A stretch of DNA of 64,000 nt from Patescibacteria group bacterium (GTDB taxonomy: Bacteria; Patescibacteriota; Patescibacteriia; UBA1558; UBA10009): positions 7,398 to 71,397 of the forward strand of contig JBAZSE010000004.1 of the NCBI GenBank assembly GCA_041662565.1. The letters are read 5' to 3'. Within the stretch, counting starts at the first letter, position 1; the number at the start of each line of letters is the position of its first letter. The translations under genes were made by a program, and so were the position numbers. The notes under the pieces were generated by a model. The model was not told the origin of the DNA. It saw only the letters and a list, made by a program, of their open reading frames with translations, and searched no databases. Shown here one piece after another: positions 1 through 64,000 of the stretch.

Positions 1-962
1 TGCGCGTCCCAATCTCTAAAAGCAATATTATTTCCAGACAATTGAAGATTGGTATCAGAAGACCCCTCGTACTCGCTTGTTCCCATAATTTTTCCGTTAT
101 AAACTATACCCCCATCATATAATTTTTTACTTGAACCATCGGCTTCATTAAGCCAATATTCTTGCTTACCATAAGCAATATTATCTCCCGAAAGAACTGG
201 ATCACGACCATAGCCCAAATCCTTACCATTATATATTACATGAAATACTTTATTATCATTACTAAATGGCGTACCTAGATAAACATCTATCATGAAAGCG
301 TAATTATTACCCGAGATCACTAATCCGTGGGGTGTTTGGGTAGTACCTTCAATATCTGTTATGTTATTGTATGTGTAAATATCCTTATCGTCATAAATTA
401 AGTGCGACTTGTTATCAATTTGCTTAAAATAGGCGTAATGTCCATCAGCAAAAACTGCTCCATCTGGTAACTCTTTTCCGTTATAAAACTTTTTCAAATA
501 ACCATTATCCACGAGTTTTCCAAATATAATTTTATCATTATTGAGTTGTAAATAATCTATTGCTCCATCTGTTCTTGTTTTTGCCCCAACCTCCCCAATA
601 GCTTTTCCATTGAGGATTATCCTAGTTTTATCATCAGCAGTGCTAATGTAAGCAAAATTCAAATTTTCTTTATTTTGTTTTACAGCACCTATGCCTAATG
701 GATTATAACCTTTCTTTACTTCATCACCGTCTAAATAGCTGTCTCCGTCGCTATCAGCTTTTTGCGGATCAGTGCCTAATGTTTTTTCTTGAGCATTATC
801 TAAGCCATCATTATCACAATCCTGAATATCACTTTTTAAATCGCAAGTGATTTTTTCTTGAGTTTTTTGATCCGAAACAATAACGTTCCTTTTAGAAATG
901 CCCGGAATTGAACAACCTGCAGTTAATAAAATTAAAATTAGAGCAATTAATAATTTTTTCAT
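1..962 (-). CDS. Lipoprotein, partial (C-terminus lies outside the window). Lipobox signal MKKLLIALILILLTAGC, then thrombospondin-type-3-like Ca-binding repeats (DCDNDGLDNAQE, DSDGDSYLDGDE), then recurring YNGK-x-x-G repeats suggesting a beta-propeller.
   Basis: Manual reverse-strand translation from ATG at 960-962. The ORF runs off the window edge, so it is absent from the supplied ORF track. Confidence 0.5.
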   Translation of the reverse strand, partial: MKKLLIALILILLTAGCSIPGISKRNVIVSDQKTQEKITCDLKSDIQDCDNDGLDNAQEKTLGTDPQKADSDGDSYLDGDEVKKGYNPLGIGAVKQNKENLNFAYISTADDKTRIILNGKAIGEVGAKTRTDGAIDYLQLNNDKIIFGKLVDNGYLKKFYNGKELPDGAVFADGHYAYFKQIDNKSHLIYDDKDIYTYNNITDIEGTTQTPHGLVISGNNYAFMIDVYLGTPFSNDNKVFHVIYNGKDLGYGRDPVLSGDNIAYGKQEYWLNEADGSSKKLYDGGIVYNGKIMGTSEYEGSSDTNLQLSGNNIAFRDWDA

Positions 963-1008
963 ATAAATATATTTAAACTAATAAAAAAATAATTTATTAA
1001 TTAAATAA

Positions 1009-1485
1009 TCACCCTCCGCTTTTAACTTCTTCCGGCCACTTATAATTTATATCCGGATCATTCCAGGCAAAACGAATTTCGTCCGGTTCTTGATAATTAT
1101 AATGCATGGTAGGAACATTAACTATTTTGGCTTGCGGGCAATCAACAGCCGTAAAACCATGGGCCACACCCTTGGGAATTTTAACCAAGATGTGTTCACC
1201 TTCAACATCGGGTGCTGACATTATAAATTCCTGCGCTTGGCCGTAAGTTGAAGAATCTTTGCGCATATCATACAGCGCCACCAAGGCCTTGCCTTCAACG
1301 CAAATAAAATGATCATCTTGCAGATTATGGAAATGCCAGGCCTTAACCGTTCCCCTTTTAACCAAAGTTAAATACACTTGGCCGAATTTTTGAAAAATTT
1401 CATCATCATCACGCAAAAATTCCATTAGCAAACCACGTTCATCGGCCAAAGGTTTAAGTTGTTTAACTTTAACGTCTTGAATCAT
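1009..1485 (-). CDS. dTDP-4-dehydrorhamnose 3,5-epimerase-like cupin (RmlC family)
   Basis: 158 aa with RmlC-type motifs (DERGLLMEF, WHFH, IPKGVAHGF). Overlaps the downstream membrane ORF by 17 nt. Confidence 0.6.
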   Translation of the reverse strand: MIQDVKVKQLKPLADERGLLMEFLRDDDEIFQKFGQVYLTLVKRGTVKAWHFHNLQDDHFICVEGKALVALYDMRKDSSTYGQAQEFIMSAPDVEGEHILVKIPKGVAHGFTAVDCPQAKIVNVPTMHYNYQEPDEIRFAWNDPDINYKWPEEVKSGG

Positions 1486-1912
1486 AAAATAAATTTAAAA
1501 CCAAATAAATTAATAAGGCGCCAAAAATAGCTGTAAATACGCCTAAATCACCTAAAATATCAGCTAAAGCAAGATATAAAAACAGTGCTACCAGTATAGC
1601 AAAGATGCCGGCAAAGAGGTAGTAGTATTTTTTGATTCTAGGTCTATGGTAATGAAAAAATGACGATATTTGGCTAATATTAGCATAATTTTGACCAAAT
1701 AGTAAAATTATCAAACCGCTGATAATAGCAAAAACCAAAAGCAAATTAAGATCAAAATAATTGCTAATCAAACCTGTTTTAAAGTTTTCCAAGGCAAAAT
1801 AAGCAATAAAGGTGGTGCCAAAAACAACAAAAACAGTGGGGCAAATGCGCACAATGTATATGCCTAAATATTTAATAAAATTATGGATGAATTTTTTTGT
1901 ACCAAATGACAT
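1469..1912 (-). CDS. Small integral membrane protein (4 predicted TM), function unknown
   Basis: Hydrophobic 147-aa ORF with ATG start, co-directional with neighbours. Confidence 0.4.
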   Translation of the reverse strand: MSFGTKKFIHNFIKYLGIYIVRICPTVFVVFGTTFIAYFALENFKTGLISNYFDLNLLLVFAIISGLIILLFGQNYANISQISSFFHYHRPRIKKYYYLFAGIFAILVALFLYLALADILGDLGVFTAIFGALLIYLVLNLFYDSRR

Positions 1913-1926
1913 AGTAGCAAATAAAT

Positions 1927-3423
1927 TTAAAACCTCTCTTTAATATACTTGAATACTTTTTGGATCAGTTCTTGGTTGGACATCGGTTCACGATCAAAAA
2001 TAACTTTAATGCTTTGTAAAGTAATGGGCTGATGATTGGTGTTAAGTTCCGGCGCACTAATGGCAAAACGCAATTTACGATTTAAAACGGCGGCATTAGC
2101 TAAAGAAAAAGTTACTTGTCCGGTTTTAAAACCATTAACATTAACAGGGGTCTGGTAATCGCTGATAATGTAATCTATATCGGGAGTGAGGGTTAAATCC
2201 TTTAAATTATAAATTTCGGGATTAAAAAACATTTCCTGTGAAAAAGCCATTAATCCCTGGCCAAAAATTTTAAGATCATTTTTAGGTGAATAAATATAGA
2301 CAGGCGATTGTTGGGCTGTAATAAAATAATTTTGATGGGTTTTATCCAAAACAACGCTTTGATTGTTATTAATGCCAATCGTTTGCAAGCCGGCCGGATG
2401 AGAAGTGTAAAAACCCAAACGAGGCATAGTGCTATAAATAGCTGTTGGCTGGTATTTTAAATCAGTAAATCCATCGCTGTACTCCACACTATCCCCCAGA
2501 TAAAGGCTATTGATAAAAGTTAGATACTGCTGTTTGGTTTTGATTTGCCTAATAAAGATATCGTCGTTTATTACCAGTTCCAAGCGGTACACGCCTTCGG
2601 GCAAACCAGCCATTTTAGCTTTTACTGTTCTAGGTATTGATGCGCCCACCAGATTGCCAACATGCCCATCATCCTCAAGTTTAATCTGGTTGATTTTTTG
2701 GCCTAATTCATTATACACATTAATCAGAATAGGATCCGGGCCTTTGGTCCGGTTGATATCTTGGATAATAAAACTGAAATCTAAAGCTTCATTTTTTATA
2801 TAGGTATAAAAACTATGCTTGCCACGCAAGGTTTTATTTAAAAAATTATCAACATTTTGCGGACGATAATTTGGCAAGAAAAATTTACGTGGCAACTTAT
2901 AGTTAATTGCCGCGATATTTGACAAAGAATTTACATTAGCTAAAAATTGTTCTCTTGTTAAAAACTTTTTTTCTTTTTGCCAAATAGTCCCCTGTTCGCT
3001 TACCATTTTAAACCAAGGTAAATTATCTAAAAGCTGATTTTCCAAGGGTTTAAAATCATAATTCCATTCATCATCGCCCGAGTTTCGTAAACCAACTTGT
3101 ACCAAGGGCTGAGTCGTGTTTTGGTAGGTTATTTCTAAAGTTGCCGTAGCAAATTTTTGCGGAATCCTGGTTTCAAAATAAACCGGTTCCTGCAAAATTT
3201 GCTGCCAAGCAACGCCATTACCCTTAACTTGATAAATTGGCGATAAACGGTTGGCCGGAAAAAGATTTGTTAACGCGGGCGAATCATGCTTAAAATTATA
3301 AGTAAACTCCAGATGGCCCGATAAAACCAGATCTTTTTTAATCAATATTCCTAGGATTACAAAAGGAGCGATAATAATTATAACTCGCGTAATTTTATAT
3401 AAATTTTCAAAAAATCTTTTCAT
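1927..3423 (-). CDS. Hypothetical membrane-anchored extracytoplasmic protein
   Basis: 498 aa with a single N-terminal TM helix. No recognisable catalytic motif. Confidence 0.4.
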   Translation of the reverse strand: MKRFFENLYKITRVIIIIAPFVILGILIKKDLVLSGHLEFTYNFKHDSPALTNLFPANRLSPIYQVKGNGVAWQQILQEPVYFETRIPQKFATATLEITYQNTTQPLVQVGLRNSGDDEWNYDFKPLENQLLDNLPWFKMVSEQGTIWQKEKKFLTREQFLANVNSLSNIAAINYKLPRKFFLPNYRPQNVDNFLNKTLRGKHSFYTYIKNEALDFSFIIQDINRTKGPDPILINVYNELGQKINQIKLEDDGHVGNLVGASIPRTVKAKMAGLPEGVYRLELVINDDIFIRQIKTKQQYLTFINSLYLGDSVEYSDGFTDLKYQPTAIYSTMPRLGFYTSHPAGLQTIGINNNQSVVLDKTHQNYFITAQQSPVYIYSPKNDLKIFGQGLMAFSQEMFFNPEIYNLKDLTLTPDIDYIISDYQTPVNVNGFKTGQVTFSLANAAVLNRKLRFAISAPELNTNHQPITLQSIKVIFDREPMSNQELIQKVFKYIKERF

Positions 3424-3473
3424 AGCTGATTATAATCCATAACCTATAATCAAAAGCGGTTATAGATTATGGG

Positions 3474-5126
3474 TTATTGATCATTTTTTTGAATAGGATA
3501 CAAGCTCTGATTGCCGAATTTTAATTTTTCTTTGCCCAACTTTAAGCCATATTGGCTATAAGTATTGGTATTAGCGTAAGCAAAATTTTCAGGTAATAAG
3601 GTAAAATCAAAATTATAAACCGGAAAACCGTTTTGAATCAGTTCTTTGATTTTATCATAATCCGCAGAAACGTTTAATTTAAAAATCACCGAACGGCTAG
3701 GAAAAAAAACCTTATCCATTCTGCCAGCCACAATAACGGCATTAGGTTCGGTTTGTTCATTAACCAGTTCAGATAAGATTTGGTAATTTTTTAAATTTTT
3801 TGCGACCTTTACAATGGATTCGGTTCCATTCAACATTACTGTTTTATAAGAAATTAAAGCCAAACAAGTAAAAATAAAGATAATAACTGCGGATTTGGCT
3901 ATGGTAAATCTTTTTAATAGAATATTTAACGCGCCTGCCAAAAATGGCAAAGAAAATAGATAGATCAGCAACCAATACCTGATGTATGAAGTGCCGATGG
4001 TTATGGCACCTGGATCCGGATTATCATAAAACAACCAACTGCCATAGTAGAAAATCAGATACATTCCAACCAGTGCCAGTAGAGCTATGTAGCTAAAAAA
4101 CTTTTTTTGATGCCAAAATTTTTTGGCCATAAATAACTGATGAAACAAAACCGTCACAAAACCCGATAAGATTAAAACCGACCACAAGGGAAAAATAACA
4201 AAGGTGTAATTATAAAAATTTTTAAGTGCCAGCGGAATATTCAAGCCAAAAGGCAAAAAAATCTGTTGAACCAATGATAATCCCTGCGTTAAAATGTTAT
4301 TCTCCGCCAGATTGTATTTTAAACTGTACCCGACCGAAAACGGACTGCCGTAAATTTGCAGATTATAATAAAAAATTGATGAAAAAACTGCCAAAAATAT
4401 AGCCAGTGATCCAAAAAGGTAAGGCCAGTTTATTTTTTTCCAATTACTGATTAATAAAATTAAAAATAACGGACCGAGCCAAACTATCTCCGATGTTCTA
4501 ACCATTAATGCCAAAGCCGTAAAAAAACCAAATAACAAGTAAAATAATAATTTTTCGCGATTAAACGACTTAAGAAAATAATACAAAGCTATGATAAAAA
4601 ATACCGCAAAAACAACATTCGGCATCAGCCCTTTTTCGGCATAATACCAATAACCCGGAAACAAATACGCCAATGAAGCCGAAAATAAGGCAACAGCCGG
4701 ATCAAAAATTAATTTAATTAAAAGATAGAAAAAAACCACGCCAACTACCGCCAACATGGGTGTAAAAAATGGAATCGCCGCCACTCCTGTTAATTTGGCT
4801 AAAGTTCCGTAAATAATAGGCAAACCGATAAATCCGGCCGGGACTGTTGCACTGTTAATCACCCGCATGCTTCTAGGTGTTACCAAATCTTTGGCAATAA
4901 AATTTGCCGGATCAATAAAAGATAATCGGGTGTGAGCGGCAAACTGACGGGTATAAAATAGATTGGCAGTTTCATCCGGAGAATTTAAAATTGGTTCTGG
5001 CTGATTAATGTTTGCACCTGGTAAAGTTGAAGCTAAATAGGAATATGCCACAAAAAAAATAACGCCCAATAAAATTACCACCAACAGGCCATTATCTATC
5101 TTGCTTTTTGTATTAATATCAGCCAT
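3474..5126 (-). CDS. GT-C fold glycosyltransferase, PMT/ArnT-like (GT39/GT83 family)
   Basis: 550 aa, about 12 TM helices, N-terminal loop carries a DE motif (NSPDETANLFYTRQFAAH). Architecture typical of polyprenyl-phosphate-sugar-dependent transferases. Confidence 0.5.
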   Translation of the reverse strand: MADINTKSKIDNGLLVVILLGVIFFVAYSYLASTLPGANINQPEPILNSPDETANLFYTRQFAAHTRLSFIDPANFIAKDLVTPRSMRVINSATVPAGFIGLPIIYGTLAKLTGVAAIPFFTPMLAVVGVVFFYLLIKLIFDPAVALFSASLAYLFPGYWYYAEKGLMPNVVFAVFFIIALYYFLKSFNREKLLFYLLFGFFTALALMVRTSEIVWLGPLFLILLISNWKKINWPYLFGSLAIFLAVFSSIFYYNLQIYGSPFSVGYSLKYNLAENNILTQGLSLVQQIFLPFGLNIPLALKNFYNYTFVIFPLWSVLILSGFVTVLFHQLFMAKKFWHQKKFFSYIALLALVGMYLIFYYGSWLFYDNPDPGAITIGTSYIRYWLLIYLFSLPFLAGALNILLKRFTIAKSAVIIFIFTCLALISYKTVMLNGTESIVKVAKNLKNYQILSELVNEQTEPNAVIVAGRMDKVFFPSRSVIFKLNVSADYDKIKELIQNGFPVYNFDFTLLPENFAYANTNTYSQYGLKLGKEKLKFGNQSLYPIQKNDQ

Positions 5127-5192
5127 AAGTTGTTACAATTATACCATTTTTAAATGTTTCTCTCAAATCAAGTTTTATGGTAAAATTAATTA

Positions 5193-7322
5193 ATGGTTAT
5201 CAATCTAAACTATTTTAAATTTTCTCTGTTGCTGTTAATTTTACTGGCTTTTAACATACTTAACTGGCCAGCAGCTGTAATTGCCTCACTCGCAGGCGCT
5301 TTATTTTTAATTTTTGCCGGTTTGGCCATTGGCAATTGGCTGTTTATAAAAAATTCCTGGACCTGTCGTTTTATTTACGGCCTCCTATTTACAGGAGTTT
5401 TCGCCGCTTTAATTAATACCGCGTTCTTTTATCTTTCTAAAATGGACCAAAATGCCCACTTGGCCACTTTAGTTTTAATTTTTATTTTAACAACCTTGGC
5501 TGTTAAAAAACATCCTTTAATTTTTAACTTAAGTTGGAAGTTCGTTTGGCCGCGCTTAAATTTAACCTTATTAACTCTGGGCTACGGTTTTTTTATTGCC
5601 CTAATGTTTTGGCTTATTTTTAAAGCTCAAACAATCGTTTCAATTCGTTCACCTTGGGAAACAATTACCCCACAGATTTTTTTGTTATATTTTTTGGCTA
5701 CTTTTATTCTCTATGCCATTATAAAATTTTCCCATAGCAATAAAACATTGTTTTTAGTTTGTCTGCATGCTTTTTTAAGTTTTAGCGTAGCGTTGATAAT
5801 TTATCGCTTGGGTTTTGATTATGATCCTTTTATTCATCGCGAAAATCTACGCCTTATAGCCAAAAACGGCACTTTGCTACCCAAGCCGTTTTATTATATC
5901 GGTCAATACGGCTTAATTATTTTTTTAAGTAAACTTTTAAAAATTGGCCTGGATAATCTGGATAAGTTGTTATTACCATTAATGTCGGCTGTTTATTTGC
6001 CCACTACCGTTTATTACGCTTTTAAAGATAACTTTAAGGCGGAAAACAAAAATGTTATTTTAACCGCCTTAACGATTTTACTTTTGCCTTTTGGCGGATT
6101 TATTTTAACCACCCCCCAAGCGCTGGCCAATCTTTTTTCTTTAATAACGATTTTGCTTTCTTTATACTACATTAACCATCCGCGTGTAGCGCTGTGGCCA
6201 TTGGCTTTATTGGTGATAATGGCTTTGGTTGTTCATCCTTTGGCGGGCTTGCCTTTATTTTTCTTTTTTGCAGTTTTGGCTTTTTACCAACATCGACAGA
6301 AAAAATTCCCCCTAACTGGAACAAGCAATTTGCCAAAAATAATCCATCAATCAATTCTTTGGGAAATAATTATTTTGGGATCTTTGGCCTTGCCTGTTGC
6401 TTTTTTGATCAATTCGTATACCCTATCCCAACTTAAAGTAACTCTTTCCAGTAGCTGGGTTGCCAATATTATCGCTTCACTTTCGCACCAAACTGCTTTG
6501 TTTTACTACCGGCCGTTTATTTCTTTAACCGATTTAGTTTACAGCTTTGGCAAAAACAGCACTTTAATTATTTTTGTTTTGGCTTTAACTGGATTATTTT
6601 TTGTGGTAAAACATCGGCAATTTAAGCCCTATTTTGCTTACTTAGCAGGATTTTTAATGCTGATAATGAACTACTTTTTGGTTAAAGGCATGATTTCATT
6701 TTTTTCTCTGCTTTCTTACGAACAAATCACCTATCCCAAACGCATATTGGAAATAAGTATCTATTTATTACTGCCCTTTATTATCATTTCTCTTTATCTT
6801 TTTTTCCAAAAATTACAACAGCAAAAATCAGCAGTTATTTTATTATCTTTTGTTTTATTGTCAGTAGGGCTTAGCTGTTCTTGGTACTTGGCTTATCCCA
6901 GAGTTGATAAAATATCCGAAGATCACGGCTATTCCAGCTCTCAAACCGATTTTAAAACAGTAAAATTTATTGATGAGTTACAAAAAAGCCAGCCCTATAT
7001 TGTGCTAGCTGCCCAGCCCGTTAGCGCCGCCGCCATTAGTTCTTTGGGCTTTAAATACTACTATAACGATAACTTTTTTTATCCGGTTCCTACCGCTAGC
7101 CGCTTATATGGGCTATACGAAGATTTGGCCTATGCTAAAGGCAATACCGGAGAAATTATTGCCACAGCCGGCTATTTAACCGGCGTTACAGATATTTATT
7201 TTGTTTTAAACAATTACTGGCTTAATGCTTCGGATTTGATTGAAAAGCACAAACAATCGGCCGACCAATGGTTTGCCATTGACGGTAAAAATTATATATT
7301 TAAATATCAAATTGGCAAATAA
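5193..7322 (+). CDS. Large polytopic membrane protein (more than 14 TM), unknown; possibly GT-C or polymerase-like
   Basis: 709 aa, highly hydrophobic. The only plus-strand gene in the first 28 kb. Confidence 0.45.
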   Translation: MVINLNYFKFSLLLLILLAFNILNWPAAVIASLAGALFLIFAGLAIGNWLFIKNSWTCRFIYGLLFTGVFAALINTAFFYLSKMDQNAHLATLVLIFILTTLAVKKHPLIFNLSWKFVWPRLNLTLLTLGYGFFIALMFWLIFKAQTIVSIRSPWETITPQIFLLYFLATFILYAIIKFSHSNKTLFLVCLHAFLSFSVALIIYRLGFDYDPFIHRENLRLIAKNGTLLPKPFYYIGQYGLIIFLSKLLKIGLDNLDKLLLPLMSAVYLPTTVYYAFKDNFKAENKNVILTALTILLLPFGGFILTTPQALANLFSLITILLSLYYINHPRVALWPLALLVIMALVVHPLAGLPLFFFFAVLAFYQHRQKKFPLTGTSNLPKIIHQSILWEIIILGSLALPVAFLINSYTLSQLKVTLSSSWVANIIASLSHQTALFYYRPFISLTDLVYSFGKNSTLIIFVLALTGLFFVVKHRQFKPYFAYLAGFLMLIMNYFLVKGMISFFSLLSYEQITYPKRILEISIYLLLPFIIISLYLFFQKLQQQKSAVILLSFVLLSVGLSCSWYLAYPRVDKISEDHGYSSSQTDFKTVKFIDELQKSQPYIVLAAQPVSAAAISSLGFKYYYNDNFFYPVPTASRLYGLYEDLAYAKGNTGEIIATAGYLTGVTDIYFVLNNYWLNASDLIEKHKQSADQWFAIDGKNYIFKYQIGK

Positions 7323-7352
7323 AACATTTGCTAACGCGTTATTGAAGAAATT

Positions 7353-8246
7353 TTATTTTTTTTCCAAAATAACAATCCAGTGCCAATTTAACTTTTTAAT
7401 TAAGGGCAGTTGAAGCAGAATTTCATCAATTAGCAAAAACAGCCATTCAATTATCAGAGGGATGCGAATCCTTTTTTTAAGTTTAAACAAACGGTATAAC
7501 GCTTCCAAACCATAATGCAAAAAACCTTGCAAAAGCCAAACTCTTTTAAATTTAATTACCGATAAAGGAAGAGCTGCGATTAACCGCTGCCAATCGCGCT
7601 TATCATAGCCAGGATGAGTTTCATCGGCCTCCGAATGACCATGATGGATGCGCAATCGAGCACTGTTTTTAAACAACTTGGTAAAACTCATCATAAAACG
7701 CGAAGGTTCCATGGCGCAAATAATCATACCGCCTGGTTTAACAACTCTAAACATTTCCTGCAAAGCGATATCCTGGCGCTCAAAATGATGCAGCGATGCC
7801 ACGATAAAAACCGCATTTACCGAATTATCAGGCAAGGGCAAATTTTGACCATCGGCTACCAAATAAATTACCTGTGAAGAATGTTGCGGATATTTTTCAT
7901 TGATTTTTTGTTTAATGCCCGAAATCGACTCCGGGCTGATATCGGAAACTATCAAATTATATCCCATTTTAAGCAAGGATAAAGAGTCATATCCGCTACC
8001 GGCACCAATTTCTAAAATAATCGAATTGTTGGAAAAACCGGAAAAATATTTTTTAAAATAATCGTGATAATAAGTATTGCGCAAAGAATTCAATTGGTGC
8101 ACTTCTTCTTCATCCTGATGAATGGCATTATGAAATAATATTTCTTGCTGTTGAAATTGGGTAACTTTGGGCAAATAAAAAAATAACCCGGCTTGATTAT
8201 CGCATTTAATTTTTAAATCTTGGTTTACTTTTTCAAATTCCTGCAT
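7353..8246 (-). CDS. Class I SAM-dependent methyltransferase
   Basis: Motif I ILEIGAGSGYDSLSL with an acidic post-I residue (VSDISPE). Confidence 0.65.
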   Translation of the reverse strand: MQEFEKVNQDLKIKCDNQAGLFFYLPKVTQFQQQEILFHNAIHQDEEEVHQLNSLRNTYYHDYFKKYFSGFSNNSIILEIGAGSGYDSLSLLKMGYNLIVSDISPESISGIKQKINEKYPQHSSQVIYLVADGQNLPLPDNSVNAVFIVASLHHFERQDIALQEMFRVVKPGGMIICAMEPSRFMMSFTKLFKNSARLRIHHGHSEADETHPGYDKRDWQRLIAALPLSVIKFKRVWLLQGFLHYGLEALYRLFKLKKRIRIPLIIEWLFLLIDEILLQLPLIKKLNWHWIVILEKK

Positions 8247-9418
8247 AAAGAAATTAATTTATCCAGATAATTTTCTAACGAAAAACTTTTTACATAATCA
8301 TAAGCTTTTTGCCCCATATCCGGCAAATTGTTTTTATCATGTAAAATCATTTTTAGTTGATCAACTAAATCAACTTCACTGTTACTTTTAAAAATCCAAC
8401 CGGTTTCGGGCTCTTTAACCAATTCTTGGCTGCCGCCAACGTCAGAAACTAAAACCGGGGTTTTTTGGCTATAGGCCTCAAGTATGACCATTGGTGAATT
8501 TTCCCACCACAATGAAGGCAAGACCAACAAATCAGCCAATTTAAACAAATCATCAAGCTGTTCCCTGGCAACCTGGCCGATCACGTTAATTTTGCCGTTA
8601 CTCTTATTTGCCAGCGATTTTATCAATTCAAACTGGGTACCGGTACCAGCGACGGTCAAATTTAACCTAGAATTATCTAATTTTAAAATTGTCTCAACTA
8701 AAAACTTAATGCCTTTATGGGGCTCTAGTTGCCCAAGATACAGCAGGCGCAAATTATTTTCTAAATCTTTATTTTGCGGCTTTTGATTGTTAAAGTTTTC
8801 TACAGGATTTGGCAATACAACGCACTGTGAATTTTTAAAAAAACCATATTCCAAATGTTTATTTAAAACAAATTGGGAAGGTGAAATAACTATATCCGGA
8901 TTACCTATGGCGAGCCGGGTAAAATACCTGTACACAACATAAAATATATTCTTAAGGAGCAAATTTTTGCCATAGCGATGCATGGAGCCGTGAGGATCAA
9001 GCAATTGATAATCGTGCAAAGTGTGAATGTGCTTTAAGCCAAGGGCTCTAATAACTTTAGGAATACCCAAGCTTAAGCCCTTAAGATTATGGGTAAAAAC
9101 AAAATCGGGCCGGTTTTTTTGCAGGAATTTTTTTACTTGATTCAAAACTTGCGAATTGAATAAATCATGCCAATGCCAAAAAAATTTTTGCAATAGATTT
9201 TTAGGTAAAGGGTCTGCCAAATAATAATTACCCCCTGGATTAATCCGGCAAATATTTATACCTTCGTAATCTTGGCAAGATAACGTTTCGGTTGGCTGTG
9301 TGGTAATAACAAAAACCTCGCCCTTTTTTTGCAATCCCTTGGCTAAAATTTCCACCACCCTTTCCGCCCCGCCCCGAGAGTAAGGAGGATATAAATTATT
9401 AATCAAGCAAAATTTCAT
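8225..9418 (-). CDS. Glycosyltransferase family 4 (GT-B)
   Basis: N-terminal YPPYSRGGAERVV and C-terminal E-x7-E region (LPSLWWENSPMVILEAYSQKTPVLVSDVGG). Confidence 0.7.
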   Translation of the reverse strand: MKFCLINNLYPPYSRGGAERVVEILAKGLQKKGEVFVITTQPTETLSCQDYEGINICRINPGGNYYLADPLPKNLLQKFFWHWHDLFNSQVLNQVKKFLQKNRPDFVFTHNLKGLSLGIPKVIRALGLKHIHTLHDYQLLDPHGSMHRYGKNLLLKNIFYVVYRYFTRLAIGNPDIVISPSQFVLNKHLEYGFFKNSQCVVLPNPVENFNNQKPQNKDLENNLRLLYLGQLEPHKGIKFLVETILKLDNSRLNLTVAGTGTQFELIKSLANKSNGKINVIGQVAREQLDDLFKLADLLVLPSLWWENSPMVILEAYSQKTPVLVSDVGGSQELVKEPETGWIFKSNSEVDLVDQLKMILHDKNNLPDMGQKAYDYVKSFSLENYLDKLISLCRNLKK

Positions 9419-10572
9419 GATTTATTATGGTAAATATCCAACAGATCACGGGTAATTATTTGCCAACTATAAGTTTCTTCCACGCGTTTTCTGCCTCGCG
9501 CGCCATATTCGATTGCCTGAGCGGGGTTATCCAAAAAAAACTTTAGCTGGGTTACCAGCTGACCCACATCTTTGGGTTTAAATAAGCGGCCGCTTTCATT
9601 AATGCCCACAACTTTTCTAACTCCGGGCAAATTAGCAGCCACTACCGGTTTGGCGCAAGCCATAGCTTCCAATAAAACCATACCAAAGGCCTCGCTTTGG
9701 TCAATTGAGGGCAACACAAAAATATCGGCTAAATGATAATGCCCGCTTAATGCGGAATCCGAAATATAACCTGTAAAAATAATTTTTTCGCTTAAGCCAT
9801 AAGATTCTGCCAAATCTTCGTAAATCGGCCGCAAATCGCCATCGCCGACAATAATTAGCTTAACATCCTCGCGGTTTAAAATTTCCAAGGCCTTAATTAA
9901 ATAATTTACTCCTTTAAAATAATGAGCCGAATCCAATCCACCAACGAATAAAATGACTTTTTTGCCACCCAAGCCGTACTTATCTGCCAATGTCTGATCG
10001 GCGGGTAAAGGCCTAAAGTTGTTAATATCAACCCCGTTAGGCATAATTTTGAATTTGCCGGGATATTTTAGATAAAATTGCTGGACCAATGATTGTTTTA
10101 AATAATCTTCCGAATTAACTATTACCGCATCTGCCCTTTTTATTAACTGGTGCAAAAATATCAAACTATAAAATTTAAAAAAATATGAATGCCAACCCCG
10201 GCCAACCAAATCCATGTGATAATGCAAAATTACCTTTAATTTTTTACCTTTTAGCAACTTGACGATTATTAATGGCAAAGCCGCTCCGATAAAAGGATAA
10301 TGAAAATGAACAATATCGAATTTCCAGACCCGCCAAAGCAGCTGCATAACAATGGCGCCATTACCATACTTGAATTGCGGATTAAGCTTGTGGATTTCAA
10401 AAAAACTGCTAATGTCACTTTCCATCCAGCTGTACCGCGGCGTTAAAACGGTAACTTGATATCCTAAACGGCTAAGATGATCCGAAATATTATAACAAAC
10501 ATTGCCAATGCCGCCTCGGTAAGGCGGAAAGGTACAAACAACTTGAGCGATTTTTGTTTTACCGTCGGGCAT
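9415..10572 (-). CDS. Glycosyltransferase family 4 (GT-B)
   Basis: GT4 motifs (FPPYRGGIGN, VLPSIDQSEAFGMVLLEAMACAKPVVA). The track start is TTG; the in-frame ATG at 10572 (MPDGKTK) is preferred. Confidence 0.7.
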   Translation of the reverse strand: MPDGKTKIAQVVCTFPPYRGGIGNVCYNISDHLSRLGYQVTVLTPRYSWMESDISSFFEIHKLNPQFKYGNGAIVMQLLWRVWKFDIVHFHYPFIGAALPLIIVKLLKGKKLKVILHYHMDLVGRGWHSYFFKFYSLIFLHQLIKRADAVIVNSEDYLKQSLVQQFYLKYPGKFKIMPNGVDINNFRPLPADQTLADKYGLGGKKVILFVGGLDSAHYFKGVNYLIKALEILNREDVKLIIVGDGDLRPIYEDLAESYGLSEKIIFTGYISDSALSGHYHLADIFVLPSIDQSEAFGMVLLEAMACAKPVVAANLPGVRKVVGINESGRLFKPKDVGQLVTQLKFFLDNPAQAIEYGARGRKRVEETYSWQIITRDLLDIYHNKS

Positions 10573-10574
10573 AA

Positions 10575-11666
10575 TTACCAAATAATCAATTTTTTAATAA
10601 CCAGCCAATAGGCGTTAAAAATCTTATTTATAACTTTTTCCATAAGCCAGCTATTTACTTCTTGATGCTCGATAACACCAGAAAAGTTTACCACTATTTC
10701 CCTATCTTTCACAATCCTACTAGATTGAATTTTCCGGCGGGTTTGGCATAATTTCTGCCAACTAGTGGGTTTTAAAAAATAGAGATAAATTTTTATTTTT
10801 TCCCGCCACCAGCCGTTTTTAAAAGAAAAAATAAACAACCCTATTTCCATTACTAACAGGGCTGGAAAAATTAACAACAAAGTTCTTAAATCATAATTGG
10901 CCAAAATAACCAGCCAACGATTTCTTTCCATAAAATAAAACTTTTTGATACTGCGACTAAATTCATACTTATGGTAAACAATGGCTTCCGGAACAACTTG
11001 ATTTTTATAACCTGATAGTAAAAATCGCCAGCCCAAATCCAAATCCTCGTGATACATAAAAAAACCCTCGTTAAACAAACCGATTTTGTTTAAAACCTCC
11101 AATTTAATTAAGCAGGCCGCGCCGGAACAGTAGTTTATTTCGTTTATCGTGTGTTGTCCAGCTGAGCTGGATCGTGTGTTGTCCAGCTGAGCTGGATCGT
11201 GTATCGTGTTTGGAGTTTTATGACCATTGGTGTAGCCAAAACCCAAATAATGGATCACGTTGCCAACACTGTTAATTAAATCCGTTAACGGCCATAATAA
11301 AATTTTTGACTGAACTGCAGCAATTTGATTCGATTGTTCAATCCTATTAACTAAAATATCCAAACAACCTACTTCCAGAAGCGCATCGCTATTAAGCAAA
11401 AAAACATAATCAAAATTATGGGCCTGGGCGTATTTAATGCCTAAATTATTACCTTTGGCAAAACCCCAATTGATCTCTTGTTCCAAAACAACTATCTGGG
11501 AAAAGTTTTCTCTAACATACTCAACTGATTCATCATGGGATGCGTTATCCACAAAAATAACTTGTTGGTTAACAGTTTGAGGCGGATTATTAAAAATACT
11601 CCCCAAAAGGCCAGGGAGGTATTTTTGACCGTTAAAATTAACAATAATGATGGCAACTTTCTTCAT
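10575..11666 (-). CDS. Glycosyltransferase family 2 (rhamnosyltransferase-like), carrying an internal 25-bp tandem duplication
   Basis: GT2 motifs VAIIIVNFNG, FVDNAS, LNSDAL, CSGAACLIK, YHEDLDLGWR. Confidence 0.7.
   Translation of the reverse strand: MKKVAIIIVNFNGQKYLPGLLGSIFNNPPQTVNQQVIFVDNASHDESVEYVRENFSQIVVLEQEINWGFAKGNNLGIKYAQAHNFDYVFLLNSDALLEVGCLDILVNRIEQSNQIAAVQSKILLWPLTDLINSVGNVIHYLGFGYTNGHKTPNTIHDPAQLDNTRSSSAGQHTINEINYCSGAACLIKLEVLNKIGLFNEGFFMYHEDLDLGWRFLLSGYKNQVVPEAIVYHKYEFSRSIKKFYFMERNRWLVILANYDLRTLLLIFPALLVMEIGLFIFSFKNGWWREKIKIYLYFLKPTSWQKLCQTRRKIQSSRIVKDREIVVNFSGVIEHQEVNSWLMEKVINKIFNAYWLVIKKLIIW
11146..11202. repeat. Perfect 25-bp tandem direct repeat (ATCGTGTGTTGTCCAGCTGAGCTGG x2) followed by a partial third unit (ATCGTGT), inside the GT2 coding sequence
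   Basis: Seen directly. The two copies are read in different frames (PAQLDNTR, then SSSAGQHT) and the ORF stays open. Confidence 0.85.
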
Positions 11667-11669
11667 GAT

Positions 11670-12020
11670 TCAATCTTTAAGATTATCTTTTTCATTATCA
11701 GTTAAAGCCAAATGCCTGATAATTTTGGTTATTTGGCGCTGTTGCCGATCGAGCTTTAAATAAAGACGGAAAATAAGGTAAAAAAGAATTAAAACCGCGC
11801 TGTAAATTGCCAAATCAACTCCCCTGCCAATACCAAACCAGCGGGCCAAATAAGAAGTTGTTTGAGGCAGCCAAAAAACCGTTAAGACAACAAGCCAGAT
11901 CATTAACCAACCCAAAAATTCCGATATTTTTAAAGTATTATCCTGAAACTTTTTAAATAGCCGAAAAACGACCAAGAGAACGAATAAACTAACAATGATT
12001 TGTAATGGCAAATAGATCAT
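11670..12020 (-). CDS. DUF2304-like small membrane protein, a frequent partner of GtrB/DPM1-type GT2 enzymes
   Basis: 116 aa, 3 TM helices plus a charged C-terminal tail, immediately downstream of a GT2. Confidence 0.45.
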   Translation of the reverse strand: MIYLPLQIIVSLFVLLVVFRLFKKFQDNTLKISEFLGWLMIWLVVLTVFWLPQTTSYLARWFGIGRGVDLAIYSAVLILFYLIFRLYLKLDRQQRQITKIIRHLALTDNEKDNLKD

Positions 12021-12021
12021 G

Positions 12022-12684
12022 TTATTTGTTAATTTTACTAAAAATTAAATCTTTAATAATTTTAAAACCTGATAAAAATCCTTGGCCGAATTCGTGGTAT
12101 TTAATGGTTACCGGAACTTCTTGATAAGTTAAATTATTGGCCTTAATTAATTCTATAATTTCGGTGGCATGAGCAAACTCATCTTGGGTAATTTTAATTT
12201 TTTCCAAAGCAACCCTTGATAATGCTCTAAAACCGTTATGGGCATCGGTTAATTTTACGCCTAATAATAAATTTTGAAATAAAATTGCCGGTTTTAAAAT
12301 AAACAATTTTTTAAGCCAGGGAATCGAGTTATTAGGCAGTAAAAACCTTGAACCCAAAACTACCTCAACTTTGCCATCAATAATCGGTCTTATTAATTTA
12401 GGGATTTCATCCGCCATGTGCTGGCCATCGGCATCAAAATGCACCACAATATCCGCTCCTTGTAAGTAAGCATACCTATCCCCCGTTTCCAGAGCTGCTC
12501 CCATGCCACGGTTAACTAAATGTTGTAAAACTTTAACACCCAAATTTTTAGCAATTATTGCGCTTTGATCAGCCGAACCATCGTCAACTACCACCACTGT
12601 GCCATAAGGCAAAACCGAGACAATAACTTTAGCCAATAATTTGGCTTCATTATAACAAGGTATAACAATAAAAACTTTATTCAT
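12022..12684 (-). CDS. Polyprenyl-phosphate glycosyltransferase, GT2 (GtrB/DPM1-like)
   Basis: VFIVIPCYNEAKLL...VVVDDGSADQS...DADGQH. The track start (12762) is TTG; the ATG at 12684 (MNKVFIV) sits 4 nt after the upstream ORF stop. Confidence 0.7.
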   Translation of the reverse strand: MNKVFIVIPCYNEAKLLAKVIVSVLPYGTVVVVDDGSADQSAIIAKNLGVKVLQHLVNRGMGAALETGDRYAYLQGADIVVHFDADGQHMADEIPKLIRPIIDGKVEVVLGSRFLLPNNSIPWLKKLFILKPAILFQNLLLGVKLTDAHNGFRALSRVALEKIKITQDEFAHATEIIELIKANNLTYQEVPVTIKYHEFGQGFLSGFKIIKDLIFSKINK

Positions 12685-13051
12685 GTTTTGCTGATTCTGA
12701 TTTAAATTTTTCGTACTCGCTGTTAATAAACTTTTCAATGGAATCCTCTCCCTCAAAATCAAATCTGGTTATTTTAATCTCATCAAAGGTGCTGCCAAAA
12801 ATATGGGATAAATAACAATGCGCAACTTGATCCATACCATATTTTGTATATAGTTTGCCCTTAATAAGAGCAGAACATCGTTCGTTAAAACTGAAGTCGT
12901 TCTGTGATAGATATTTACTTTCCATTGCAAAGTATTTATCATGCAGGTCAGTAAAAACTGCGCGCATTTCCGTGGTTATCTCCAATGGTAGTGCAATTTC
13001 TCTTTCCTGCAATGATGGGCCAGGAATAATAAAATCGTTTGGTTCTTGCAT
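12677..13051 (-). CDS. Hypothetical acidic protein
   Basis: 124-aa ORF with ATG start, co-directional with neighbours. No motif recognised. Confidence 0.3.
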   Translation of the reverse strand: MQEPNDFIIPGPSLQEREIALPLEITTEMRAVFTDLHDKYFAMESKYLSQNDFSFNERCSALIKGKLYTKYGMDQVAHCYLSHIFGSTFDEIKITRFDFEGEDSIEKFINSEYEKFKSESAKHE

Positions 13052-13064
13052 AATACTTTAATAA

Positions 13065-14351
13065 TTAACGGCCAATAGAATAGTACTTAAAACCTAGCCT
13101 TACAATATTGCTTTTATTTAATAAATTTCTGCCATCAAAAATAATCGGTTGCTTCATTGATTTTTTAACTTTTAGCCAATCAAGCTTGGCAAACTCGGGC
13201 CATTCGGTGGCGATTATTAATGCGTCTGCCTGTGTAAATACATCAATCGATGAATCGGCTAGCAAAACTCCTTTAAGTAAAACTTTTTTGGCATTAGCGG
13301 TGGCCTTAGGATCAAACGCCTTAACTTTTGCGCCCAAGGAAATTAAATTTTTAATCAATTTGATAGCCACCGATTCTCTAATATCATCAGTATTATTTTT
13401 GAAAGCCAAACCCAAAACACCAATTTTTTTGCCTTTTAAATTGCCCAAAACCTGTTTAATTTTATTTAAAAATAACTGGTGTTGATTGGCATTAACATCA
13501 AGCACGGCTTTAATAATTTTAGTATCGGCCCCGTGTTGTTCGGCCATATATTTAAGAGCTCTCACATCCTTAGGAAAACAACTTCCACCATAACCAATAC
13601 CTGCCTGCAAAAAATGAGGATTAATCCTGGCATCATAGCCCATACCTTTGGCCACTTCATCAACATTGGCCCCGACTTTTTCACATAAATTGGCAATTTC
13701 GTTGATAAAGGATATTTTAGCCGCTAAAAAGGCATTGGAGGCATATTTGATTAATTCGGCTGTTTCCCTATCCGTTAACATTTTATTGGTTTTGATTTTG
13801 GCAAAAGCCGACATTACCTTTAAACCGGCTGATTTATCAACTGCTCCCACAATTATTCTGTCCGGATTGAAAAAATCATAAATTGCCTTCCCTTCGCGCA
13901 AAAATTCGGAACAGGCCACTGCTTTAAATGATTTAATCTTGCCGCTGTTTAATAATTTTTCCAAAATTTTGCCATTACCAACAGGCACCGTGCTTTTGGT
14001 AACTACAATTTTACCGGTTTTACAATATTCTTTAATGCCTAATGCCGCTTGGTTTACATAAGTTAAATCCGCGCTACCATTGGGTTTAGCCGGTGTGCCC
14101 ACGCAAATAATAATCAAATCGGCGTTATTTACTACTTCGGCTAAATTAACGGTAAAAAACAATCGTTTGGCTTTAATATTTTTTTTCAGCATGGCCGTAA
14201 GGCCTGGTTCATAAAACGGTTCCTTACCTGCTTTAAGCGTAGCAATTTTAGCCGGATCGGTATCAACGCAAAAAACCCGGTGCCCAAGCTGGGCCAAGCC
14301 CACGCCGGTTACCAATCCTACATAACCTGTGCCGATAATCGTTATTTGCAT
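13065..14351 (-). CDS. ugd: UDP-glucose 6-dehydrogenase
   Basis: MQITIIGTGYVGLVTG N-terminal Rossmann, GGSCFPKD catalytic Cys motif, 428 aa. Confidence 0.8.
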   Translation of the reverse strand: MQITIIGTGYVGLVTGVGLAQLGHRVFCVDTDPAKIATLKAGKEPFYEPGLTAMLKKNIKAKRLFFTVNLAEVVNNADLIIICVGTPAKPNGSADLTYVNQAALGIKEYCKTGKIVVTKSTVPVGNGKILEKLLNSGKIKSFKAVACSEFLREGKAIYDFFNPDRIIVGAVDKSAGLKVMSAFAKIKTNKMLTDRETAELIKYASNAFLAAKISFINEIANLCEKVGANVDEVAKGMGYDARINPHFLQAGIGYGGSCFPKDVRALKYMAEQHGADTKIIKAVLDVNANQHQLFLNKIKQVLGNLKGKKIGVLGLAFKNNTDDIRESVAIKLIKNLISLGAKVKAFDPKATANAKKVLLKGVLLADSSIDVFTQADALIIATEWPEFAKLDWLKVKKSMKQPIIFDGRNLLNKSNIVRLGFKYYSIGR

Positions 14352-15484
14352 AATTTTTCCAATAAATTATTCATTTTATTTGCCACCAGGTCCCAGTTAT
14401 ATCTTTCATTAATTAATTTTGTGGCATTATCATGAAGCGATTTTTTTTGTTCAGCGTTAAGTTGGCTGGCTTTTAAAATAGTGCTGGCAATGTTTGATGG
14501 ATTTTGGGCTTGGCAAACCAAACCGGTTACGCCATCCGTTAAAAAATCCGGAATTCCGCCTACCAGAGTTCCAATAGTTGGCAGCCCACTGGCCATAGCT
14601 TCCAAAAAAGCATTACCCAAACCCTCGCTTAATGAAGGCCTAATAAAAATATCGCTAGAAGAAAAAATTGACGGCAGTTCGGCGTGGCTTTTGTAACCGG
14701 CAAAATTTACTCTTTTTTCCAGTTTAAGCTCTTTTACCAATTGACGCAAGTGATTTTCTAACCCCCCAGTACCGCAGATATAAAAACAAAAATTTTGGGG
14801 TAAATTGGGCAGGGCTTTGATTACATCAGCCAGACCGTTTTTAACAACCAATCTGGAGGCGGTAACCACAATTACCGCATCTTTTGGAAAGCCAAAACTG
14901 CTTCTTAATTCTTTAATTTCCTCTTCGCTGTATTGCTTGGTAAAATTAGTAACATCCACTCCATTAGGTATAATTTCGGAAAATTTACCCTTAAACCCCA
15001 TACTCACTCCCCAGTTTAACAAATAGGTGCTAATGGCCTGCAAGCCGCTTGCTTGGGAAAAAATTTTATTAAACCTGTTTCTGACAAATCTGACTTGTTT
15101 TAAAATTTCTTCAATCGGATCGCCTTCCTGCAAGGTTAATAAATATGGAATTTTGGATCTTATTTTAAAGCTTAAAGCCGCAAAACCGCCAAAGCTGGCC
15201 ATAATTGCCCAAACCGCTTGGTATTTGTTTTGCCGATGAAGTTTTAAACCTTGAAAGTGGCCAAAAACGGCCAAAAATAATTTATCAAATTTGGGATAAC
15301 CAATACCAACGCGATAAACATTAACCCGGCCAATAGTTTGGCGCCTGGGTAATTTTTTATCCAGCCAAGCCGTAATCAAATCAAATTCAAAATTTGGCAA
15401 GCGATCGGTGATTTCCTTAACTGCCACCTCGGCGCCGCCAATAAAAGGCAAATAAGCTGTTGAATAAATTAATACCCTGTTCAT
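14342..15484 (-). CDS. Glycosyltransferase family 4
   Basis: GT-B C-terminal domain with FIRPSLSEGLGNAFLEAMASGLP. Confidence 0.7.
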   Translation of the reverse strand: MNRVLIYSTAYLPFIGGAEVAVKEITDRLPNFEFDLITAWLDKKLPRRQTIGRVNVYRVGIGYPKFDKLFLAVFGHFQGLKLHRQNKYQAVWAIMASFGGFAALSFKIRSKIPYLLTLQEGDPIEEILKQVRFVRNRFNKIFSQASGLQAISTYLLNWGVSMGFKGKFSEIIPNGVDVTNFTKQYSEEEIKELRSSFGFPKDAVIVVTASRLVVKNGLADVIKALPNLPQNFCFYICGTGGLENHLRQLVKELKLEKRVNFAGYKSHAELPSIFSSSDIFIRPSLSEGLGNAFLEAMASGLPTIGTLVGGIPDFLTDGVTGLVCQAQNPSNIASTILKASQLNAEQKKSLHDNATKLINERYNWDLVANKMNNLLEKLCK

Positions 15485-15494
15485 GATTACTTGC

Positions 15495-16406
15495 TTAAAC
15501 CTTAAAATATTTAATGGTTTTTTTTAGCCCTTCCAATAATTCCACCTCCGGAGTCCAATTTAAATCTTTTTTGGCCAAGTCAGATTTTAAAACGCTGCGA
15601 TAAACATCACCTGCTCTGGTGGGTACGTATTTTGGTTGTTGTTTGGAAATTAAGCCGGCAATGAGATGATATAAAACATTAATGGAAGTTTCTTTACCTG
15701 TGCCAATATTATAAATCCCCTGCCCAAACCTTAATGACTTTAAACAGGCCTCCACCACATCGGACACATAAACAAAATCCCTGGTTTGCTTGCCATTGCC
15801 GGTAATAAAGCATTGCTTGCCTTTAAGCAAATATTTAACAAAAATTGCCACAACGCCCGCTTCACCTTCCGGATCCTGCCTGGGGCCAAAAACATTGGCC
15901 AATCTTAAGGAAACAAAATTTAATTTTCTTAAAGGACGATAGTAGTTAAGCAAATAATTTTCCACCGTTAATTTACTTAAAGCATAAGGCGAACTTGGCT
16001 TTGGCAAAACCGTTTCCGGTGTGGGCAATATTTTGGTTTCTCCGTAAATTGCTCCGCCGGTAGAAATCAAAATAAATTTTTTTACCCCCACGCGGATTGA
16101 TTGCTCAATTACTTTAAGCGAACCCCAAATATTATTGGTGGCATCAAGCAAAGGATAATTGACCGAAAAAGAAACGCTTTTTTGGGCGGCCAAATGAAAA
16201 ACCATTTCGGGTTTTTCGCGGGAAAAAATTTCTTTGATTTTAGGATTAGTAACGCTTGTTTGGTAAAATTTGGCCTGATTATTGATGAACTTTTTTTTGC
16301 CGGTTGATAAATTATCCAAAACAACCACCTTATGGTTTTTGGCGATTAAGCGGTCAACTAAATGGGAGCCGATAAAACCGGCTCCGCCTGTAACTAAAAC
16401 TTTCAT
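15495..16406 (-). CDS. NAD-dependent sugar epimerase (GalE/UDP-GlcA 4-epimerase-like SDR)
   Basis: VLVTGGAGFIGSHLV, YALSK (YxxxK). The track start is TTG; the ATG at 16406 is preferred. Confidence 0.7.
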   Translation of the reverse strand: MKVLVTGGAGFIGSHLVDRLIAKNHKVVVLDNLSTGKKKFINNQAKFYQTSVTNPKIKEIFSREKPEMVFHLAAQKSVSFSVNYPLLDATNNIWGSLKVIEQSIRVGVKKFILISTGGAIYGETKILPTPETVLPKPSSPYALSKLTVENYLLNYYRPLRKLNFVSLRLANVFGPRQDPEGEAGVVAIFVKYLLKGKQCFITGNGKQTRDFVYVSDVVEACLKSLRFGQGIYNIGTGKETSINVLYHLIAGLISKQQPKYVPTRAGDVYRSVLKSDLAKKDLNWTPEVELLEGLKKTIKYFKV

Positions 16407-16425
16407 AATCAAAAATCAAATCTTT

Positions 16426-16471
16426 GGTTATGGATCACAGATTATTTATATCTAACCCGTAATCCATAACC
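16426..16471 (-). terminator. Hairpin immediately 3' of metK (GGTTATGGAT...ATCCATAACC, 10-bp stem) followed by a weak U-tract on the transcribed strand
   Basis: Perfect 10-bp inverted repeat seen directly. Shares the 13-mer TAATCCATAACCT with the intergenic hairpin at 3433-3445. Confidence 0.35.
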
Positions 16472-16485
16472 TTGCTAAAAGTTAA

Positions 16486-17646
16486 TTATTTCTTCAAGTA
16501 CTTTCGCAATTTTGCAACCATATCTGTTTTTTCCCAGGTAAAATCCGCTTCTGTCCGGCCAAAATGGCCATAAGCGGCAGTTTGGCGGTAAATCGGACGC
16601 TTTAATTTAAGATGATTGATTATTTCGGCCGGTTTTAACGGGAAAACTTTTCTGACTATTTTTTCCAAAGCTTCATCGGGCAACTTGCCGGTACCAAAAG
16701 TTTTTACCAAAGTGCTTACTGGTTCCGCCCTGCCGATAACATAAGCCAGCTGAACTTCGCACTTATCCGCCAAACCCGAGGCCACGATATTTTTGGCAAC
16801 GTAACGGGCCATAGAACAGGCGCGCCGGTCAACTTTTGAAGGATCCTTGCCCGAAAAGCATCCGCCCCCGTGCGAACCATAACCGCCGTAAGTATCAACA
16901 ATAATTTTACGGCCGGTTAAGCCGGTATCGGCAACAGGGCCGCCCTTGATAAATTTGCCCGTGGCATTGATAAAATACCTGGTATTTTTATCAAGGTATC
17001 TTCCGCCAATGGGCTTGATTACTTTATTGATAATATCTCGTTCAACTTTTTTTTCGGAAACCGTTTCATTATGCTGAGCGGCAATAACCACCGTATCAAT
17101 CCTTTTTGGTTTGCCGTTTTCGTATTCAACGGCGATTTCGGTTTTGCCATCTGGACGCAAATATTTTAAAGTCCCGTTTTTGCGGACCATTGCCAAACGC
17201 TTGGCCATTTTATGAGCAAGCATGATTGGCAAAGGCATTAATTCTTTGGTTTCCCTGCAAGCAAAGCCGAACATTAATCCCTGGTCGCCGGCACCTTGTT
17301 CTTTATATTTGCCCTTGCCGGCATCAACGCCTTGGGCAATATCAGCAGATTGTTCGTCAATGGCTACCATAACACCGCAATCTTCGGCCGAAAAACCGGC
17401 TGAGGCGCCATTGTAACCGATTTCCTTAATGGTTTGCCTGGCAATACCGGCAATATCCACATAATGATTGGTTCTGATTTCACCTGCTACCACCACTAAA
17501 CCGGTTGTGGCAATACACTCAATGCCGGCGTGTGACTGGGGATCATGGCGCAACAACTCATCCAAAATCGCATCGGAAATTTGATCACAGACTTTATCCG
17601 GATGCCCTTCTGTAACTGATTCGGAAGTAAAAATGTATTTACTCAT
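16486..17646 (-). CDS. metK: S-adenosylmethionine synthetase
   Basis: N-terminus [24 protein letters not shown]; GGGAFSGKD-like (GGGCFSGKD); 386 aa. Confidence 0.95.
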
Positions 17647-17701
17647 AGAATATTATTGATTGATTAGTTATAATTGATTATTAATAAATAAAAATAGTTT
17701 T

Positions 17702-18739
17702 TTAAGAATTGACATCGCCGTTTAATGATTCGGTTAGCACTCGCTTATTGGCTCTGGTATACTCCAAAGTTTTAGCTAATCCCTGATCCAAGGTAACTAA
17801 AGGATACCAACCCAAATGCGATTTGGCCAAATTTATATCAGGCAACGGCAAGGGCGTAATAAATTCCAAGGCGCCTTGATATAAAATTTTTGAAGAAGAA
17901 CCGGTAAGAGCAATAATTTTTTCCGCAACTTCTTTAAGCAACACATCCACGTTGCTGCCCAAATTTACCGGCTGATTTAAATCGCTTTTCATTAGCTTAA
18001 GCAAGCCATCTACCACATCGCCAACATAGCAAAGCGAAGTGGAAAAATCTTCTGGCCCGTAAATTACCAAATCCTTGCCATCCAGCGCGTTTAATATAAA
18101 ATCGGAAATCATCTGGCCGTCATTTAATGCCAATCTAGGGCCGTAGGTTCTAAAAATCCTGGCGATTTTAAAATCCTTTTTGTAAAAATTCCGATAAGTG
18201 GTTATCATGGCTTCGGCAAAACGCTTGCCTTCATCGTAACAGCTTCTGGGGCCATCAATTTTAACCGAACCATGAGCATCCTCTGTAACGTAATTATTGC
18301 TTTCCCGCGGGCCATAAACTACAGCCGAAGAAGCATGCAATAATTTTGCTCCGTATTTCAAAGATAAATCCAAAACATTTTTAACCAGTAAAGAATTGGC
18401 TAACACGGTTGCAATAACCAAATTATCGAATTTTTTGGCAGAAGTCGGGCAGGCAAAATTATATATTTCCGACAAACCAAAAATCTTAATTTCAAATTTT
18501 TGCAGTTCCGGCAAATCTTCCAAATTAATCGTTTCGGTTAGATCATGTTTGATAAATTCAAAATTGGGATTTTGCAGCAAAAATCGAATATTTTCCAAAC
18601 TGCCGGTAGAAAAATTATCCAAACAAATTACATTATTTTCCTTAACCAGCTCTTCGCACAAATGGCTACCGATAAAACCGGCGCCGCCCGCCACTAAAAT
18701 ATTTTTTCTTTTGCCCAAAATAGGATTAATTTTTTTCAT
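17702..18739 (-). CDS. uxs: UDP-glucuronate decarboxylase-like SDR (UDP-xylose synthase family)
   Basis: GGAGFIGSHL, DNFSTGSLENI, NPNFEFIKHD and GPRSCYDEGKRFAEAM all match UXS/ArnA-decarboxylase hallmarks. The usual S-T-S-E-V-Y-G segment reads A-S-S-A-V-V-Y-G. Confidence 0.65.
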   Translation of the reverse strand: MKKINPILGKRKNILVAGGAGFIGSHLCEELVKENNVICLDNFSTGSLENIRFLLQNPNFEFIKHDLTETINLEDLPELQKFEIKIFGLSEIYNFACPTSAKKFDNLVIATVLANSLLVKNVLDLSLKYGAKLLHASSAVVYGPRESNNYVTEDAHGSVKIDGPRSCYDEGKRFAEAMITTYRNFYKKDFKIARIFRTYGPRLALNDGQMISDFILNALDGKDLVIYGPEDFSTSLCYVGDVVDGLLKLMKSDLNQPVNLGSNVDVLLKEVAEKIIALTGSSSKILYQGALEFITPLPLPDINLAKSHLGWYPLVTLDQGLAKTLEYTRANKRVLTESLNGDVNS

Positions 18740-18748
18740 ATATTTTTT

Positions 18749-19462
18749 TCATTTGTACAAACCCTTTAAATCGTTGGTTCTGATTTTAATTAATTCAATT
18801 AAAGTTTTTAAATAGTCAATCATTTTGACTTTGGAAGAAAAATCATTCGTCCAGCTTACCGGCAATTCGGCTATTTTAAATCTGTTCTTTTTTGCCAGAT
18901 ATAAAATTTCAAAATCAAAGCCCCAGGTATTTAAAGTTTGCTTTTTAAAAATAGAACCGGCGGAATGGGAAAACAATTTAAAACCGCATTGGGTATCCTT
19001 AATGCCGGGTAAAAGCATGGCCCTGATTAAAAGATTACCTGCCCTGCCCAAAGCCACTTTAAGCCAATTCTGCTTAAGTAAAACTTTGGATCCCTTTAAA
19101 CCGCGGGAACCGATTACCACATCATAACCTTCGCTTAATTTTGGCAAAAAACCATCCAGCTCTTCGGCCGGAGTGGAGTAATCGGCATCCATAAACAAAA
19201 TGGCCTCGCCGTTAGCCGCTAAAACACCTGTTTTAACCGCTGCTCCTTTACCCAAGTTACGCAGATGCTTAATAACTTTTAAATTCGGCTTTTTTAAATT
19301 TTCGGCAATGCTGGCGGTTTCATCTTCCGAACCATCATCAACTACTATCACTTCACATACCGCTAACAAGGCCGACCTGTTTAAATAGCCGTAAAGTTTA
19401 TCCAAGCTCTTTTCCAAGCGCTTGGCCTCGTTATAAGCCGGAATGACAATGCTTAAAAACAT
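18749..19462 (-). CDS. Polyprenyl-phosphate glycosyltransferase, GT2 (GtrB/dolichyl-phosphate glucosyltransferase-like)
   Basis: LSIVIPAYNEAKRL...VIVVDDGSEDET...DADYS. Confidence 0.7.
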   Translation of the reverse strand: MFLSIVIPAYNEAKRLEKSLDKLYGYLNRSALLAVCEVIVVDDGSEDETASIAENLKKPNLKVIKHLRNLGKGAAVKTGVLAANGEAILFMDADYSTPAEELDGFLPKLSEGYDVVIGSRGLKGSKVLLKQNWLKVALGRAGNLLIRAMLLPGIKDTQCGFKLFSHSAGSIFKKQTLNTWGFDFEILYLAKKNRFKIAELPVSWTNDFSSKVKMIDYLKTLIELIKIRTNDLKGLYK

Positions 19463-19521
19463 ATGAAAGAACTTTATAAATTATAACAGAAATACTGGTC
19501 TTTTAGCAATGAGGGGATCGG

Positions 19522-19965
19522 TTAATTAGTTTTTTTAAAAACCCAAATACGGCTAAAGGTAAAATTACTAATACCGCTCAAAACCAACAATAAGTATTTT
19601 GCAACAATATCGTAAACCCCTAAATAACCAACTAGAAAATAAAAACAGGCTTCAACAATCAATAAGGTTAAAAGGTTAAAGGCAAAAAATTTAAAATAGC
19701 TATGCGCATTGGCCCGATTTTCAGGCGAATAAAAGGTAAATCTGTTGTTTAAAAAAAAGCTAGAAGTAACCGCTGCCGAAAAAGCCAAAGCATTGGCGGT
19801 TAAATAGTGAAGATTAAACCAAGCAAATGACCTGGTTAAAAAATAATAAACCAAAAAATCGATAATGGCATTAACCGCCCCAACCATGGCAAATTTGGCA
19901 AATTGCTTAAGAACGGGAAATCTTAAAAAAAGGCGAGGAAAAATTATCTCAAACAGTTTGTCCAT
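19522..19965 (-). CDS. GtrA-family membrane protein
   Basis: 147 aa, 4 TM; FAMVGAVNAIIDF...NNRFTF typical of GtrA. Adjacent to the GtrB-like GT2. Confidence 0.65.
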   Translation of the reverse strand: MDKLFEIIFPRLFLRFPVLKQFAKFAMVGAVNAIIDFLVYYFLTRSFAWFNLHYLTANALAFSAAVTSSFFLNNRFTFYSPENRANAHSYFKFFAFNLLTLLIVEACFYFLVGYLGVYDIVAKYLLLVLSGISNFTFSRIWVFKKTN

Positions 19966-22028
19966 TACTTAACAATTAAATTAATATTGCCCAAATTATC
20001 GGTTGTGGGAATTTTTATATTTTTCAGCAGTTTGCCTTTGGCATCATAATAAGAAAATTCTATGGCCAAAGAATTTTTGGCATTAGCTGGAATCACCCGA
20101 CTAACCAGCAATTGTGGGGTGTCCGATAAATTATGCGCACTTACGGTTATAGCATCCTGCGGCGAATAACCACTTAACGACCATTGAAAATTCAAATCGC
20201 CCGAAGGGGCAAAAACTTTAATCTTTTGCGATAATTTTTTTTGTGGTGAAACAATAATTTCGGCCCGCCTATCACCGTAAACATCAAATCCAACAACTTT
20301 TACTCCCCCGCTATAAGAAGGATCATAAGCCAAAAATTCCTTAAGCAGTTTGCCGCTGAAAGAAAAAATCCTGACCCATGGTTTTTGGCCTGGTCCGCTG
20401 CCTACAATAATTTCCGGTTCATTATCGCCACTAATATCGGCTAAAGCCAAATTTACTCCACCTGTAAAATTAGCATTAAAAGCTAAGAATTCTTTCTGCA
20501 AAGTTCCATCCGAACTAAAAATTTTAACTAGTGGCTTTGTTTTTCCTTGAGGAACGGTGATAATTTTCGCATCACCGTTAAAAATTGCCGCCGCTACATT
20601 AACTCCGCCGGAAAATTTTGAATCATAGGCAAACCAATGGCGATCCAGCGATCCATTGGCTTTAAAAATCCTAATATCCGGTCCACCACCCGGTCCAGGA
20701 GCTGTTATAATTTCCTTTAAGCCGTTGGCGTCCAAATCGGCCGTGGCCACCGAAACTCCACCTTTAAAGGCCTTATCGTAAGCTAAAAAATTGTGGCGCA
20801 AGATTCCATCGAAATCAAATAAACTGACTGCTGGTTTAAAACCAGGGCCAGACCCGACAATTAAGCGGCCACCTACATTACTTGCGGCTTGGGCCGCTAC
20901 AATGGCTTTTTCTAAATTTAAACGACCACTACCCAAAATACCACGATAAACGGGATTTATTGAATCAAGATTATCTGTATTATTGATGATCAATTGGTAT
21001 ATTTCCTTATTGTTCAAATCAGGCCTTAGAGATTTAATTAACGCCGCGGCTCCGGATACCTGGGGAGCAGCCAAAGATGTGCCCGACCACCAACCGCCAA
21101 AATATTTTTTAAATTCTGGCATAACCGGAGAAAAATAAAGAGTGCCGTAAAAATTTTCTCCAGGGGCTACCACATCCAAACACTGCGAACCAAAATTGGA
21201 AAAATTGGATTTTTTATCCTGATAATCAACCGAGCCAACGCCTAAAACAAAATTATCACCAACACTGGGGCCATCATGGCAAATAGGATATTGGGGATGA
21301 ATGCTCAAGTTTAAGCTAAAATCATCATCGCGATATTCGCTATTGGTTTCATTGCCGGCCGCGGCAACGATAATGGTGCCCGCCCGATAAGCCGTGGCAA
21401 TAATTTCACCTAGCTGTGGATCGTTAACCCCGCCCACCATGCTTAAATTGATTATTTGGACGCCATGGGCAATAGCATATTTAATGGCTTGGTAAACGTT
21501 GCGACTATCGCCTGCTCCCTGCCCGTCCATTACTCTTAAGGGCATAATTTTAATTTTCCAAGCAACCCCCGCCAAACCAAAATTATTATTGCCCATGGCT
21601 CCAATAACTCCGGCCACTACTGTGCCATGGTTAACCCCTAAAACAGTGTAATTGCCGTTAATTTTTGGCCGAGGATCGTTATTATTGGCGATAAAATCCC
21701 AGCCATAAACATCATCAATGTAGCCGTTTTGATCATTATCCAGGCCATCGCCAGGTACCTCGCCTTTATTTTGCCAAATATTTTGGTAAAGATCCGGGTG
21801 CTCGATATCCACACCACTATCAATTACCGCCACCACCACTTCGGGCGCCTCCTTAATAATATCCCAAGCAGTTAAAGCTTTTATTTGCGCCAAATAATAT
21901 TCATGTTTAAAATCGCGATCATCCGGATAAACTGCCTCTGCGCCGAATGCAGAAAACGAAAAACCAAACAAAACAAAAAATGCTAAAGTAAAAATAGCAA
22001 TTTTTTGCTGGATATGAAAACGAAACAT
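19965..22028 (-). CDS. Secreted subtilisin-like serine protease (S8) with a C-terminal array of about six FG-GAP/VCBS-like repeats
   Basis: Signal peptide; catalytic triad motifs VIDSGVD, HGTVVAGVIGA, GTSLAAPQVSGAAAL. Repeats of about 50 aa (F-x-A-Y/F-D-x-x-F-x-G-G-V-N/S-V-A) between DNA coordinates about 20170 and 20880. Confidence 0.75.
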   Translation of the reverse strand: MFRFHIQQKIAIFTLAFFVLFGFSFSAFGAEAVYPDDRDFKHEYYLAQIKALTAWDIIKEAPEVVVAVIDSGVDIEHPDLYQNIWQNKGEVPGDGLDNDQNGYIDDVYGWDFIANNNDPRPKINGNYTVLGVNHGTVVAGVIGAMGNNNFGLAGVAWKIKIMPLRVMDGQGAGDSRNVYQAIKYAIAHGVQIINLSMVGGVNDPQLGEIIATAYRAGTIIVAAAGNETNSEYRDDDFSLNLSIHPQYPICHDGPSVGDNFVLGVGSVDYQDKKSNFSNFGSQCLDVVAPGENFYGTLYFSPVMPEFKKYFGGWWSGTSLAAPQVSGAAALIKSLRPDLNNKEIYQLIINNTDNLDSINPVYRGILGSGRLNLEKAIVAAQAASNVGGRLIVGSGPGFKPAVSLFDFDGILRHNFLAYDKAFKGGVSVATADLDANGLKEIITAPGPGGGPDIRIFKANGSLDRHWFAYDSKFSGGVNVAAAIFNGDAKIITVPQGKTKPLVKIFSSDGTLQKEFLAFNANFTGGVNLALADISGDNEPEIIVGSGPGQKPWVRIFSFSGKLLKEFLAYDPSYSGGVKVVGFDVYGDRRAEIIVSPQKKLSQKIKVFAPSGDLNFQWSLSGYSPQDAITVSAHNLSDTPQLLVSRVIPANAKNSLAIEFSYYDAKGKLLKNIKIPTTDNLGNINLIVK

Positions 22029-22031
22029 AGA

Positions 22032-22718
22032 TTAGCTTGAAGTTTGGTCCATTAAGGCCTGAACTTCATTAAGGCGGTCTATAACCTGTGGCCTGCCACC
22101 CGAAGGCACTTTTTCCACCAAAACTTTTAGATATTCAATGGCTTCGGAATAATTCTTAATTTCCACCAAATAATCGGCAAAGGGCTGGAGCAATTGGTAA
22201 TCGTTGTTGGTATTTTTCAAGCCCTCCAGATAAACCTCACGTATTTTATCCGCTTTGTTGGTTAAAAAATCCTTGTACAGTTTGGTTAAATTAAAATAGG
22301 TAAAATAATATCCGGGGTTGGCTTTTTTAGCTTGTAAAAATGATTCTTCGGCTTTTTGGTAATCGCCAAGCTGAATGTAAGTATTACCGATATTTTGCCA
22401 AGGCGTGCTGTTGGTAGGAATTTTTTCCCAGGCACGGTGATAATAATCAATGGCTCGGGTAGCGTGCCCTAGTTGGTTTTCCAAATTTCCCAAATCCATG
22501 TACACATTGTAATCATTAGGAAAAAGCTTGAGCATTTCCAAATCTTTAGCGATTCTTTCGTTAATCTGCTGAGTAGTTGCTTCATCTATTAAAACAGGTA
22601 AAAATTGTTCAACCGGCTTTTTTAAGGATAAAATTACAGCACCGGCCAAAACCAGCAAAATTACGGCTGATAAACCGAATAATAAATATTTTTTAGGAAA
22701 AATTTTTAAGTAATTCAT
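22032..22718 (-). CDS. TPR-repeat protein with an N-terminal membrane anchor
   Basis: 228 aa, one N-terminal TM, three or more TPR-like units (YYHRAWEKIP, YQKAEESFLQAKKANP). Confidence 0.55.
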   Translation of the reverse strand: MNYLKIFPKKYLLFGLSAVILLVLAGAVILSLKKPVEQFLPVLIDEATTQQINERIAKDLEMLKLFPNDYNVYMDLGNLENQLGHATRAIDYYHRAWEKIPTNSTPWQNIGNTYIQLGDYQKAEESFLQAKKANPGYYFTYFNLTKLYKDFLTNKADKIREVYLEGLKNTNNDYQLLQPFADYLVEIKNYSEAIEYLKVLVEKVPSGGRPQVIDRLNEVQALMDQTSS

Positions 22719-22723
22719 AAAAT

Positions 22724-25033
22724 TTATTGATTAATGGTGGTAGTGCCGGCTTGTGTTTTATCCAGCTCGGCTTTTTCTTTTAATTGAGTGATAAATTGGT
22801 AAGCAGCGTAGGCCCGGCTGCTAAAAGCCGGAATGGCTTGGCTGGCATTTTGCAATGTTTCCAAAGCGCGGTCATATTGCTTATCCTTAACCAACAAATC
22901 AACATAAGTTTGCCAATCATTCAAATCGGTTGATTCCAAAGCTGTTAACTGGGAATAAAGATAAATTAATCTTCTTAAATCATTTTTACCGTCATAATAC
23001 ACAATCAGCTGCTTAACGGTATTTGGGTCAAAAAATCCAAAACCCTTATCAATCATTTGATCGGTTTGTTCATAATATTTTTCTTTATCACCCAAGCTTT
23101 GGTAAACCACAGCCAAGTAATAATAAGTTTCCGGCAACTGATCGGTTAATTTTAGGGCTTGTTGCAAATACTTCAACGCCTCCTGTGGCTGGCTACCGTA
23201 TAAATACAATTGAGCCAAAATCCAATACGATCTGACTTCGCCAGGGCGAAGCTCTTTGGCCTGCTCGGCTGCTGCCAGGCCCTTTTCCAAATATTTAACA
23301 TCCCTGGTTAGTTCGGTAGCCAAGGCGTAATTTTTGGCCTGCAAATAATGCAAAAACATATTTTTGGGATCAAGTTCTATTGCCCGCTTCATCCAAGAAA
23401 TGGCCTTATTAATATCGGAAATTTTTTGCTCCTGGGAAACATTTAGGTCATTTTTTCCTTGAATCATTTCGCCCAAAGAAGTGGAAAGCAAAATCGCCGG
23501 ATCGATTTTATATATACCTTTAGCGTAAGTTAAATCGTACCAATCCATTGATTTTGCGTATTCGCCGTATTTGCCGGAAATGTAGGCCTCATAAACATAA
23601 ATGTTTTCTCTGATCTGCTTTAAATCAACGCTAAAAAACAAAACCAGTAACAGAATAAAAGATATGCCAATGCCTGTTAACGGATTTACCGAAATGGCAA
23701 AAAATTTGCTTGGCTGGGATTTTTGATTAATATAAAAACTGCCCGAGAGAAAACACAAATATGCCAGCAAAAGATAAAAAACAATCAAATTATTCAACGA
23801 ATCAAAAACAGCTAGATTTTGAATAAAGTAGGCAAAAAACAATAACACGAAAACTATATAGTACAATTTGGGTATTTTTTGATGACGGTAAAGTTGGAGC
23901 AAAGAATAAAAGATTGCCCAATATAAGCCCAAGTAAGTTAACAAACCTAAAATGCCCATGGTAGAAGCCATATCCACCAAGGTGTTGTGGGCCCTATCAA
24001 ACCAAATTTCAGATCCGGAATATTGGTAAAAAATCGGCTCAAAATATTTATTAAAAACAATCTGATAATTTTCCGGTCCAACGCCCAGTATAAAATTATC
24101 CCTAAAGCCCATTAAACCCCATTTCCAGGAATGCAACCTGGTTTGCACGGTATTATCGGCAAAAGAATAGCTACTCAAGCGCCTTAGCCAATAATTATTC
24201 TTAACTACGGGCGCGTTTCTAAATGTTAAAGCCAATCCCACAAAAATAAACACTCCAAGAGAAAAAAATACCAAAAGTTTAACTCCCTTTTGCTCCCAGG
24301 CGCGTAATGTAAAAGTTAAAATTATAAACAAAACCAAGGCAAAAATAAAACCAAATTGAGCGCCCCTAGTGGCGGTTAACTGTAAAACAGTAAAATCAGC
24401 CAGTAATATTAGTAAATAACCAATTCGGCTGGGCAAAGATATTTTTTCCACTAAAAACAACAAAGCAATAAAAACATGCACCAACATGTAACTAGCCAAA
24501 AATGAGGCATTACCCATGGTGCCGTTAACCCTGGTTAAACCGCTTTCAAATGTTCCGCCCAAACCCAAACGTTGAAAAATAGCGTAAATGCTAATGCCTA
24601 AACTGACAATTAAAGAAAAATTTAACAGCCAGCGCCAATATTTTGGCTGATTGCAAACACCTACCAACGCAATAAACCAGGCAAAATAATGCAAATAATT
24701 AAAGGTGCCAAAATTACGTTCCCAGTTGCCCCACCAGCTGCGGTAGACGCTTAAAGAAGTAAATGTGGTAATTAGCATTGCCCCGGCAAAAGCCATAACC
24801 GACCAAAAAAGCAAAGTTTTTTTAGGACGATACTCGGCTTTCCAAAGCGCCAAAGGCACATAGGCAGCAAAAATTATCTGGACCAATATTTTAAGAATAT
24901 TGGTTTTTTGGATGATATTAGGAAAATATGAATACGGCACAATAACTACCGGAATTAAAACAACCAGAAAACTGCCAAAAATGACAATGTGTTTTAAAAT
25001 CTTTTCAATAAGTGATGATGTTTTTTGATCCAT
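22724..25033 (-). CDS. O-antigen ligase/polymerase-like (Wzy_C) polytopic membrane domain fused to a C-terminal TPR array
   Basis: 769 aa: about 12 TM helices in the first 450 aa, then soluble TPR repeats. Confidence 0.55.
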   Translation of the reverse strand: MDQKTSSLIEKILKHIVIFGSFLVVLIPVVIVPYSYFPNIIQKTNILKILVQIIFAAYVPLALWKAEYRPKKTLLFWSVMAFAGAMLITTFTSLSVYRSWWGNWERNFGTFNYLHYFAWFIALVGVCNQPKYWRWLLNFSLIVSLGISIYAIFQRLGLGGTFESGLTRVNGTMGNASFLASYMLVHVFIALLFLVEKISLPSRIGYLLILLADFTVLQLTATRGAQFGFIFALVLFIILTFTLRAWEQKGVKLLVFFSLGVFIFVGLALTFRNAPVVKNNYWLRRLSSYSFADNTVQTRLHSWKWGLMGFRDNFILGVGPENYQIVFNKYFEPIFYQYSGSEIWFDRAHNTLVDMASTMGILGLLTYLGLYWAIFYSLLQLYRHQKIPKLYYIVFVLLFFAYFIQNLAVFDSLNNLIVFYLLLAYLCFLSGSFYINQKSQPSKFFAISVNPLTGIGISFILLLVLFFSVDLKQIRENIYVYEAYISGKYGEYAKSMDWYDLTYAKGIYKIDPAILLSTSLGEMIQGKNDLNVSQEQKISDINKAISWMKRAIELDPKNMFLHYLQAKNYALATELTRDVKYLEKGLAAAEQAKELRPGEVRSYWILAQLYLYGSQPQEALKYLQQALKLTDQLPETYYYLAVVYQSLGDKEKYYEQTDQMIDKGFGFFDPNTVKQLIVYYDGKNDLRRLIYLYSQLTALESTDLNDWQTYVDLLVKDKQYDRALETLQNASQAIPAFSSRAYAAYQFITQLKEKAELDKTQAGTTTINQ

Positions 25034-25150
25034 ATTAGTTCAAAAAATTAGAAGTAATTTGCATAAATTATATAATATTTGTTAAAAATTAACAAGGGTT
25101 ATAAAACAGGCGCAAATTTTAAACTAGCCCCAAAAAAGCAAATACTTTAA

Positions 25151-26899
25151 TTAATTTTTAATGGAAGAAAACTGAAAAATTTCAAAATTTTCCGAAGAAT
25201 AAACGGTTTTTAAAAAATCATAACGATCCAGCTGCCAATGAGGATCTTTATTTTTGTCCCAAATCAAATAATCAACCTGGTATTTTTTTAAAACATCTCT
25301 AAAATCTGATTTTTTTACTTCATTAATCAAACTGCCAATTCTGACAATTTCGGTTTCAGGGATTCTTGGATAATCATGCGCAGGGATTAAAAATATTTTT
25401 CTTAATTTATTTTTGCTTTGCTCATGTGCCCAATAATTGATGTACCGCGTGCCCCAGATTGATCGCTCAAACTTTAACAAATCATTTTCGCTAATGGGAT
25501 TAAAATATTGATTAATGGCAAAACGCTCTTGAACTTCGGCATCGGACACAAAAAACAACGAACAGGTTTGGTTGTAAAAAACATTATTGGAAGTATAAAT
25601 GGGTATAAAAACACTTAAGTCGGTATTGGCATAAACCACTGTTTCTTTAGGAGCATTTTGTTTAAGCCAATTAAAAACAGAACTGTAATTTTGCCGATAA
25701 ATATCTATGGCTTCCGGTTTTGAAGTGGATTTTACAACAATAACTATGCGCGAGATTGACCAAACAGCCAAAACCAGCAATAAAATTATTTTTATGGTTG
25801 TAACCCAGATGGTTTTGGAAATTTTATCCAAAATAAACTTGGCTAAATAAGCGCAAGTAAAAACAAAAACAACAGCGCTTAAAGGCCAATAATGGCTGGA
25901 AAACTCCAAATTTTTGCCGGTAATAACGTGCTGATTAACAGCGATAATGCAAGCAACCACCGCACTGCCCAAAAAAACGCTTAAAGAATTTAAAGGTACG
26001 ATTTTCTTTTTTACGAAAAAAATTATAACACTTAAAATTAACAATCCCAAAATAACAATTTTAAAACCTGATGGGAAATGAGTTGCCAACATACCCAAAC
26101 GGGTCATGGAATCGGCGTAAAAATCCAGTTGGGCGCTTTGCCACATTTCCCAAAAATAACCGCTGCCGATAATAAGAGCGCCACTTAAAACCAATAGATA
26201 ATTTTTAATCTTAAAATCAAACAGCAACAGCTTGCCAAAGAACATAAAAACAACCAAAAAAATCACGTAATAAGTCCAGTAATAGGGATAGATATAAAAT
26301 AACAAACCCAAATTAATCACTGACCAAATAAGCCATGATTTTTTGGAAGTTTCCAAATAGTTCAGTAACAAGGCAAATAACGACAGCCAAAAAATAAAAT
26401 TAAAAGCCGGGCTGGGAACGCGAGTAAGCATTCTAAAAAATAGCACGCCCAGCAATAACAATGTTCCGGCCAGAGCTAGTTTTTTGGACTGCCCTAAGCG
26501 CCAAATAATCCAGTAAACCAGCAAAAAACTGATAATCGCCAGCAAAAATGCGTAAAATTGGTAGCCCTGATTTATTTCAATCCCCAAAATAGCCAAGGGC
26601 TTGGCCAATAAATAATCTGGCAGCCAAAATTGCATGGGCGGTCCGTTTTTATGTTCTAGCCAGCAAGGGTTGGCTAAAGTGGCATGGCCGTCAATCACAT
26701 CTTGGCCGCGCATTAAATAATATAAATCATCGTCTATCAAACTTTTAAAAACTCCCTTAAAATCAGACCCCGATTGATTAACAAAAATATAATGAGGCAA
26801 ATAAGCCAGCACCCCTAAAAGCAGAGCGATTAAAATAGCCAACCAGTGTTTTTTAACAACATTCAATAGACCGGATAATTTTGTTTGGGGATTAATCAT
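25151..26899 (-). CDS. Polytopic membrane protein (about 12 TM), unknown; possibly GT-C fold
   Basis: 582-aa hydrophobic ORF embedded between glycan genes. Confidence 0.4.
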   Translation of the reverse strand: MINPQTKLSGLLNVVKKHWLAILIALLLGVLAYLPHYIFVNQSGSDFKGVFKSLIDDDLYYLMRGQDVIDGHATLANPCWLEHKNGPPMQFWLPDYLLAKPLAILGIEINQGYQFYAFLLAIISFLLVYWIIWRLGQSKKLALAGTLLLLGVLFFRMLTRVPSPAFNFIFWLSLFALLLNYLETSKKSWLIWSVINLGLLFYIYPYYWTYYVIFLVVFMFFGKLLLFDFKIKNYLLVLSGALIIGSGYFWEMWQSAQLDFYADSMTRLGMLATHFPSGFKIVILGLLILSVIIFFVKKKIVPLNSLSVFLGSAVVACIIAVNQHVITGKNLEFSSHYWPLSAVVFVFTCAYLAKFILDKISKTIWVTTIKIILLLVLAVWSISRIVIVVKSTSKPEAIDIYRQNYSSVFNWLKQNAPKETVVYANTDLSVFIPIYTSNNVFYNQTCSLFFVSDAEVQERFAINQYFNPISENDLLKFERSIWGTRYINYWAHEQSKNKLRKIFLIPAHDYPRIPETEIVRIGSLINEVKKSDFRDVLKKYQVDYLIWDKNKDPHWQLDRYDFLKTVYSSENFEIFQFSSIKN

Positions 26900-26905
26900 G
26901 ATTGG

Positions 26906-27784
26906 TTATTTTTTTCTGGCTAAAACAAAAATATTATCCCGTAAATTTATGGGAATGGCTAATTTATTTAGCCAAGGCGCCTGGCACATTTTACCCAAAC
27001 GGTTCCAAATGGCCAGTTTTTGCCAGGCATATAAAGTTTTAAAAATATATTCCAAGGTAAAGCTTTTGCCGATTTTTGCCAAATAAACAATTTCAAACCC
27101 CTGGGCAGTTAAAAACTCAATCAGGTTTTTTTGGTTAAAATAATTTAAATGTTCGGGTGGGACAAATAAATGCCAAAAACGTCCTAAAATTTTGGCCAGC
27201 CAACTGCCAGCATCAGGCGTATTAATAGCTAAAATACCTCCATTATTAAGGATTTGCCAAACTTTGGCAATTTCTTGCACTGGCTGAATAAAATGCTCCA
27301 GTACATCAAACATGGTTATGGCCGAATAGGCATTTTGGCTTAAATTTGCTTTGCTTAAAGTTCCGGTTAAAATATCCAAACCCTTATTTCTGCCTAAAGT
27401 GGCAGCATAATCGGAAATCTCAATCCCGCTGGCCTGCCAGCCATCTTGCAAAGCCAAATCAACAAAAAAACCGGTCGCCGCACCAACATCCATTAGTTTC
27501 CCCCCATTTGGATTATGTTTTTTTAACAAGGCCAAATATTTTTTAAAGGTTGGCACCATGGGCAATTTATCCTGATCATAGTCAACATAACCATGGCCCA
27601 AAGATGCGGCAGAAAAATAATCAGCCGAATAAATTTTTTCGGCGCCCTCTCTGGGAAATACAAAAATCAAGGAGCAATTTTTACAGCGCCATAAATTATA
27701 GCCGTTTTTTTTAAAGGCAAAGGCAAAATTATTTTGCCCGCAAATAAAACAAGGATGAATTATTTTTTGAAAATCATTTTCCAT
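26906..27784 (-). CDS. Class I SAM-dependent methyltransferase with an N-terminal Cys4 zinc ribbon
   Basis: CFICGQ...CKNCS zinc ribbon; motif I LMDVGAATGFF. Confidence 0.6.
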   Translation of the reverse strand: MENDFQKIIHPCFICGQNNFAFAFKKNGYNLWRCKNCSLIFVFPREGAEKIYSADYFSAASLGHGYVDYDQDKLPMVPTFKKYLALLKKHNPNGGKLMDVGAATGFFVDLALQDGWQASGIEISDYAATLGRNKGLDILTGTLSKANLSQNAYSAITMFDVLEHFIQPVQEIAKVWQILNNGGILAINTPDAGSWLAKILGRFWHLFVPPEHLNYFNQKNLIEFLTAQGFEIVYLAKIGKSFTLEYIFKTLYAWQKLAIWNRLGKMCQAPWLNKLAIPINLRDNIFVLARKK

Positions 27785-28461
27785 GGCGCAATAATGCCTT
27801 CGCGAATTATATGATTGGATATTTTTGATTCTCCACCGGTCCGGTTTTGAAAAACAATCGGCAGTTCCTTAAAACTAAAGCCTTGCCTAATAAGAGCGTA
27901 TTTTAAACCAATGGTAAAAGCATAACCGGATAAATTAAGGGCGCTTAAATCGATTTTTTTCAAGCAATCGGCTTTAATTGCCAAAAATCCGCTGGTAACA
28001 TCATGAATAGGCGTGCTTAAAATCAATCGGCAATACAAATTCCCCCCGTAACTTAAGGCCTTGCGCCACATTTCCCAACCAATGGTTTTACCGCCTTTAA
28101 TATACCGAGAACCAATGGCCAAATCGTACTTTTGGCCTAATTCGATCAATTTTGGCAAATAACCCGGATTATGAGAAAAATCCGCGTCCATCATAATAAT
28201 GGTCGTAAATTTAGAATCTTTTAAAATTTCGTTAAAAGCGTAAATGTAAGCCCTGCCTAAGCCCTCTTTTTTTTCACGGTTTAAAAGATGCAAATTGGCA
28301 AATTTGCCCATCATATCTTTAACCAAACCGGCTGTTTGGTCGGGCGAATTATCATCAACCACAAAAACATCTACCCCCGGAACAGTTACCAAAATTTCCG
28401 AAAGCAAGCGGGAGATGTTTTCTTTTTCATTATAAGTAGGGACAACTACAGCTATGGCCAT
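27760..28461 (-). CDS. Polyprenyl-phosphate mannosyl/glycosyltransferase, GT2 (DPM1-like)
   Basis: MAIAVVVPTYNEKENI...VFVVDDNSPDQT...DADFSH. Confidence 0.7.
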   Translation of the reverse strand: MAIAVVVPTYNEKENISRLLSEILVTVPGVDVFVVDDNSPDQTAGLVKDMMGKFANLHLLNREKKEGLGRAYIYAFNEILKDSKFTTIIMMDADFSHNPGYLPKLIELGQKYDLAIGSRYIKGGKTIGWEMWRKALSYGGNLYCRLILSTPIHDVTSGFLAIKADCLKKIDLSALNLSGYAFTIGLKYALIRQGFSFKELPIVFQNRTGGESKISNHIIREGIIAPWKMIFKK

Positions 28462-28525
28462 ATTTTAAATTAAATATTGCTGATATTTTAACAAATTATC
28501 AGCCAAACGGCAATTGTTTTATCGC

Positions 28526-28554
28526 TTGCATTATCCCCGATTAATCAGTATAAT
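28526..28554 (+). promoter_or_regulatory. Sigma70-like promoter TTGCAT-17-TATAAT upstream of the phosphoglycosyltransferase, in a divergent intergenic region
   Basis: Hexamers seen directly; ATG 35 nt downstream of the -10. Confidence 0.4.
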
Positions 28555-28588
28555 TCAAAACAATCTATGATTATCAATCAAACAACAA

Positions 28589-29959
28589 ATGAAAAACTAT
28601 AATGGCTTAAAATTAAGGAAAATGCTGGTTTTTATCAGCACAATTGGCCTTTTTTATGCCAGTTTATGGCTGACTTTAATATTGCGTTACCAAGAAAATT
28701 ACAATAACCAAATTTGGCAAATGCATTTTTGGCCTTTTACATGGCTTTTTTTGATTTGGTTGGTTATTTTTTACGCCTTAAATTTATTTGACCCCATTGC
28801 CAACCAACACGGCGTAAGTTTTTTAAATATTTATCTTAAAACAGCCGCCATAAATTTGGGCTTGGGTTTTATTTATTTTTATGCCCTCTACAGCCGCGCG
28901 GAAATAAGGCCTAGAACCGTCTTGATTATTTTAATGGCCATTTTTACCGTGCTGTATTTTGTTTGGCGAAAATTGTTAAATAAATTAAGCCATAATGAAA
29001 AATTCTATCCCAACGTTTTGTTTGTTGGCTACGAACCGTTAATTAAAGAAATTTTGCCTAAAAATGATGAAGAACAACGCTTTGGCTATTTTTATAAAGG
29101 AATTGTTACAGACCAAATTGATCTGGGAAAATCGCTTAATTTAAAATCTTATAACTTTAATGAGCTTAATGAAGTAATTAAAAAAGATAAAATTTCCTTG
29201 CTGATTATTAATGAACCCAGCAATCAGGAAATCATCAATCTGCTTTTTAAAATTTTGCCATTAAGGGTAAACTTTATCAGCTTATCAAATTTTTACGAAA
29301 ATATTTGCCAACGGATACCTTTAACCATTATCAGCCGTGGCTGGTTTTTGGATAATTTTTCCGAAGGCCAAAAAACTATTTATGAAACAAGCAAGCGTTT
29401 GATTGATATTGTTTTATCACTGCTTGTTGGCTTGGTTTCCTTGCCTTTTACTCCTTTTATCGCTTTAGCCATTAAGCTTAACAGCAAGGGTCCGATAATA
29501 TTTAAACAAATTAGGGTTGGTAAAGACGGCCAAAATTTTGTCACCTTAAAATTTAGGACCATGTATCAAAACGCGGAAAAATCGGGGGCAATTTGGGCTA
29601 AAGAAAATGATCCCAGAATTACCACTGTCGGCTTATTTTTAAGAAAAACCCGTTTAGATGAAATTCCTCAATTAATTAATATTTTTACCGGTGAAATGAG
29701 TTTTGTAGGCCCGCGTCCGGAAAGGCCCGAATTTATTGAGCTGCTGGAAAAAGAAATCCCTTTTTATCGCGAACGCCTGCTGGTAAAACCCGGTTTAACC
29801 GGCTGGGCCCAGATAAATTTTCCTTATGCCGATTCGGTTGAATCAACCTTAAAAAAACTGCAATACGACCTATACTATGTTAAAAATCGCTCTATTTTTT
29901 TGGATTTAAGTATTATCTTAAAAACCTTAAACACCATTTTACAGCAAGTTGGCAGATAA
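28589..29959 (+). CDS. Initiating polyprenyl-phosphate hexose-1-phosphate transferase (WbaP/bacterial sugar transferase family)
   Basis: N-terminal TM helices plus C-terminal PF02397-type domain (KRLIDIVLSLLVGLVSLP...FKQIRVGKDGQNFVTLKFRTM...FVGPRPERPEF). Confidence 0.8.
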   Translation: MKNYNGLKLRKMLVFISTIGLFYASLWLTLILRYQENYNNQIWQMHFWPFTWLFLIWLVIFYALNLFDPIANQHGVSFLNIYLKTAAINLGLGFIYFYALYSRAEIRPRTVLIILMAIFTVLYFVWRKLLNKLSHNEKFYPNVLFVGYEPLIKEILPKNDEEQRFGYFYKGIVTDQIDLGKSLNLKSYNFNELNEVIKKDKISLLIINEPSNQEIINLLFKILPLRVNFISLSNFYENICQRIPLTIISRGWFLDNFSEGQKTIYETSKRLIDIVLSLLVGLVSLPFTPFIALAIKLNSKGPIIFKQIRVGKDGQNFVTLKFRTMYQNAEKSGAIWAKENDPRITTVGLFLRKTRLDEIPQLINIFTGEMSFVGPRPERPEFIELLEKEIPFYRERLLVKPGLTGWAQINFPYADSVESTLKKLQYDLYYVKNRSIFLDLSIILKTLNTILQQVGR

Positions 29960-30017
29960 AATTTAACTTAATTTAGCTGTGTATAAGTTAAATTTGGCAT
30001 AAAAAATTTCTTAAAAA

Positions 30018-30051
30018 ACCTCAATAAATTAACATATTTGAGGTTTTTTTG
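30018..30051. terminator. Hairpin (CCTCAA...TTGAGG) flanked by an A-tract 5' and a T7 tract 3'; bidirectional-terminator-like
   Basis: Seen directly; lies after a separate AT hairpin at 29961-29995. Confidence 0.4.
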
Positions 30052-30058
30052 ATACCTC

Positions 30059-30088
30059 TTGACACCTATTGACCTATTGGCATATAAT
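30059..30088 (+). promoter_or_regulatory. Consensus sigma70 promoter TTGACA-18-TATAAT ending 6 nt before the ATG of the HTH gene, implying a leaderless transcript
   Basis: Perfect -35 and -10 hexamers seen directly. No room for a Shine-Dalgarno sequence. Confidence 0.5.
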
Positions 30089-30094
30089 TGTCCT

Positions 30095-30343
30095 ATGACT
30101 CAAGAAATCAACGAAAACAGCATCTATACTACAGCCGAAACCGAAAAACTGCTCAAAATAAGCAATAGCACTATGAAGCGATTGCTTAAAAAGGGTTTGA
30201 TTAAAGGCAATAAAATAGGTAGACAATACCGCATTTTAGGCCGAGAAATTTTACGCCTCGTTTCTCCGGAAGTAGAAGCTAAAGCCACCAAATCATACCT
30301 TAAATTAATAGATCCTATAAAAAATACCATTAAACATTGGTAA
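30095..30343 (+). CDS. Small helix-turn-helix DNA-binding protein (excisionase/MerR-like HTH_17 family)
   Basis: 82 aa; YTTAETEKLLKISNSTMKRLLKKGLIKGNKIGRQYRI is a typical HTH_17 signature. The track start (30059) is TTG and overlaps the promoter; ATG 30095 is preferred. Confidence 0.6.
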   Translation: MTQEINENSIYTTAETEKLLKISNSTMKRLLKKGLIKGNKIGRQYRILGREILRLVSPEVEAKATKSYLKLIDPIKNTIKHW

Positions 30344-30346
30344 TTT

Positions 30347-31411
30347 ATGAATTTACCTAAAAAAGCTTTAATTACTGGCATTACCGGCCAAGACGGTTCC
30401 TATTTAACCGAACTGTTACTATCAAAAGGTTATGAAGTTCATGGCTTAATTAGACGATCCAGCAATTTTAACACCGGCCGGTTGGATCATATTTACCAGG
30501 ATCCGCATGATGCTGGCAGGCGTTTATTTTTATATTATGGTGATTTAACCGACGGCTCCAACATTGCTCGGCTGTTGGAAAAAATAAAACCGGATGAAAT
30601 TTACAACCTTGGCGCGCAAAGCCAAGTTAGAACCAGTTTTGAAATACCGGTTTACACAGGCAATGCCGATGGCTTGGGCGCCCTGCGCCTTTTGGAAACA
30701 ATCAAGGATACGGGTTTAAAAGTTAAATTTTACCAAGCCGGCTCTTCGGAAATGTTTGGCAAGGTTAAAGAAATTCCTCAAACCGAAACAACCCCTTTTT
30801 ATCCCCGCAGTCCTTATGGCTGTGCTAAGGCCTATGCCCACTATTTGGCGGTTAATTACCGCGAGGCCTATGGCATGTTTATTTGCAACGGAATTTTATT
30901 CAATCATGAGTCACCCAGACGCGGCGAAACATTTGTTACCAAAAAAATAACCAAGGCCATGGCTAAAATTCGCCTAGGCAAACAGGAAAAATTGTTTTTA
31001 GGCAATTTGGATGCCAAACGCGACTGGGGCTATGCGCCAGATTATGTAGAAGCCATGTGGCAGATGCTTCAACAAGAACAAGGAGATGATTACGTTATTG
31101 CCACAGGCCAATCCCACAGCGTTAGAGAATTTGTTGAACTTACAGCCAAACTGTTGGGTTATCAATTAACCTGGCAAGGAGAAGGGCTTGAAGAAAAAGG
31201 TATTGATGCAAAATCCGGAAAAATTTTAGTAGAAATTGATCCGGAATATTTTAGGCCAACCGAAGTGGATTTTTTATTAGGCAACCCGGCTAAAGCCAAA
31301 GAAAAATTAAACTGGCAACCAAAAGTGCAATTTACCGATTTGGTAAAAATCATGCTAAAAGCGGAATTTGCCAATTTTAATCTTAATCCCGATGATTATT
31401 TAATTGCTTAA
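30347..31411 (+). CDS. gmd: GDP-mannose 4,6-dehydratase
   Basis: [47 protein letters not shown]; 354 aa. Confidence 0.9.
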
Positions 31412-31415
31412 AATC

Positions 31416-33206
31416 ATGGTTTTAGTAGATACCCATAAATTAGCCAATATCTTAAAGCTTGCTCATAAGGCCTTTTTTAAGTATAAAAAAAAGATTGTTA
31501 TTTTAACCGCGCTGGGCTTTATTAGCGGGCTTTTAGAAAGCATTGGGGTTAATGCTTTAATTCCCCTATTTTCCTTTGCCACCAAAAACAAAGAGTACGG
31601 CAGCGATTTGGTAACCGATGTCATTGAAAAAACTTTTAATTTTTTGCATATAAACTTTAATATCAGATATCTTTTAATATTTGTTTGTTTAATGTTTGTG
31701 TTAAAAGCCGTCATGTTGATTATTTCCAGCTATATCAGCGTAAGAATCACTACTGATTACGAAAAGGCCACTCGGTCTGATTTATACAAAAAAACCATGA
31801 ACAGCGATTGGCCCCATTTAATCCAACAAAAACTGGGTTATTTGGAAAACACCATTATGACCGATGTGCAATACAGCGCCAATCTTCTTCAGCAATTAAG
31901 CGATACCATCATGGTAATTACCAGCTTACTGATGTATATCCTGATTGCCATAAATATTTCGCTTTATATAACCTTAATTACTTTGGTTTTGGGCTTGTGC
32001 TTATTCTTTTTCTTTAAACCCACCATGTACCGCATTAAAAATAATGCGGAAAAAATGGTCCAATTCAATAAAAAAATCTCCCACTTTATCAACGAAAGCA
32101 TTGTGGGTATTAAAACCGTTAAAGCCACCATGGCCGGAGAAAAGTTAATGGAACGGGCAAAGTTGTTTTTTGAAGAATTAAATGTTTACAAGATAAAAAT
32201 ATTCTTGCTCCGCAATATTACCCAATCATTTATTCAACCGATCAGCTTGATTTTTATCTGCGTTATTTTTGCTATTTACTATAAATCCGCCAATTTTAAT
32301 CTGCCTTCAATGATCGCCATCGTTTACTTGATCCAAAGAATTTTTCAATATATCCAACAACTTCAAGGTCGTTTTCAAAGCATTAATGAAGCTTACCCCT
32401 ATTTAAAAAATGCCATAAATTTCAGCGAAGCATCCTCTCAACATCAAGAACAAAATAAGGGCAACGAACCATATCAATTTACCAACCAGCTGGTTTTTAA
32501 AGATGTAAGTTTTTCTTACCATGAGAACAAAGCTGTTTTGGAAAAAATTGATTTTACCATTAATAAAGGCATGATGGTTGGCTTAATTGGCCCATCCGGC
32601 GCAGGCAAAACCACAATTGTGGATCTTATTTTGCGGCTCTACCAACACGAAAGCGGCCAAATCCTGCTTGATGGCCGCGATATTAAAAAAATTGAATTAA
32701 AACAATGGCGCAAAAATATCGGCTATATTTCTCAGGATATGTTTTTGCTAAATGATACCATTGCCAATAACATTAAATTTTATGATGAAGCCGTAGGCCC
32801 GGCAGAAATTCAAGCAGCTGCCAAAATGGCCAATATCGATGATTTTGTGGAATCATTGCCCGAAAAATACGAATCAATAATCGGCGAACGCGGAGTTTTG
32901 CTTTCGGCCGGTCAAAGGCAAAGGATCGTTATTGCCAGAGTTTTAGCCAAGCAACCGGAATTTTTAATCTTGGATGAAGCTACCAGTGCACTGGATAACG
33001 AATCCGAATTTAAAATCCAACAAGTTTTGGAAAAACTAAAAGGCAAAATTACCATTATTGCCATTGCCCATCGCCTTTCAACCATTATTGAATCCGATAA
33101 ATTGTTGGTTTTGGAAAATGGTAAAATTATTGAGGAAGGCAAACCGGCTGATCTGCTAAAAGCCAAGGAATCGTATTTTTATAAAGTTTATAATATCAGA
33201 AATTAA
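31416..33206 (+). CDS. ABC exporter, fused transmembrane and ATPase domains (MsbA/Wzk-like)
   Basis: Six N-terminal TM helices; Walker A GPSGAGKTT, signature LSAGQRQRIVIARVL, Walker B ILDEATSALD. The track start is TTG (31404); ATG 31416 is preferred. Confidence 0.8.
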   Translation: MVLVDTHKLANILKLAHKAFFKYKKKIVILTALGFISGLLESIGVNALIPLFSFATKNKEYGSDLVTDVIEKTFNFLHINFNIRYLLIFVCLMFVLKAVMLIISSYISVRITTDYEKATRSDLYKKTMNSDWPHLIQQKLGYLENTIMTDVQYSANLLQQLSDTIMVITSLLMYILIAINISLYITLITLVLGLCLFFFFKPTMYRIKNNAEKMVQFNKKISHFINESIVGIKTVKATMAGEKLMERAKLFFEELNVYKIKIFLLRNITQSFIQPISLIFICVIFAIYYKSANFNLPSMIAIVYLIQRIFQYIQQLQGRFQSINEAYPYLKNAINFSEASSQHQEQNKGNEPYQFTNQLVFKDVSFSYHENKAVLEKIDFTINKGMMVGLIGPSGAGKTTIVDLILRLYQHESGQILLDGRDIKKIELKQWRKNIGYISQDMFLLNDTIANNIKFYDEAVGPAEIQAAAKMANIDDFVESLPEKYESIIGERGVLLSAGQRQRIVIARVLAKQPEFLILDEATSALDNESEFKIQQVLEKLKGKITIIAIAHRLSTIIESDKLLVLENGKIIEEGKPADLLKAKESYFYKVYNIRN

Positions 33207-33216
33207 TTTTAAACTT

Positions 33217-34173
33217 ATGAATAAAAATAGCAAAATTTATGTTGCCGGACACACCGGTTTAGTGGGCTCGGCCATCGTTAGGGCTTTGCAGGCCGCTGGC
33301 TATGATAATTTAGTTTTAAAAACACATGAGGAATTGGATTTATTAAACCAACAAGCAGTGGCTGATTTTTTTGCCAAAAACCAGCCGGAATACGTTTTTT
33401 TGGCAGCAGCCAAAGTTGGCGGCATTATGGCCAATAACACCCAGCCAGCAGAATTTATTTACAATAATTTACAAATTGAAATAAACATCATTCATCAGGC
33501 CTACTTAAATAAAGTCAAAAAATTACTGTTTTTGGGCTCATCCTGCATTTATCCTCGGGAATGCCCTCAGCCGATGAAAGAAGAATATTTACTAACCGGC
33601 CTATTGGAACCAACCAACGAGGCCTATGCTATTGCTAAAATTTCCGGCATAAAAATGTGCCAAAGCTATAATCGCCAATATGGTACAAATTTTATTGCGG
33701 TTATGCCTACCAATTTATACGGCGAAAATGATAATTTTGATCCTCAAAGTTCACACCTTTTACCTGCCTTGATTAAAAAATTCAGCGAAGCCATCAAAAA
33801 CAATGCCCCAAGCGTGCCAATTTGGGGCACAGGTGTAGCCCGGCGCGAATTTTTACATGTGGATGATATGGCCGATGGCTGCTTGTTTTTGATGAATAAT
33901 TTTAACCCAACCAAAGAACAAAACAATCAAGGTGAAATTTTCTTTAACCTGGGCACAGGCAAGGATTTAACGATTAAAGAATTGGTTGATTTATTTAAAA
34001 AAATAACCAATTACCAAGGCGAAATTGAGTGGGATGCTACTAAACCCGACGGCATGCCCCAAAAATTACAGGATATGACCAAAATGCACGGCCTTGGTTG
34101 GAAACATAAGATTGAATTAGAAGAAGGAATTAAGCGAACTTACGATTGGTATTTGCAAAAACAAAAAGCTTAG
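33217..34173 (+). CDS. fcl: GDP-L-fucose synthase (GDP-4-keto-6-deoxymannose 3,5-epimerase/4-reductase)
   Basis: KIYVAGHTGLVGSAI, LGSSCIYP, YAIAKISG; 318 aa. Confidence 0.85.
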   Translation: MNKNSKIYVAGHTGLVGSAIVRALQAAGYDNLVLKTHEELDLLNQQAVADFFAKNQPEYVFLAAAKVGGIMANNTQPAEFIYNNLQIEINIIHQAYLNKVKKLLFLGSSCIYPRECPQPMKEEYLLTGLLEPTNEAYAIAKISGIKMCQSYNRQYGTNFIAVMPTNLYGENDNFDPQSSHLLPALIKKFSEAIKNNAPSVPIWGTGVARREFLHVDDMADGCLFLMNNFNPTKEQNNQGEIFFNLGTGKDLTIKELVDLFKKITNYQGEIEWDATKPDGMPQKLQDMTKMHGLGWKHKIELEEGIKRTYDWYLQKQKA

Positions 34174-34219
34174 AGCTAAAAATTAATTAGGCACTCTGTA
34201 ATTGGATTTATATAAACAT

Positions 34220-35647
34220 ATGAAAATAATGCTTATCTGGGATAGCTCCCAAACAGAAGTTGGCAAACTTATTCAAGAATTGGAACAAAATAACCATGAA
34301 TTAGTTTACTGGCTTGGCGGTGAAAGCGAAAAACATTACTGCCCCAATAATGCCGTTTTTCATAATTGCAAAGAAGCGATTTTAAATAAACCGGCTGATG
34401 GTTTTACCGTTGAGCAATTTCCTACTCCGAGTAAAGAACTTATTCAAAAACTGCATCATGCAGAAGCAATTATTTTAACCATGATGAATGGCAAATTTGG
34501 GGGTTTAGCTACTGATCTGCGCAAACATTTTTATTACAATTCAATTCGCTACTGGCAAGGAATTTTAAATTTACTCAAGCCGGAAGCGATAATTTTTGTC
34601 ACCGTTCCCCATACGCCATTTGATTATTTAATTTACGAATTGGCGAAAATTTTAAATATTAAAACCATTCTTCTTGAGGGCACTTGGATTTCCGATCGGG
34701 CTTACGTTTACGATGATTTTCGGGAGCCGATTAAAAAAATCATTGAAGTTAAAAAATTAAACCAAGGAAAAAATTTCGAAGTTTCTGATTTGAGTTCGGA
34801 TTTACAAAATTACTTTTTTAAACAAACCGATCCTGCCAAAGATTCAACTCCCCTGTATATGCCCATCCAATTTAAGCAATACCTGGGCAAAAGCTTGTGG
34901 CTGCGCCGTTATAAACACTTAAAAGCTTCATTAAAAAGCGGAGCATTGATTAAAAACGCGCTTGCCTGGCTTAATAAAAAAATCGGGCCAAACTTAAAAA
35001 AAGATTACGAGGCGCTTCAAGTGGAGCCGGATTTAACCAAGCCCTTTGTTTACGCGGCTTTGCATTTGCAACCCGAAATGACCACTTCGCCCCAAGGAGA
35101 TATTTATGTTGACCAAATTTTACTACTGGAAACTCTATCCCATGCCTTGCCCAAAAATTGGGTCATTTACGTTAAAGAACACCCGATTCAATGGCTTTTT
35201 AGAGGACTAAGTTATTTTGATTATCGCTATAAAGGATATTACCAAAGAATCGCCGACCTTAAAAACGTTTATTTGGTTCCGGTTAATTATTCCTCTATTA
35301 AATTGGTTTCTCATGCCCAAGCCGTAGCCACTGCTACCGGCACAGTGGCCTGGGAAGCGGTTTTAAGAGGCAAACCGGGTATGGTGTTTGGCTATCCTTG
35401 GTATCGCCATTGCGACGGTGTTTTTACCATAACCAGCAGTGAGGATTGCCAAGAAGTTTATAACAAAATCATCAACGGTTATACCGTGCCCAAACAAGAG
35501 GTTATTAACTTTCTGTACTATTTTGACAAAGCCACAATTCACGGCTATATTAATATGGATATTGAAAAAAATACCACTCTAACCCCAGCCCAAAGCGCTG
35601 CAAATATCAGAGCGGCTTTATTAAAAGAATTAACCAACCAAAACTAA
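34220..35647 (+). CDS. Hypothetical; C-terminal half resembles Capsule_synth/TagF-like GT-B transferases
   Basis: Motif pattern LHLQPE...VKEHPIQ...GTVAWEAVLRGKPGMVFGYPWY. Weak family assignment. The track start is TTG at 34202; the first ATG is 34220. Confidence 0.3.
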   Translation: MKIMLIWDSSQTEVGKLIQELEQNNHELVYWLGGESEKHYCPNNAVFHNCKEAILNKPADGFTVEQFPTPSKELIQKLHHAEAIILTMMNGKFGGLATDLRKHFYYNSIRYWQGILNLLKPEAIIFVTVPHTPFDYLIYELAKILNIKTILLEGTWISDRAYVYDDFREPIKKIIEVKKLNQGKNFEVSDLSSDLQNYFFKQTDPAKDSTPLYMPIQFKQYLGKSLWLRRYKHLKASLKSGALIKNALAWLNKKIGPNLKKDYEALQVEPDLTKPFVYAALHLQPEMTTSPQGDIYVDQILLLETLSHALPKNWVIYVKEHPIQWLFRGLSYFDYRYKGYYQRIADLKNVYLVPVNYSSIKLVSHAQAVATATGTVAWEAVLRGKPGMVFGYPWYRHCDGVFTITSSEDCQEVYNKIINGYTVPKQEVINFLYYFDKATIHGYINMDIEKNTTLTPAQSAANIRAALLKELTNQN

Positions 35648-35648
35648 T

Positions 35649-36650
35649 ATGAATCCAGAATTATTCAAAGATAAAACAGTTTTAATTACCGGCGGCACCG
35701 GTTCGTTCGGTAAAAACTACGCCCGTTTTTTGCTAAAAAATTCCGAGCTTAAAAAGCTGATTATTTTCAGCCGAGACGAGCTAAAGCAGTTTCACATGCA
35801 AAAAGAATTTAAGGATGAAAGAGTTAGATTTTTTATCGGCGACGTTAGGGATTTACCCAGATTGTTGCGCGCTTTTAACGGCGTGGATATCGTAGTTCAT
35901 GCCGCAGCTTTAAAGCAAGTTCCGGCTTTGGAATACAATCCTTTTGAAGCGGTTAAAACCAATATTTTAGGCAGCCAAAACGTGATTGATGCCGCGATAG
36001 ATCAAAACGTGGAAAAAGTATTATTGATTTCTACCGATAAAGCCGCTCAGCCCATAAACCTTTACGGTTCAACAAAATTGTGCGCCGAAAAATTATTTAT
36101 TAACGGTAATATGTATTCCGGCGGTAAAACAAAATTCGCTTGCGTTAGATACGGCAACGTTATTGGCAGCCGAGGCAGCATTGTTGATCATTTGATAAAT
36201 AATCCCGAACTGCCTAAAGTCCAAATTACCCATGAAAAAATGACCCGTTTTTGGATTACCTTGGAGCAGGCATTTGGCTTGGTTAACTTTGCCCTGGAAA
36301 ACATGGCGGGCGGAGAAATTTTTATTCCCAAAATTCCCAGCATGAACTTGGTTGATTTGTTCCAAGTACTGGCGCCTAAAGCGGAAAAAGAAATTATCGG
36401 AATTAGGCCGGGTGAAAAACTTCACGAAATGCTGTTAACCAACGAAGAAGCCAGGCACGCGCTGGAACTGGAAAATTATTACGTGGTGTTACCCGAATAC
36501 GAACAAATGTTTAATATTAAAGAAAGATACAAACATCATTTTGTTGTTGGCAAAAACCTGCCCGAAGATTTTAATTTTACCAGTAATAACAACCAAAGCT
36601 GGTTAACTTGCGAAAATCTTAATTTGATAATAGTAGACCTAAAAATATGA
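35649..36650 (+). CDS. pseB: UDP-N-acetylglucosamine 4,6-dehydratase (inverting), PseB/FlaA1-like
   Basis: KTVLITGGTGSFGKNY, IFSRDELKQ, RFFIGDVRD, STDKAAQPINLYGSTK. Confidence 0.75.
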   Translation: MNPELFKDKTVLITGGTGSFGKNYARFLLKNSELKKLIIFSRDELKQFHMQKEFKDERVRFFIGDVRDLPRLLRAFNGVDIVVHAAALKQVPALEYNPFEAVKTNILGSQNVIDAAIDQNVEKVLLISTDKAAQPINLYGSTKLCAEKLFINGNMYSGGKTKFACVRYGNVIGSRGSIVDHLINNPELPKVQITHEKMTRFWITLEQAFGLVNFALENMAGGEIFIPKIPSMNLVDLFQVLAPKAEKEIIGIRPGEKLHEMLLTNEEARHALELENYYVVLPEYEQMFNIKERYKHHFVVGKNLPEDFNFTSNNNQSWLTCENLNLIIVDLKI

Positions 36651-37756
36651 TTTCTTACGGATCGCAAAACATTGATCAAGCGGATATTAATGAAGTTATT
36701 AAAGTATTACGTTCCGCTAATTTAACCCAAGGCCCTAAAGTTAAAGAATTTGAAATAAAACTGGCCAAATACAGCGGAGTAAAATACGCGGTTGCCGTTT
36801 CCAATGGCACCGCTGCCCTATTTTTAGCTTATTTGGCGGCCGGATTAAAGCCAGGCGATGAAATAATCACCACGCCTAATTCCTTTGTGGCTACCACCAA
36901 TATGATGCTTGCTTTGGGCATTAAACCGGTTTTTGTTGATATTTCTTTGGCTACTTACAACATGGATGAGCGCAACATTATTAAAGCCCTAACCAAAAAA
37001 ACCAAAGCCATTGTGCCGGTGGATTTTGGAGGCCAAGCCGCTGATTTAAAAACTATCAATCTTTTGGCAAAAAAACATGGGCTTCTTATTATAGAAGATG
37101 CCAGCCATGCTCTAGGTGCCAAGCATTATGGCAAAAAAATCGGCCAGTGGGCGGATTTAACAATTTTTAGCTTTCATCCCGTTAAATCAATTACTACCGG
37201 CGAAGGCGGAGCCATTTTAACCAACAATAAAAATTTATACCAAAAATTGCTTTTATTAAGAAGCCATGGCATCCATAAAAATCAACAGGGCCGCAACGTG
37301 ATGACGGAACTTGGCTATAACTTTCGCTTAACCGATTTGCAATCGGCCTTAGGCAGTTCGCAATTAAAAAAAGTTGATTCTTTTATTAAAAAACGCCGAG
37401 AGGTTGTCAAATGGTATCAGGCGGAATTAAAAAATTTAAGCCAAATTATTTTACCGCAAGAAAAGCCGGAAAATTATTCCAGTTGGCACTTGTATGTTAT
37501 CAGGACAAAAAAAATATCAGATCGCGATATGTTGGGAAATTTTTTAACTAACAAAGGCATTGGCATTAATTATCATTATCCGGCTATTTACAAGCAACCC
37601 TACTATCAAAAAATCGGTTTTAAAAAAACAAATTTACTTAACGAAGAAATTTATCAATCCAGTTGCTTAACTCTCCCCTGCCACACTCTTTTAACCCAAA
37701 AAGATATAAAATACATTGCCGGGGAAATTAAAAAATTTTACCATAGCAAAAAATAA
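36647..37756 (+). CDS. pseC: DegT/DnrJ/EryC1-family aminotransferase, PseC-like
   Basis: N-terminus ISYGSQNIDQADINEV; PLP-lysine region SFHPVKSITTGEGG. ATG overlaps the pseB stop (ATGA). Confidence 0.7.
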   Translation: MISYGSQNIDQADINEVIKVLRSANLTQGPKVKEFEIKLAKYSGVKYAVAVSNGTAALFLAYLAAGLKPGDEIITTPNSFVATTNMMLALGIKPVFVDISLATYNMDERNIIKALTKKTKAIVPVDFGGQAADLKTINLLAKKHGLLIIEDASHALGAKHYGKKIGQWADLTIFSFHPVKSITTGEGGAILTNNKNLYQKLLLLRSHGIHKNQQGRNVMTELGYNFRLTDLQSALGSSQLKKVDSFIKKRREVVKWYQAELKNLSQIILPQEKPENYSSWHLYVIRTKKISDRDMLGNFLTNKGIGINYHYPAIYKQPYYQKIGFKKTNLLNEEIYQSSCLTLPCHTLLTQKDIKYIAGEIKKFYHSKK

Positions 37757-37765
37757 TCAAATTTT

Positions 37766-38839
37766 ATGCTAAACAATCAAAATTTTCCTCAACAAATTAA
37801 GATCGGCAACCGAACAATCGGCCTTAACGAACCAACCCTTTTTATTGCCGATATCGGAGCCAATTTTGACCGCGATTTAACCAAAGCCAAAAAACTGGCT
37901 TTAGCGGCCAAAGATGCCGGAGCTGATGTGGTTAAATTTCAAACATTTAAGGCCGACAAAATAGTTTCCGGCCCCAGCTTTGCCAAAATGCAATTAAAAG
38001 GCGTTCATGGCTCTTGGAACAAGCCAATCAATGAGGTTTTTGCCGCAGCGGAGTTCCCTCGCGAATGGCATAAGGAATTAATGGATTATTGCCACGAAAT
38101 TGGAGTAATGTTCAATTCCTCACCATATGATTTTGAAGCGGTAGATTTATTGGAAGAATTGAATGTGGAATTTTATAAAATAGGTTCCGGTGAAATTACC
38201 TGGCATGAAATGCTCCAATACATTGCTAAAAAAAATAAACCCATGATTTTGGCCACAGGAGACAGCACCTTGGCGGAAGTAGATGAAGCAATAAGCGTGA
38301 TTGAAAAAACCGGCAACCGCAATTTAATTTTATTGCAATGCATTACCAATTATCCTTCCAAAATAGAAAGCGCCAATATTAATGTGCTTAAAACCTATCA
38401 AACCGCTTACAATATTTTAACCGGCTATTCTGATCACACACCCGGCGACATTGTTATCTTAGGTTCTATTGCCTTAGGCGGCCGTGTGGTTGAAAAACAC
38501 TTTACTTTAAATAAGAAGGATGCCGGACCAGACCATCCTCATTCCATGGAACCGGCTGAATTTAAATTAATGGTGGATCGGGCCAGATTGTTAGAAAAAG
38601 CTCTAGGTAGTACGCGTAAAGAAGTAGTGGAAGAAGAAACCGAAACCGTGATTGTCCAAAGAAGATCTTTGCATGTAACTAGGGATATGGCAGCCGGCGA
38701 AATAATTAAGGCAGAGGATATAATTGAACTTAGGCCGGCCGTAGGCATTTTGCCCAAATTTAAAAACTTGGTAGTTGGTCATAAGATTAAAAACAATTTA
38801 TTAAAGCATGAGGCCCTAACTTGGGAGAATTTGGAATAA
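37766..38839 (+). CDS. pseI: Nonulosonic acid synthase (NeuB/PseI family) with a C-terminal SAF domain
   Basis: FIADIGANFDRDLTKAKKLALAAKDAGADVVKFQTF (TIM-barrel NeuB) plus a C-terminal antifreeze-like SAF domain. Confidence 0.75.
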   Translation: MLNNQNFPQQIKIGNRTIGLNEPTLFIADIGANFDRDLTKAKKLALAAKDAGADVVKFQTFKADKIVSGPSFAKMQLKGVHGSWNKPINEVFAAAEFPREWHKELMDYCHEIGVMFNSSPYDFEAVDLLEELNVEFYKIGSGEITWHEMLQYIAKKNKPMILATGDSTLAEVDEAISVIEKTGNRNLILLQCITNYPSKIESANINVLKTYQTAYNILTGYSDHTPGDIVILGSIALGGRVVEKHFTLNKKDAGPDHPHSMEPAEFKLMVDRARLLEKALGSTRKEVVEEETETVIVQRRSLHVTRDMAAGEIIKAEDIIELRPAVGILPKFKNLVVGHKIKNNLLKHEALTWENLE

Positions 38840-38908
38840 GTGGACGCGTTCGCATCGGCTTGAAAAAATTATTAATTCAGCGGATTAAAAAAGATTATAG
38901 ACGCACTT

Positions 38909-39556
38909 ATGAATTATTTAGAAGCAAAAAAAATAATGGGAGCTAATTTTATCGGCCCCGAAGAACTGAATAAAATAAAAAAACCCATGGGCCTTAAAAA
39001 TCCTTTAATGGCAAAAATTCCAGCTATTCCTTTTACAAGCCAACTTTTAAATAAAATAAAGCGCGATTACCTTCTTATATTAGGTATGCCAAAAAACTCC
39101 GCAAACAAGCCCTTAACCATCAATGAATTAAGAAAAACTTTCGGTTATGATCCAAAAAACTTTCAACCTTGTTTTTACAACCAAGATTGGTATTTAAAAG
39201 AAAAATTTGCCTCTTATGTCACTTTAGCTAATCAATGGTATTTAATCAAAAAAACAATTTCTCCTAATACCTTGGGCAAGCAACCAAAAGATTTACTAAA
39301 AACATTAAACAATAATATTTCCTTGCCTTCGGCAATTTTAACAGCTTACGCTTTTTTTGCCTTTTATTTTTTAAACAACGGAAAAAAACTTTGGGTTAAC
39401 AATTTTATTTGGTGTAATGATACGGATCATAATGGCGATCAAATCTATGTTGGCAGATACTGCGATCCGAAAAAAATCAATAAAAACGGTTTTAATATCC
39501 ATCGTTATTTAACCATTAATAAAATTTACGGCTTAGCCCCGATTATTACCAAATAA
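38909..39556 (+). CDS. Hypothetical protein inside the nonulosonic acid cassette
   Basis: 215 aa, ATG start, tight spacing to neighbours. No motif recognised. Confidence 0.3.
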   Translation: MNYLEAKKIMGANFIGPEELNKIKKPMGLKNPLMAKIPAIPFTSQLLNKIKRDYLLILGMPKNSANKPLTINELRKTFGYDPKNFQPCFYNQDWYLKEKFASYVTLANQWYLIKKTISPNTLGKQPKDLLKTLNNNISLPSAILTAYAFFAFYFLNNGKKLWVNNFIWCNDTDHNGDQIYVGRYCDPKKINKNGFNIHRYLTINKIYGLAPIITK

Positions 39557-39557
39557 T

Positions 39558-40322
39558 ATGATTACCGCCATAATCCAAGCCAGAACCAGTTCTAGCCGCT
39601 TACCGGGCAAAGTTTTGTTAAAATTAAACGGCCAAACTGTTTTAGAACAGGTGGTTCGCAGAGTTAAAAAAAGCAAACTTATTAAGGATGTTATTATTGC
39701 TACTACTACCGATAAATCCGATAATAAAATCGTTAAACTTTGCAAAAATAAAAAAATCAAATTTTTTAGGGGCGATATGAACAATGTGCTGGACCGTTAT
39801 TACCAAACCGCCAAAAAATTCAACTTAAAACATATTTGCCGGGTTACTTCGGATTGCCCTTTAATCGATCCTGATGTTATAGATTTGGTAGCCAAAAAAT
39901 ACTTAAAAACGCGCGCCCAGTATGCTTCCAGCTCTCGGCCAAAACCAACTTATCCCGATGGCCTGGATACGGAAATTTTCAGTTTTAAGGCCTTAACCAG
40001 GGCCTGGCAAGAAGCCCAACTTCTTTCGGAAAAAGAACACGTTACTCCTTACATTTGGAAAAACCCAAAAAAATTCAAATCAGTCATGGTAAAAAATAAA
40101 AAAGATCTTTCCGCTTTGCGCTGGACCTTGGACGAAAAAATTGATTTTGTTTTAATCAAGGAAATTTATCGCAAACTTGGGAAAAATAATAAAATTTTCC
40201 TTATGGCTGATATTTTAAACTTGCTAAAAAAACGGCCCGAACTTTCTACGATGAATACTTCAATTAAAAGAAATGCCGGCTATTTTAAATCTTTAAAAGA
40301 AGATAAACGAATATCCAAATAA
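39558..40322 (+). CDS. Acylneuraminate cytidylyltransferase-family protein (SpsF/PseF-like, CTP_transf_3)
   Basis: MITAIIQARTSSSRLPGKVLLKLNGQTVL. Confidence 0.65.
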   Translation: MITAIIQARTSSSRLPGKVLLKLNGQTVLEQVVRRVKKSKLIKDVIIATTTDKSDNKIVKLCKNKKIKFFRGDMNNVLDRYYQTAKKFNLKHICRVTSDCPLIDPDVIDLVAKKYLKTRAQYASSSRPKPTYPDGLDTEIFSFKALTRAWQEAQLLSEKEHVTPYIWKNPKKFKSVMVKNKKDLSALRWTLDEKIDFVLIKEIYRKLGKNNKIFLMADILNLLKKRPELSTMNTSIKRNAGYFKSLKEDKRISK

Positions 40323-40327
40323 TATTT

Positions 40328-41641
40328 ATGAGCAATAAAAAAGGCCTGGCTTTATGGAATAAGGCCAAAAAAATTATTCCCGGCGGCTCCCAGCTGTTAT
40401 CCAAAAGATCGGAAATGTTTTTACCCAACCAATGGCCGGCTTATTATCATAAAGCCAAAGGCGTTGATGTTTGGGATTTGGATAACAATAAATATTTTGA
40501 TACTTACGGCAGTGTTGGCGCCAGTATTTTGGGTTATGCCGATAAAGACGTAAACAATGCCGTTATTACAGCCATTAAAAACGGCTCCAATACCACGCTT
40601 AATTGCCCGGAAGAAGTGGAATTAGCTGAATTACTTTGTAAATTGCACCCTTGGGCTAAAATGGTGCGGTACGCCCGCACAGGCGGCGAAGCCATGGCTG
40701 TTGCCATTAGAATCGCCCGAGCCAAAAGCGGTAGGGATAAAGTGGCATTTTGCGGTTATCATGGCTGGCAGGATTGGTATTTGGCCGCAAATTTAGCTAA
40801 TGACAAAAACCTGGACGGGCATTTGTTAAAAGGACTGGAACCCAAAGGTTTGCCCAGATCCTTAAAAGGTAGCGCTATCCCCTTTCACTATAATCAAATC
40901 AAGGAATTGGAAGCCATTGTTAAAAAACATAAAGACATCGGCGCGATTGTTATGGAACCGCTAAGAAACGATCAACCAACAGCTAATTTTTTGCAAAAAG
41001 TTAGAGCCATTGCCAATAAAATAAACGCAGTTTTGGTTTTTGACGAAATTACCATTGGCTGGCGTTTAAATTTAGGTGGAGCGCATTTAAAATACAAAGT
41101 TAATCCTGATATAGCGGTTTTTGCCAAATGCATCAGCAACGGCTTTCCCATGGCCGCTATTATCGGCACCAGCTCGGTTATGGAAGCCGCGCAAACTTCT
41201 TTTATCAGCAGTTCTTATTGGTCCGAAAGAATCGGGCCGGTAGCGGCACTGGCCACGATTAAAAAAATGAAAAAATCCCGGGTTCAAGCGCACTTAAACG
41301 ATATTGGCCTAAAACTGATGACAGGTTTAAAAAAGGCCGCCCTTGATAATAAAATCAAATTAAAAATTTCCGGCGTGCCTGCCTTGGTTCATTTGGATTT
41401 TGATTACGGCGCCGAAAGTTTAGCCATTAGAACCTTATTTACCCAAGAGATGTTAAAAAGAAAAATCCTGGCCTCGGGCGGTATTTATGTTACCTATAGT
41501 TTTACAGCTAAACATGTTAAAATATACCTTAAAGCAATAAACGAAGTTTTTGCCTTTTTAAACAAAGCGATTGCGGAAAACAAAGTAAAAAAATCATTAA
41601 ACGGACCCATTGCTCATCAGGGCTTCCAAAGATTGATTTAA
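40328..41641 (+). CDS. Class III PLP aminotransferase (glutamate-1-semialdehyde aminomutase-like)
   Basis: 437 aa with a GSA-AT-like fold signature (GYHGWQDWY, VFDEITIGWR). Confidence 0.7.
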   Translation: MSNKKGLALWNKAKKIIPGGSQLLSKRSEMFLPNQWPAYYHKAKGVDVWDLDNNKYFDTYGSVGASILGYADKDVNNAVITAIKNGSNTTLNCPEEVELAELLCKLHPWAKMVRYARTGGEAMAVAIRIARAKSGRDKVAFCGYHGWQDWYLAANLANDKNLDGHLLKGLEPKGLPRSLKGSAIPFHYNQIKELEAIVKKHKDIGAIVMEPLRNDQPTANFLQKVRAIANKINAVLVFDEITIGWRLNLGGAHLKYKVNPDIAVFAKCISNGFPMAAIIGTSSVMEAAQTSFISSSYWSERIGPVAALATIKKMKKSRVQAHLNDIGLKLMTGLKKAALDNKIKLKISGVPALVHLDFDYGAESLAIRTLFTQEMLKRKILASGGIYVTYSFTAKHVKIYLKAINEVFAFLNKAIAENKVKKSLNGPIAHQGFQRLI

Positions 41642-41644
41642 TTT

Positions 41645-42901
41645 ATGATGAATCTATTAAAAAAAATCTGGCATTTGCCCAGGCATATTGTTTCCGATGG
41701 CTATGACGAGGCCTTGCGTGAAATTAACAAAATTATTCCTTTAAAAATACATTCCGTGGCCAGCGGAACAAAATGTTGGACCTGGATCGTGCCTAAAAAA
41801 TGGTCTATTAAGGAAGGCTACATTAAAAATTTAAAGGGACAAAAAATTGTGGATTTTTCCGATCATCCTTTAAGAGTCCACTCTTACTCCTTACCTATTG
41901 ATAAAACGGTTTCCAAAAAAGAATTGCTTAATCATATCTGGACAAATCCAAAAAGACCTAACGCCATTCCTTTCCAATTCAAATACTACGAGCAGGATTG
42001 GGGTTTTTGCTTGGAACACAATCGCCTTAAAAAATTAACCGATGATCAGTACAAAGTTAAAATTGATTCAAAATTGGAAAACAGCTTTTTAAAAATCGGC
42101 GAACACATCATTAAGGGCGAAGTTGAAGAAACAGTGGTAATTTTGGCCCATCTTTGCCATCCTGGCATGGCCAATGATGACGCAGCCGGCGTAGCGGTTT
42201 TAGTGGATTTGGCTAAAGAACTTAACAAAACCAAAAATCACTACACCTACAAATTTATTTTAATGCCCGAAACTATTGGTTCAATTGCCTGGTTATCGCA
42301 AAATGAAAATTTGATCCCCAAAATGCGTTATGGAATTTTTTTGGAGATGCTGGGAGGTAAAAACACTTTGGCTTTGCAATACAGCCGCCAAGGGAACACC
42401 CAATTGGATAAAATTGCCAAACAAATTTTTCAGGAAAGCCGCAAAAAATACCGAGAAGGCGCTTTTTCGGAAATCGTGGTTAATGATGAAATGGTTTTTA
42501 ACGGACCGGGCGTTAATGTGCCAACAATTTCCATTAGTCGTTATCCATATCCCGAATACCATACCAGCGACGATACCATTAAAATCATTACGGATAAGCA
42601 ACTAACTGAAGCCAAAAATATTGTTCTTAAAATAATCAATAGATTGGATCAAAATTATTGGCCCAAAAGAACTTTTAAAGGCCCTGTCTTTTTATCCGGT
42701 TACGGCCTTTGGGTGGATTGGAAAACAAATTTTCAGCTTAATAAAAATTTGGAGCAACTACTTTTGAATTTGGAAGGAAACCAAAGCATTGTAGAAATTG
42801 CGCAAAAATTGGGCATGAGTTTTAATGAAACCCATGATTATATAAATAAATTTGCCGATAAAAAATTAATCATTAAACAATATCTAGATGAGCATAATTA
42901 A
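41645..42901 (+). CDS. Aminopeptidase-like (M28/DUF4910-type) protein with a C-terminal winged-helix-like segment
   Basis: HLCHPGMANDDAAGVAVLVDLA resembles M28 metal-binding region; C-terminus QSIVEIAQKLGMSFNETHDYINKF. Confidence 0.4.
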   Translation: MMNLLKKIWHLPRHIVSDGYDEALREINKIIPLKIHSVASGTKCWTWIVPKKWSIKEGYIKNLKGQKIVDFSDHPLRVHSYSLPIDKTVSKKELLNHIWTNPKRPNAIPFQFKYYEQDWGFCLEHNRLKKLTDDQYKVKIDSKLENSFLKIGEHIIKGEVEETVVILAHLCHPGMANDDAAGVAVLVDLAKELNKTKNHYTYKFILMPETIGSIAWLSQNENLIPKMRYGIFLEMLGGKNTLALQYSRQGNTQLDKIAKQIFQESRKKYREGAFSEIVVNDEMVFNGPGVNVPTISISRYPYPEYHTSDDTIKIITDKQLTEAKNIVLKIINRLDQNYWPKRTFKGPVFLSGYGLWVDWKTNFQLNKNLEQLLLNLEGNQSIVEIAQKLGMSFNETHDYINKFADKKLIIKQYLDEHN

Positions 42902-43775
42902 CCAATACTCTTCCGACAAGGAAAGAGTCAGACAGTATTATAATCAGGAATCATCCGTTTACATGGATTTTTACAAAAAAACCTGGGACGAATATCCCGA
43001 GCAAGCCATTCGCTTGAATTTTATCGTTAAAATCCTAAAACAGAAAAAAATAAATAATATTTTTGATGTTGGCTGTGGCACCGGCGGACCAATGATTAAA
43101 ATGCTGAATAATAAAATTAAAGCCGAAGGCGGAGATTTTGCGGAAAAAATGGTTAGTGAAGGCAAAAAAGAATTGCTTAAGGCCGGTTATAATCCCAAAC
43201 TTATTTCGCCAATCGATCTGGAAGATAAAAAAACTTTGCCCAAGAAAAAATACAACTCCGTTTTGGCTTTGGGCGTTTTTCCCCATATACTTAATCAAAA
43301 AACGGGTTTAAAAAATATCAATTTTTTGCTCAAAAAAAACGGTTCGGCTTTTATTTCTTTTCGCAATGATTTATTCGCCCTTTCTACCTTAAACGAATAC
43401 TCATTGGATCTGTTTTTAAATCGCATGTTTAACATTAAGGTTTTTCCTAAAAAAATCCAACAAGAAGTATTAAAATTCTATGCTGATCGCTTAAAAACCA
43501 CAGTATCCATTAAAAAAGAAAACGGTGCAGTTAAATATACCAGTATCATGGCCAGGTTCCATAATCCCCTAACTTTGGAAGAAGAACTGTTTAAACCCTG
43601 CGGTTTTGCCATTACCAAGATCCATTTTTACCATTACCACGCTTTACCCACATTTTTCCAAAAAAAATACAAAAAAATCTACGATAGAGAGAGCTTAAAA
43701 TTGGAAAAAACCAATGACTGGAAAGGTAATTTTTTGGCCTCGGCATTTGTGGTTGAAGCCAAAAAAATCAAATAA
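42888..43775 (+). CDS. Class I SAM-dependent methyltransferase
   Basis: Motif I IFDVGCGTGGP. Confidence 0.55.
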   Translation: MSIINQYSSDKERVRQYYNQESSVYMDFYKKTWDEYPEQAIRLNFIVKILKQKKINNIFDVGCGTGGPMIKMLNNKIKAEGGDFAEKMVSEGKKELLKAGYNPKLISPIDLEDKKTLPKKKYNSVLALGVFPHILNQKTGLKNINFLLKKNGSAFISFRNDLFALSTLNEYSLDLFLNRMFNIKVFPKKIQQEVLKFYADRLKTTVSIKKENGAVKYTSIMARFHNPLTLEEELFKPCGFAITKIHFYHYHALPTFFQKKYKKIYDRESLKLEKTNDWKGNFLASAFVVEAKKIK

Positions 43776-43778
43776 ATT

Positions 43779-44396
43779 ATGAACAAAACCGATAAAATTA
43801 TCGATATTTTAGGCGGAAGTTTGATACAGGATAATAATGGCCGCTGGCGCACCACTAATTTTAACGAGGGTGATAATTTTGGTGCTTTAGGCGATCGTTT
43901 AAGGGTACTGGCAGCCAGCTATCTTTATCAACACAACTCTAAATCATATTTTTTAGCTTCCGGCGGTAAAGGACAGCTTAAAGCCATTAAAAGCGCACCT
44001 TTTATTTCTACAGTGGTTAAAAAAGAACTAGTGGCGTTGGGCGTGCCAACAAGCCACATTGCCACGGAAAATAATTCCAATACCACCTATGAACAGCTTT
44101 TGGAGTTGGATAAATACGTTAAAAACCATAAAATCCGAGAGGTGGAAATTATTTCCAATGAGCATCATTTGCCCCGCATCAAATACATGATCAAAACAAG
44201 TCCAAAACTTTTGGATTTAAGAAAACTTAAATTACTCAAACTGCTTTCTGCCGAAAAAATCTGTTTACAAAACGAACCCCGCAAGTGGCGTTCGGAAATT
44301 ACCAAAGCTTACAAAAGCGAAGCTATGAAAATCAGAATCAAGGTTGAACAGCAAGGCATAAACGATTTAAAAAACGGAAAATATAAATTTTCATAA
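43779..44396 (+). CDS. DUF218 (YdcF/SanA-like) protein
   Basis: YFLASGGKGQ...GVP...TENNSNTTYEQ pattern. Confidence 0.35.
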   Translation: MNKTDKIIDILGGSLIQDNNGRWRTTNFNEGDNFGALGDRLRVLAASYLYQHNSKSYFLASGGKGQLKAIKSAPFISTVVKKELVALGVPTSHIATENNSNTTYEQLLELDKYVKNHKIREVEIISNEHHLPRIKYMIKTSPKLLDLRKLKLLKLLSAEKICLQNEPRKWRSEITKAYKSEAMKIRIKVEQQGINDLKNGKYKFS

Positions 44397-44401
44397 AATT
44401 T

Positions 44402-45466
44402 ATGGATAAAATCAAAATTAAAACACCTCAAGGAATCAGATTGATCGGTCCAGGCGAATCGGCTTTTATTATCGCCGAAATGTCAGGCAATCATAATCAA
44501 TCATACCAAAACTGCCTTAAAATAATCGATGCCGCATTATCAGCCGGAGCCGATGCCATTAAATTACAAACTTACACCGCCGACACCTTAACTATCAACT
44601 GCGTTAACCGTTACTTTCAAATTACCAAACAAAAAAATTGGTCCGGCCAAACTTTATATGATTTATACAAAAAGGCCTATACTCCCTGGGATTGGCAGGC
44701 AAAATTAAAAAACTACGCCGAAAAAAAAGGCCTATTTTTCTTTTCTACGCCTTTTGACAAAACCGCGGTAGATTTTTTAGAAAAAATGAAAGTCCAAATT
44801 TATAAAATTGCCTCTTTTGAAATTGGCGATTTTCCTCTTTTAAAAAGAGTCGGCCAAACTAAAAAACCAGTAATTATTTCACGAGGCATGGCTACAGCCA
44901 AAGAAGTTGACTACGCCTTAAAAACTTTAAAAAAATATGGTTGCCCTCAGGTGGCGATTTTGCATTGCGTAAGTGCTTATCCCGCTCGTTCTGAAGAGAT
45001 GAATTTATTAACTATTCCCGATCTGACAAAAAAATTTAAAGTAATAACCGGTTTATCCGACCATAGCTTAGGCATTACCGCGGCTATTACCAGTATTGCC
45101 CTGGGAGCTAAAATCATTGAAAAACATTTAACTTTAAAACATTCAGACGGCGGTCCAGATGCGGCTTTTTCTTTGGAACCTCAAGAATTCAAAGATATGG
45201 TAGAGGGAGTCAGATTGGCCGAAAAATCCTTAGGACAACCATTTTACAACAAAACTGCCGGCGAAAAAAATAGCATAATCTTTAAAAAATCCCTTTTTAT
45301 CGTTAAAGATATTAAAAAAGGTGAAAAAATTACGGAAAAAAATATGCGTTCAATTAGGCCCGGCTATGGTTTGCCGCCAAAAAATTACGAACTAGTCCTG
45401 GGTAAAAAAATAAAAAATCATTACCCGGCTGGCACACCTCTTTCTTGGTCTAAACTAAATAAATAA
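44402..45466 (+). CDS. Second nonulosonic acid synthase paralogue (NeuB/PseI family) with SAF domain
   Basis: GESAFIIAEMSGNHNQSYQNCLKIIDAALSAGADAIKLQTY; C-terminal SAF domain. Clearly paralogous to 37766-38839. Confidence 0.75.
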   Translation: MDKIKIKTPQGIRLIGPGESAFIIAEMSGNHNQSYQNCLKIIDAALSAGADAIKLQTYTADTLTINCVNRYFQITKQKNWSGQTLYDLYKKAYTPWDWQAKLKNYAEKKGLFFFSTPFDKTAVDFLEKMKVQIYKIASFEIGDFPLLKRVGQTKKPVIISRGMATAKEVDYALKTLKKYGCPQVAILHCVSAYPARSEEMNLLTIPDLTKKFKVITGLSDHSLGITAAITSIALGAKIIEKHLTLKHSDGGPDAAFSLEPQEFKDMVEGVRLAEKSLGQPFYNKTAGEKNSIIFKKSLFIVKDIKKGEKITEKNMRSIRPGYGLPPKNYELVLGKKIKNHYPAGTPLSWSKLNK

Positions 45467-45472
45467 CTCATT

Positions 45473-46132
45473 ATGAAAATAAATCTTGTTATTGATAACC
45501 CCAACAGTTGGTTTAATGCACCGGCCGTGAAATTAAAAAAAAGTCTTACCAGCATGGGTAATATTTGTCTGATTGTGAATGATCCGCGAAAAATCAAACC
45601 TAAGAGCGATATTACTTTTTTCTTGAGCTGTGAACAATACATTACCCCAAAAACAAGAAATAAAAGCCTTCACAATATTGTAGTTCATGCCAGCAATCTG
45701 CCTAAAGGCAAAGGTATGTCGCCTACGACCTGGCAAATTTTAGAAGGGGAAAATACCATCCCCCTGACCTTATTTGAAGTAGCGGATAAAATTGATGCAG
45801 GTGATTATTATCTTAAAGCCAGTTTTAGGCTTAATGGAAGCGAATTAATCGCCGAATGGCAAGAAAAACTGGCTCAGAATATTTTTCAATTGATTTTTAA
45901 ATTTGTTAAAAATTTTAAAAAACTGCCAGCGAAAAAACAAACAGAAAAAACAACTTATTATCCTCGCCGCACCATTTCGGATAGCGCCTTGGATCCACAT
46001 AAAACAATTGCTGAACAATTTAATCTGTTAAGAGTAGTAGATAATGAAAAATATCCGGCTTATTTTATTTTCAAAAAAAATAAGTACATTATTAAAATCT
46101 ATAAGGATCAAAAAAAATGGATGAATTCTTAA
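45473..46132 (+). CDS. Formyltransferase-family protein (Fmt N-terminal-domain-like)
   Basis: NIVVHASNLPKGKGMSPTTWQILEGENTIPLTLFEVADKIDAGDYY resembles the folate-dependent formyltransferase core (HxSLLPxxRG-like). Confidence 0.5.
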   Translation: MKINLVIDNPNSWFNAPAVKLKKSLTSMGNICLIVNDPRKIKPKSDITFFLSCEQYITPKTRNKSLHNIVVHASNLPKGKGMSPTTWQILEGENTIPLTLFEVADKIDAGDYYLKASFRLNGSELIAEWQEKLAQNIFQLIFKFVKNFKKLPAKKQTEKTTYYPRRTISDSALDPHKTIAEQFNLLRVVDNEKYPAYFIFKKNKYIIKIYKDQKKWMNS

Positions 46133-47661
46133 AAAACAATCGCGAATTTTTGGCCAAATATCCCCTTTTAACCGGAGGGAAAAAACTTTTGGTTGAAGAA
46201 ATGAATCTGCCGATGATTGTTCATATGAATGCCTTATTTGCTTTGATTTTAAACCAAGCCAAAGGGTTTTATCCAATTTGGCTTAATAACCAAAAATACG
46301 ATGACGCCTTGATCAAATCGTATTTTCCGGATAGCGAACCTTTAAAAAAATCCACTTTTTCTTTTTTATTAAAGATATACGCCTCACTGATAGCTCTGGC
46401 AAAATTTCCCCAAATACTGGTAACAGGCAATATTGTAAATTTTTATTTTGATAAAATCAAATACGGAGATATTGTTTACGATAACTACCTTTATACCTAT
46501 CACGTTTCCACCATCAAAAAAATCAATTGGCGGATTATTAAAGTGATGGCTATTTGTATTTTTAGGCATTTAAGGATAAAAACTGTGTTAAAATCGGGTA
46601 ACTTTGCCGGCGTGCTGGTTTCGCACCAGGTAGGCATCCGTAGCGGCGTTTTACTTCGAGTGGCCTTAAGATACGGCTATCACGGGTATTTCCGTTTTGG
46701 CACTGTTTTATGCGACTATAAAAAATTGGCAGAAATCTACGATTACCCCTTAAAACCTACTTCCGACGAAATTGATCAGATTATTGAAAAGCTGGGATCA
46801 GCTAAGCTGGAAACGGTTTTTCAGGAAGTACTTGCTAAACATATTTCGGGACTTAGCACCAAAGACGGTTTGCACGCTTTTGCTCCAAGCAGCAAGCTTT
46901 ACAGCGAAAAACAAAAATTCAACGCCGATTTCGGCTTGCCTAAAGAGCAAAAAAATATTTTTATCATGCTCCACGCTTTTATTGATAGCCCTCATTCGCA
47001 TTTTAAATGGATGATCTTCAAGGATTATTACGATTGGTTTTATCAAACCTTGCAATTTGCCAAAAAACATCCGCAAATGAACTGGATTTTTAAACAGCAT
47101 CCTTCGGCCAAATATTACCAAACCAACGACGTGGATTTTAATCTTCTTTTCTCCAATGCGCCCAAAAATATCGTTTACCTAGCCGACGACAATCAGCTGG
47201 ACACCCGCAGTTTGATTGCTTGCGCCGATTTGGTGGTAACCTGCTTGGGTTCGGCGGGTTTTGAAATACCGGCCATGGGCGGCGTACCTTCAATTACCGC
47301 GGCCGATAATTTTTACACCGGCCTAGGTTTTGCTCTGGAACCCACCAATCAAACGGAATACTTTAATATTTTAAGCCGAGCTGATAAAATAAAACCGCTC
47401 TCGGAAACAGCGCGAAATCGAGCCAAAGCGACTTTTATTTATATCCGGGAATACGCTATGTACGACATTTCCGCTTATCCCAAGCTGACTTTTGCCGAAG
47501 AAAAGGATAAAAACATAAATAATTGGTACTGGTCAAGAATCAGCCAAGCTTATTTGTCTAAAAAAGATTCAATTTATAAGGAAATCGATCATTGCATTAA
47601 TGAAGTTAAAAAACCGAATTTTAAAAAGTTGACCAGCTTGGAAGAATTATTTAACAAATAA
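46117..47661 (+). CDS. Hypothetical; C-terminal half resembles Capsule_synth/TagF-like GT-B transferases (paralogous in architecture to 34220-35647)
   Basis: IFIMLHAFIDSPHSH...IFKQHPSAKYY...LGSAGFEIPAMGGVP. Confidence 0.3.
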   Translation: MDEFLKNNREFLAKYPLLTGGKKLLVEEMNLPMIVHMNALFALILNQAKGFYPIWLNNQKYDDALIKSYFPDSEPLKKSTFSFLLKIYASLIALAKFPQILVTGNIVNFYFDKIKYGDIVYDNYLYTYHVSTIKKINWRIIKVMAICIFRHLRIKTVLKSGNFAGVLVSHQVGIRSGVLLRVALRYGYHGYFRFGTVLCDYKKLAEIYDYPLKPTSDEIDQIIEKLGSAKLETVFQEVLAKHISGLSTKDGLHAFAPSSKLYSEKQKFNADFGLPKEQKNIFIMLHAFIDSPHSHFKWMIFKDYYDWFYQTLQFAKKHPQMNWIFKQHPSAKYYQTNDVDFNLLFSNAPKNIVYLADDNQLDTRSLIACADLVVTCLGSAGFEIPAMGGVPSITAADNFYTGLGFALEPTNQTEYFNILSRADKIKPLSETARNRAKATFIYIREYAMYDISAYPKLTFAEEKDKNINNWYWSRISQAYLSKKDSIYKEIDHCINEVKKPNFKKLTSLEELFNK

Positions 47662-47663
47662 AT

Positions 47664-48506
47664 ATGCTCAAACTTAAACAAATAATCAAAAAATTTATCC
47701 CGCCTATTATTACCGAATTTTACCACGTGCGTTGTAAAAAGTACGGTTTCTTTGGGAATTATCCAAATTGGCAATCGGCTTTGGCAGATTCCACAGGCTA
47801 TAATTTGCCTTTAATTTTAGAAAAGGTTAAGCAGGCTCGTTTAAAAGTGTTACGCGGTGAAGCGGTTTACGAACGCGACTCGGTTAACTTTGACAAAATA
47901 AAGCATTCCTGGCCGATGGTTGCCGCATTACTCTGGATTGCCGGTCAAAACAATAATCGCCTAAATGTTTTGGATTTTGGCGGCTCTTTGGGCACCTCCT
48001 ATTTTCAAAATTTGCCCTTTATCAAACATTTGCCAGAAATTAACTGGAACATAGTTGAACAGCAAAATTTTGTTAAAATCGGGAAAGAACTTTTTTCAAA
48101 AAACGAGTCGCTTAAATTTTATCCGACTATTGAAAGTTGTTTGTTTGAACAAAAGCCGATGGTGGTTATTTTATCAGGCGTATGGCAATATCTAGAAAAA
48201 CCCTACGATATGCTGGAAAAAATTATATCTCTAAAAATAGATTACTTGCTATTTGACCGGACCACTTTTATTGCTGCTGGAGCGGACCGTTTAACAATCC
48301 AAAAGGTGCCGCCGCGCATTTATGAGGCCAGCTACCCTGCTTGGTTTTTTAATTTGGAAAAATTTACCGATTTTTTTGCAGGCCGATACGAAATTATCGC
48401 CGATTTTGCCTCACTTAACAAATATTACCAACCCGGCGATTACCTTGATTTGGGCGACACAGTTGCCTGCGAAAAAGGTTTTCTTTTAAAAAAGCAGAGC
48501 TTATGA
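47664..48506 (+). CDS. Hypothetical protein, possibly a divergent methyltransferase
   Basis: LDFGGSLGTSY could be a degenerate motif I. Weak. Confidence 0.3.
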   Translation: MLKLKQIIKKFIPPIITEFYHVRCKKYGFFGNYPNWQSALADSTGYNLPLILEKVKQARLKVLRGEAVYERDSVNFDKIKHSWPMVAALLWIAGQNNNRLNVLDFGGSLGTSYFQNLPFIKHLPEINWNIVEQQNFVKIGKELFSKNESLKFYPTIESCLFEQKPMVVILSGVWQYLEKPYDMLEKIISLKIDYLLFDRTTFIAAGADRLTIQKVPPRIYEASYPAWFFNLEKFTDFFAGRYEIIADFASLNKYYQPGDYLDLGDTVACEKGFLLKKQSL

Positions 48507-49480
48507 AATACAATTTTTGCACTTTATTTAATTCCCATTACCTAATTAGGGGGTTAGCCATGTACCAATCGTTAAAAGAGCATTTGGATGATTTTTGCTT
48601 ATACGTCTTCCCTTTTGACGATGAATGTTTAAAGATCTTGAAAGAATTAAACTTGCCTAATATAGTAGTAGTTTCATTGCAAGAGTTTGAAGATGAAGAG
48701 CTGTTAAAAATTAAAAATACTCGTAGCCCCATGGAATATTGTTGGACCTGTTCTTCCAATAGCACCTGGTATACTTTAAAAAAATATAATTTGGAGAGCA
48801 TTACTTACATTGACGCTGATTTGTATTTTTACAGCTCCCCGGAGCCAATTTTTAACGAATTGGGAAATGATTCCATTTTAATCACCGAACACCGTTTTTC
48901 CCGCGATAAAGATAAGGCGGCTTTGGCCGGAAAATATTGTGTCCAATTTATGACTTTTAAAAACAATCCTGACGGCTGGCGTGCCTTGGACTGGTGGCGC
49001 ACTGCCTGTTTAAATTGGTGTTATGCCAAATATGAAGATAATAAATTTGGCGATCAAAAATATTTAGACGATTGGATGACGAGATTTTCAGGTGTTCATG
49101 AACTGCAACACTTGGGAGGTGGAGTGGCCATTTGGAACATTAACAATTATAATATTAGTATGGAATCCGGAAGTTTGCAGGTTATTGAAAAAAGTTCGGC
49201 AAAAAAATTTCCATTGATTTTTTATCATTTTCACAGCGTTAAATTGTTTCGCCTAGGTAACCGTATAATAGGAGAAAGCACCCAGCCGATTATTCACAAT
49301 GTCCAAAAATTAATTTACAATAGTTATACTAGGGGTTTAACTCAAGCATTTGACGTGGTTAAAACAGTGAGGCCTGATTTTTCTTTAGGCCTAAGCCCCA
49401 ACTTAATTTATTACAGAAAAAAACTTGGTAAATTTTTACCAACCAAAATAAAAAGTTTTTTTAAAAAAGTTATTACCTAA
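48503..49480 (+). CDS. Hypothetical protein with a DxD-like motif (possible GT-A-type transferase)
   Basis: YIDADLYF. Weak. Confidence 0.3.
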   Translation: MKYNFCTLFNSHYLIRGLAMYQSLKEHLDDFCLYVFPFDDECLKILKELNLPNIVVVSLQEFEDEELLKIKNTRSPMEYCWTCSSNSTWYTLKKYNLESITYIDADLYFYSSPEPIFNELGNDSILITEHRFSRDKDKAALAGKYCVQFMTFKNNPDGWRALDWWRTACLNWCYAKYEDNKFGDQKYLDDWMTRFSGVHELQHLGGGVAIWNINNYNISMESGSLQVIEKSSAKKFPLIFYHFHSVKLFRLGNRIIGESTQPIIHNVQKLIYNSYTRGLTQAFDVVKTVRPDFSLGLSPNLIYYRKKLGKFLPTKIKSFFKKVIT

Positions 49481-49484
49481 ATTT

Positions 49485-49910
49485 ATGATTAAAAAAACCA
49501 GAATTAAAAATACCAGCATTGCCAAGTTCCAATTTTTTAACGATTTTCCGGATGGCAATTTGGTTATTATTGAAGAAGGTAAAAACATCCCTTTTCCAAT
49601 TAAACGGGTTTATTTCATTAATAACCTATTTAATCCCAAGGCCTTGCGAGGCATGCATGCGCATAAAAAACTGGAACAGGTGTTGTTTTGCGTTAACGGC
49701 TCGTTTGTCTTAACTTTGGATGACGGCACCCACAGCCAAAAAATCACGGTCAATGATCCTTACTACGGGATTAAAATCGGGCCAAAGGTTTGGCGCGTGA
49801 TGAACAAGTTTTCCAAGGACTGTGTGATTTTGGTTTTAGCCAGCCAGCTTTTTAAAAAATCAGATTACATTAGAAATTACGAAGAATTCATCAAATATGT
49901 CAAAAAATAA
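49485..49910 (+). CDS. WxcM-like cupin: dTDP-4-keto-6-deoxyhexose 3,4-ketoisomerase (FdtA family)
   Basis: VYFINNLFNPKALRGMHAHKKLEQVLFCVNGSF is the FdtA/WxcM signature. Confidence 0.75.
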   Translation: MIKKTRIKNTSIAKFQFFNDFPDGNLVIIEEGKNIPFPIKRVYFINNLFNPKALRGMHAHKKLEQVLFCVNGSFVLTLDDGTHSQKITVNDPYYGIKIGPKVWRVMNKFSKDCVILVLASQLFKKSDYIRNYEEFIKYVKK

Positions 49911-51000
49911 AACCATCCCCTTTTTTGATTACCTACGGCAATACCGCATAATTAAACCAAAACTGAATATAGTTTTTGAGCGTGTTCTGGCTTCAGGCCA
50001 GCTTATTTTAGGACCAGAAGCGAAAAAGCTGGAAATTAATTTTGCCAAATATTTGGGCGCTAGACATGCCATAGGAGTTAATTCAGGCACCGATGCCTTA
50101 AAAATCGGCCTAAAGGCCTTAAAAATTGGCTCTGGAGACGAAGTTATTACGGTGGCTAACACCTTTATCGCCACAATTAGCGCCATTAGAGAGACGGGCG
50201 CAAAGCCGGTTTTCGTTGATATTAAGAATGACTTTACCATAAACGAAAAATTGATTGCCAAGGCCATTACCAAAAAAACCAAGGCAATCTTGCCGGTTCA
50301 TTTATACGGCCAGGCGGCCAATATGCCGACCATTATGGCGATTGCCAAAAAATATAAACTCAAAGTCATAGAAGATTGCGCTCAGTCCGTAGGCGCTAAA
50401 ATTGGTTCAAAATACACCGGCAGTTTTGGCCATCTTGCCTGCTTTAGCTTTTATCCCACCAAAAATTTAGGAGCTTATGGCGATGGTGGCATGATTGTTA
50501 CCAACAATAAAAAGCTGGCCCAAATTTGCCGGCAGTTACGCTGTTATGGCACAAGCAAAAAAAACTTTGCTGAACTTGAGGGTTATAATAGCCGTTTAGA
50601 TGAAGTTCAAGCGGCTATCTTGAGTGTTAAACTGAAACATTTAAACAAATGGAACAATCAACGCCACCGGATTGCCGAATATTATCTTAATAATATTCAT
50701 AACCAAAAAATCATACTGCCTCTTATAAAAAATCCGACAGGACATGCGTGGCATTTGTTTGTTGTGCAAGTAAAAAATAGGGATAAATTTATTCATCATC
50801 TTAAAGCAAACAAAATTGATTATGGCATTCATTACCAGTATCCTATTTTTGAGCAAACTGCCTACAAATTTTTGAAGGTCAAAAAAACGGACTTTCCTCA
50901 AACAAGTTCCGTAGCCAAAAAGATCGTTTCTTTACCTATGTTTCCGGAATTAACCAAGGCAGAAATGGCTTATATCGTTAAAAAACTCAATCAGTTTTAG
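49897..51000 (+). CDS. DegT/DnrJ/EryC1-family sugar aminotransferase (FdtB-like)
   Basis: FFDYLRQYR N-terminus, SFYPTKNLGAYGDGG PLP-lysine region. Confidence 0.75.
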   Translation: MSKNKTIPFFDYLRQYRIIKPKLNIVFERVLASGQLILGPEAKKLEINFAKYLGARHAIGVNSGTDALKIGLKALKIGSGDEVITVANTFIATISAIRETGAKPVFVDIKNDFTINEKLIAKAITKKTKAILPVHLYGQAANMPTIMAIAKKYKLKVIEDCAQSVGAKIGSKYTGSFGHLACFSFYPTKNLGAYGDGGMIVTNNKKLAQICRQLRCYGTSKKNFAELEGYNSRLDEVQAAILSVKLKHLNKWNNQRHRIAEYYLNNIHNQKIILPLIKNPTGHAWHLFVVQVKNRDKFIHHLKANKIDYGIHYQYPIFEQTAYKFLKVKKTDFPQTSSVAKKIVSLPMFPELTKAEMAYIVKKLNQF

Positions 51001-52064
51001 CCAAAAAAATCTTCAATGATCTTAACCAGATGTTTGCCTAAAACTTCGGGCGATAGCTTGGTAATAAATGTCTGGTAGCCGTTCCGGGCTATTTTTTTAG
51101 TTAATTCAGGATCATTTTTTAAAATCATTATTTTATCGGCCAAATCCTGCGGATCAGCTGCTTTAACAAAAAGGCAATTTTGGCCATCTGTTAAAATTTC
51201 CCGATTGCTCTTGGAATCGCGGGTAATGTAAGGCAAAGCCAAAGCCAATGACTCAAAGGTTTTATTTTGAATCGTCCGCTCCAGGCGGATATGTTCCGAA
51301 AACTGCCCTAAACAGATATGTGATGCCAACATCTTGGCTCGCAAATCATCATCCGATAAATAGTCGGTAATCAACTCCAGATTGGTAACCTGGAGTGTGG
51401 CGATTTTTTCCTTAACTTTTGGGATATAGGCGCCATGACCGATTAAAATAAATTTGATATGCTCTTTTTCTAACAATTTTGCCGCCTCAATCACGTATTC
51501 CACGCCAGTGGCCGGTAAAAACCAACCCCTAAAAATAACGGTAAATTCTTCAAATTTGGCAATAGCCGGATCAGGGTAAAATAACGCTTCATCGGCACCG
51601 GTAAAAATTACTTTGAATTTTTTAGGATTTGCCAAAAAAAACTTTGTTAAAAATTTTTTTTGTTCTTCGCTTTCCACTAAAATCAAATGGGCTGTTTTAT
51701 AGGCCAGCCAATCAATCAACCAAAAATACAAAGAGTGCAAGGAAATGGGCTTATGTTCCTGCCGATCCAAAATAATGCTTTCGTACTTTGAACACAAGGC
51801 GTTATAAACTACTCTTTTAGAAGAAATTAATCTGGCTAGCGGTGCCATTAAATTGCTTTGATAGCCCACAAACATCAAATCGTAATCATGACGAATTTTC
51901 CAATGCTGTTTAAAAACCCGCCAATATTTTAGCAAGCCGCGAGAATTATCCCAAACCTCCAATACTTCCCAGCCCTGTTGTTTAAGGCCTTTTAAATAAA
52001 CCAAATCTCTGGGCCACCGGGGCTTAGCTAAACCAAAGTAACAAATTTTTAGTGGTTTATTCAT
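50997..52064 (-). CDS. Glycosyltransferase family 4; intact paralogue of the split GT4 at 54995/53461
   Basis: 355 aa, N- and C-terminal Rossmann halves. Its stop codon overlaps the stop of the convergent plus-strand gene (4-nt overlap). Confidence 0.65.
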   Translation of the reverse strand: MNKPLKICYFGLAKPRWPRDLVYLKGLKQQGWEVLEVWDNSRGLLKYWRVFKQHWKIRHDYDLMFVGYQSNLMAPLARLISSKRVVYNALCSKYESIILDRQEHKPISLHSLYFWLIDWLAYKTAHLILVESEEQKKFLTKFFLANPKKFKVIFTGADEALFYPDPAIAKFEEFTVIFRGWFLPATGVEYVIEAAKLLEKEHIKFILIGHGAYIPKVKEKIATLQVTNLELITDYLSDDDLRAKMLASHICLGQFSEHIRLERTIQNKTFESLALALPYITRDSKSNREILTDGQNCLFVKAADPQDLADKIMILKNDPELTKKIARNGYQTFITKLSPEVLGKHLVKIIEDFFG

Positions 52065-52076
52065 AGTGTTATAATT

Positions 52077-52222
52077 GGTGGCATATATTTTATTTTTTCA
52101 CTGCGGAACTCGCCAGTGTACGTCTCGTTGATTCAGCCATTAGCTCCTTTTGTCATTTTACTCCGAACATTTTTTAGAGTGCTCACACAAGTCCTCGTTT
52201 CAAAAATAAAATATATGCCACC
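52077..52222. repeat. Intergenic element with perfect 21-bp terminal inverted repeats (GGTGGCATATATTTTATTTTT ... AAAAATAAAATATATGCCACC) flanking a 104-bp GC-richer core
   Basis: Seen directly. The core contains a CACTG...CAGTG hairpin. On the minus strand it holds a 16-codon micro-ORF (52090-52140) preceded by AAAGGAG. Confidence 0.5.
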
Positions 52223-52233
52223 AGTTTATTAAA

Positions 52234-52887
52234 TTATTTAATAGCAATTTTAACAATAAACCGATAAGCAAACAAACCTGGCCAAATTTTTACCAACTGC
52301 TTAGTGCCCCTGGTTGGCGCGTGATTATCAATTTCAATTATTCGATACCCCGAATCAGCAATCATTTTTTTAAAACTGGCCCACGAAAAAAAATGAATAT
52401 GGCTTTTATCCATAATCCCCTGGTTGGTGTAATTAAACTGGCCAAAAAATATTTTTAAACGATTTTTCCAAAACAATAAATTTGGCACGGTAATTAAAAT
52501 CTCTTTATCTGCCTGAGGCAATTCTTTAAGCTTGATTAATAAGTTTTCCGGTTCAAACAAATGTTCCAAAACTTCCGAAAGCACAATAGCATCGTAATTA
52601 TTTTGCCTTAATTCTTCGGGCCAATTTACAATTTCATCTTCCAGATTGAATTGCCAGGCATTATCCAATACCTGTTTGGCTTCATGCACTGCTTGAGCGG
52701 AAATATCCGTGCCAAAAAATCGGCAGGGCATTAATTTTTTTACCTCTTGGCCTAAAATACCATTACTGCAACCAATATCCAAAATAGTTTTATGAGAGTT
52801 TTGGGTCAACCAGCGAATAATCGCGTTTTTACGGTAATCATTAATTTTATGATACTTGGCGCCTTGATAATATTGATCCAGTGACAT
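52234..52887 (-). CDS. Class I SAM-dependent methyltransferase
   Basis: Motif I ILDIGCSNGILG. Confidence 0.6.
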   Translation of the reverse strand: MSLDQYYQGAKYHKINDYRKNAIIRWLTQNSHKTILDIGCSNGILGQEVKKLMPCRFFGTDISAQAVHEAKQVLDNAWQFNLEDEIVNWPEELRQNNYDAIVLSEVLEHLFEPENLLIKLKELPQADKEILITVPNLLFWKNRLKIFFGQFNYTNQGIMDKSHIHFFSWASFKKMIADSGYRIIEIDNHAPTRGTKQLVKIWPGLFAYRFIVKIAIK

Positions 52888-52894
52888 AAATTGA

Positions 52895-53461
52895 TTAAAA
52901 TAAATCCTTAATTAATTTTTCAGCTATCACAACTGGCCTGCAAAATTGATGGTATAATTTATAACCACCGCTGGCAATTGTTTTTCGTAAATCATGATTG
53001 TTTTTTAATAAAATAATCTTTTCAGCTAAATCTTTGGCATTGGCTCTTTGGCATAATAAAATATTATTTTGATCGTAAAACAATTCTTTTATCGCCGGGG
53101 TATTGGCTGTAATCACCGGTTTAACGCAGGCAATGGCTTCGTATATTTTATTAGGAATTACTCTCAAAGTTTTTTCGGTTTCTCCAAAAATTCCCAAGCA
53201 CAGATCATATTTTTTTATCCGCAAGGGCATTTCAATAAATGGCACTTGTCCGGCAAAACAAATATTTGTTAAACCGAGTTTTTTTGCTAATGAAATTGAT
53301 TCTTGATATGTTTGTCCGTCACCGATTAACTCAAAATTGATATCAGAATCAAATTCTAAAATTTTAGCCGCCTCAATTATATAAGGCACCCCCTGTAACG
53401 GGATAACCTTGCCCCAAAATCCGACTATGAATTTTTTGCTTAAATTAATCTCTCTTTCCAT
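52895..53461 (-). CDS. C-terminal (Glycos_transf_1) half of a split GT4 glycosyltransferase
   Basis: 188 aa. Aligns along its length with the C-terminal domain of the 50997-52064 GT4 (IEAAKILE/IEAAKLLE, LKNNHDLRK/LKNDPELTK). ATG start; overlaps the 3' end of the epimerase gene by 22 nt. Confidence 0.6.
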   Translation of the reverse strand: MEREINLSKKFIVGFWGKVIPLQGVPYIIEAAKILEFDSDINFELIGDGQTYQESISLAKKLGLTNICFAGQVPFIEMPLRIKKYDLCLGIFGETEKTLRVIPNKIYEAIACVKPVITANTPAIKELFYDQNNILLCQRANAKDLAEKIILLKNNHDLRKTIASGGYKLYHQFCRPVVIAEKLIKDLF

Positions 53462-54480
53462 GTTCGTGGGGTATCAACTGTTTCAAGCTCCAAATTATCC
53501 AAATACTTGGGTTGCTCATAACCCACTTCCCTAGCCCAAACCAACATTTGCCTTAAGCCATCCCTTAAGGGAGTTTTGGGTTCATAATTAAGCAACTGCT
53601 TGGCTTTTTGATTGGAAGAAAAAGCATTTTTAACTTCTTGAGGCCTATCCGGCAAATGAATAGGATCAAATTTAGCCCTATCTTCGGCTTGAGGAAAAAA
53701 TTCTTCCAAAATGATATTGGATAATTCATTAATGGTAATTTCTTCTTCCGGACCGATATTAATAATTTCTTGATGCAAATTATCCATAAAACCCGCTTCG
53801 GCCATGGGTGGCACGCAATCATCAATGTAGGTAAATGCCCTTTTTTGATTGCCGTCGCCGTAAATATAGTACGGTTTGTTTTCAAGCAGTTTATTAATAA
53901 AAATGCCAACAACATTACGGTACGGATCGGCTTTATTTTGTCTTGGTCCATAAACATTATGCGGCCGGATAACGGTAAATTCAAAATTATGAACCTCGGC
54001 TAAAATTTTGGTGGCCTGTTCCATAGAGGCCTTAGAGATAGCGTAAATATCTTCCGGCCTGGTGGGCATACTTTCGGTAAACGGCGGTTCTTGATTGCCG
54101 TAAACCGACATGGAGCTAGTTAAGAGCATCTTTTTTAAACCGTTTTTAATGGCGGGAATCAGTAAATTTAAATACGAAAAATAATTCCGTTCCGTGCATT
54201 CTTGAGGTGTAAATTGGCTGCGACCTTCGGTGGCATCGGCTGCCAGATGGTAAATTAAATCGGGCTTAATTTTATTAATGTAATCGGCGGTAGCTTGTTT
54301 ATCACGCAAATCCAAAACCGTAAACTGTGATTTTGGATTAACATTTCTCATGTATCCTCCGGATAAATCATCCAAACCAAAAACATTACAACCTTTGGCA
54401 ATTAAATAATCCACCAAATGGCTGCCCATAAAGCCGGCCGCGCCGGTAACCAATACTCTTTGGTATTTATTGTAATTCAT
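53440..54480 (-). CDS. NAD-dependent sugar epimerase/dehydratase-family protein, located between the two halves of a split GT4
   Basis: VLVTGAAGFMGSHLVDYL, YAISKASME (YxxxK), TSSMSVYG; 346 aa. Confidence 0.7.
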   Translation of the reverse strand: MNYNKYQRVLVTGAAGFMGSHLVDYLIAKGCNVFGLDDLSGGYMRNVNPKSQFTVLDLRDKQATADYINKIKPDLIYHLAADATEGRSQFTPQECTERNYFSYLNLLIPAIKNGLKKMLLTSSMSVYGNQEPPFTESMPTRPEDIYAISKASMEQATKILAEVHNFEFTVIRPHNVYGPRQNKADPYRNVVGIFINKLLENKPYYIYGDGNQKRAFTYIDDCVPPMAEAGFMDNLHQEIINIGPEEEITINELSNIILEEFFPQAEDRAKFDPIHLPDRPQEVKNAFSSNQKAKQLLNYEPKTPLRDGLRQMLVWAREVGYEQPKYLDNLELETVDTPRTWKERLI

Positions 54481-54500
54481 AAAAAATTTCTATTAATATT

Positions 54501-54995
54501 TTATTTAAAAATCGCATCATCGGCGCCAATTAAAACCTTAATAAATTTAGGTCTAGGAAGATCAAAGGTTTTAACAAAATAATCAATATGGGCATTGGTA
54601 TCCAACAGTATTTTATCAGCAAATCGGCAATTTAGCCACTCCATAAGCCAATAATAAAACGCTTTTAAACTAACCGGTTTAACCAGTTGGCGATCATAAA
54701 CATAAGCGTCATACAATGAATAAAAAGCATCCCACACCAATAACTTTTTAAACAACAATCTTAAAGCAATTACTGCCCATCTAGAATCGGAATAGCCAAC
54801 AATAACCAAATCAAACTTTTTCTTACTTGCTTTAAATTCTTGTAACAGTTTGATTTTTGCCGCAATCCCCTTGCCTACTGTGCGAAGCAAAATAACTTCT
54901 TGGCCATTGGCTTTTAGACCGCTAATCAAAACTCGATTGCGGGCATAATTAGGATCAAAATCCCCAAAATAGCAAATTGTTTTTTTATCTGTCAT
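54501..54995 (-). CDS. N-terminal half of a split GT4 glycosyltransferase
   Basis: 164 aa from ATG 54995 (track start 55010 is TTG). Aligns with the N-terminal domain of the 50997-52064 GT4 (ICYFG, VGY, DRQ-KP-SL, WL, GAD-A-F) and ends exactly at the interdomain linker. Confidence 0.6.
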   Translation of the reverse strand: MTDKKTICYFGDFDPNYARNRVLISGLKANGQEVILLRTVGKGIAAKIKLLQEFKASKKKFDLVIVGYSDSRWAVIALRLLFKKLLVWDAFYSLYDAYVYDRQLVKPVSLKAFYYWLMEWLNCRFADKILLDTNAHIDYFVKTFDLPRPKFIKVLIGADDAIFK

Positions 54996-56142
54996 GAAAA
55001 ATAAATTCAATTATTTTTTTGGCCCTTGCTTGCCAGCTAAAACTAAATGAAAGTTCATGCGCAGCTTGGGCTTTTTTTTCAGCCGATTCTTGATTATTAA
55101 ACACCTGCGTTATCACTTTAGCCAAATCCTGAGGATCACTTGGTTTACAAAACCAGGCAGTTTCATCGGTTAAAATTTCTCTAATACTGGGCAAATCAGT
55201 AGCAATAATGGGTTTTGTGGCCGCCAAATATTCAAACATTTTTAACGGCGCCATAAAATATTTATAATGGGCTTTATTAGGAAATGGCATTAGTAAAGCA
55301 TCGGCCGCTTTTTGAAAATAACCCAAACTAGCTTGACTAACATGTGGCAATAATTTTACTTGCTCACCTACACCCAGCAGATCAGCCAATGCCTGGTATT
55401 CCTTAATGCTTTGTTCTGTACCGCCTACGGCTATAAAAAATAATGATTTATCGCTTAATATTTGCAAGGCGTGTAAAATTTCCTTTAAACCCTTATCCTG
55501 ACCCATGGTTTTAAAACTGCCGGTATATAGCAGAATTTTTTTATCAACCAAATTAACCAGATCCAATTTTTTTAAGGCCTGCTCTTTGGAAATATTTAAA
55601 TCAAACAATTCTTTATCCACCCCATGCGGGCAAACTAAAATTTTCTTATCTTCAAAAAAATTTTTAACAAATTCGTGTTTAAGATAGTTATTGGTAACAA
55701 TAATTTTATCCGCATTTTTAATAAGTTTTAGAGCAACATTTTTGCTTTTACCAAACCATTCATGGCTTTCAAAAACCACTTTATAACCCTTGATCTTAAA
55801 TAACCAGGCAATTTCTGGCTTGCGGGTATAAATAACTGCATCCTTATCCAGAGTTAAAAAATACAATTTACTTAAAAAAAACAAACTTTGCAACAGATAA
55901 CTAAATTTTTTTAAATACCGATCAAACTGAATAAAATCAGAGCTGTTGATTTGCCGTAAAGTAAAATTATTTTTTAAATTATAATACGAAACAACATCCT
56001 GGGTTATGGGATTTTTTCTGGTAGGCCAAAGCAAAGTAACATCAGCACCAGCAGCTGCAAATTCGGAGCACATCTTCACTATTTGATGGCCATGGGCTTT
56101 TTCGGTTGGTAACCGTGAATTGGTGATATAAATCAATTTCAT
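54985..56142 (-). CDS. Glycosyltransferase family 4
   Basis: 385 aa, GT-B; C-terminal FPNKAHYKYFMAPLKMFEYLAATKPIIATD. Confidence 0.7.
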   Translation of the reverse strand: MKLIYITNSRLPTEKAHGHQIVKMCSEFAAAGADVTLLWPTRKNPITQDVVSYYNLKNNFTLRQINSSDFIQFDRYLKKFSYLLQSLFFLSKLYFLTLDKDAVIYTRKPEIAWLFKIKGYKVVFESHEWFGKSKNVALKLIKNADKIIVTNNYLKHEFVKNFFEDKKILVCPHGVDKELFDLNISKEQALKKLDLVNLVDKKILLYTGSFKTMGQDKGLKEILHALQILSDKSLFFIAVGGTEQSIKEYQALADLLGVGEQVKLLPHVSQASLGYFQKAADALLMPFPNKAHYKYFMAPLKMFEYLAATKPIIATDLPSIREILTDETAWFCKPSDPQDLAKVITQVFNNQESAEKKAQAAHELSFSFSWQARAKKIIEFIFHDR

Positions 56143-56894
56143 ATTTTACCGTACTTAACTATGCCTTTAAATTGAATCATGCTCACTGGTCGATCAACGG
56201 CATTGCGGGGCATTTCCAGCAAATCAACACCGTGTTTTACCAAACCCGGCTTAACGGTTAGTGCTGTTTTATAAAACTTTCCCGCTGATTTTTTAACCTG
56301 CTCATTGTAACGGCCGGTAGGATAAGCCAAGACAGAAACTTTTTTGCTTAACAATTTTTCCAAAATTATTTGCGATTCACTTAATTCTTCTTCGGCTTTG
56401 GCAATTGCCAATTGATGTAATTTTTGATGATGATGGCAATGTGAGCCAAAATCGATCAAGCCCGATTGATTCATGGCCAAAATTTCTTTCTCCGACAATA
56501 ATGCCAATTTTGATCCTCCTCTCGCCACTCTAAATCCTCCTAAATCGGCAGTATTAACAAAGATGGTAGCCGGAAAGTTATAGCGCTGTAAAATCGGATA
56601 GGCCTCGTTATAATTATCCAAATAACCGTCATCAAAAGTTATCACAACGGTTTTTTTTAAAAAATTGCCGCCCGATTGCAAAATATCCAAACAATCTGCT
56701 AAGCTGATCACTTTAAAATTATTATCAGCCAAATAAGCCATTTGCTGGGCAAAATTAGCCGGAGTTGTTTGAAAAAATTCCCCCTCCTGGCCAATAGAAT
56801 GGTACATTAAAATAATTGCCCTATTTTTAGGATAAGGCAAAACCAATTGGCAAAAAAAATAGATAAGATCTTTAATAATGCTTTTGATAAACAT
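56139..56894 (-). CDS. Polysaccharide deacetylase (NodB/CE4 family)
   Basis: VVITFDDGYLDNYNEAYPILQRYNFPATIF. The track start is TTG (56909); ATG 56894 is preferred. Confidence 0.7.
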   Translation of the reverse strand: MFIKSIIKDLIYFFCQLVLPYPKNRAIILMYHSIGQEGEFFQTTPANFAQQMAYLADNNFKVISLADCLDILQSGGNFLKKTVVITFDDGYLDNYNEAYPILQRYNFPATIFVNTADLGGFRVARGGSKLALLSEKEILAMNQSGLIDFGSHCHHHQKLHQLAIAKAEEELSESQIILEKLLSKKVSVLAYPTGRYNEQVKKSAGKFYKTALTVKPGLVKHGVDLLEMPRNAVDRPVSMIQFKGIVKYGKI

Positions 56895-56992
56895 CAATGA
56901 AAAAGGCAAATTTAAGCTTAATTTTTTCTAAATATCCCAAATATTATAACATTTCCTTATCTTTTTTTAAAGATTGACAAAAACGATATATT

Positions 56993-57619
56993 ATGATAAT
57001 GTGCAAAGAATTGCTTCATTTGAAAAATCATAATAATACTTTTCATTACGGAGGGCTCGTGGGAAAACCACAGATATTGCCAAACGCCGGCGAACACAGA
57101 AAAATCGCCGGTAAGTATGGCAAGTCATTGATTGAGCAGGATTTTGAAAATCCGCACACCGGCCAGATTGAGACCTTTTCTCTGTTAGTTCAGAAGGATT
57201 GGTCTGTTGTTCTGGCCCTTACCTGCGGCAATCAGGTTCTGGTTGTTAACGAATTCAAGCAAGGGCGAAACTCGATCGAACGCGAGTTATCAGCTGGCAC
57301 AGCTGATTTTAACGAATCGCCCAGCGAAGTGATGAAACGCGAACTGTTGCAGGAAACCGGCTACCAAGCTGGCGAACTGATTAGTTTGGGTTTCGGCTGG
57401 ATGGCTACTCGTAATTCGCCTACCAAGGCGCATTTGTTTTTGGCCACCGGCTGCCAAAAAACACAACCAGCCAAACTTGATACCAGTGAGGTTATTGAAA
57501 CCGAACTGATACCCTTGAATGATTGGATCCAATTGGTGGTTGATGGCCAAATCAACGAATGGTCCGCTGTTATGGCAACTGTTCGAGCATTACCCCATCT
57601 TGGACTGCGAATTTCTTAG
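56993..57619 (+). CDS. NUDIX hydrolase; compositionally atypical (about 50% GC against about 35% locally)
   Basis: Nudix box ELSAGTADFNESPSEVMKRELLQETGY. GC counted directly on a 68-nt stretch gave about 53%. The true start may lie downstream of 56993. Confidence 0.65.
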   Translation: MIMCKELLHLKNHNNTFHYGGLVGKPQILPNAGEHRKIAGKYGKSLIEQDFENPHTGQIETFSLLVQKDWSVVLALTCGNQVLVVNEFKQGRNSIERELSAGTADFNESPSEVMKRELLQETGYQAGELISLGFGWMATRNSPTKAHLFLATGCQKTQPAKLDTSEVIETELIPLNDWIQLVVDGQINEWSAVMATVRALPHLGLRIS

Positions 57620-57638
57620 ATTTGACAACAAATCTATT

Positions 57639-57680
57639 ACCAGTAGGAATGCACAATATGCTTCCTACTGGTCTTTTTTT
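57639..57680 (+). terminator. Rho-independent terminator: perfect 11-bp stem (ACCAGTAGGAA/TTCCTACTGGT) followed by CTTTTTTT
   Basis: Seen directly, 20 nt after the NUDIX stop. Confidence 0.6.
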
Positions 57681-57747
57681 ACTAAAATCCCCTTAAAAAC
57701 TTATCCCCAATGCTTTTAATTGGCTAATATTAGCCATTTTTTAGTCC

Positions 57748-57776
57748 TTGACATTCTAATTACACTTAATTAAAAT
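57748..57776 (+). promoter_or_regulatory. Sigma70-like promoter TTGACA-17-TAAAAT upstream of the RHH-cysDN unit
   Basis: Hexamers seen directly, 28 nt upstream of ATG 57805. Confidence 0.4.
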
Positions 57777-57804
57777 ACATTATATAAATTAATCAAATAT
57801 ACTT

Positions 57805-58044
57805 ATGGGCACAAATACCCACAAATATACCACCGTTTCCCTGCCTATCCCCTTAAACGACAAGCTTAAAAAACTGATCGAGCCAACCGGCTTTGCTGCG
57901 GTTTCCAGCTTTGTTACTTATGTTTTAAGGCAGATTGTTTCGGACAGTCAACAAATTGACGCCAAACCGCTCGATTACAGTTTTAACAAGCAGGATGAAG
58001 ATAAAGTCAAAGACCGCTTAAGAAGCTTGGGTTATCTTAAATAA
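57805..58044 (+). CDS. Small ribbon-helix-helix-like (CopG/Arc-type) protein whose C-terminal tail duplicates the CysD C-terminus
   Basis: YTTVSLPIPLNDKLKKLIEPTGFAAVSSFVTYVLRQIV fits the beta-alpha-alpha RHH pattern. Ends ...DRLRSLGYLK; cysD ends ...QKLRSLGYM, with 16 of 18 nt identical. Confidence 0.4.
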   Translation: MGTNTHKYTTVSLPIPLNDKLKKLIEPTGFAAVSSFVTYVLRQIVSDSQQIDAKPLDYSFNKQDEDKVKDRLRSLGYLK

Positions 58045-58109
58045 TTAAAAGTGAGAGAGGTTAGTGACAATTTTTTGCAAACGAACTATAAAATTAATCA
58101 ATCATTTAT

Positions 58110-58913
58110 ATGGATCACTTAGATCAACTTGAAAACAAATCAATTTACATTATCCGCGAGGCCTACTATCAATATAAAAATATTGCCATGCTCTGGAGTA
58201 TTGGTAAGGACTCCACTTCCCTGTTGTGGCTAGTACGCAAGGCCTTTATGGGCCATGTGCCTTTTCCGGTAATGCACATTGATACAACTTATAAATTTCC
58301 GGAAATGTATATCTTTAGGGATAAATACGCCAAAGAGTGGGGCTTAAATTTGATTATTGCCAGAAATGACGATGCCATTAAAAGAGGTATTAGTTACGCC
58401 ACCCATGATGCCTTTACCTGTGCCCACGAACTTAAAACCGTTGCTTTGCAACAAACAATGGCCGAAAAAGGTTTTAAGGCCTTGCTGTTAGGAATTAGAC
58501 GCGATGAACACGGTATTAGGGCTAAAGAAAGGGTTTTTTCACCTCGCAGCCAGGATTTTAAATGGAACTATCAAGATCAGCCGGCTGAATTATGGGATCA
58601 ATACAAATCCAAGGTCTTGGAAGAAAACCATGTGCGGGTTCATCCCCTGCTCCACTGGACAGAACTGGATATTTGGAAATACGTTAAGCGTGAAAAATTA
58701 CCGGTTAATGAATTGTATTATGCCAAAAACGGTTTAAGGTACCGTTCACTTGGCTGTAAACCAATAACCAATCCCATGAAATCCGATGCCGATACGGTTG
58801 ATAAAATTATTGAAGAATTGGCAACAACAAAAGAAGCGGAACGTTCCGGCCGGGCTATGGATAAAGAACAAATGTATACCATGCAAAAGTTAAGAAGTTT
58901 GGGGTATATGTAA
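58110..58913 (+). CDS. cysD: Sulfate adenylyltransferase subunit 2
   Basis: IIREAYYQYKNIAMLWSIGKDSTSLLWLVRKAF (PAPS-reductase-like PP-loop), RSLGCKP, C-terminal KLRSLGYM; 267 aa. Confidence 0.85.
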   Translation: MDHLDQLENKSIYIIREAYYQYKNIAMLWSIGKDSTSLLWLVRKAFMGHVPFPVMHIDTTYKFPEMYIFRDKYAKEWGLNLIIARNDDAIKRGISYATHDAFTCAHELKTVALQQTMAEKGFKALLLGIRRDEHGIRAKERVFSPRSQDFKWNYQDQPAELWDQYKSKVLEENHVRVHPLLHWTELDIWKYVKREKLPVNELYYAKNGLRYRSLGCKPITNPMKSDADTVDKIIEELATTKEAERSGRAMDKEQMYTMQKLRSLGYM

Positions 58914-58923
58914 AGATAGATGA

Positions 58924-59077
58924 GGCGGTGAAAAAATATTTTTGCATTCCGAGGGACCGTTTAAGCCTCGCCAAATGCGACCTGATAAAATTCAAATCGG
59001 CGGGCATAGCTCATCAGGAAAAATGCACCAGCGATGGGCGCGTTTCCCGAGGATGAAAAAAATATTTTTTTACCGCC
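58924..59077. repeat. cysD-cysN spacer element: near-identical 20-bp termini (GGCGGTGAAAAAATATTTTT ... AAAAAAATATTTTTTTACCGCC) around a GC-rich core of about 115 bp
   Basis: Seen directly. The A/T part of each arm is itself palindromic, so the unique inverted repeat is GGCGGTG/TACCGCC plus context. The core is far more GC-rich than the flanks. Confidence 0.4.
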
Positions 59078-59128
59078 GAATCAAAAAATATAAAATTATC
59101 AATTCAAAATATTAAACATTTATAACCT

Positions 59129-60400
59129 ATGGATAAAAATTATTTAAAACTCGTGATTGTGGGCCATGTTGATCATGGCAAATCAACCTTAATCGGCCGG
59201 CTTTTGGTAGATACCGGCGTTATGCCCCAATCAAAAATAGACGAAGTTAAAACCGTTTGCGAATCATTGGGCCGGCCTTTTGAATTTGCCTATTTAATGG
59301 ATTATATGGAAGAAGAAAGGCAGAAAAAGATTACCATTGATACGGCGCAGATTTTCTTTAAAACCGCTTTACGCGATTACGTAATTATTGACGCGCCCGG
59401 CCACAAAGAATTCTTAAAAAACATGATTACCGGCAGTGCCCAAGCCGAAGGCGCGATCTTGATAGTGGATGCCAAAGAAGGCATTAAAGAGCAAACCAAG
59501 CGCCATGCCTATATTTTAAGCTTGCTCGGGTTAAAACAAATCGTGATCGTGATTAATAAAATGGATTTGGTTGATTATCAGGAAACCAAATTTGAAGAAA
59601 TTAAAACCGAATTGCTAAAACACTTAACAGCGGTTAACTTAACACCAACCTACATTATCCCCATTTCCGCCAGCAACGGCGATAATATTGCCAATAAATC
59701 AACCAAGATTAATTGGTACAGCGGCCCTACTGTTTTGCAAGCTCTTGATTCATTTTCCGAAACCTTGCCTACTCAATCTTTGCCTTTAAGATTGCCTGTT
59801 CAGGATATTTATACCGCAGCAGACAGAAAAACCTGGGCCGGTTTGGGTGAAACCGATCATAGTGATAAAGATTTGCTTGTTGGCCAAATTGAAAGCGGCA
59901 CAATCTCTGTAAATCAAGAAATAATTTTTTTACCTGGCAATCAAAAAACCACCGTTGTGGCAGTTAAAAAATGGAATCAAGATCCAACTTCCGTTTCTGC
60001 CGGCCACAACATTGGTTTGATTATCAAAGATGACCTGCCAATTAAACGCGGACAAGTTGCCTGCGCCACCAATGATTTACCCAAGGTTACCAATCAATTT
60101 AACGCCAGAATTTTTTGGATGTCACCTTCGGGCATTAAAATTGGCGAAAAATTTATTTTAAAATGCGCCACTCAAGAAACAGAGGCGGAAATTAAAATAA
60201 TCAATAAAGTTATTGATTCTTCCAGTTTAGAAATTTTAACTGATCGAAAAGAAGAAATTAAAGAAACCGAAGTAGCTGATGTAACTATAATCACCTCCAA
60301 TCCCATTGTAGTTGAAGATTACAATTACATCCAAGAACTTGGTCGGTTTGTTATTATTTCCGGCGAAGATATTGCCGCCAGTGGAATTGTTATAAACTAA
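59129..60400 (+). CDS. cysN: Sulfate adenylyltransferase subunit 1 (GTPase; no fused APS-kinase domain)
   Basis: [21 protein letters not shown] (G1), DAPGH (G3), NKMD (G4). 423 aa, which is GTPase plus beta-barrel domains only. Confidence 0.85.
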
Positions 60401-60407
60401 TTGCTAT

Positions 60408-61448
60408 ATGAATAAAAAAATTCTTCAATTATCGCTTATAATCATAATGGTTTTAACTTTAAGCGGTTGCGGTAAAAACAATAATGATACGGAACAAAAA
60501 CCAATTGTTGCGGAACCGCAAATTATGAAAGTTGGTTACTTTCCCAACATAACCCATGCTCAAGCCTTAGCCGGCATGAATATGGGAACATTCCAAAAGG
60601 CCTTAGGCGATTCGGTAAAGTTGGAAGCTAAAATTTTTAATGCCGGTCCAGCTGAAATTGAGGCGCTTTTTGCCGGTGAAATAGATTTGGGCTACATTGG
60701 CCCAAGCCCTGCCCTTAACGGCTATATAAAATCCCAAGGCCAGGCCTTACAAATTATCAGCGGTTCGGCTTCCGGTGGAGCTTCGTTAATTGTCAGCCAA
60801 GAACTGGCCAACGATTACAGCCAAAACGGAGTAAATGCGTTAATTGGCAAAAAAATCGCTTCGCCCCAGCAAGGCAATACTCAAGATATTTCTTTAAGAC
60901 ATTATTTAAAAGATAACGGCATATTGGAAAAAACCCAAATCATTCCTATTGCCAATGCCGATCAGTTAACCATGTTTAGCCAGAAAGAACTTGATGGCGC
61001 TTGGGCACCCGAGCCCTGGGCTTCACGCTTAATTGAAGAGGCAGGCGGGGTGCGCTTAATAGACGAACGCGATTTGTGGCCCAACAATCAATTTACCACA
61101 ACCAACATTATTGTCCGTACCGAATTTTTAAACCAACATCCTGATTTGGTAAAAAATTGGTTAAGGGCGCAAGTAGAAATTACTAACTGGCTAAAAAATA
61201 ATCCCATTGAGGCGCAAGCCGTAGTAAATTCGGAAATTGAAAAATTATCTTCCAAAAAATTAGCCGATAACGTTTTAAGTTCGGCCTGGGAAAAATTAAA
61301 TTTTACCGTTGATCCGTTAACTGATTCGGTAAAAACTTTTGCATCTTGGGCCTTTGATCAGGGTTATTTGGGCAAAACCCAGCCGGATTTAACCAATCTC
61401 TATAATTTAAACCTCCTCAATGAAGTTACAGGTCAAAAATATCAATAA
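60408..61448 (+). CDS. ABC transporter substrate-binding lipoprotein, NMT1/SsuA/TauA-like (sulfonate/nitrate/taurine family)
   Basis: Lipobox LTLSGCG; periplasmic-binding-protein fold similarities (GYFPNITHA, GYIGPSPALNG). Confidence 0.7.
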   Translation: MNKKILQLSLIIIMVLTLSGCGKNNNDTEQKPIVAEPQIMKVGYFPNITHAQALAGMNMGTFQKALGDSVKLEAKIFNAGPAEIEALFAGEIDLGYIGPSPALNGYIKSQGQALQIISGSASGGASLIVSQELANDYSQNGVNALIGKKIASPQQGNTQDISLRHYLKDNGILEKTQIIPIANADQLTMFSQKELDGAWAPEPWASRLIEEAGGVRLIDERDLWPNNQFTTTNIIVRTEFLNQHPDLVKNWLRAQVEITNWLKNNPIEAQAVVNSEIEKLSSKKLADNVLSSAWEKLNFTVDPLTDSVKTFASWAFDQGYLGKTQPDLTNLYNLNLLNEVTGQKYQ

Positions 61449-62178
61449 AACTTTTGCGGGCGAAAGCGGAAAAATTCAGGCCTTAACAGACATTAACCTT
61501 GATTTGCAAGAAGGTGAATTTGTTTGTTTGGTTGGGCCTTCGGGTTGCGGCAAATCAACACTTTTAAACATCATTGCCGGCCTAGCTCCAATTGATAGTG
61601 GAAAAATAGAATTTGCGGGCAAGCTTGGCTTTATGTTTCAGGAGCCAACCCTTTTTCCCTGGCTTAAAGTTAAAGATAACATTGCTTTTGGCTTGAAAAT
61701 CTTAAAAAAAAGCAAAGAAAAAATCAACGAAGTGGTTGATTATTTTTTGGAACTTACCCACTTGAGTAATTTTAAAGAGGCCTACCCGCACGAACTTTCC
61801 GGCGGCATGAAACAGCGCGTTGCTTTAGCCCGTACTCTGGCTTTAAAACCCGATATTTTACTAATGGACGAACCCTTTGCCGCGCTGGATGCCCAAACCA
61901 GGGAAATGCTTTACAAAGAGTTGCAGGAAATTTGGCAATTTTCCAAAAAAACCATTTTGTTTGTAACCCACAATGTGCGCGAAGCGGTAGTGCTGGGCGA
62001 TCGGGTATTGGTATTTACGGCCAGGCCCGGGCAAATTAAAAAAGAATTTAAAATAAATTTACCCCGCCCGCGAGATATTAACGATATTGAAGTAGCTAAA
62101 ATAAGCAACGCTATTAATCAGGAATTAAAAACCGAAGTGGCCAAAGTTGTTAATGAATTGGAACATTATGAAAAATAA
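61420..62178 (+). CDS. ABC transporter ATP-binding protein (SsuB/TauB-like)
   Basis: Walker A GPSGCGKST, signature LSGGMKQRVALAR, Walker B LLMDEPFAALD. Confidence 0.8.
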   Translation: MKLQVKNINKTFAGESGKIQALTDINLDLQEGEFVCLVGPSGCGKSTLLNIIAGLAPIDSGKIEFAGKLGFMFQEPTLFPWLKVKDNIAFGLKILKKSKEKINEVVDYFLELTHLSNFKEAYPHELSGGMKQRVALARTLALKPDILLMDEPFAALDAQTREMLYKELQEIWQFSKKTILFVTHNVREAVVLGDRVLVFTARPGQIKKEFKINLPRPRDINDIEVAKISNAINQELKTEVAKVVNELEHYEK

Positions 62179-62932
62179 ATTCATCCGCCTTGCCAAACCG
62201 TTACTTTTTATCGCACTTCTGATTTTATTGTGGCAAGCTTTGTTTTTGCTTAAAATTTGGCCCCAGTGGCTATTTCCATCCCCTATTGATGTTTTTGCTA
62301 CCATCTTCAACGGTTTTGTTTCCGGACATTTTATGTTGGGAATATTAATTAGTTTAAAAAGAATTTTTCTGGGTTTTGGGTTATCATTGATCGTCGGTAC
62401 AGTATTGGGATTTTTAATTGCCAAATTCAAACTTTTGCAAGAAACTTTACAACCCTTGATTTTAGGATTGCAAACTTTACCAAGCATTTGCTGGCTCCCA
62501 CTGGCTTTGCTGTGGTTTGGGTTAAATGAACAAGCCATTATTTTTGTTATCATCATGGGTACGGTATTAAGTTTAACTATTTCGGTAACCGATGCCGTTA
62601 GCCATATTCCACCGGCTTTTATTAATGCCGGTAAAATGCTGGGAGCGCACGGTTTTAATTTATCCCGATACATTATTTTACCCGCTATTTTGCCAAATTT
62701 TTTAACCGGGGTAAAACAGGGTTGGTCATTTGCCTGGCGATCATTGATGAGCGGTGAAATGCTTTTTATCACCATAGGTTTAGGGCAATTATTAATGTTT
62801 GGCCGAGAACTTAACGATATGGCCCAGGTTATGGCCGTAATGCTTATCATAATTATAATCGGCGTTATTTTTGATCAGCTGATTTTTGGAAAAATAGAAA
62901 AAGCCGTTAAATACCGCTGGGGTTTAAAGTAA
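62168..62932 (+). CDS. ABC transporter permease (SsuC/TauC-like)
   Basis: Six TM helices. The track start is TTG (62147); ATG 62168 (MKNKFIRL) overlaps the ATPase stop. Confidence 0.7.
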   Translation: MKNKFIRLAKPLLFIALLILLWQALFLLKIWPQWLFPSPIDVFATIFNGFVSGHFMLGILISLKRIFLGFGLSLIVGTVLGFLIAKFKLLQETLQPLILGLQTLPSICWLPLALLWFGLNEQAIIFVIIMGTVLSLTISVTDAVSHIPPAFINAGKMLGAHGFNLSRYIILPAILPNFLTGVKQGWSFAWRSLMSGEMLFITIGLGQLLMFGRELNDMAQVMAVMLIIIIIGVIFDQLIFGKIEKAVKYRWGLK

Positions 62933-62949
62933 TTTCATTTTATTAAAAA

Positions 62950-62993
62950 ACAGCCCTGAAGTTATGCGTAGCATATACTTTGGGGCTGTTTTA
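62950..62993. terminator. Imperfect hairpin (ACAGCCCTGAAGT...ACTTTGGGGCTGT) plus a short T-tract between convergent genes
   Basis: Seen directly. Confidence 0.35.
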
Positions 62994-63002
62994 TTATATA
63001 TA

Positions 63003-63287
63003 TTAAACTAACTGTTTTTCCAATTTGGAAATTCTTTTATCATGCAACCATAGCTCCGATCTCATTTCTTGCCTTTCCACATCAGAACCAGTTACAATAT
63101 GCAAAATGGTTTGTAAAACACCATCCTGCTTATTCAACCTTTGATTCATCTCGTCCCTTAAAGCATCCGAATCCTGCTTTATGGCGGAAGCGTAGGTTTC
63201 AAAGAAGCTCTCCATTATTTCCACTGTTACCAGTGAGTTTTTGTCCAGCTTTTGGCCGACAACTGCAATTTTCGCTTTTCTTAGCAT
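63003..63287 (-). CDS. Hypothetical small coiled-coil protein
   Basis: 94 aa, charged heptad-like sequence. Confidence 0.35.
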   Translation of the reverse strand: MLRKAKIAVVGQKLDKNSLVTVEIMESFFETYASAIKQDSDALRDEMNQRLNKQDGVLQTILHIVTGSDVERQEMRSELWLHDKRISKLEKQLV

Positions 63288-63373
63288 TGCTTTTCTTTTT
63301 AATTATTAAATTGACCCTTGAGTTGTAATTTTAACTCTTCAAAAGCGCCTAGTCAAGATCCTGTAAATATTCA

Positions 63374-63958
63374 TTAAAACCACTTTTTCCACAAATCATA
63401 ACTGCCCTTAAACCACAGTTTAAAAATCAACATTGGTGTACCAACATCCAAGGAATCACGGTGCAATAAGTAAGGGTTGGTGTTTGAATTATTATATCCG
63501 GGCAAAATAGTAAAACCAAACTTATAACCGGCTTTTTTTACTTCATTAATTACTACTGGATTATAACTTTGCTTATCGCCAAAGGGATAGGCAAAAAAAG
63601 CCGAATTAACTGACTTATTAATTTCTGCTGATAATTGTTCGGGTGATAGTTTAGTTAAGCGCGGATGAGAAACACTGTGCCCACCCAAAGTATGGCCATC
63701 AGATAGCAATTTGGCTTCATGACATCTAAAAGGTTGATTAATGAAAAAAACAGCTTTTAAACTATGTTTTTTTAAAATTGGTAAAACAAGATTTAACCAC
63801 GATTGATAACCATCGTCAAAAGTTATTAATACATTAATCTTATCATTTGCCAGCTCTTTATTTAAAAATTGCTGGGGCGTAATAACGTTAAAATTATTTT
63901 TCAGCCAGACGACTTTTTCTTCAAAATATGCAACTTCATTATCTTTAACATTATGCAA
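63374..63958 (-). CDS. Polysaccharide deacetylase (NodB/CE4 family); 5' end uncertain
   Basis: NVLITFDDGYQSWLNLVLPILKKHSLKAVFF. The track start is TTG and the frame stays open upstream to the window edge (64000), so the true N-terminus may lie outside the window. Confidence 0.65.
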   Translation of the reverse strand: MHNVKDNEVAYFEEKVVWLKNNFNVITPQQFLNKELANDKINVLITFDDGYQSWLNLVLPILKKHSLKAVFFINQPFRCHEAKLLSDGHTLGGHSVSHPRLTKLSPEQLSAEINKSVNSAFFAYPFGDKQSYNPVVINEVKKAGYKFGFTILPGYNNSNTNPYLLHRDSLDVGTPMLIFKLWFKGSYDLWKKWF

Positions 63959-64000
63959 GCACCAAACCCTAACTAAGGGCTTGGTTAAAAGTATTCTGCG

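Follow-up and report, generated by a model that had tools for sequence, protein, structure and literature searches.

A frame-preserving tandem duplication at a heptanucleotide-repeat hot spot in a Patescibacteria glycosyltransferase gene

How does a glycosyltransferase gene of a Patescibacteria bacterium remain open across a perfect tandem duplication of 25 bp, a length that is not a multiple of three, and is that duplication an on/off switch, an assembly artefact, or the trace of something else? The question arises from a 64,000-nucleotide stretch of contig JBAZSE010000004.1 (assembly GCA_041662565.1), hereafter the window, whose initial annotation had pointed out the duplication and put forward the first two possibilities. 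The gene in question (positions 10575 to 11666, minus strand), delineated from the ORF list, Pfam matches, and a structural model, encodes a 363-aa protein of the GT2 family. Residues 6 to 118 match PF00535 (61.9 bits versus a cut-off of 23.3; E value 9.4e-17), and the same protein matches PF13641 (3.1e-14). The AF2 model (mean pLDDT 90.8, pTM 0.90) has a GT-A fold, for which Foldseek retrieves GalNAc-T and GlfT2 structures with E values of 1e-15 to 1e-13. The protein keeps N92, D94, and H206-E207-D208, which are invariant among homologues, and in alignment A1 all invariant family columns are retained on either side of the repeat. A PF00535 score above the threshold and the fold assign it to the GT2 (GT-A fold) glycosyltransferases, as do its DXD-type motif and the conservation of its C-terminal half, and the bona fide motifs that had been noted on both flanks, LNSDAL upstream and the CSGAACLIK region downstream, are confirmed. 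The gene belongs to a conserved glycan-synthesis cluster (8225 to 14351, minus strand) that comprises two GT4 genes, the repeat-containing GT2 gene, DUF2304, a PpgS-like polyprenyl-phosphate GT2, a small ORF, and a UDP-sugar dehydrogenase; the gene order is the same in the orthologous loci L002, L003, and L005.

The duplication is genuine as a sequence feature. The tandem repeat at positions 11146 to 11202 consists of 2.28 copies of ATCGTGTGTTGTCCAGCTGAGCTGG with 100% identity (TRF period 25, 2.3 copies, 100% matches, score 114), the runner-up in the window having a TRF score of 60 at most. The 25-mer occurs in the window exactly twice (11146 to 11170 and 11171 to 11195), at least two matches to it were obtained in 0 of 100 dinucleotide shuffles, and it is, as had been observed, richer in GC than its surroundings (56%, versus 37% in the window and 35% in the gene). 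On the plus strand, ATCGTGT at 11196 to 11202 recurs at 11203 to 11209 and is followed by TTGG. Sequence and direct-repeat analysis delimit a block of 64 nt (11146 to 11209, minus strand) that encodes N153 to I174 and reads, on the coding strand and with its flanks, CCAA-[ACACGAT][ACACGAT]-(CCAGCTCAGCTGGACAAC)[ACACGAT]-(CCAGCTCAGCTGGACAAC)[ACACGAT]-AAACGAA, a composite of four ACACGAT heptamers and two copies of an 18-nt spacer. In the coding direction, the block starts with a perfect tandem pair of heptamers (11196 to 11209, minus strand; ATCGTGT twice on the plus strand, ACACGAT twice in coding sense), read as (N)TIHD, and continues with the first copy of the 25-nt unit (11171 to 11195, minus strand), read as (D)PAQLDNTR, and the second (11146 to 11170, minus strand), read in another frame as SSSAGQHT. 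It is adjoined downstream by a degenerate fifth heptamer, AAACGAA (11139 to 11145, minus strand; 5/7 match), which together with the last ACACGAT makes up the right arm of a 13-nt direct repeat; the two arms (family D4 of the direct-repeat analysis, TCGTTTATCGTGT / TCGTGTATCGTGT) are spaced 57 nt apart and bracket the block. The added sequence totals 7 + 25 + 25 = 57 nt, or 19 codons.

Each spacer contains the palindrome CCAGCT-C-AGCTGG, with the core CCAGCTGAGCTGG located at 11183 to 11195 in the first 18-mer and at 11158 to 11170 in the second. Folded as single-stranded DNA, the cores base-pair with each other to give a 14-bp hairpin (ΔG of -11.6 to -14.9 kcal/mol; z of -5.5 to -6.6). The 18-mer has no further copy in the window or in the viral, metagenome, and genome collections. 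Its derivation from a diverged heptamer was rejected, with identity (7/18) at the chance level, and its origin is not accounted for by the slippage explanation developed below. A search for known RNA families returned nothing meaningful in the repeat region or in seven orthologue loci.

Every component of the block is non-triplet in length, which makes the present allele a compensated frameshift. The protein reads ...GHKTPNTIHD-PAQLDNTR-SSSAGQHT-INEINYCSGAACLIK..., with LNSDAL upstream, and the two 25-mers are indeed translated in different frames. Simulated changes in copy number bear out the prediction that gain or loss of one unit frameshifts the enzyme: a full ORF is obtained with 2 or 5 copies only, and 0, 1, 3, 4, and 6 copies all terminate early. 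With one copy, translation runs through ...DNTR into TAA and stops after residue 165, losing the conserved half with CSGAAC and HEDLDLGW; with three copies, the product has 195 aa. In either case, the conserved motif INYCSGAAC (11112 to 11138, minus strand) falls out of frame. The two-copy state is the ON state, a point absent from the initial annotation. Programmed translational bypass of the T4 gene 60 / byp type was also considered, with ACACGATA matched at both ends, 57 nt apart, and was rejected: the ORF is continuous and has no stop, the frame is kept by the compensating repeats, and the insert is translated.

The same INYCSGAAC motif forms the C-terminal border of the loop that holds the repeat; the N-terminal border is the conserved motif GFGYTxGHK, here GFGYTNGHK (11217 to 11243, minus strand; both borders from alignment A1). 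From G144 to Y179 this loop has 36 residues, compared with 21 or 22 in 78 of 120 homologues, and its length across the homologues is highly variable, ranging from 15 to 47 residues. The only segment of the AF2 model with pLDDT below 50, residues 162 to 172, lies within the repeat. Stripped of all 57 nt, the loop would have 17 residues and be shorter than in 119 of the 120 homologues. Alignment lengths and low pLDDT thus agree that the 19 residues encoded by the repeat sit in a variable loop, as the initial annotation had considered, and the repeat occupies what alignment and model predict to be the hypervariable, disordered, insertion-tolerant surface loop of the family.

Among Patescibacteria orthologues, this loop is a hot spot of heptanucleotide repeats, with units that differ by lineage. 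In five genes, the DNA of this loop has GC-rich inserts with perfect tandem 7-nt repeats and direct repeats of heptamers at their borders, the units being ACTCCCG (L008), AAGATAC (L010), ATTACCA (L011), ATTTCCA (L012), and ATTACGG (L013); outside the loop, heptamer repeats are nearly absent from these genes. The orthologues have 3 to 5 heptamer copies, and some tracts span 3 to 4.7 units. At the protein level, we searched three non-overlapping sets of homologues for peptides encodable only by DNA with a perfect 7-nt period and found 11 matches versus 0.4 expected, 12 versus 0.35, and 10 versus 0.85, respectively, most of them within the same loop. Control periods of 2, 4, 5, and 8 gave 0 matches in the first set; in the third, periods 4, 5, and 8 gave 2, 0, and 0, both matches coming from one multidomain protein, outside the loop. 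Heptanucleotide tracts are also found at a second loop in diverged orthologues, and a perfect (AAGTTTC)x4.3 tract is present at locus L014 in the neighbouring PpgS-like GT2 gene; four of the five period-7 arrays in the 21 kb of this locus lie in the two GT2 genes. Close relatives can be wholly different in the loop (P0007 versus P0015, with 79% identity, and P0009 versus P0010, with 78%), and the unit AAGATAC persists among proteins that are only ~70% identical. The idea that the orthologue inserts generally form a GC-rich hairpin was rejected by dinucleotide shuffling: better-than-shuffle folding is seen only in the window (z = -5.5) and in L009 (z = -3.5), and not in six others.

These observations are probably best explained by replication slippage in a disordered loop of the GT2 protein, with the 25-nt duplication as the frame-restoring step and the loop as a long-standing slippage-prone tract, a kind of proto-contingency locus. 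The block would have arisen by slippage at short direct repeats, the copies of the heptamer ACACGAT, in visible steps of +7, +25, and +25, or with hidden steps of +5 or +2. Each of these is non-triplet, so that the reading frame of the gene would at some point have been broken, and the present allele, with 57 extra nt and 19 extra codons, would be the in-frame survivor. Enumeration of un-duplication histories yielded no single-step in-frame ancestor in which a 25-mer is removed. The shortest histories consist of +5 (CAGCT) and then +25, 30 nt in all, from an ancestral loop TPNTIHDPAGQHTINE, or of +2 (AC) and then +25, 27 nt in all. No difference separates the two 25-mers, so that a small change that shifted the frame within the unit would have come before the duplication, which would make the latter the suppressor step and not the lesion. 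The structure of the sequence, its consequences for the frame, its place in the loop, its reproducibility, and the heptamer tracts of the family are direct observations, whereas slippage, this order of events, and any switching are inferred, the order by parsimony; DNA comparison with the syntenic L002, L003, and L005 found the loop too diverged to fix the ancestor, and the nearest orthologue, at 66 to 68% identity, is uninformative at the DNA level. The invariant residues downstream are intact, which argues that the restored frame is under selection. The initial annotation had missed this point, namely that the duplication most likely rescued a gene whose frame had already shifted.

A classical compensated frameshift is intragenic suppression by a second nearby indel. 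The window allele resembles it in having at least two non-triplet indels whose lengths add up to a multiple of three, and in that a short new-frame stretch (SSSAGQHT or QLDNTRSSSA) would be tolerated by a dispensable loop. In contrast to the classical case, the compensating 25-nt duplication would contain the first lesion, so that the outcome looks like a clean tandem repeat, and the site is recurrent across orthologues. On the same slippage explanation, toggling would still be possible at the locus, with assistance from the 25-nt repeats and the pairing palindromes, and the tract would turn a surface-glycan enzyme off and on over ecological or evolutionary time. The block may thus slowly switch one sugar of the cell surface on and off; a high-frequency switch remains unproven.

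That stronger alternative, a bona fide contingency locus selected for high-frequency, reversible ON/OFF switching of one surface glycan step, by which an episymbiotic or ultrasmall bacterium would vary its surface against recognition by phage, host, or predator, seems to us possible but rather unlikely. It would fit the membership of the gene in a surface-glycan cluster and the non-triplet units (25 nt and 7 nt) inside the ORF, a change of one unit truncating the enzyme. It would also fit the recurrence of heptamer tracts at the same and a second loop, where neutral expectation is of in-frame periods, and the concentration of such arrays in the two GT2 genes of L014. There are precedents: the pilin glycosyltransferase gene pglE of Neisseria meningitidis phase varies by a heptanucleotide repeat (PMC7157529), SSR contingency loci occur in LOS/LPS glycosyltransferase genes (PMC4235727, PMC2651432), and the threshold applied to heptanucleotide SSRs is at least 3 units (PMC2651432). 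Like those loci, the window gene has a non-triplet tandem repeat inside the ORF of a surface-glycan glycosyltransferase, and, as in pglE, a unit of 7 nt is present in it and in its orthologues. Unlike them, it has only two copies (2.28 of the 25-mer and 2.0 tandem heptamers), which corresponds to the lower-mutability classes of PMC4235727; even the 3 to 5 heptamers of the orthologues are far below typical hypermutable tracts. Its tract lies mid-gene in a disordered loop and has a composite unit (a heptamer plus an 18-nt palindrome), and the host is an uncultured Patescibacteria bacterium in which switching is only putative. We found no report of SSR phase variation in Patescibacteria in the literature. 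An SSR scan of the 64-kb window found none besides the repeat block, that is, no set of several loci in surface genes, and a genome-wide SSR strategy in the source organism is not supported.

Searches for other alleles gave no copy-number variants. The check for copy-number polymorphism found one identical allele in two assemblies, the independent ENA contig k141_350510 (ENA analysis ERZ27249449) being identical over 7,092 nt, and in two NCBI MAG records of an identical protein (MFA6304867.1 and MFA6459638.1). The simulated 0-, 1-, and 3-copy products had no exact match in a collection of 15 billion proteins. A search with the N-terminal 157 aa, of low sensitivity and limited to 30 candidates, found no near-identical fragments, its two matches at 59 to 69% identity both being contig-end truncations. 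Exact scans of metagenome and genome contig collections with the left-flank 22-mer gave 0 matches, not even to the source contig, and scans of viral, metagenome, and genome contigs with the 25-mer also gave 0. The alleles of one orthologue with heptamer tracts are the same in four contigs that come from different samples, which speaks for short-term stability, and the persistence of AAGATAC noted above suggests slow turnover. The phase-variable switch proposed by the initial annotation gains indirect support from the heptamer tracts in the same loop of many orthologues but remains unproven, with two copies in the gene, no 0-, 1-, or 3-copy alleles found, and no other SSR in the window.

A parallel in form comes from the pneumococcal genes cap3A, cap8E/wchA, and tts, for which reversible spontaneous tandem duplications are described (Waite et al. 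2001, 2003, as cited in PMC4243769, PMC11163986, and PMC4022640). There, too, a perfect duplication of tens of bases lies within a polysaccharide-synthesis gene, copy number sets the frame, and reversion is expected to occur by exact deletion of one copy. The polarity is the opposite: as summarized in PMC11163986, the pneumococcal duplication is OFF and the single copy ON, whereas in the window gene the two-copy allele is open and one copy stops at residue 165. The pneumococcal switching frequency was measured, whereas any switching of the window gene is putative. Within the CPR, a Gracilibacteria genome carries a gene with a hypervariable in-frame 9-mer (PTD) repeat, read as population-level diversification (PMC6851277). 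Both are slippage-prone perfect repeats in a CPR coding gene; the PTD repeat is in-frame and long and varies the length of the protein, whereas the window units, few in number and non-triplet in length, would turn the protein off. A still broader proposal would be that Patescibacteria (CPR) phase vary a conserved envelope glycosyltransferase, and in some lineages its PpgS-like neighbour, by means of an ancient heptanucleotide tract that concerted evolution would keep at the same loop, with lineage-specific units, the 25-nt duplication being a recent OFF-to-ON event; we regard this as unlikely.

It is improbable that the block is a fixed neutral in-frame insertion with no on/off history, formed in a single complex event or from an invisible in-frame ancestor, in which 57 nt were added to an all-tolerant loop and the non-triplet substructure is incidental. 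The total of exactly 19 codons, the bracketing 13-nt direct repeat spaced 57 nt, the disorder and variable length of the loop, and the identical alleles in independent assemblies are all consistent with such an insertion, but it would leave as its ancestor the 17-residue loop that is shorter than nearly all others, an addition of 7 + 25 + 25 in one step has no mechanism, and other orthologues independently show the same kind of non-triplet architecture built on heptamers.

It is very improbable that the block is a footprint left by a very small mobile element or transposon that duplicates 7 bp of its target site. Repeated insertion and excision of such an element would have left the heptamer arrays and remnants of terminal inverted repeats (CCAGCT...AGCTGG here; C-rich...G-rich inserts encoding P..RGG in the orthologues), and it would explain why the period is exactly 7, why heptamers lie on either side of GC-rich inserts, and why the lineage-specific units match the local target sequence. 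However, neither the window nor the 21 kb of L014 contains another 18-mer or similar insert, the 25-mer is absent from the viral, metagenome, and genome collections, and the orthologue inserts fold no better than shuffled sequences. We know of no transposase that produces such a pattern from elements of 18 to 70 nt. A dispersed mobile element (MITE/IS) was likewise rejected, there being no other copy in the window, the L014 segment, or the contig collections. Finally, an assembly or sequencing artefact that added a spurious copy is scarcely credible, even though the source is a metagenome-assembled genome and tandem repeats are classic places for assembly error, since the second assembly and both MAG records are identical, the 64-nt block is shorter than a read and than a k of 141 (presumably, as the name k141_350510 follows MEGAHIT naming), and a copy added by error would be one that disrupts an ORF, whereas here it is the duplicated state that keeps the ORF open and dropping a copy that destroys an otherwise fully conserved one.

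With replication slippage and frame restoration as the preferred explanation, the duplication alone is a neat illustration of how tandem duplication within a dispensable loop can rescue a frameshift, and it warns annotators that a clean repeat within an intact gene can mask an off/on history. Of wider interest is the presence of a 7-base tract at the same loop of a surface-glycan enzyme in many uncultured Patescibacteria, with a unit that differs by lineage. Should the phase-variation reading be true, the CPR would gain its first described simple-sequence contingency system. If the length of the tract changes within populations, these bacteria, which are ultrasmall and probably depend on hosts, would have a repeat-based means of surface variation.

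The 25-mer ATCGTGTGTTGTCCAGCTGAGCTGG occurs exactly twice in the window, in adjacent head-to-tail copies, and is the sole conspicuous repeat in its 64,000 nt (1-64000). In a TRF search of the 64-kb window, this tandem repeat (11146-11202; period 25, 2.3 copies, 100% identity) scores 114, and the other tandem repeats score at most 60 each. On the plus strand, the sequence after the pair is ATCGTGT, which begins a third unit, then another ATCGTGT, and then TTGG. Two matches of the 25-mer were seen in none of 100 dinucleotide shuffles, and the GC content of the unit is 56%, versus 37% for the window. The initial annotation, which had singled out a perfect 25-bp duplication followed by ATCGTGT as a conspicuous GC-rich exact duplicate, was correct on both counts. 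The only other simple sequence repeats (SSRs) in the window are (TCA)x4 at 1400-1411 and (TTTG)x3 at 61519-61530; there are no homopolymers of at least 7 G/C or at least 9 A/T and no tRNA genes in positions 1-64000, and neither the repeat region nor the orthologous loci scanned had any meaningful Rfam matches.

On the coding strand, the 64-nt block (11146-11209) reads CCAA-[ACACGAT][ACACGAT]-[CCAGCTCAGCTGGACAAC][ACACGAT]-[CCAGCTCAGCTGGACAAC][ACACGAT]-AAACGAA, i.e., the 25-mer combines an 18-nt spacer, CCAGCTCAGCTGGACAAC, with one heptamer, ACACGAT, which is present in 4 copies, 2 of them in tandem. The spacer contains an interrupted palindrome, CCAGCT-C-AGCTGG, and the two palindromes could pair as single-stranded DNA in a 14-bp stem (z of -5.5 to -6.6 versus shuffles). 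A 13-nt direct repeat with one mismatch and a spacing of 57 nt flanks the block on both sides, and the surplus sequence in the block amounts to 7+25+25 = 57 nt, or 19 codons.

The block lies within a GT2-family glycosyltransferase gene (10575-11666, minus strand), an ORF of 363 aa that matches PF00535 with 61.9 bits (cut-off, 23.3). The protein reads ...FLLNSDALLE...GFGYTNGHKTPNTIHDPAQLDNTRSSSAGQHTINEINYCSGAACLIK..., and its translation, together with the PF00535 match, bears out the earlier remark that the two 25-nt copies are read in different frames inside an open GT2 ORF. The repeat-encoded segment is located between the conserved GFGYTxGHK and INYCSGAAC motifs and varies in length and sequence in an alignment of 25 homologues. 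The G144-Y179 segment comprises 21-22 residues in 78 of 120 homologues (range, 15-47) and 36 residues in the window protein. An AlphaFold2 model built on the 25-homologue alignment (mean pLDDT 90.8, pTM 0.90) has a GT-A fold, with Foldseek matches to GalNAc-transferases and GlfT2 (E values of 1e-15 to 1e-13), and its only stretch with pLDDT of <50 is residues 162-172, within the repeat-encoded peptide. The alignment, the segment lengths, and the model all place the repeat residues in a variable loop, a point that the initial annotation had proposed to check. PDB matches by sequence cover only the N-terminal nucleotide-binding half; the invariant family residues encoded 3' of the repeat (Y179, G182-A184, H206-E207-D208 ... 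W363) are all retained.

The gene lies in a conserved cluster, whose order is also found in syntenic orthologues from Komeilibacteria-like and other Patescibacteria: UDP-sugar dehydrogenase, small ORF, polyprenyl-phosphate glycosyltransferase (PpgS)-like GT2, DUF2304, repeat-bearing GT2, GT4, and GT4. In the window, a 124-aa ORF (12677-13051, minus strand) overlaps the 5' end of the PpgS-like GT2 ORF (12022-12762, minus strand), which as listed begins at a TTG start. Orthologous loci carry a 96-124-aa gene followed by a called GT2 of 220-238 aa, and the true start of the PpgS-like GT2 is probably an internal ATG (MNKVFIVIP...). In one orthologous cluster (L005:1005-1085), the intergenic gap between the PpgS-like GT2 and DUF2304 genes contains a 9-nt direct repeat, GAGCGAGGG, around a 62-nt GC-rich stretch that includes CCCCGCTAAGCGGGG; this may be a terminator-like hairpin.

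When the gene was rebuilt in a simulation with 0 to 6 copies of the unit, full-length protein was obtained from 2 or 5 copies only, and 0, 1, 3, 4, and 6 copies gave products of 170, 165, 195, 190, and 220 aa, so that gain or loss of one unit does break the frame, as had been suggested. The best explanation for the present allele, and a probable one, is a frame-compensated insertion that arose by slippage in a disordered loop and in which the frame was rescued by the 25-nt duplication. Enumeration of all "un-duplication" paths of the block revealed no single removal of one visible repeat that leaves an in-frame gene with the 18-mer; the shortest in-frame ancestors are two steps away each. One path removes one 25-mer and one CAGCT (30 nt), giving the ancestor loop TPNTIHDPAGQHTINE; the palindrome core itself is C-CAGCT-CAGCT-GG. 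The other path removes one 25-mer and one AC of the ACACAC run (27 nt). Because both 25-mers are identical, any small change inside the unit must predate the duplication. In the simplest history, therefore, the frame would first have been broken by a small non-triplet slip and then restored when 25 nt were duplicated between heptamers. On this history, the duplication would be a rescue and not a lesion. The nearest orthologues are 66-68% identical, with the loop too diverged to test the order of events. The distant orthologue P0018 (IHDP...GGQ...TNE versus IHDP...AGQ...TINE in the window protein) fits the ancestor of the CAGCT path, which is weak evidence for that path.

DNA sequences were fetched for seven further long-loop orthologues, and five of these display the same repeat grammar in the same loop. 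Each of the five genes has a lineage-specific heptamer in perfect tandem, with more copies across a GC-rich insert. The unit ACTCCCG (L008, protein P0009) is present in 2.4 copies to the left of the insert and again to the right, AAGATAC (L010, P0006) in two imperfect copies to the left and 2.7 to the right, and ATTACCA (L011, P0080) in 2.3 and 2.7 copies, respectively; ATTTCCA (L012, P0098) and ATTACGG (L013, P0107) are found on both sides. The in-frame spacings are 66, 45, 51, 72, and 90 nt, in the same order, and all five consist of a non-triplet piece plus 7, with one heptamer copy out of frame. Hardly any such tracts occur elsewhere in the orthologue genes or in ~90 kb of other sequence examined. 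L011 to L013, whose proteins are 57-79% identical, have a common register and units 1-2 bases apart, and each carries its own variant on both sides of the insert; therefore, tracts or inserts have turned over since divergence. Removal of the insert from L010 leaves AAGATAC x4.7, which encodes KIQDTRYKIQE, the exact loop of the short-loop relative P0022. The inserts in the loops of L007 to L013 and of proteins P0181, P0197, P0202, and P0207 are GC-rich within AT-rich genes. Orthologue inserts have a C-rich 5' end and a G-rich 3' end, encode P..(S/A)R(R)GG, and are usually bounded by copies of the local heptamer. A hairpin was rejected as a general insert feature, as the orthologue inserts fold no better than shuffles.

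A second hot spot in the same GT2 family, with 7- and 14-nt tandem repeats, is located in the loop after the DNAS.D motif (L011:458-476, L012:461-487, and L013:261-293; gene nt ~154-186, reference residues ~52-62). Its repeats are, in the order listed, ACTAATT x2.6, AATTACG x3.6, and GAATCAAGAATCAT x2.3. P0123, P0137, and P0209 show protein-level signals there as well, and the window's GT2 gene has no insert at this site. In the cluster around the P0098 gene, a perfect (AAGTTTC)x4.29 tract (L014:9317-9346), translated as KVSSFKFQVS, lies within the PpgS-like GT2 gene, and three contigs from different samples carry it unchanged. Of the five period-7 arrays in these 21 kb, four fall within 8683-10553 (1.9 kb), spanning the two GT2 genes. 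For the first eight residues of P0118, MLHASCFM, the only possible coding sequence is a perfect (ATGCTTC)n tract, which may reflect a heptamer repeat where the ORF begins or a mis-called start.

A true on/off switch in the window gene appears unlikely. The non-triplet repeat in a glycosyltransferase ORF follows the logic of translational phase variation, as seen with the pglE heptanucleotide tract (PMC7157529), and such repeats generally provide one ON for every two OFF states (PMC4235727). A further parallel is found in pneumococcal capsule genes, where tandem duplications are reversible (PMC4243769, PMC11163986), with the polarity reversed: the duplicated state is ON (full-length frame) in the window and OFF in pneumococcus (PMC11163986). 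However, the window repeat differs from known switches in its low copy number, which is below that of an SSR contingency locus (a class defined by copy-number polymorphism within a population), in its composite unit, and in the mid-gene position of the tract in a loop. No sign of current instability was seen: apart from (TCA)x4 and (TTTG)x3, the 64-kb window contains no further SSRs; an exact look-up of the 0-, 1-, and 3-copy products in a protein collection and a fragment search of low sensitivity detected no variant alleles; and the P0098 genes and tracts are identical in four contigs from different samples. We found no literature report of SSR phase variation in Patescibacteria (CPR), the nearest case being a gene with an in-frame 9-mer repeat in a Gracilibacterium (PMC6851277). 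A one-step gain of 57 nt by an in-frame ancestor lacking the whole surplus is compatible with the frame, which the removal of these 57 nt preserves, but the resulting 17-residue segment would be shorter than in 119 of 120 homologues and the source of the 18-mer would be left unexplained. A 7-bp target duplication left by a transposon would account for the 7-nt period, but this reading has nothing else in its favor; no further copies of the 18-mer or of the orthologue inserts were found in the window, in L014, or among public collections. Finally, the 25-nt duplication is real and not the assembly artefact that the initial annotation had considered, most tellingly because the duplicated state is needed to keep the frame, with the downstream invariant residues intact; in addition, the window matches contig k141_350510 from another assembly (ENA; 223,853 nt) without a difference across the 7,092 nt compared, two contigs (the longest of 367,922 nt) and two NCBI MAG accessions carry the exact 363-aa protein, and the 64-nt block is shorter than the read length and the k value implied by the MEGAHIT-style contig name.

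Period 7 is also apparent at the protein level. Three non-overlapping homologue sets were scanned with a list of all 7-residue peptides encodable by perfectly 7-nt-periodic DNA of at least 3 units. The first set (n=120) yielded 11 matches in 7 proteins (shuffle expectation, 0.4), 9 of them in the repeat-bearing loop; the second (n=89) yielded 12 matches in 4 proteins (expectation, 0.35), with 7 in the repeat-bearing loop and 5 at the second loop (residues ~52-62); and the third (n=146; representatives 30-49% identical) yielded 10 matches in 5 proteins (expectation, 0.85), 9 of them in the repeat-bearing loop. Periods 2, 4, 5, and 8 gave no matches in the first set; in the third, periods 4, 5, and 8 gave 2, 0, and 0 matches, both period-4 matches being outside the loop in one multi-domain protein. 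Exact peptide repeats of at least 3 residues are found in 16 of 120 loops, versus 2.5 expected. Repeats with 3n periods would be expected to build up in a neutral, frame-constrained loop; the persistence of a 7-nt period indicates either that the ability to shift frame is selected for or that repeats arise by a mutational process whose intrinsic step is 7 nt. The window feature is an example of a heptanucleotide hot spot seen across the family.

What the first reader, a model, noticed from the sequence alone, without database searches (positions are those of the whole stretch)
35649..49480. Non-canonical nonulosonic acid cassette with two NeuB/PseI synthases, a formyltransferase, a class III aminotransferase and a peptidase-like protein, and no PseG/PseH
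PseB (35649), PseC (36647), a NeuB-family synthase (37766) and an SpsF/PseF-type cytidylyltransferase (39558) define a pseudaminic/legionaminic-type pathway. The usual UDP-sugar hydrolase (PseG) and N-acetyltransferase (PseH) are not recognisable. In their place the cassette carries, in order:
- a class III (GSA-aminomutase-like) aminotransferase (40328);
- an M28/DUF4910 aminopeptidase-like protein with a winged-helix tail (41645);
- two methyltransferases (42888, and possibly 47664);
- a DUF218 protein (43779);
- a second full-length NeuB/SAF synthase (44402);
- a folate-type formyltransferase (45473);
- two Capsule_synth/TagF-like putative transferases (34220, 46117).
This points to a modified nine-carbon sugar, for example N-formyl, N-methyl or amidino derivatives, or to two different nonulosonic acids made side by side. 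That would be unusual for a reduced-genome, CPR-like organism.
Basis: partly seen in the sequence, partly recalled or inferred. Interest (0 to 1): 0.6.

Follow-up and report, generated by a model that had tools for sequence, protein, structure and literature searches.

The report
Composite nine-carbon sugar-acid gene cluster
A CPR bacterium carries a 20-gene surface-sugar operon in which a widespread but uncharacterised nine-carbon sugar-acid pathway, lacking two of the textbook enzymes, has gained a second, conventional pseudaminic-acid synthase.

Summary
The gene calls are confirmed. PseB, PseC and the second NeuB (as PseI) pass NCBIfam equivalog cut-offs. The first NeuB ("NeuB1") passes neither the PseI nor the NeuB cut-off. 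No PseG, PseH or PseF is detectable by HMM anywhere in the 64 kb.

The cassette is a composite.
That protein has no Pfam domain and an FGE/C-type-lectin-like fold.
- The clade is also linked to a DUF218 protein, an SpsF-like cytidylyltransferase, a true PseB, and a class III or non-PseC DegT aminotransferase.
- PseI plus the formyltransferase-like gene form a clean 1.7-kb two-gene indel. It is absent from two sister contigs with otherwise identical gene order, and from 16/16 other fully flanked NeuB1 loci.

"Two nonulosonic acids side by side" is therefore the best-supported reading, but products and unknown steps are inferred. "Unusual for CPR" is not supported, because named NeuB1 and hyp215 homologues are almost all from CPR lineages. 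The DUF4910 association was published in 2014, formyl-for-acetyl (PseJ) is known, and KpsS-type Pse transferases are known. I rate it a new variant of a known kind, of moderate interest.

The parts
30059..30088 (+). Candidate operon promoter (TTGACA-18-TATAAT)
   Evidence: 12/12 consensus match in the only sizeable intergenic gap upstream of the 20-gene array. This is a pattern match only; the total number of promoter-like sites in the region is not above the shuffled expectation.
30347..31411 (+). GDP-mannose 4,6-dehydratase (Gmd)
   Evidence: TIGR01472 570 bits > 415.
31404..33206 (+). ABC exporter (fused TMD-NBD, MsbA/PglK/HepA-like); probable glycan or lipid-linked glycan exporter
   Evidence: ABC_membrane + ABC_tran; below all equivalog cut-offs. 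A homologue at 46-47% identity sits in the NeuB1 loci L083 and L091.
33217..34173 (+). GDP-L-fucose synthase-like (Fcl)
   Evidence: NF047922 472 bits, just under the 500 cut-off.
34202..35647 (+). Capsule_synth-like (KpsS/KpsC-related) putative CMP-nonulosonate transferase
   Evidence: PF05159 32.8 > 20, plus a weak BFO_1060 hit. A 45-46% homologue lies directly upstream of PseB in the CPR NeuB1 loci L084-L087. KpsS1 (GT118) is a characterised Pse transferase (PMC12887879).
35649..36650 (+). PseB, inverting UDP-GlcNAc 4,6-dehydratase; shared first step
   Evidence: TIGR03589 451 > 408. It is 66-67% identical to the PseB-equivalog dehydratases of NeuB1 loci that lack PseC and PseI.
36647..37756 (+). 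PseC aminotransferase
   Evidence: TIGR03588 442 > 423.5. A 73% orthologue, fused to an SDR domain, sits upstream of NeuB1 in sister contig L171.
37766..38839 (+). NeuB1: NeuB-family synthase of a distinct, uncharacterised clade
   Evidence: NeuB + SAF domains, below the PseI and NeuB cut-offs. About equally distant from CjPseI, SpsE and NmNeuB. Clade signature IA(D/E)xGxNF where others have NH; the KxQ, KIxS, SDH and EKH motifs are intact. 34% identical to the window's PseI.
38909..39556 (+). hyp215: uncharacterised protein strictly linked to NeuB1; FGE-sulfatase/C-type-lectin-like fold
39558..40322 (+). SpsF-like cytidylyltransferase; presumed CMP-nonulosonate synthetase and the only one in the window
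   Evidence: CTP_transf_3 118 bits; PseF model 25 bits against a 206 cut-off. Present in 16/16 fully flanked NeuB1 loci. B. subtilis SpsF has genetic support as the CMP-Leg step (PMC7439481).
40328..41641 (+). Class III (GSA-aminomutase-like) aminotransferase
   Evidence: Aminotran_3. PRK06209 254 bits against 486. PDB: GSA aminomutases 149 bits, aminoglycoside C-6' aminotransferase 116 bits. In NeuB1 loci it alternates or co-occurs with a non-PseC DegT enzyme (AT3 9/16, DegT 8/16, either 14/16).
41645..42901 (+). DUF4910/DUF2172/M28-like protein (CA_C2195 family, PDB 3k9t)
   Evidence: Highly conserved (57-63% identity to homologues from other lineages). Neighbourhood with spsE/spsF-type genes published in PMC4000134. 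Accessory to the NeuB1 core (3/16 loci).
42888..43775 (+). Class I SAM methyltransferase, travels with DUF4910
   Evidence: Homologues at 45-51% identity occur in DUF4910 loci L007, L010, L021, L027 and L072, adjacent to DUF4910 in the two mapped (L007, L021).
43779..44396 (+). DUF218 protein (subtype associated with DUF4910)
   Evidence: PF02698 45 > 27.6. 43-44% identical to the DUF218 genes next to DUF4910 in L004 and L014, but only about 20% to the DUF218 that sits between NeuB1 and hyp215 in most loci. Conserved E-G-D, S-G-G and H..R motifs.
44402..45466 (+). PseI, pseudaminic acid synthase; first gene of the two-gene indel
   Evidence: TIGR03586 463 > 340. 277 bits to C. jejuni PseI 8h2c. 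Absent between DUF218 and hyp513 in sister contigs L168 and L170. No PseI-type gene in 16/16 other NeuB1 loci.
45473..46132 (+). Short formyltransferase-fold protein (1ZGH-like); second gene of the indel
   Evidence: Formyl_trans_N 27.5 against 26.1. PDB: 1zgh E 1e-12, ArnA 6e-10, PseJ 0.03. H72 and the Asp of 'IDAGD' align with ArnA H104 and D140, but the Asn102 position is Val70. Related genes recur in NulO loci, often next to DUF4910.
46117..47661 (+). hyp514: distant Capsule_synth-like putative second nonulosonate transferase
   Evidence: No direct Pfam hit; pairwise comparison with 34202 not significant. Iterative profiles of the two converge on one family. 69-71% orthologues in L168 and L170, and 49% in L086 after AT3.
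47664..48506 (+). TIGR04325 (LIC12133-type) methyltransferase
   Evidence: 205 bits > 80. 63% orthologue in L170.
48503..49480 (+). hyp325: probable GT-A (GT8-like) glycosyltransferase
   Evidence: Weak Glyco_transf_8 hit (E 0.014) and a DxD-type 'YIDADLYF' motif. Orthologues only in the sister contigs. No sequence similarity to PseG-type families.
49485..49910 (+). FdtA-type 3,4-ketoisomerase (separate 3-amino-3,6-dideoxyhexose branch)
   Evidence: PF05523 149 bits.
49897..51000 (+). DegT-family aminotransferase, partner of FdtA, not PseC
   Evidence: DegT 393 bits; PseC model 263 < 423.5.

Best explanation
The region is one long surface-glycan operon (30347-51000) in a Patescibacteria genome. 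It combines three layers.

1. A conserved 'NeuB1 core': PseB, an aminotransferase, NeuB1, hyp215, a DUF218 protein and an SpsF-like cytidylyltransferase. I infer that this core converts UDP-GlcNAc, via the PseB 4-keto-6-deoxy intermediate and a 4-amino sugar, into a CMP-activated 5,7-diamino-type nonulosonic acid (NulO) that differs from canonical Pse5Ac7Ac. In this scheme DUF218 and hyp215 supply the steps that PseG (UDP release) and PseH (N-acylation) perform in the textbook pathway.

2. A tailoring sub-module that also travels with PseI-type synthases elsewhere: class III aminotransferase, DUF4910, methyltransferase and DUF218.

3. A lineage-specific two-gene addition: a bona fide PseI plus a short formyltransferase-fold protein. 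Together with PseB and PseC, and sharing the core's UDP-release step and its single cytidylyltransferase, this pair would make a second NulO, a Pse derivative that may be N7-formylated.

Two distantly related Capsule_synth/KpsS-like proteins would then transfer the CMP-sugars to a glycan that also contains fucose and a 3-amino-3,6-dideoxyhexose. The ABC transporter would export it.

Shown: family memberships, synteny and linkage, the indel, intact synthase motifs, and the hyp215 fold. Inferred: all substrates and products, the roles of DUF218, hyp215, DUF4910 and AT3, and formyl transfer.
For: - Equivalog-level calls for PseB, PseC and PseI; NeuB1 fails both synthase models, and so does its orthologue in L108.
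- NeuB1 and PseI are 34% identical, and both keep the KxQ, KIxS, SDH and EKH motifs. The clade-specific NF-for-NH substitution in the N-terminal active-site motif argues for a different substrate or product.
- Linkage: hyp215 lies within 4 kb in 34/35 loci. In 16 fully flanked loci, hyp215, DUF218 and SpsF are each present in 16, PseB in 13, an aminotransferase in 14, and a PseI-type gene in 0.
- The dehydratase in core loci without PseC or PseI is a true PseB equivalog (462-531 bits); the DegT partner is neither PseC nor LegC.
- No PseG-type or GNAT family is among the 25 most frequent Pfam families in the flanks of 12 core loci, and none is in the window.
- hyp215 has a confident FGE/C-type-lectin-like fold and invariant Cys/Asp/His/Arg residues. 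DUF218 lies directly upstream of hyp215 in 36/44 loci, and one DUF218-hyp215 fusion exists.
- Indel: sister contigs L168 and L170 share the order AT3, DUF4910, MT, DUF218, hyp513, MT, hyp325, FdtA, DegT at 57-83% protein identity, with no PseI or formyltransferase-like gene.
- Precedents: PseJ formyltransferase for Pse5Ac7Fo (PMC11040635; PDB 6ci2); KpsS1/GT118 Pse transferase (PMC12887879); SpsF as the CMP-Leg step (PMC7439481).
Against: - Only one cytidylyltransferase is present for two proposed CMP-sugars, and it is not a PseF equivalog.
- No enzyme has been shown to release UDP or to N-acylate. FGE-like folds are not known hydrolases or acyltransferases, and DUF218 has no known activity.
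- The window's DUF218 is only about 20% identical to the NeuB1-adjacent type.
- The formyltransferase-like protein lacks the canonical catalytic Asn and has a shortened N-terminal subdomain.
- PseC is present next to NeuB1 in a sister contig (L171), whose short 5.3-kb contig contains no PseI gene. PseC may therefore feed NeuB1 rather than define a separate Pse branch.
- The rest of the 367,922-bp contig and of the genome was not available, so PseG, PseH or PseF could be encoded elsewhere.
- The direction of the indel (gain or loss) rests on parsimony alone.
Confidence: 0.5

Rival explanations
1. There is one sugar, not two. The NeuB1 core is an alternative, PseG/PseH-independent route to ordinary pseudaminic acid or a simple N-variant of it. 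The inserted PseI is a redundant isozyme, and the formyltransferase-like protein only changes the N7 substituent.
For: - The core starts with a true PseB.
- In this sub-lineage a true PseC sits directly upstream of NeuB1, in the window and in L171.
- There is only one cytidylyltransferase.
- NeuB1's best PDB hit is C. jejuni PseI.
Against: - NeuB1 and its orthologue fall below the PseI cut-off (301-302 against 340) and score equally well against the NeuB model.
- The clade carries an NF-for-NH active-site signature.
- In most core loci the aminotransferase is not PseC, being a class III enzyme or a DegT scoring 195 against 423.
- Keeping a 34%-identical second synthase in a reduced genome, together with two Capsule_synth-like transferases, fits two products better.
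Confidence: 0.22
2. There is one heavily tailored NulO. All the genes serve a single pathway in which AT3, DUF4910, the methyltransferases and the formyltransferase-fold protein build an unusual N-acyl substituent, for example an aminoacyl or N-methyl-aminoacyl group. One of the two synthases acts on a different aldose or has a non-synthase role.
For: - AT3, DUF4910, the methyltransferase and DUF218 recur together with PseI-type synthases in Planctomycetes and Saccharibacteria loci (L004, L005, L007).
- Formyltransferase-fold genes sit next to DUF4910 in L005, L059, L093 and L021.
- PMC4000134 proposed a transacylation-type role for DUF4910.
- AT3's relatives act on aldehydes and amino-acid semialdehydes.
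Against: - DUF4910 (3/16) and AT3 (9/16) are dispensable accessories of the NeuB1 core.
- Both synthases keep all catalytic motifs.
- The PseI plus formyltransferase pair behaves as a separate indel.
- No ATP-grasp or ligase that could attach an amino acid is present in the window.
Confidence: 0.2
3. The cassette is an assembly or binning chimera that joins two unrelated NulO loci.
For: The source is a metagenome-assembled genome. PseI and the formyltransferase-like gene have slightly lower GC3 (0.31-0.33) than their neighbours.
Against: - The same gene order, including the indel, is found in an independently assembled 39-kb contig from a different run, and the protein occurs on contigs of up to 367,922 bp.
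- The junctions are tight operon junctions (+5, +6 and -16 nt), with the flanking genes intact.
Confidence: 0.02

Closest known systems
CMP-pseudaminic acid pathway (PseB, PseC, PseH, PseG, PseI, PseF) of Helicobacter and Campylobacter
   Same: Equivalog-level PseB, PseC and PseI are present. The overall logic is the same: UDP-GlcNAc, then a 4-keto-6-deoxy sugar, then a 4-amino sugar, then condensation with PEP, then CMP activation.
   Different: No PseG, PseH or PseF is detectable. The cytidylyltransferase is SpsF-type. A second synthase from a different clade is present, with its own conserved partners hyp215 and DUF218.
PseJ route to Pse5Ac7Fo (Anoxybacillus kamchatkensis; PDB 6ci2/6ci4)
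   Same: A formyltransferase-fold enzyme sits in a Pse locus that lacks a PseH-type acetyltransferase.
   Different: Similarity to PseJ is only marginal (E 0.03). The closest relative is the uncharacterised 1ZGH protein. The canonical Asn of the Asn-His-Asp triad is replaced by Val. Activity is untested.
DUF4910/CA_C2195 conserved neighbourhood (PMC4000134, 2014)
   Same: A DUF4910 + DUF2172 + M28-like protein is embedded among spsE (NeuB-like), spsF, epimerase/dehydratase, methyltransferase and glycosyltransferase genes.
   Different: That study did not separate the NeuB1/hyp215/DUF218 core from the DUF4910 sub-module. Here DUF4910 turns out to be an accessory, present in 3/16 core loci.
Bacillus subtilis sps legionaminic acid pathway (SpsM, C, D, G, E, F)
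   Same: It uses UDP-linked precursors, an SpsE-type NeuB-family synthase and an SpsF-type cytidylyltransferase.
   Different: The sps pathway has a GNAT (SpsD) and a PseG-like protein (SpsG). [quoted passage not shown] The core here starts from a PseB equivalog, annotated as the inverting enzyme, and lacks SpsD- and SpsG-type genes.
KpsS1 (GT118) and KpsS/KpsC (GT107) ulosonic-acid transferases
   Same: The ORF at 34202 matches Pfam Capsule_synth, and 46117 joins the same family through iterative profiles. Both sit in a NulO operon, as KpsS1 does in Acinetobacter Pse-containing K loci.
   Different: Both are very divergent. No catalytic residues were checked, and donor and acceptor are unknown.
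Legionella pneumophila serogroup 6/12 O-antigen locus (PMC3694923)
   Same: It contains an adjacent class III 'GSA aminomutase-like' aminotransferase and 'acylneuraminate cytidylyltransferase' pair, together with DegT, CapD and Capsule_synth genes.
   Different: The Legionella locus retains PseG and acetyltransferases. No hyp215 is reported there.

Membership tests
Canonical CMP-pseudaminic acid pathway | PseB: inverting UDP-GlcNAc 4,6-dehydratase | tested here: met
   TIGR03589 451 bits > 407.75.
Canonical CMP-pseudaminic acid pathway | PseC aminotransferase | tested here: met
   TIGR03588 442 bits > 423.5.
Canonical CMP-pseudaminic acid pathway | PseH: GNAT N-acetyltransferase | tested here: not met
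   No GNAT or PseH hit among the window ORFs of at least 120 aa scanned with Pfam; NCBIfam was run only on the operon ORFs. The rest of the genome was not available.
Canonical CMP-pseudaminic acid pathway | PseG: GT-B UDP-sugar hydrolase | tested here: not met
   No Glyco_tran_28_C or PseG hit in the window (same calls). hyp215 has an FGE-like fold, not GT-B. hyp325 is GT8-like. hyp514 is Capsule_synth-like.
Canonical CMP-pseudaminic acid pathway | PseI synthase | tested here: met
   ORF 44402: TIGR03586 463 > 340. ORF 37766 does not meet it (301 < 340).
Canonical CMP-pseudaminic acid pathway | PseF: CMP-Pse synthetase | tested here: not met
   TIGR03584 25 bits against a 205.7 cut-off for the only CTP_transf_3 protein, 39558.
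NeuB-family nonulosonate synthases | NeuB TIM-barrel domain plus C-terminal SAF domain, with the two metal-binding His motifs (SDH, EKH) and the KxQ and KIxS motifs | tested here: met
   Both 37766 and 44402.
Sugar N-formyltransferases (PseJ, ArnA, WlaRD type) | Formyl_trans_N fold | tested here: met
   Pfam 27.5 against 26.1; PDB 1zgh E 1e-12, ArnA 6e-10.
Sugar N-formyltransferases (PseJ, ArnA, WlaRD type) | Catalytic Asn-His-Asp triad (N-x-H...D) | tested here: not met
   His72 and the Asp of 'IDAGD' align with ArnA H104 and D140, but the residue at the Asn102 position is Val70. The same holds in 1ZGH and in L157.
DUF4910 / CA_C2195 family | DUF4910 + DUF2172 + M28-like architecture within a sugar-modification operon | tested here: met
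   PF16254 265 bits, PF09940 122 bits, PF04389 49 bits. Neighbourhood confirmed and matches PMC4000134.
Capsule_synth (KpsS/KpsC/KpsS1-like) ulosonate transferases | Match to the family profile | tested here: inconclusive
   34202 passes Pfam (32.8 > 20). 46117 has no direct hit and joins only through iterative HMMs. Catalytic Asp and Glu were not examined.
FGE-sulfatase / C-type-lectin-like fold (for hyp215) | Structural similarity to the FGE, EgtB C-domain and PvdO fold; sequence match to the family; FGE-type catalytic Cys pair | tested here: inconclusive

The most novel reading that the evidence does not exclude
The NeuB1, DUF218, hyp215 and SpsF core would be an undescribed, PseG- and PseH-independent route from the PseB intermediate to a nonulosonic acid whose stereochemistry or N-substitution differs from Pse, Leg and the other assigned isomers. 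It would be widespread in CPR bacteria and would also occur in DPANN archaea. In this reading hyp215 is a new enzyme family with an FGE/C-type-lectin-like fold that works together with DUF218, which would give DUF218 its first biochemical function. This organism would then display two different NulOs on its surface.
Probability: 0.3. Interest if true: 0.7.

Novelty: new variant of a known kind. Interest (0 to 1): 0.5.

Why it matters
Nonulosonic acids decorate bacterial surfaces, flagella and capsules, and they shape recognition by hosts and phages. CPR bacteria live attached to host cells, so their surface glycans are probably central to that lifestyle, yet nothing on nonulosonic acids in CPR turned up in the paper library I searched.

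This locus points to a conserved gene set for these sugars that is common in CPR genomes and lacks two textbook enzymes. In their place it contains two universally linked proteins of unknown function: hyp215, which has no named family, and DUF218. That gives a concrete, testable entry point for three things: assigning a function to DUF218, assigning a function to a new FGE-like family, and possibly finding a new nonulosonic-acid isomer.

It also shows that 'Pse-like' annotations in metagenomes conflate at least two synthase clades that have different partner genes.

Tried and rejected
- **Hidden PseG/PseH among the hypotheticals.** Single-sequence and profile searches against PDB sequences for hyp215, hyp325, hyp514 and DUF218 gave nothing useful. 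Relaxed Pfam thresholds gave only a weak GT8 hit for hyp325.
- **Single-sequence AF2 of DUF218** failed (pLDDT 35), so no fold search was attempted on it.
- **hyp514 against the 34202 ORF by pairwise BLASTP** was not significant. The link rests on iterative profiles only.
- **Idea that the long formyltransferase-like proteins elsewhere are PseG fusions.** Rejected: two of them (L148, L155) are NeuD/PglB/VioB acetyltransferase fusions and the others showed no PseG hit.
- **Cluster-member lookup for organism names of hyp215 relatives** returned no taxonomy.
- **Literature searches** for nonulosonic or pseudaminic acid together with Patescibacteria, CPR or DUF218 found nothing relevant.
- **Recent duplication of the two NeuB genes.** Rejected: they are 34% identical and belong to different clades.
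- **Assembly chimera.** Rejected: the arrangement is reproduced in an independent assembly.
- **DUF4910 as the anchor for the whole cassette.** This was misleading: 0 of 80 DUF4910 genome loci contained hyp215 or a NeuB1-clade gene. Anchoring on NeuB1 was what revealed the core.

Full report
**Observation**

The region lies in a 20-gene, co-directional, tightly packed array (30347-51000; intergenic gaps of -16 to +69 nt). This array sits inside a larger surface-glycan island that also holds a priming Bac_transf, a Wzy_C/TPR protein, several GT1/GT2/GT4 glycosyltransferases, UDP-glucose dehydrogenase and polysaccharide deacetylases. A perfect TTGACA-18-TATAAT match sits in the gap upstream of the first gene.

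- PseB (451 > 408), PseC (442 > 423.5) and the second NeuB as PseI (463 > 340) pass their equivalog cut-offs.
- The first NeuB-family gene, here called NeuB1 (37766), has NeuB + SAF domains but fails both the NeuB (313 < 400) and PseI (301 < 340) models.
- The only cytidylyltransferase is SpsF/KdsB-like; the PseF model gives 25 bits against a cut-off of 206.
- The class III aminotransferase, DUF4910/DUF2172/M28, DUF218, two methyltransferases (one in TIGR04325) and a Capsule_synth-like protein are all present.
- None of the window ORFs of at least 120 aa that I scanned matches a PseG-type (Glyco_tran_28_C), PseH-type (GNAT) or second CTP_transf_3 family.

The window comes from a Patescibacteria MAG. 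An independently assembled 39-kb contig has the same gene order as far as it reaches, so the arrangement is real.

Between NeuB1 and the cytidylyltransferase lies a 215-aa ORF (38909-39556) with no Pfam, NCBIfam or PDB sequence match. It has at least 1,261 homologues in the 90%-clustered protein collection. All are 'hypothetical', and the named ones are nearly all from Patescibacteria lineages. At 50% clustering there are 1,115 representatives.

**The NeuB1 core**

NeuB1 has over a hundred homologues at 66-82% identity; the named ones come from CPR lineages plus one Woesearchaeota archaeon. I fetched 80 metagenomic loci anchored on NeuB1 and several contigs encoding 75%-identical homologues, then scored co-occurrence.

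NeuB1-clade genes (at least 57% identity; 53 anchors) show this linkage:
- hyp215 lies within 4 kb in 34/35 loci that have enough downstream sequence.
- In the 16 loci with at least 5 kb on both sides, hyp215, a DUF218 protein and an SpsF-like cytidylyltransferase are each present in 16/16.
- In the same 16 loci, a PseB-like dehydratase is present in 13/16 and an aminotransferase in 14/16 (class III in 9, DegT-type in 8).
- DUF4910 is present in only 3/16, and a PseI-type second synthase in 0/16.
- DUF218 lies immediately upstream of hyp215 in 36/44 loci.
- One 424-aa protein is a DUF218-hyp215 fusion. It comes from a single short contig, so this is weak evidence.

In core loci that lack PseC and PseI, the dehydratase is still a true PseB equivalog (462 and 531 bits against 408). 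The DegT partner there is neither PseC (195 against 423) nor LegC (200 against 420), and the NeuB1 orthologue again fails both synthase models.

The clade has a signature: the N-terminal active-site motif reads IA(D/E)xGxNF, where nearly all other NeuB-family genes in the data (55 of 62 with the motif), including the window's PseI, have NH. The KxQ, KIxS, SDH and EKH motifs are retained.

A Pfam census of 99 flanking ORFs from 12 core loci lists, among its 25 most frequent families, GFO/IDH/MocA oxidoreductases, radical-SAM/B12 enzymes, methyltransferases and a few hexapeptide acyltransferases, but no PseG-type or GNAT family.

Conversely, 80 genome loci anchored on DUF4910 contain 39 NeuB-family genes but no NeuB1-clade gene and no hyp215.

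**The PseI plus formyltransferase-like pair is an indel**

Two sister contigs (L168 and L170; DUF4910 80-82% identical) have the window's gene order: AT3, DUF4910, methyltransferase, DUF218 (73% in L170), hyp513 (69-71%), TIGR04325-type methyltransferase (63%, seen in L170), hyp325-like (57-65%), FdtA (83% in L170), DegT (64% in L170), GT1. In both, DUF218 is followed directly by hyp513.

In the window, PseI and the formyltransferase-like gene occupy exactly that junction (about 44397-46116), with operon-tight spacing. Other sister contigs show PseC (73%, fused to an SDR domain), NeuB1 (80-85%), hyp215 and SpsF upstream.

NeuB1 and PseI are 34% identical, so they are ancient paralogues and not a recent duplication. 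Parsimony (0/16 other core loci have a PseI-type gene) favours gain in this lineage.

**The formyltransferase-like protein**

It matches Formyl_trans_N marginally. Among PDB sequences it matches 1ZGH (E 1e-12), ArnA (6e-10), other sugar N-formyltransferases and, weakly, PseJ (0.03).

Aligned to ArnA, His104 and Asp140 are conserved (H72, and the Asp in 'IDAGD'). The Asn102 position is Val70, as it is in 1ZGH and in a short homologue in L157. Formyl transfer is therefore an inference.

PseJ is a published precedent for formyl replacing the PseH acetyl group to give Pse5Ac7Fo (PMC11040635). Formyltransferase-fold genes recur in these loci and lie next to DUF4910 in four of them. The two longest forms (L148, L155) are fusions to NeuD/PglB/VioB acetyltransferase domains, and none of the five long forms scanned gave a PseG hit.

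**Other components**

- hyp514 (46117) has no direct family hit, and its pairwise comparison with the Capsule_synth-like ORF at 34202 is not significant.
- KpsS1 (GT118, related to KpsS/KpsC) is a characterised Pse5Ac7Ac transferase (PMC12887879). Two NulO transferases are therefore plausible, which fits two donor sugars.
- hyp325 is probably a GT-A enzyme (weak GT8 hit and a DxD-type motif).
- AT3's nearest solved relatives are GSA aminomutases and aminoglycoside C-6' aminotransferases.
- DUF4910 is the CA_C2195 family. Its neighbourhood with spsE and spsF was described in 2014, along with a proposed non-peptidase, possibly transacylating, role (PMC4000134).
- AT3, the methyltransferase, DUF4910 and a DUF218 subtype also travel with PseI-type synthases in Planctomycetes and Saccharibacteria loci (L004, L005, L007).
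- The window's DUF218 belongs to that subtype: 43-44% identical to L004 and L014, but about 20% to the NeuB1-adjacent type.
- An adjacent AT3 and cytidylyltransferase pair also occurs in the Legionella serogroup 6/12 O-antigen locus (PMC3694923).
- SpsF-type enzymes have genetic support as CMP-NulO synthetases (PMC7439481).

**Interpretation**

The best-supported model (confidence about 0.5) is a composite locus with three parts:
1. A conserved NeuB1 core that is common in CPR genomes. It turns the PseB product into a CMP-activated NulO that differs from canonical Pse, and it uses DUF218 and hyp215 in place of PseG and PseH.
2. A DUF4910-centred tailoring sub-module.
3. A lineage-specific PseI plus formyltransferase-fold pair that, together with PseB and PseC, adds a second, Pse-type NulO.

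All substrates and products, and the roles of DUF218, hyp215, DUF4910 and AT3, are inferred. The main rivals are that the core is simply an alternative route to ordinary Pse with PseI redundant (about 0.2), or that all the genes build one heavily tailored NulO (about 0.2). An assembly chimera is excluded for practical purposes.

**Novelty and score**

NulO clusters with two synthases, formyl variants, KpsS-like transferases and DUF4910 neighbours are all known, so this is not categorically new. Three things appear not to have been described in the literature I could search:
- the discrete NeuB1 clade with its obligate hyp215, DUF218 and SpsF partners;
- the absence of PseG- and PseH-type genes from the window and from the common families in the flanks of 12 core loci;
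- its prevalence in CPR.

The claim that such a cassette is unusual for CPR is not supported. I rate it a new variant of a known kind, with interest 0.5.

**Limits**

- The rest of the genome was not searched.
- No reference-labelled NeuB phylogeny could be built.
- The DUF218 structure prediction failed, and AFDB was unavailable.
- No model coordinates were accessible for mapping the conserved hyp215 residues.

Noticed in passing
window 58110-60400: A PAPS_reduct-domain protein (CysD-like, 267 aa) is followed by an EF-Tu-family GTPase (CysN-like, 423 aa). This looks like a sulfate-activation pair at the edge of the glycan island, and it could mean sulfated surface glycans in a CPR bacterium.
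   Followed up: no
window 52895-53461 (- strand); L170 10755-11327: A 188-aa ORF contains only the C-terminal GT1 domain. The same short form (190 aa) is conserved in sister contig L170, so it is not an assembly truncation. It may be a split or degenerate glycosyltransferase.
   Followed up: partly
L084 14614-19629; L086 14667-17717: Related CPR NeuB1 loci carry two or three B12-binding radical-SAM enzymes. L084 also has a SPASM-domain protein and a GFO/IDH/MocA oxidoreductase in the same stretch. They lie between the cytidylyltransferase and AT3, which suggests C-methylated or otherwise heavily modified NulO variants in those lineages.
   Followed up: no
P0362 (424 aa; single 2.8-kb Logan contig): A DUF218 (residues 24-151) plus hyp215 (212-423) fusion protein. 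The two genes overlap in most loci, so a frameshift artefact cannot be excluded.
   Followed up: partly
L171 22-2722: The sister contig encodes a 672-aa PseC::SDR fusion (PseC part 73% identical to the window's) and an extra 234-aa CTP_transf_3 protein directly upstream of NeuB1. Some relatives therefore have two cytidylyltransferases.
   Followed up: partly
L148 5328-6719; L155 1148-2503: NeuD/PglB/VioB-type acetyltransferase domains are fused to formyltransferase domains within NulO loci. These look like bifunctional N-acylating enzymes.
   Followed up: no
window 19965-25033 (- strand): An S8 subtilase with an FG-GAP-like repeat (687 aa), a TPR protein and a 769-aa Wzy_C + TPR protein sit in the middle of the glycan island.
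   Followed up: no
window 49485-51000: An FdtA-type 3,4-ketoisomerase and its DegT aminotransferase (the 3-amino-3,6-dideoxyhexose branch) end the operon. No dTDP-glucose synthase or 4,6-dehydratase lies within the operon; candidate SDRs are elsewhere in the window at 15495, 17702 and 53440.
   Followed up: no
window 38840-38908: This 69-nt gap between NeuB1 and hyp215 is the largest in the operon. It lies exactly where most other loci carry the NeuB1-adjacent DUF218 gene. In this sub-lineage DUF218 is instead a divergent copy 5.4 kb downstream.
   Followed up: partly

Follow-up and report, generated by a model that had tools for sequence, protein, structure and literature searches.

The 169-nt spacer between two minus-strand open reading frames (ORFs) at positions 52065-52233 of the window, by which we mean the whole 64-kb stretch of DNA analysed here, from an uncultivated Patescibacteria (CPR) bacterium, is wholly occupied by an inverted-repeat element. 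The element is most likely the lone relic of a small transposable element and without conserved function. Comparison with related loci shows that it went in as one unit between the methyltransferase and GT4 glycosyltransferase genes of a tightly packed surface-glycan operon.

The window is identical to bases 7422-71421 of the ENA contig ERZ27249449 k141_350510 (223,853 bp), and the whole of it forms one large surface-glycan island of 64 kb. The island encodes many glycosyltransferases (GT2 and GT4), two NeuB-type nonulosonic acid synthases and a CMP-sugar cytidylyltransferase. It also contains DegT/FdtA amino-sugar genes, epimerases, a Wzy_C/TPR protein, a priming sugar transferase, an ABC exporter and CysD/CysN-like sulfate-activation genes. 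When L029 and L031 are added to the window, about 80 kb of contiguous surface-glycan biosynthesis genes, with more than ten glycosyltransferases among them, can be followed in this small CPR genome; an ORF of about 1870 aa is found at the start of the source contig. By its homologues of the glycosyltransferase (GT) the organism is assigned to Patescibacteria/CPR, in the neighbourhood of Paceibacterota or Parcubacteria. No tRNA and no Rfam family was detected in the 64-kb window.

Sequence rich in A/T precedes the start codons in the window, where genes often overlap or directly adjoin one another. A Shine-Dalgarno (SD)-like motif (GGAG, GAGG or AGGA at -16..-6) is present at 1/60 ORF starts, in agreement with the first-pass annotation of this DNA, which had described the genes of the window as lacking one.

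The two genes that flank the element are both intact and on the minus strand. Upstream lies a SAM-dependent methyltransferase (Methyltransf_23/MetW-like, 217 aa, 52234..52887), and downstream a GT4-type glycosyltransferase (355 aa, 50997..52064). We place the GT4 start at the ATG at 52064, because homologues are full-length (354-358 aa, 99-100% query cover) and a Logan call also gives 355 aa. The public ENA call of the same gene (L001:10884-11891) uses a TTG 20 codons further downstream, which gives a protein of 335 aa.

The terminal inverted repeats of the element are 25 nt long and 96% complementary, with one mismatch, and a repeat search places them 104 nt apart. The left repeat (52073..52097, AATTGGTGGCATATATTTTATTTTT on the plus strand) forms the 3' arm when the transcribed minus strand is read, while the right repeat (52202..52226, AAAAATAAAATATATGCCACCAGTT) departs from the left one at a single base, the third counted from the outer end. 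An exact-match scan gives a perfect arm of 22 nt (52076-52097 / 52202-52223); this includes the 21-mer that had earlier been reported as a perfect inverted terminus, so these termini are real and slightly longer than described. No other exact inverted repeat of at least 15 nt whose arms lie within 400 nt of each other occurs in the 64-kb window. Further, when up to three mismatches are allowed the 21-mer is found in the window only in the two arms, where shuffled sequences give an expectation of 0.04.

Between the arms lies a core of 104 nt (52098..52201), without a significant fold of its own and without a detectable homologue. The first-pass annotation called this core markedly GC-rich. Its GC is 45%, which is indeed above the 37% of the window, but the description is overstated, as adjacent coding windows of 100 nt reach up to 41-48%. 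The small internal hairpin CACTG-N10-CAGTG that had been pointed out is present at 52099..52118, and it does not raise the stability of the core above that of shuffled sequences.

In total the element measures about 153 bp (52073-52226), and it is bordered by a candidate target-site duplication. The left copy (52069..52072) reads TAT where it abuts the 25-nt arm, or TTAT with a shift of one base, and the right copy (52226..52229) reads TTAT, with TAT at 52227-52229. The match of TAT (3 bp) or TTAT (4 bp) on both sides is short and AT-rich, so that it could plausibly be due to chance. The sequence of the junction on the transcribed strand is TAA-TTTA-ATA-[ AACTGGTGGC...GCCACCAATT ]-ATA-ACACT-ATG. 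If the element and one ATA are subtracted from the spacer 12 nt are left, which is comparable to the spacers of relatives.

The closest GT homologues, which are 67-73% identical, come from three loci that are syntenic with this part of the window: L025, from JGI, and L027 and L028, both from Logan. In all of them the gene order is that of the window: an epimerase, an ORF of 189-190 aa with a GT C-terminal domain, the methyltransferase (196-217 aa as called) and the GT. The flanking proteins of the three loci are 56-85% identical to those of the window. For the methyltransferase the identity to the relatives is 56-67% and for the GT it is 67-72%, i.e. the divergence is similar on both sides of the junction. 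The distance from the methyltransferase stop to the GT ATG is 2 nt in L025, 9 nt in L027 and 0 nt in L028, as against 169 nt in the window. Arms and core are missing together in these three loci, and the element is missing from all 15 related loci that were examined. Of the 12 more distant GT loci (L013-L024), most likewise have a GT ORF that starts within the upstream ORF or shortly after it. Given the spacers of 0-9 nt in the three syntenic relatives, the window carries a lineage-specific insertion of about 153 bp in a spacer of about 12 nt. The insertion hit an AT-rich intergenic target and has left both adjoining genes intact.

The synteny also bears on the neighbouring stand-alone ORF of 188 aa (52895-53461, minus strand), which shares 22 nt with the end of the epimerase gene and is made up of a C-terminal Glycos_transf_1 domain alone. 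Since an ORF of 189-190 aa is kept at this place in L025, L027 and L028, it represents a short or split glycosyltransferase that is conserved, as opposed to a recent pseudogene.

Next, we consider the copy number of the element. No second copy was found in the window, nor in the 80 kb of the 224-kb source contig that were covered (the window and about 16 kb more), and the same 80 kb contain no transposase gene. The two-arm pattern gave 0 matches in 185,579 GTDB species genomes. The exact 21-mer arm gave nine single-arm matches, in unrelated contexts, among 241 M JGI metagenome records, and one further single-arm match, also unrelated, in IMG/VR. These ten matches, most of which lie inside coding sequence (the contexts being an AMP-binding enzyme, a PurD-like gene, a PAAR/VgrG spacer and a viral gene), were dismissed as chance. 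In IMG/VR a relaxed two-arm pattern and a 21-mer from the core both gave 0 matches, and blastn against phage and plasmid records returned only chance matches of 21-33 nt.

At the protein level, frame 1 of the plus strand of the spacer is open over 55 codons (SVIIGGIYFIF...KIKYMPPVY*), with no canonical start before codon 17; an open frame of this kind is expected by chance, across six frames, in about 1 region in 10. This frame has no Pfam hit, and neither it nor the concatenated peptides of all other frames found a match among 5.8 billion predicted proteins. On the other strand, the arm beside GT4 (52061-52084, minus) contains an AUG inside the 25-bp stem that opens a frame of 7 codons, MPPIITL, whose UGA stop overlaps the GT4 start (AUGA). 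This is a classic arrangement for translational coupling and may be a coincidence.

The locus itself was recovered from ENA ERZ27249449, Logan SRR18595301 and Logan SRR6484324, and these three assemblies agree fully in its sequence and orientation. Logan contigs are constructed such that every 31-mer in an accession is distinct (PMC12424806). Two of them, L002 and the 39-kb contig behind L034, run across the element and its arm/core junctions unbroken. Such unbroken contigs at k=31 would imply that near-identical extra copies are absent from elsewhere in those samples, and also that the samples hold no substantial mixture of core orientations.

On balance we favour the view that the element is an orphan, either MITE-like or the relic of an internally deleted IS element, which is single-copy and non-autonomous. 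A MITE-like mobile element was among the candidates of the first-pass annotation, and it is the best supported of them, by the all-or-none insertion, the 25-bp terminal inverted repeats and a possible duplication of 3-4 bp. Additional copies, which that annotation had named as the check for this idea, did not come to light in the 80 kb of the contig, in the exact-pattern scans of the collections or among the predicted proteins. The element is an orphan and not a demonstrated repeat family.

MITEs are below 500 bp, have terminal inverted repeats of about 4-30 bp, go to AT-rich intergenic targets and give transcripts with stable stem-loops; direct repeats are seen in young copies, and derivation from IS elements is described (PMC10969869). 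At about 153 bp the element falls well within this size and holds no transposase gene, its longest frames being of 16 and 55 codons and without homologues. Its terminal inverted repeats are unique in the window, and it is present or absent as a whole at orthologous sites.

Two groups of MITEs are of particular use for comparison. In Neisseria, the MITEs known as Correia repeat-enclosed elements (CREE) are about 100-155 bp long and end in inverted repeats of 26 bp, so that our element, with repeats of about 25 bp, is in the same size class. CREE number a hundred or more per genome. Both are inserted in intergenic sequence beside genes, with a short AT target duplication, which in our element is a candidate only. 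In both, the transcript contains a long duplex that RNase III can bind or cut; for our element this is a prediction, while Correia elements are known to bind RNase III and to be either cleaved or protected by it (PMC2649163). However, there is no sequence similarity between the two. Further, CREE have IHF sites and promoter-forming ends, while our element is known from one copy, has no promoter consensus and sits in a CPR host.

Low-copy MITEs of the MITEAba12 type form the second group. Like our element they are non-coding and shorter than 500 bp, with terminal inverted repeats at their ends and direct repeats on either side (the latter again a candidate in our case). MITEAba12 is present in 1-22 copies per genome, so that MITEs of this type can be single-copy, and they are thought to be IS-derived (PMC10969869). 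The difference is that MITEAba12 is a multi-copy family described in other genomes, while for our element no parent IS and no family were found in the searches.

A parallel in terms of host and position was seen in one of the more distant loci, that of a Yanofskybacteria MAG (L021, JACPNJ010000005.1). Within 13 kb it contains at least five inverted-repeat-bounded elements with common termini, at 2888-3002, 3001-3288, 5875-6005, 10055-10170 and 11022-11135 (termini ATGAATCCCGTACGA / ATCCCGTTAGAAGTT ...). The common termini can be written as ATGAATCCCGT(A/T)(C/A)GA ... TC(G/T)(T/A)ACGGGAT. One of these elements has an intact ORF for a GIY-YIG nuclease of 95 aa (Pfam E = 9e-17), with start and stop in the arms, and the others are ORF-less derivatives of 112-125 bp. 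An element of about 125 bp is located exactly between the upstream gene and the GT orthologue. These may represent a GIY-YIG-based mobile element with MITE-like derivatives in CPR.

The elements of this MAG and that of the window are alike in being short (about 110-290 bp), bounded by inverted repeats and located in a CPR glycan cluster, and one of those in the MAG has the same relative position, directly upstream of the GT orthologue. In contrast, their termini (ATGAATCCCGTACGA...) are unrelated to those of the window element, they occur in at least five copies where ours has no partner, and one of them has the GIY-YIG ORF. They do show that spacers of this kind in CPR glycan clusters are colonised by small mobile DNA bounded by inverted repeats.

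Two other origins were considered for the inverted repeats. An integron attC site was rejected: attC sites have RYYYAAC ... GTTRRRY at their ends and an imperfect stem with extrahelical bases, whereas here the ends do not match GTTRRRY, the stem is perfect, and there is a single element in 64 kb and no integrase. A local snap-back duplication was rejected as well, as the arms have no local source.

If the element is indeed such a relic, its history may be outlined as follows. A transposase, acting in trans or once encoded within the element, would have recognised the 25-bp terminal inverted repeats, and integration at an AT-rich target would have duplicated TAT or TTAT. The interior would later have shrunk to 104 nt. 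Read on the minus strand, the layout resembles that of an IS element: a left end, a putative leader of about 57 nt, an SD, an ATG, a few codons and a stop inside the right end. Such a layout would explain the presence of an SD-led start codon in a genome without SD use, and the SD-ATG would then be the relic of the start of a foreign transposase gene, from an SD-using context.

Today the element would be passive. It would place a near-perfect duplex of 25 bp in the polycistronic mRNA, the end of which lies 8 nt before the GT4 AUG, or 12 nt if only the perfect 21 bp are counted, and this duplex would break the tight stop/start linkage that is seen in the relatives. By analogy with Correia elements the duplex is a plausible substrate of RNase III. 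A regulatory effect, if there is any, would be a side-effect of the insertion and not a conserved device. The first-pass annotation had, as a fallback, suggested a one-off long-stem hairpin. This fits the likely consequence at the RNA level, but it does not explain the origin of the element.

Whatever its origin, the insert could have come under selection in this lineage as a cis-acting RNA hairpin, serving as an RNase III site, a stability determinant or a translational barrier. According to this idea, which we regard as possible but unlikely, the long stem in the operon mRNA uncouples the expression of the methyltransferase and GT4. The spacer does fold very stably: on the transcribed strand the whole of it reaches -47 kcal/mol (z = -6.2 vs shuffles). 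Further, the arms are still perfect across 22 bp, the stem ends 8-12 nt before the GT4 AUG, and Correia elements offer a precedent (PMC2649163).

However, the opposite strand folds equally well (-45 kcal/mol, z = -5.5 vs shuffles). Taken by itself, the 104-nt core is no more stable than shuffled sequence (z = +1.0 and +0.4), and the folding signal of the spacer is therefore entirely due to the arms. These pair by Watson-Crick pairs only, without the G-U pairs or bulges that are typical of evolved RNA stems. That the arms are purely Watson-Crick and that both strands fold equally well points to a symmetry at the level of DNA. There is also no U-tract or terminator, the hairpin is not conserved in any relative, and a recent insertion equally explains the perfect arms.

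Inverted repeats around a short segment are also a feature of invertons, and a different reading is that a site-specific recombinase encoded elsewhere flips the 104-bp core between the repeats of 22-25 bp. Transcription or translation into GT4 would thereby be altered, so that surface glycan is phase-varied. We consider it improbable that the element is such an inverton, and, taken a step further, quite improbable that it is a working phase-variation switch in which a recombinase in trans inverts the core and toggles the expression of GT4.

The resemblance is nevertheless clear. Within a surface-glycan island of 64 kb, the segment immediately before a glycosyltransferase gene is short and enclosed by perfect inverted repeats, and the core has a directional signal, the SD-ATG, on one strand only. 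Classic invertons are located in polysaccharide loci, as in the fin regions of Bacteroides fragilis, and the PhaseFinder survey (Jiang et al., 2019) reportedly describes them there too. As in the B. fragilis fin and E. coli fimS invertons, the repeats (9-30 bp in invertons) surround a short segment upstream of genes for surface structures.

Against this, the core is seen in one orientation in all three assemblies, and the k=31 Logan contigs are unbroken at the arm/core junctions. None of the ORFs in the 80 kb that were covered has a recombinase domain, and no sigma-70-like promoter was found in the core on either strand, although CPR promoters are poorly known. Finally, the whole device, repeats included, is missing from the syntenic relatives. 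This absence as a unit is better explained by a mobile insertion than by a switch that has evolved in place.

It is very improbable that what was inserted here is a small RNA gene in its own right or belongs to a known RNA family. A size of about 150 nt and a closing stem would be compatible with a small RNA. However, an Rfam scan by E-value over 51500-52800 gave only generic long-hairpin miRNA precursor models, far below threshold (27 vs 140 bits), a scan of the whole window at gathering thresholds gave no match, and ARAGORN found no tRNA or tmRNA. The core has no stable fold, and the searched collections hold no homologue. Within the core there is no promoter or terminator consensus, on neither strand for a sigma-70-like promoter, counts being at chance level and CPR promoters being poorly known. 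A TTGTCA-N19-TAGAGT on the plus strand, picked out by eye, was rejected as a promoter, its spacing being outside the usual range. Also rejected were 6S or SRP RNA, and a retron ncRNA, as there is no reverse transcriptase nearby.

A structured regulatory RNA or a small RNA gene had been put forward in the first-pass annotation. Neither idea is borne out: the absence of the element from all orthologous loci, together with the lack of an Rfam match, of a tRNA or tmRNA, of a promoter or terminator and of a core fold in the scans above, rules out a conserved riboswitch, attenuator or small RNA of this operon.

The same annotation drew attention to a strong SD followed by a micro-ORF. Both are there: an SD-like AAAGGAG (52144..52150, minus) stands only 3 nt upstream of an AUG (AAAGGAG-cua-AUG), which opens an ORF of 16 codons, MAESTRRTLASSAVKK, with a TAA stop inside the arm (52090..52140, minus). 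AGGAG-N3-10-ATG occurs three times on both strands of the window (128 kb of strand), one of these in the 104-nt core; for a segment of the size of the core the expectation is roughly 0.005, in what is a post hoc test. As only 1/60 genes has an SD-like motif, the combination of strong SD and micro-ORF lacks a translational context.

It is scarcely credible that the strong SD drives translation of MAESTRRTLASSAVKK as a leader peptide or small protein, and that this controls GT4 by attenuation: the motif is on the transcribed strand and rare in the window, but SD is not used in this genome, a spacing of 3 nt to the AUG is poor, there is no alternative terminator/antiterminator, the ORF is missing from relatives, the stop and the last codons are within the 25-bp stem, and the peptide, albeit very short as a query, has no match among the 5.8 billion predicted proteins. 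A type I toxin was rejected too, the peptide not being hydrophobic.

If the transposable-element reading is right, the element is ordinary genome debris and of modest value, and its importance would be higher only if the core inverts. In that case, if the phase-variation switch were true, it would mean heritable heterogeneity of the surface glycan in an ultra-small, episymbiotic CPR bacterium; we found no report in the literature, and know of none, of a switch of this kind in CPR. Nor did our literature search find work on MITEs or invertons in Patescibacteria.

The relic of a transposable element, for its part, documents an inverted-repeat-bounded mobile-element insertion in a streamlined Patescibacteria genome. 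It also calls for some caution in annotation: a strong SD with a micro-ORF, in a genome that does without SD, can be a foreign relic and not a gene. Further, a 25-bp duplex, set between genes that are otherwise 0-9 nt apart, is what distinguishes the locus with the insert from those without it. This natural comparison could help in examining how such a duplex is tolerated in CPR operons that lack SD.
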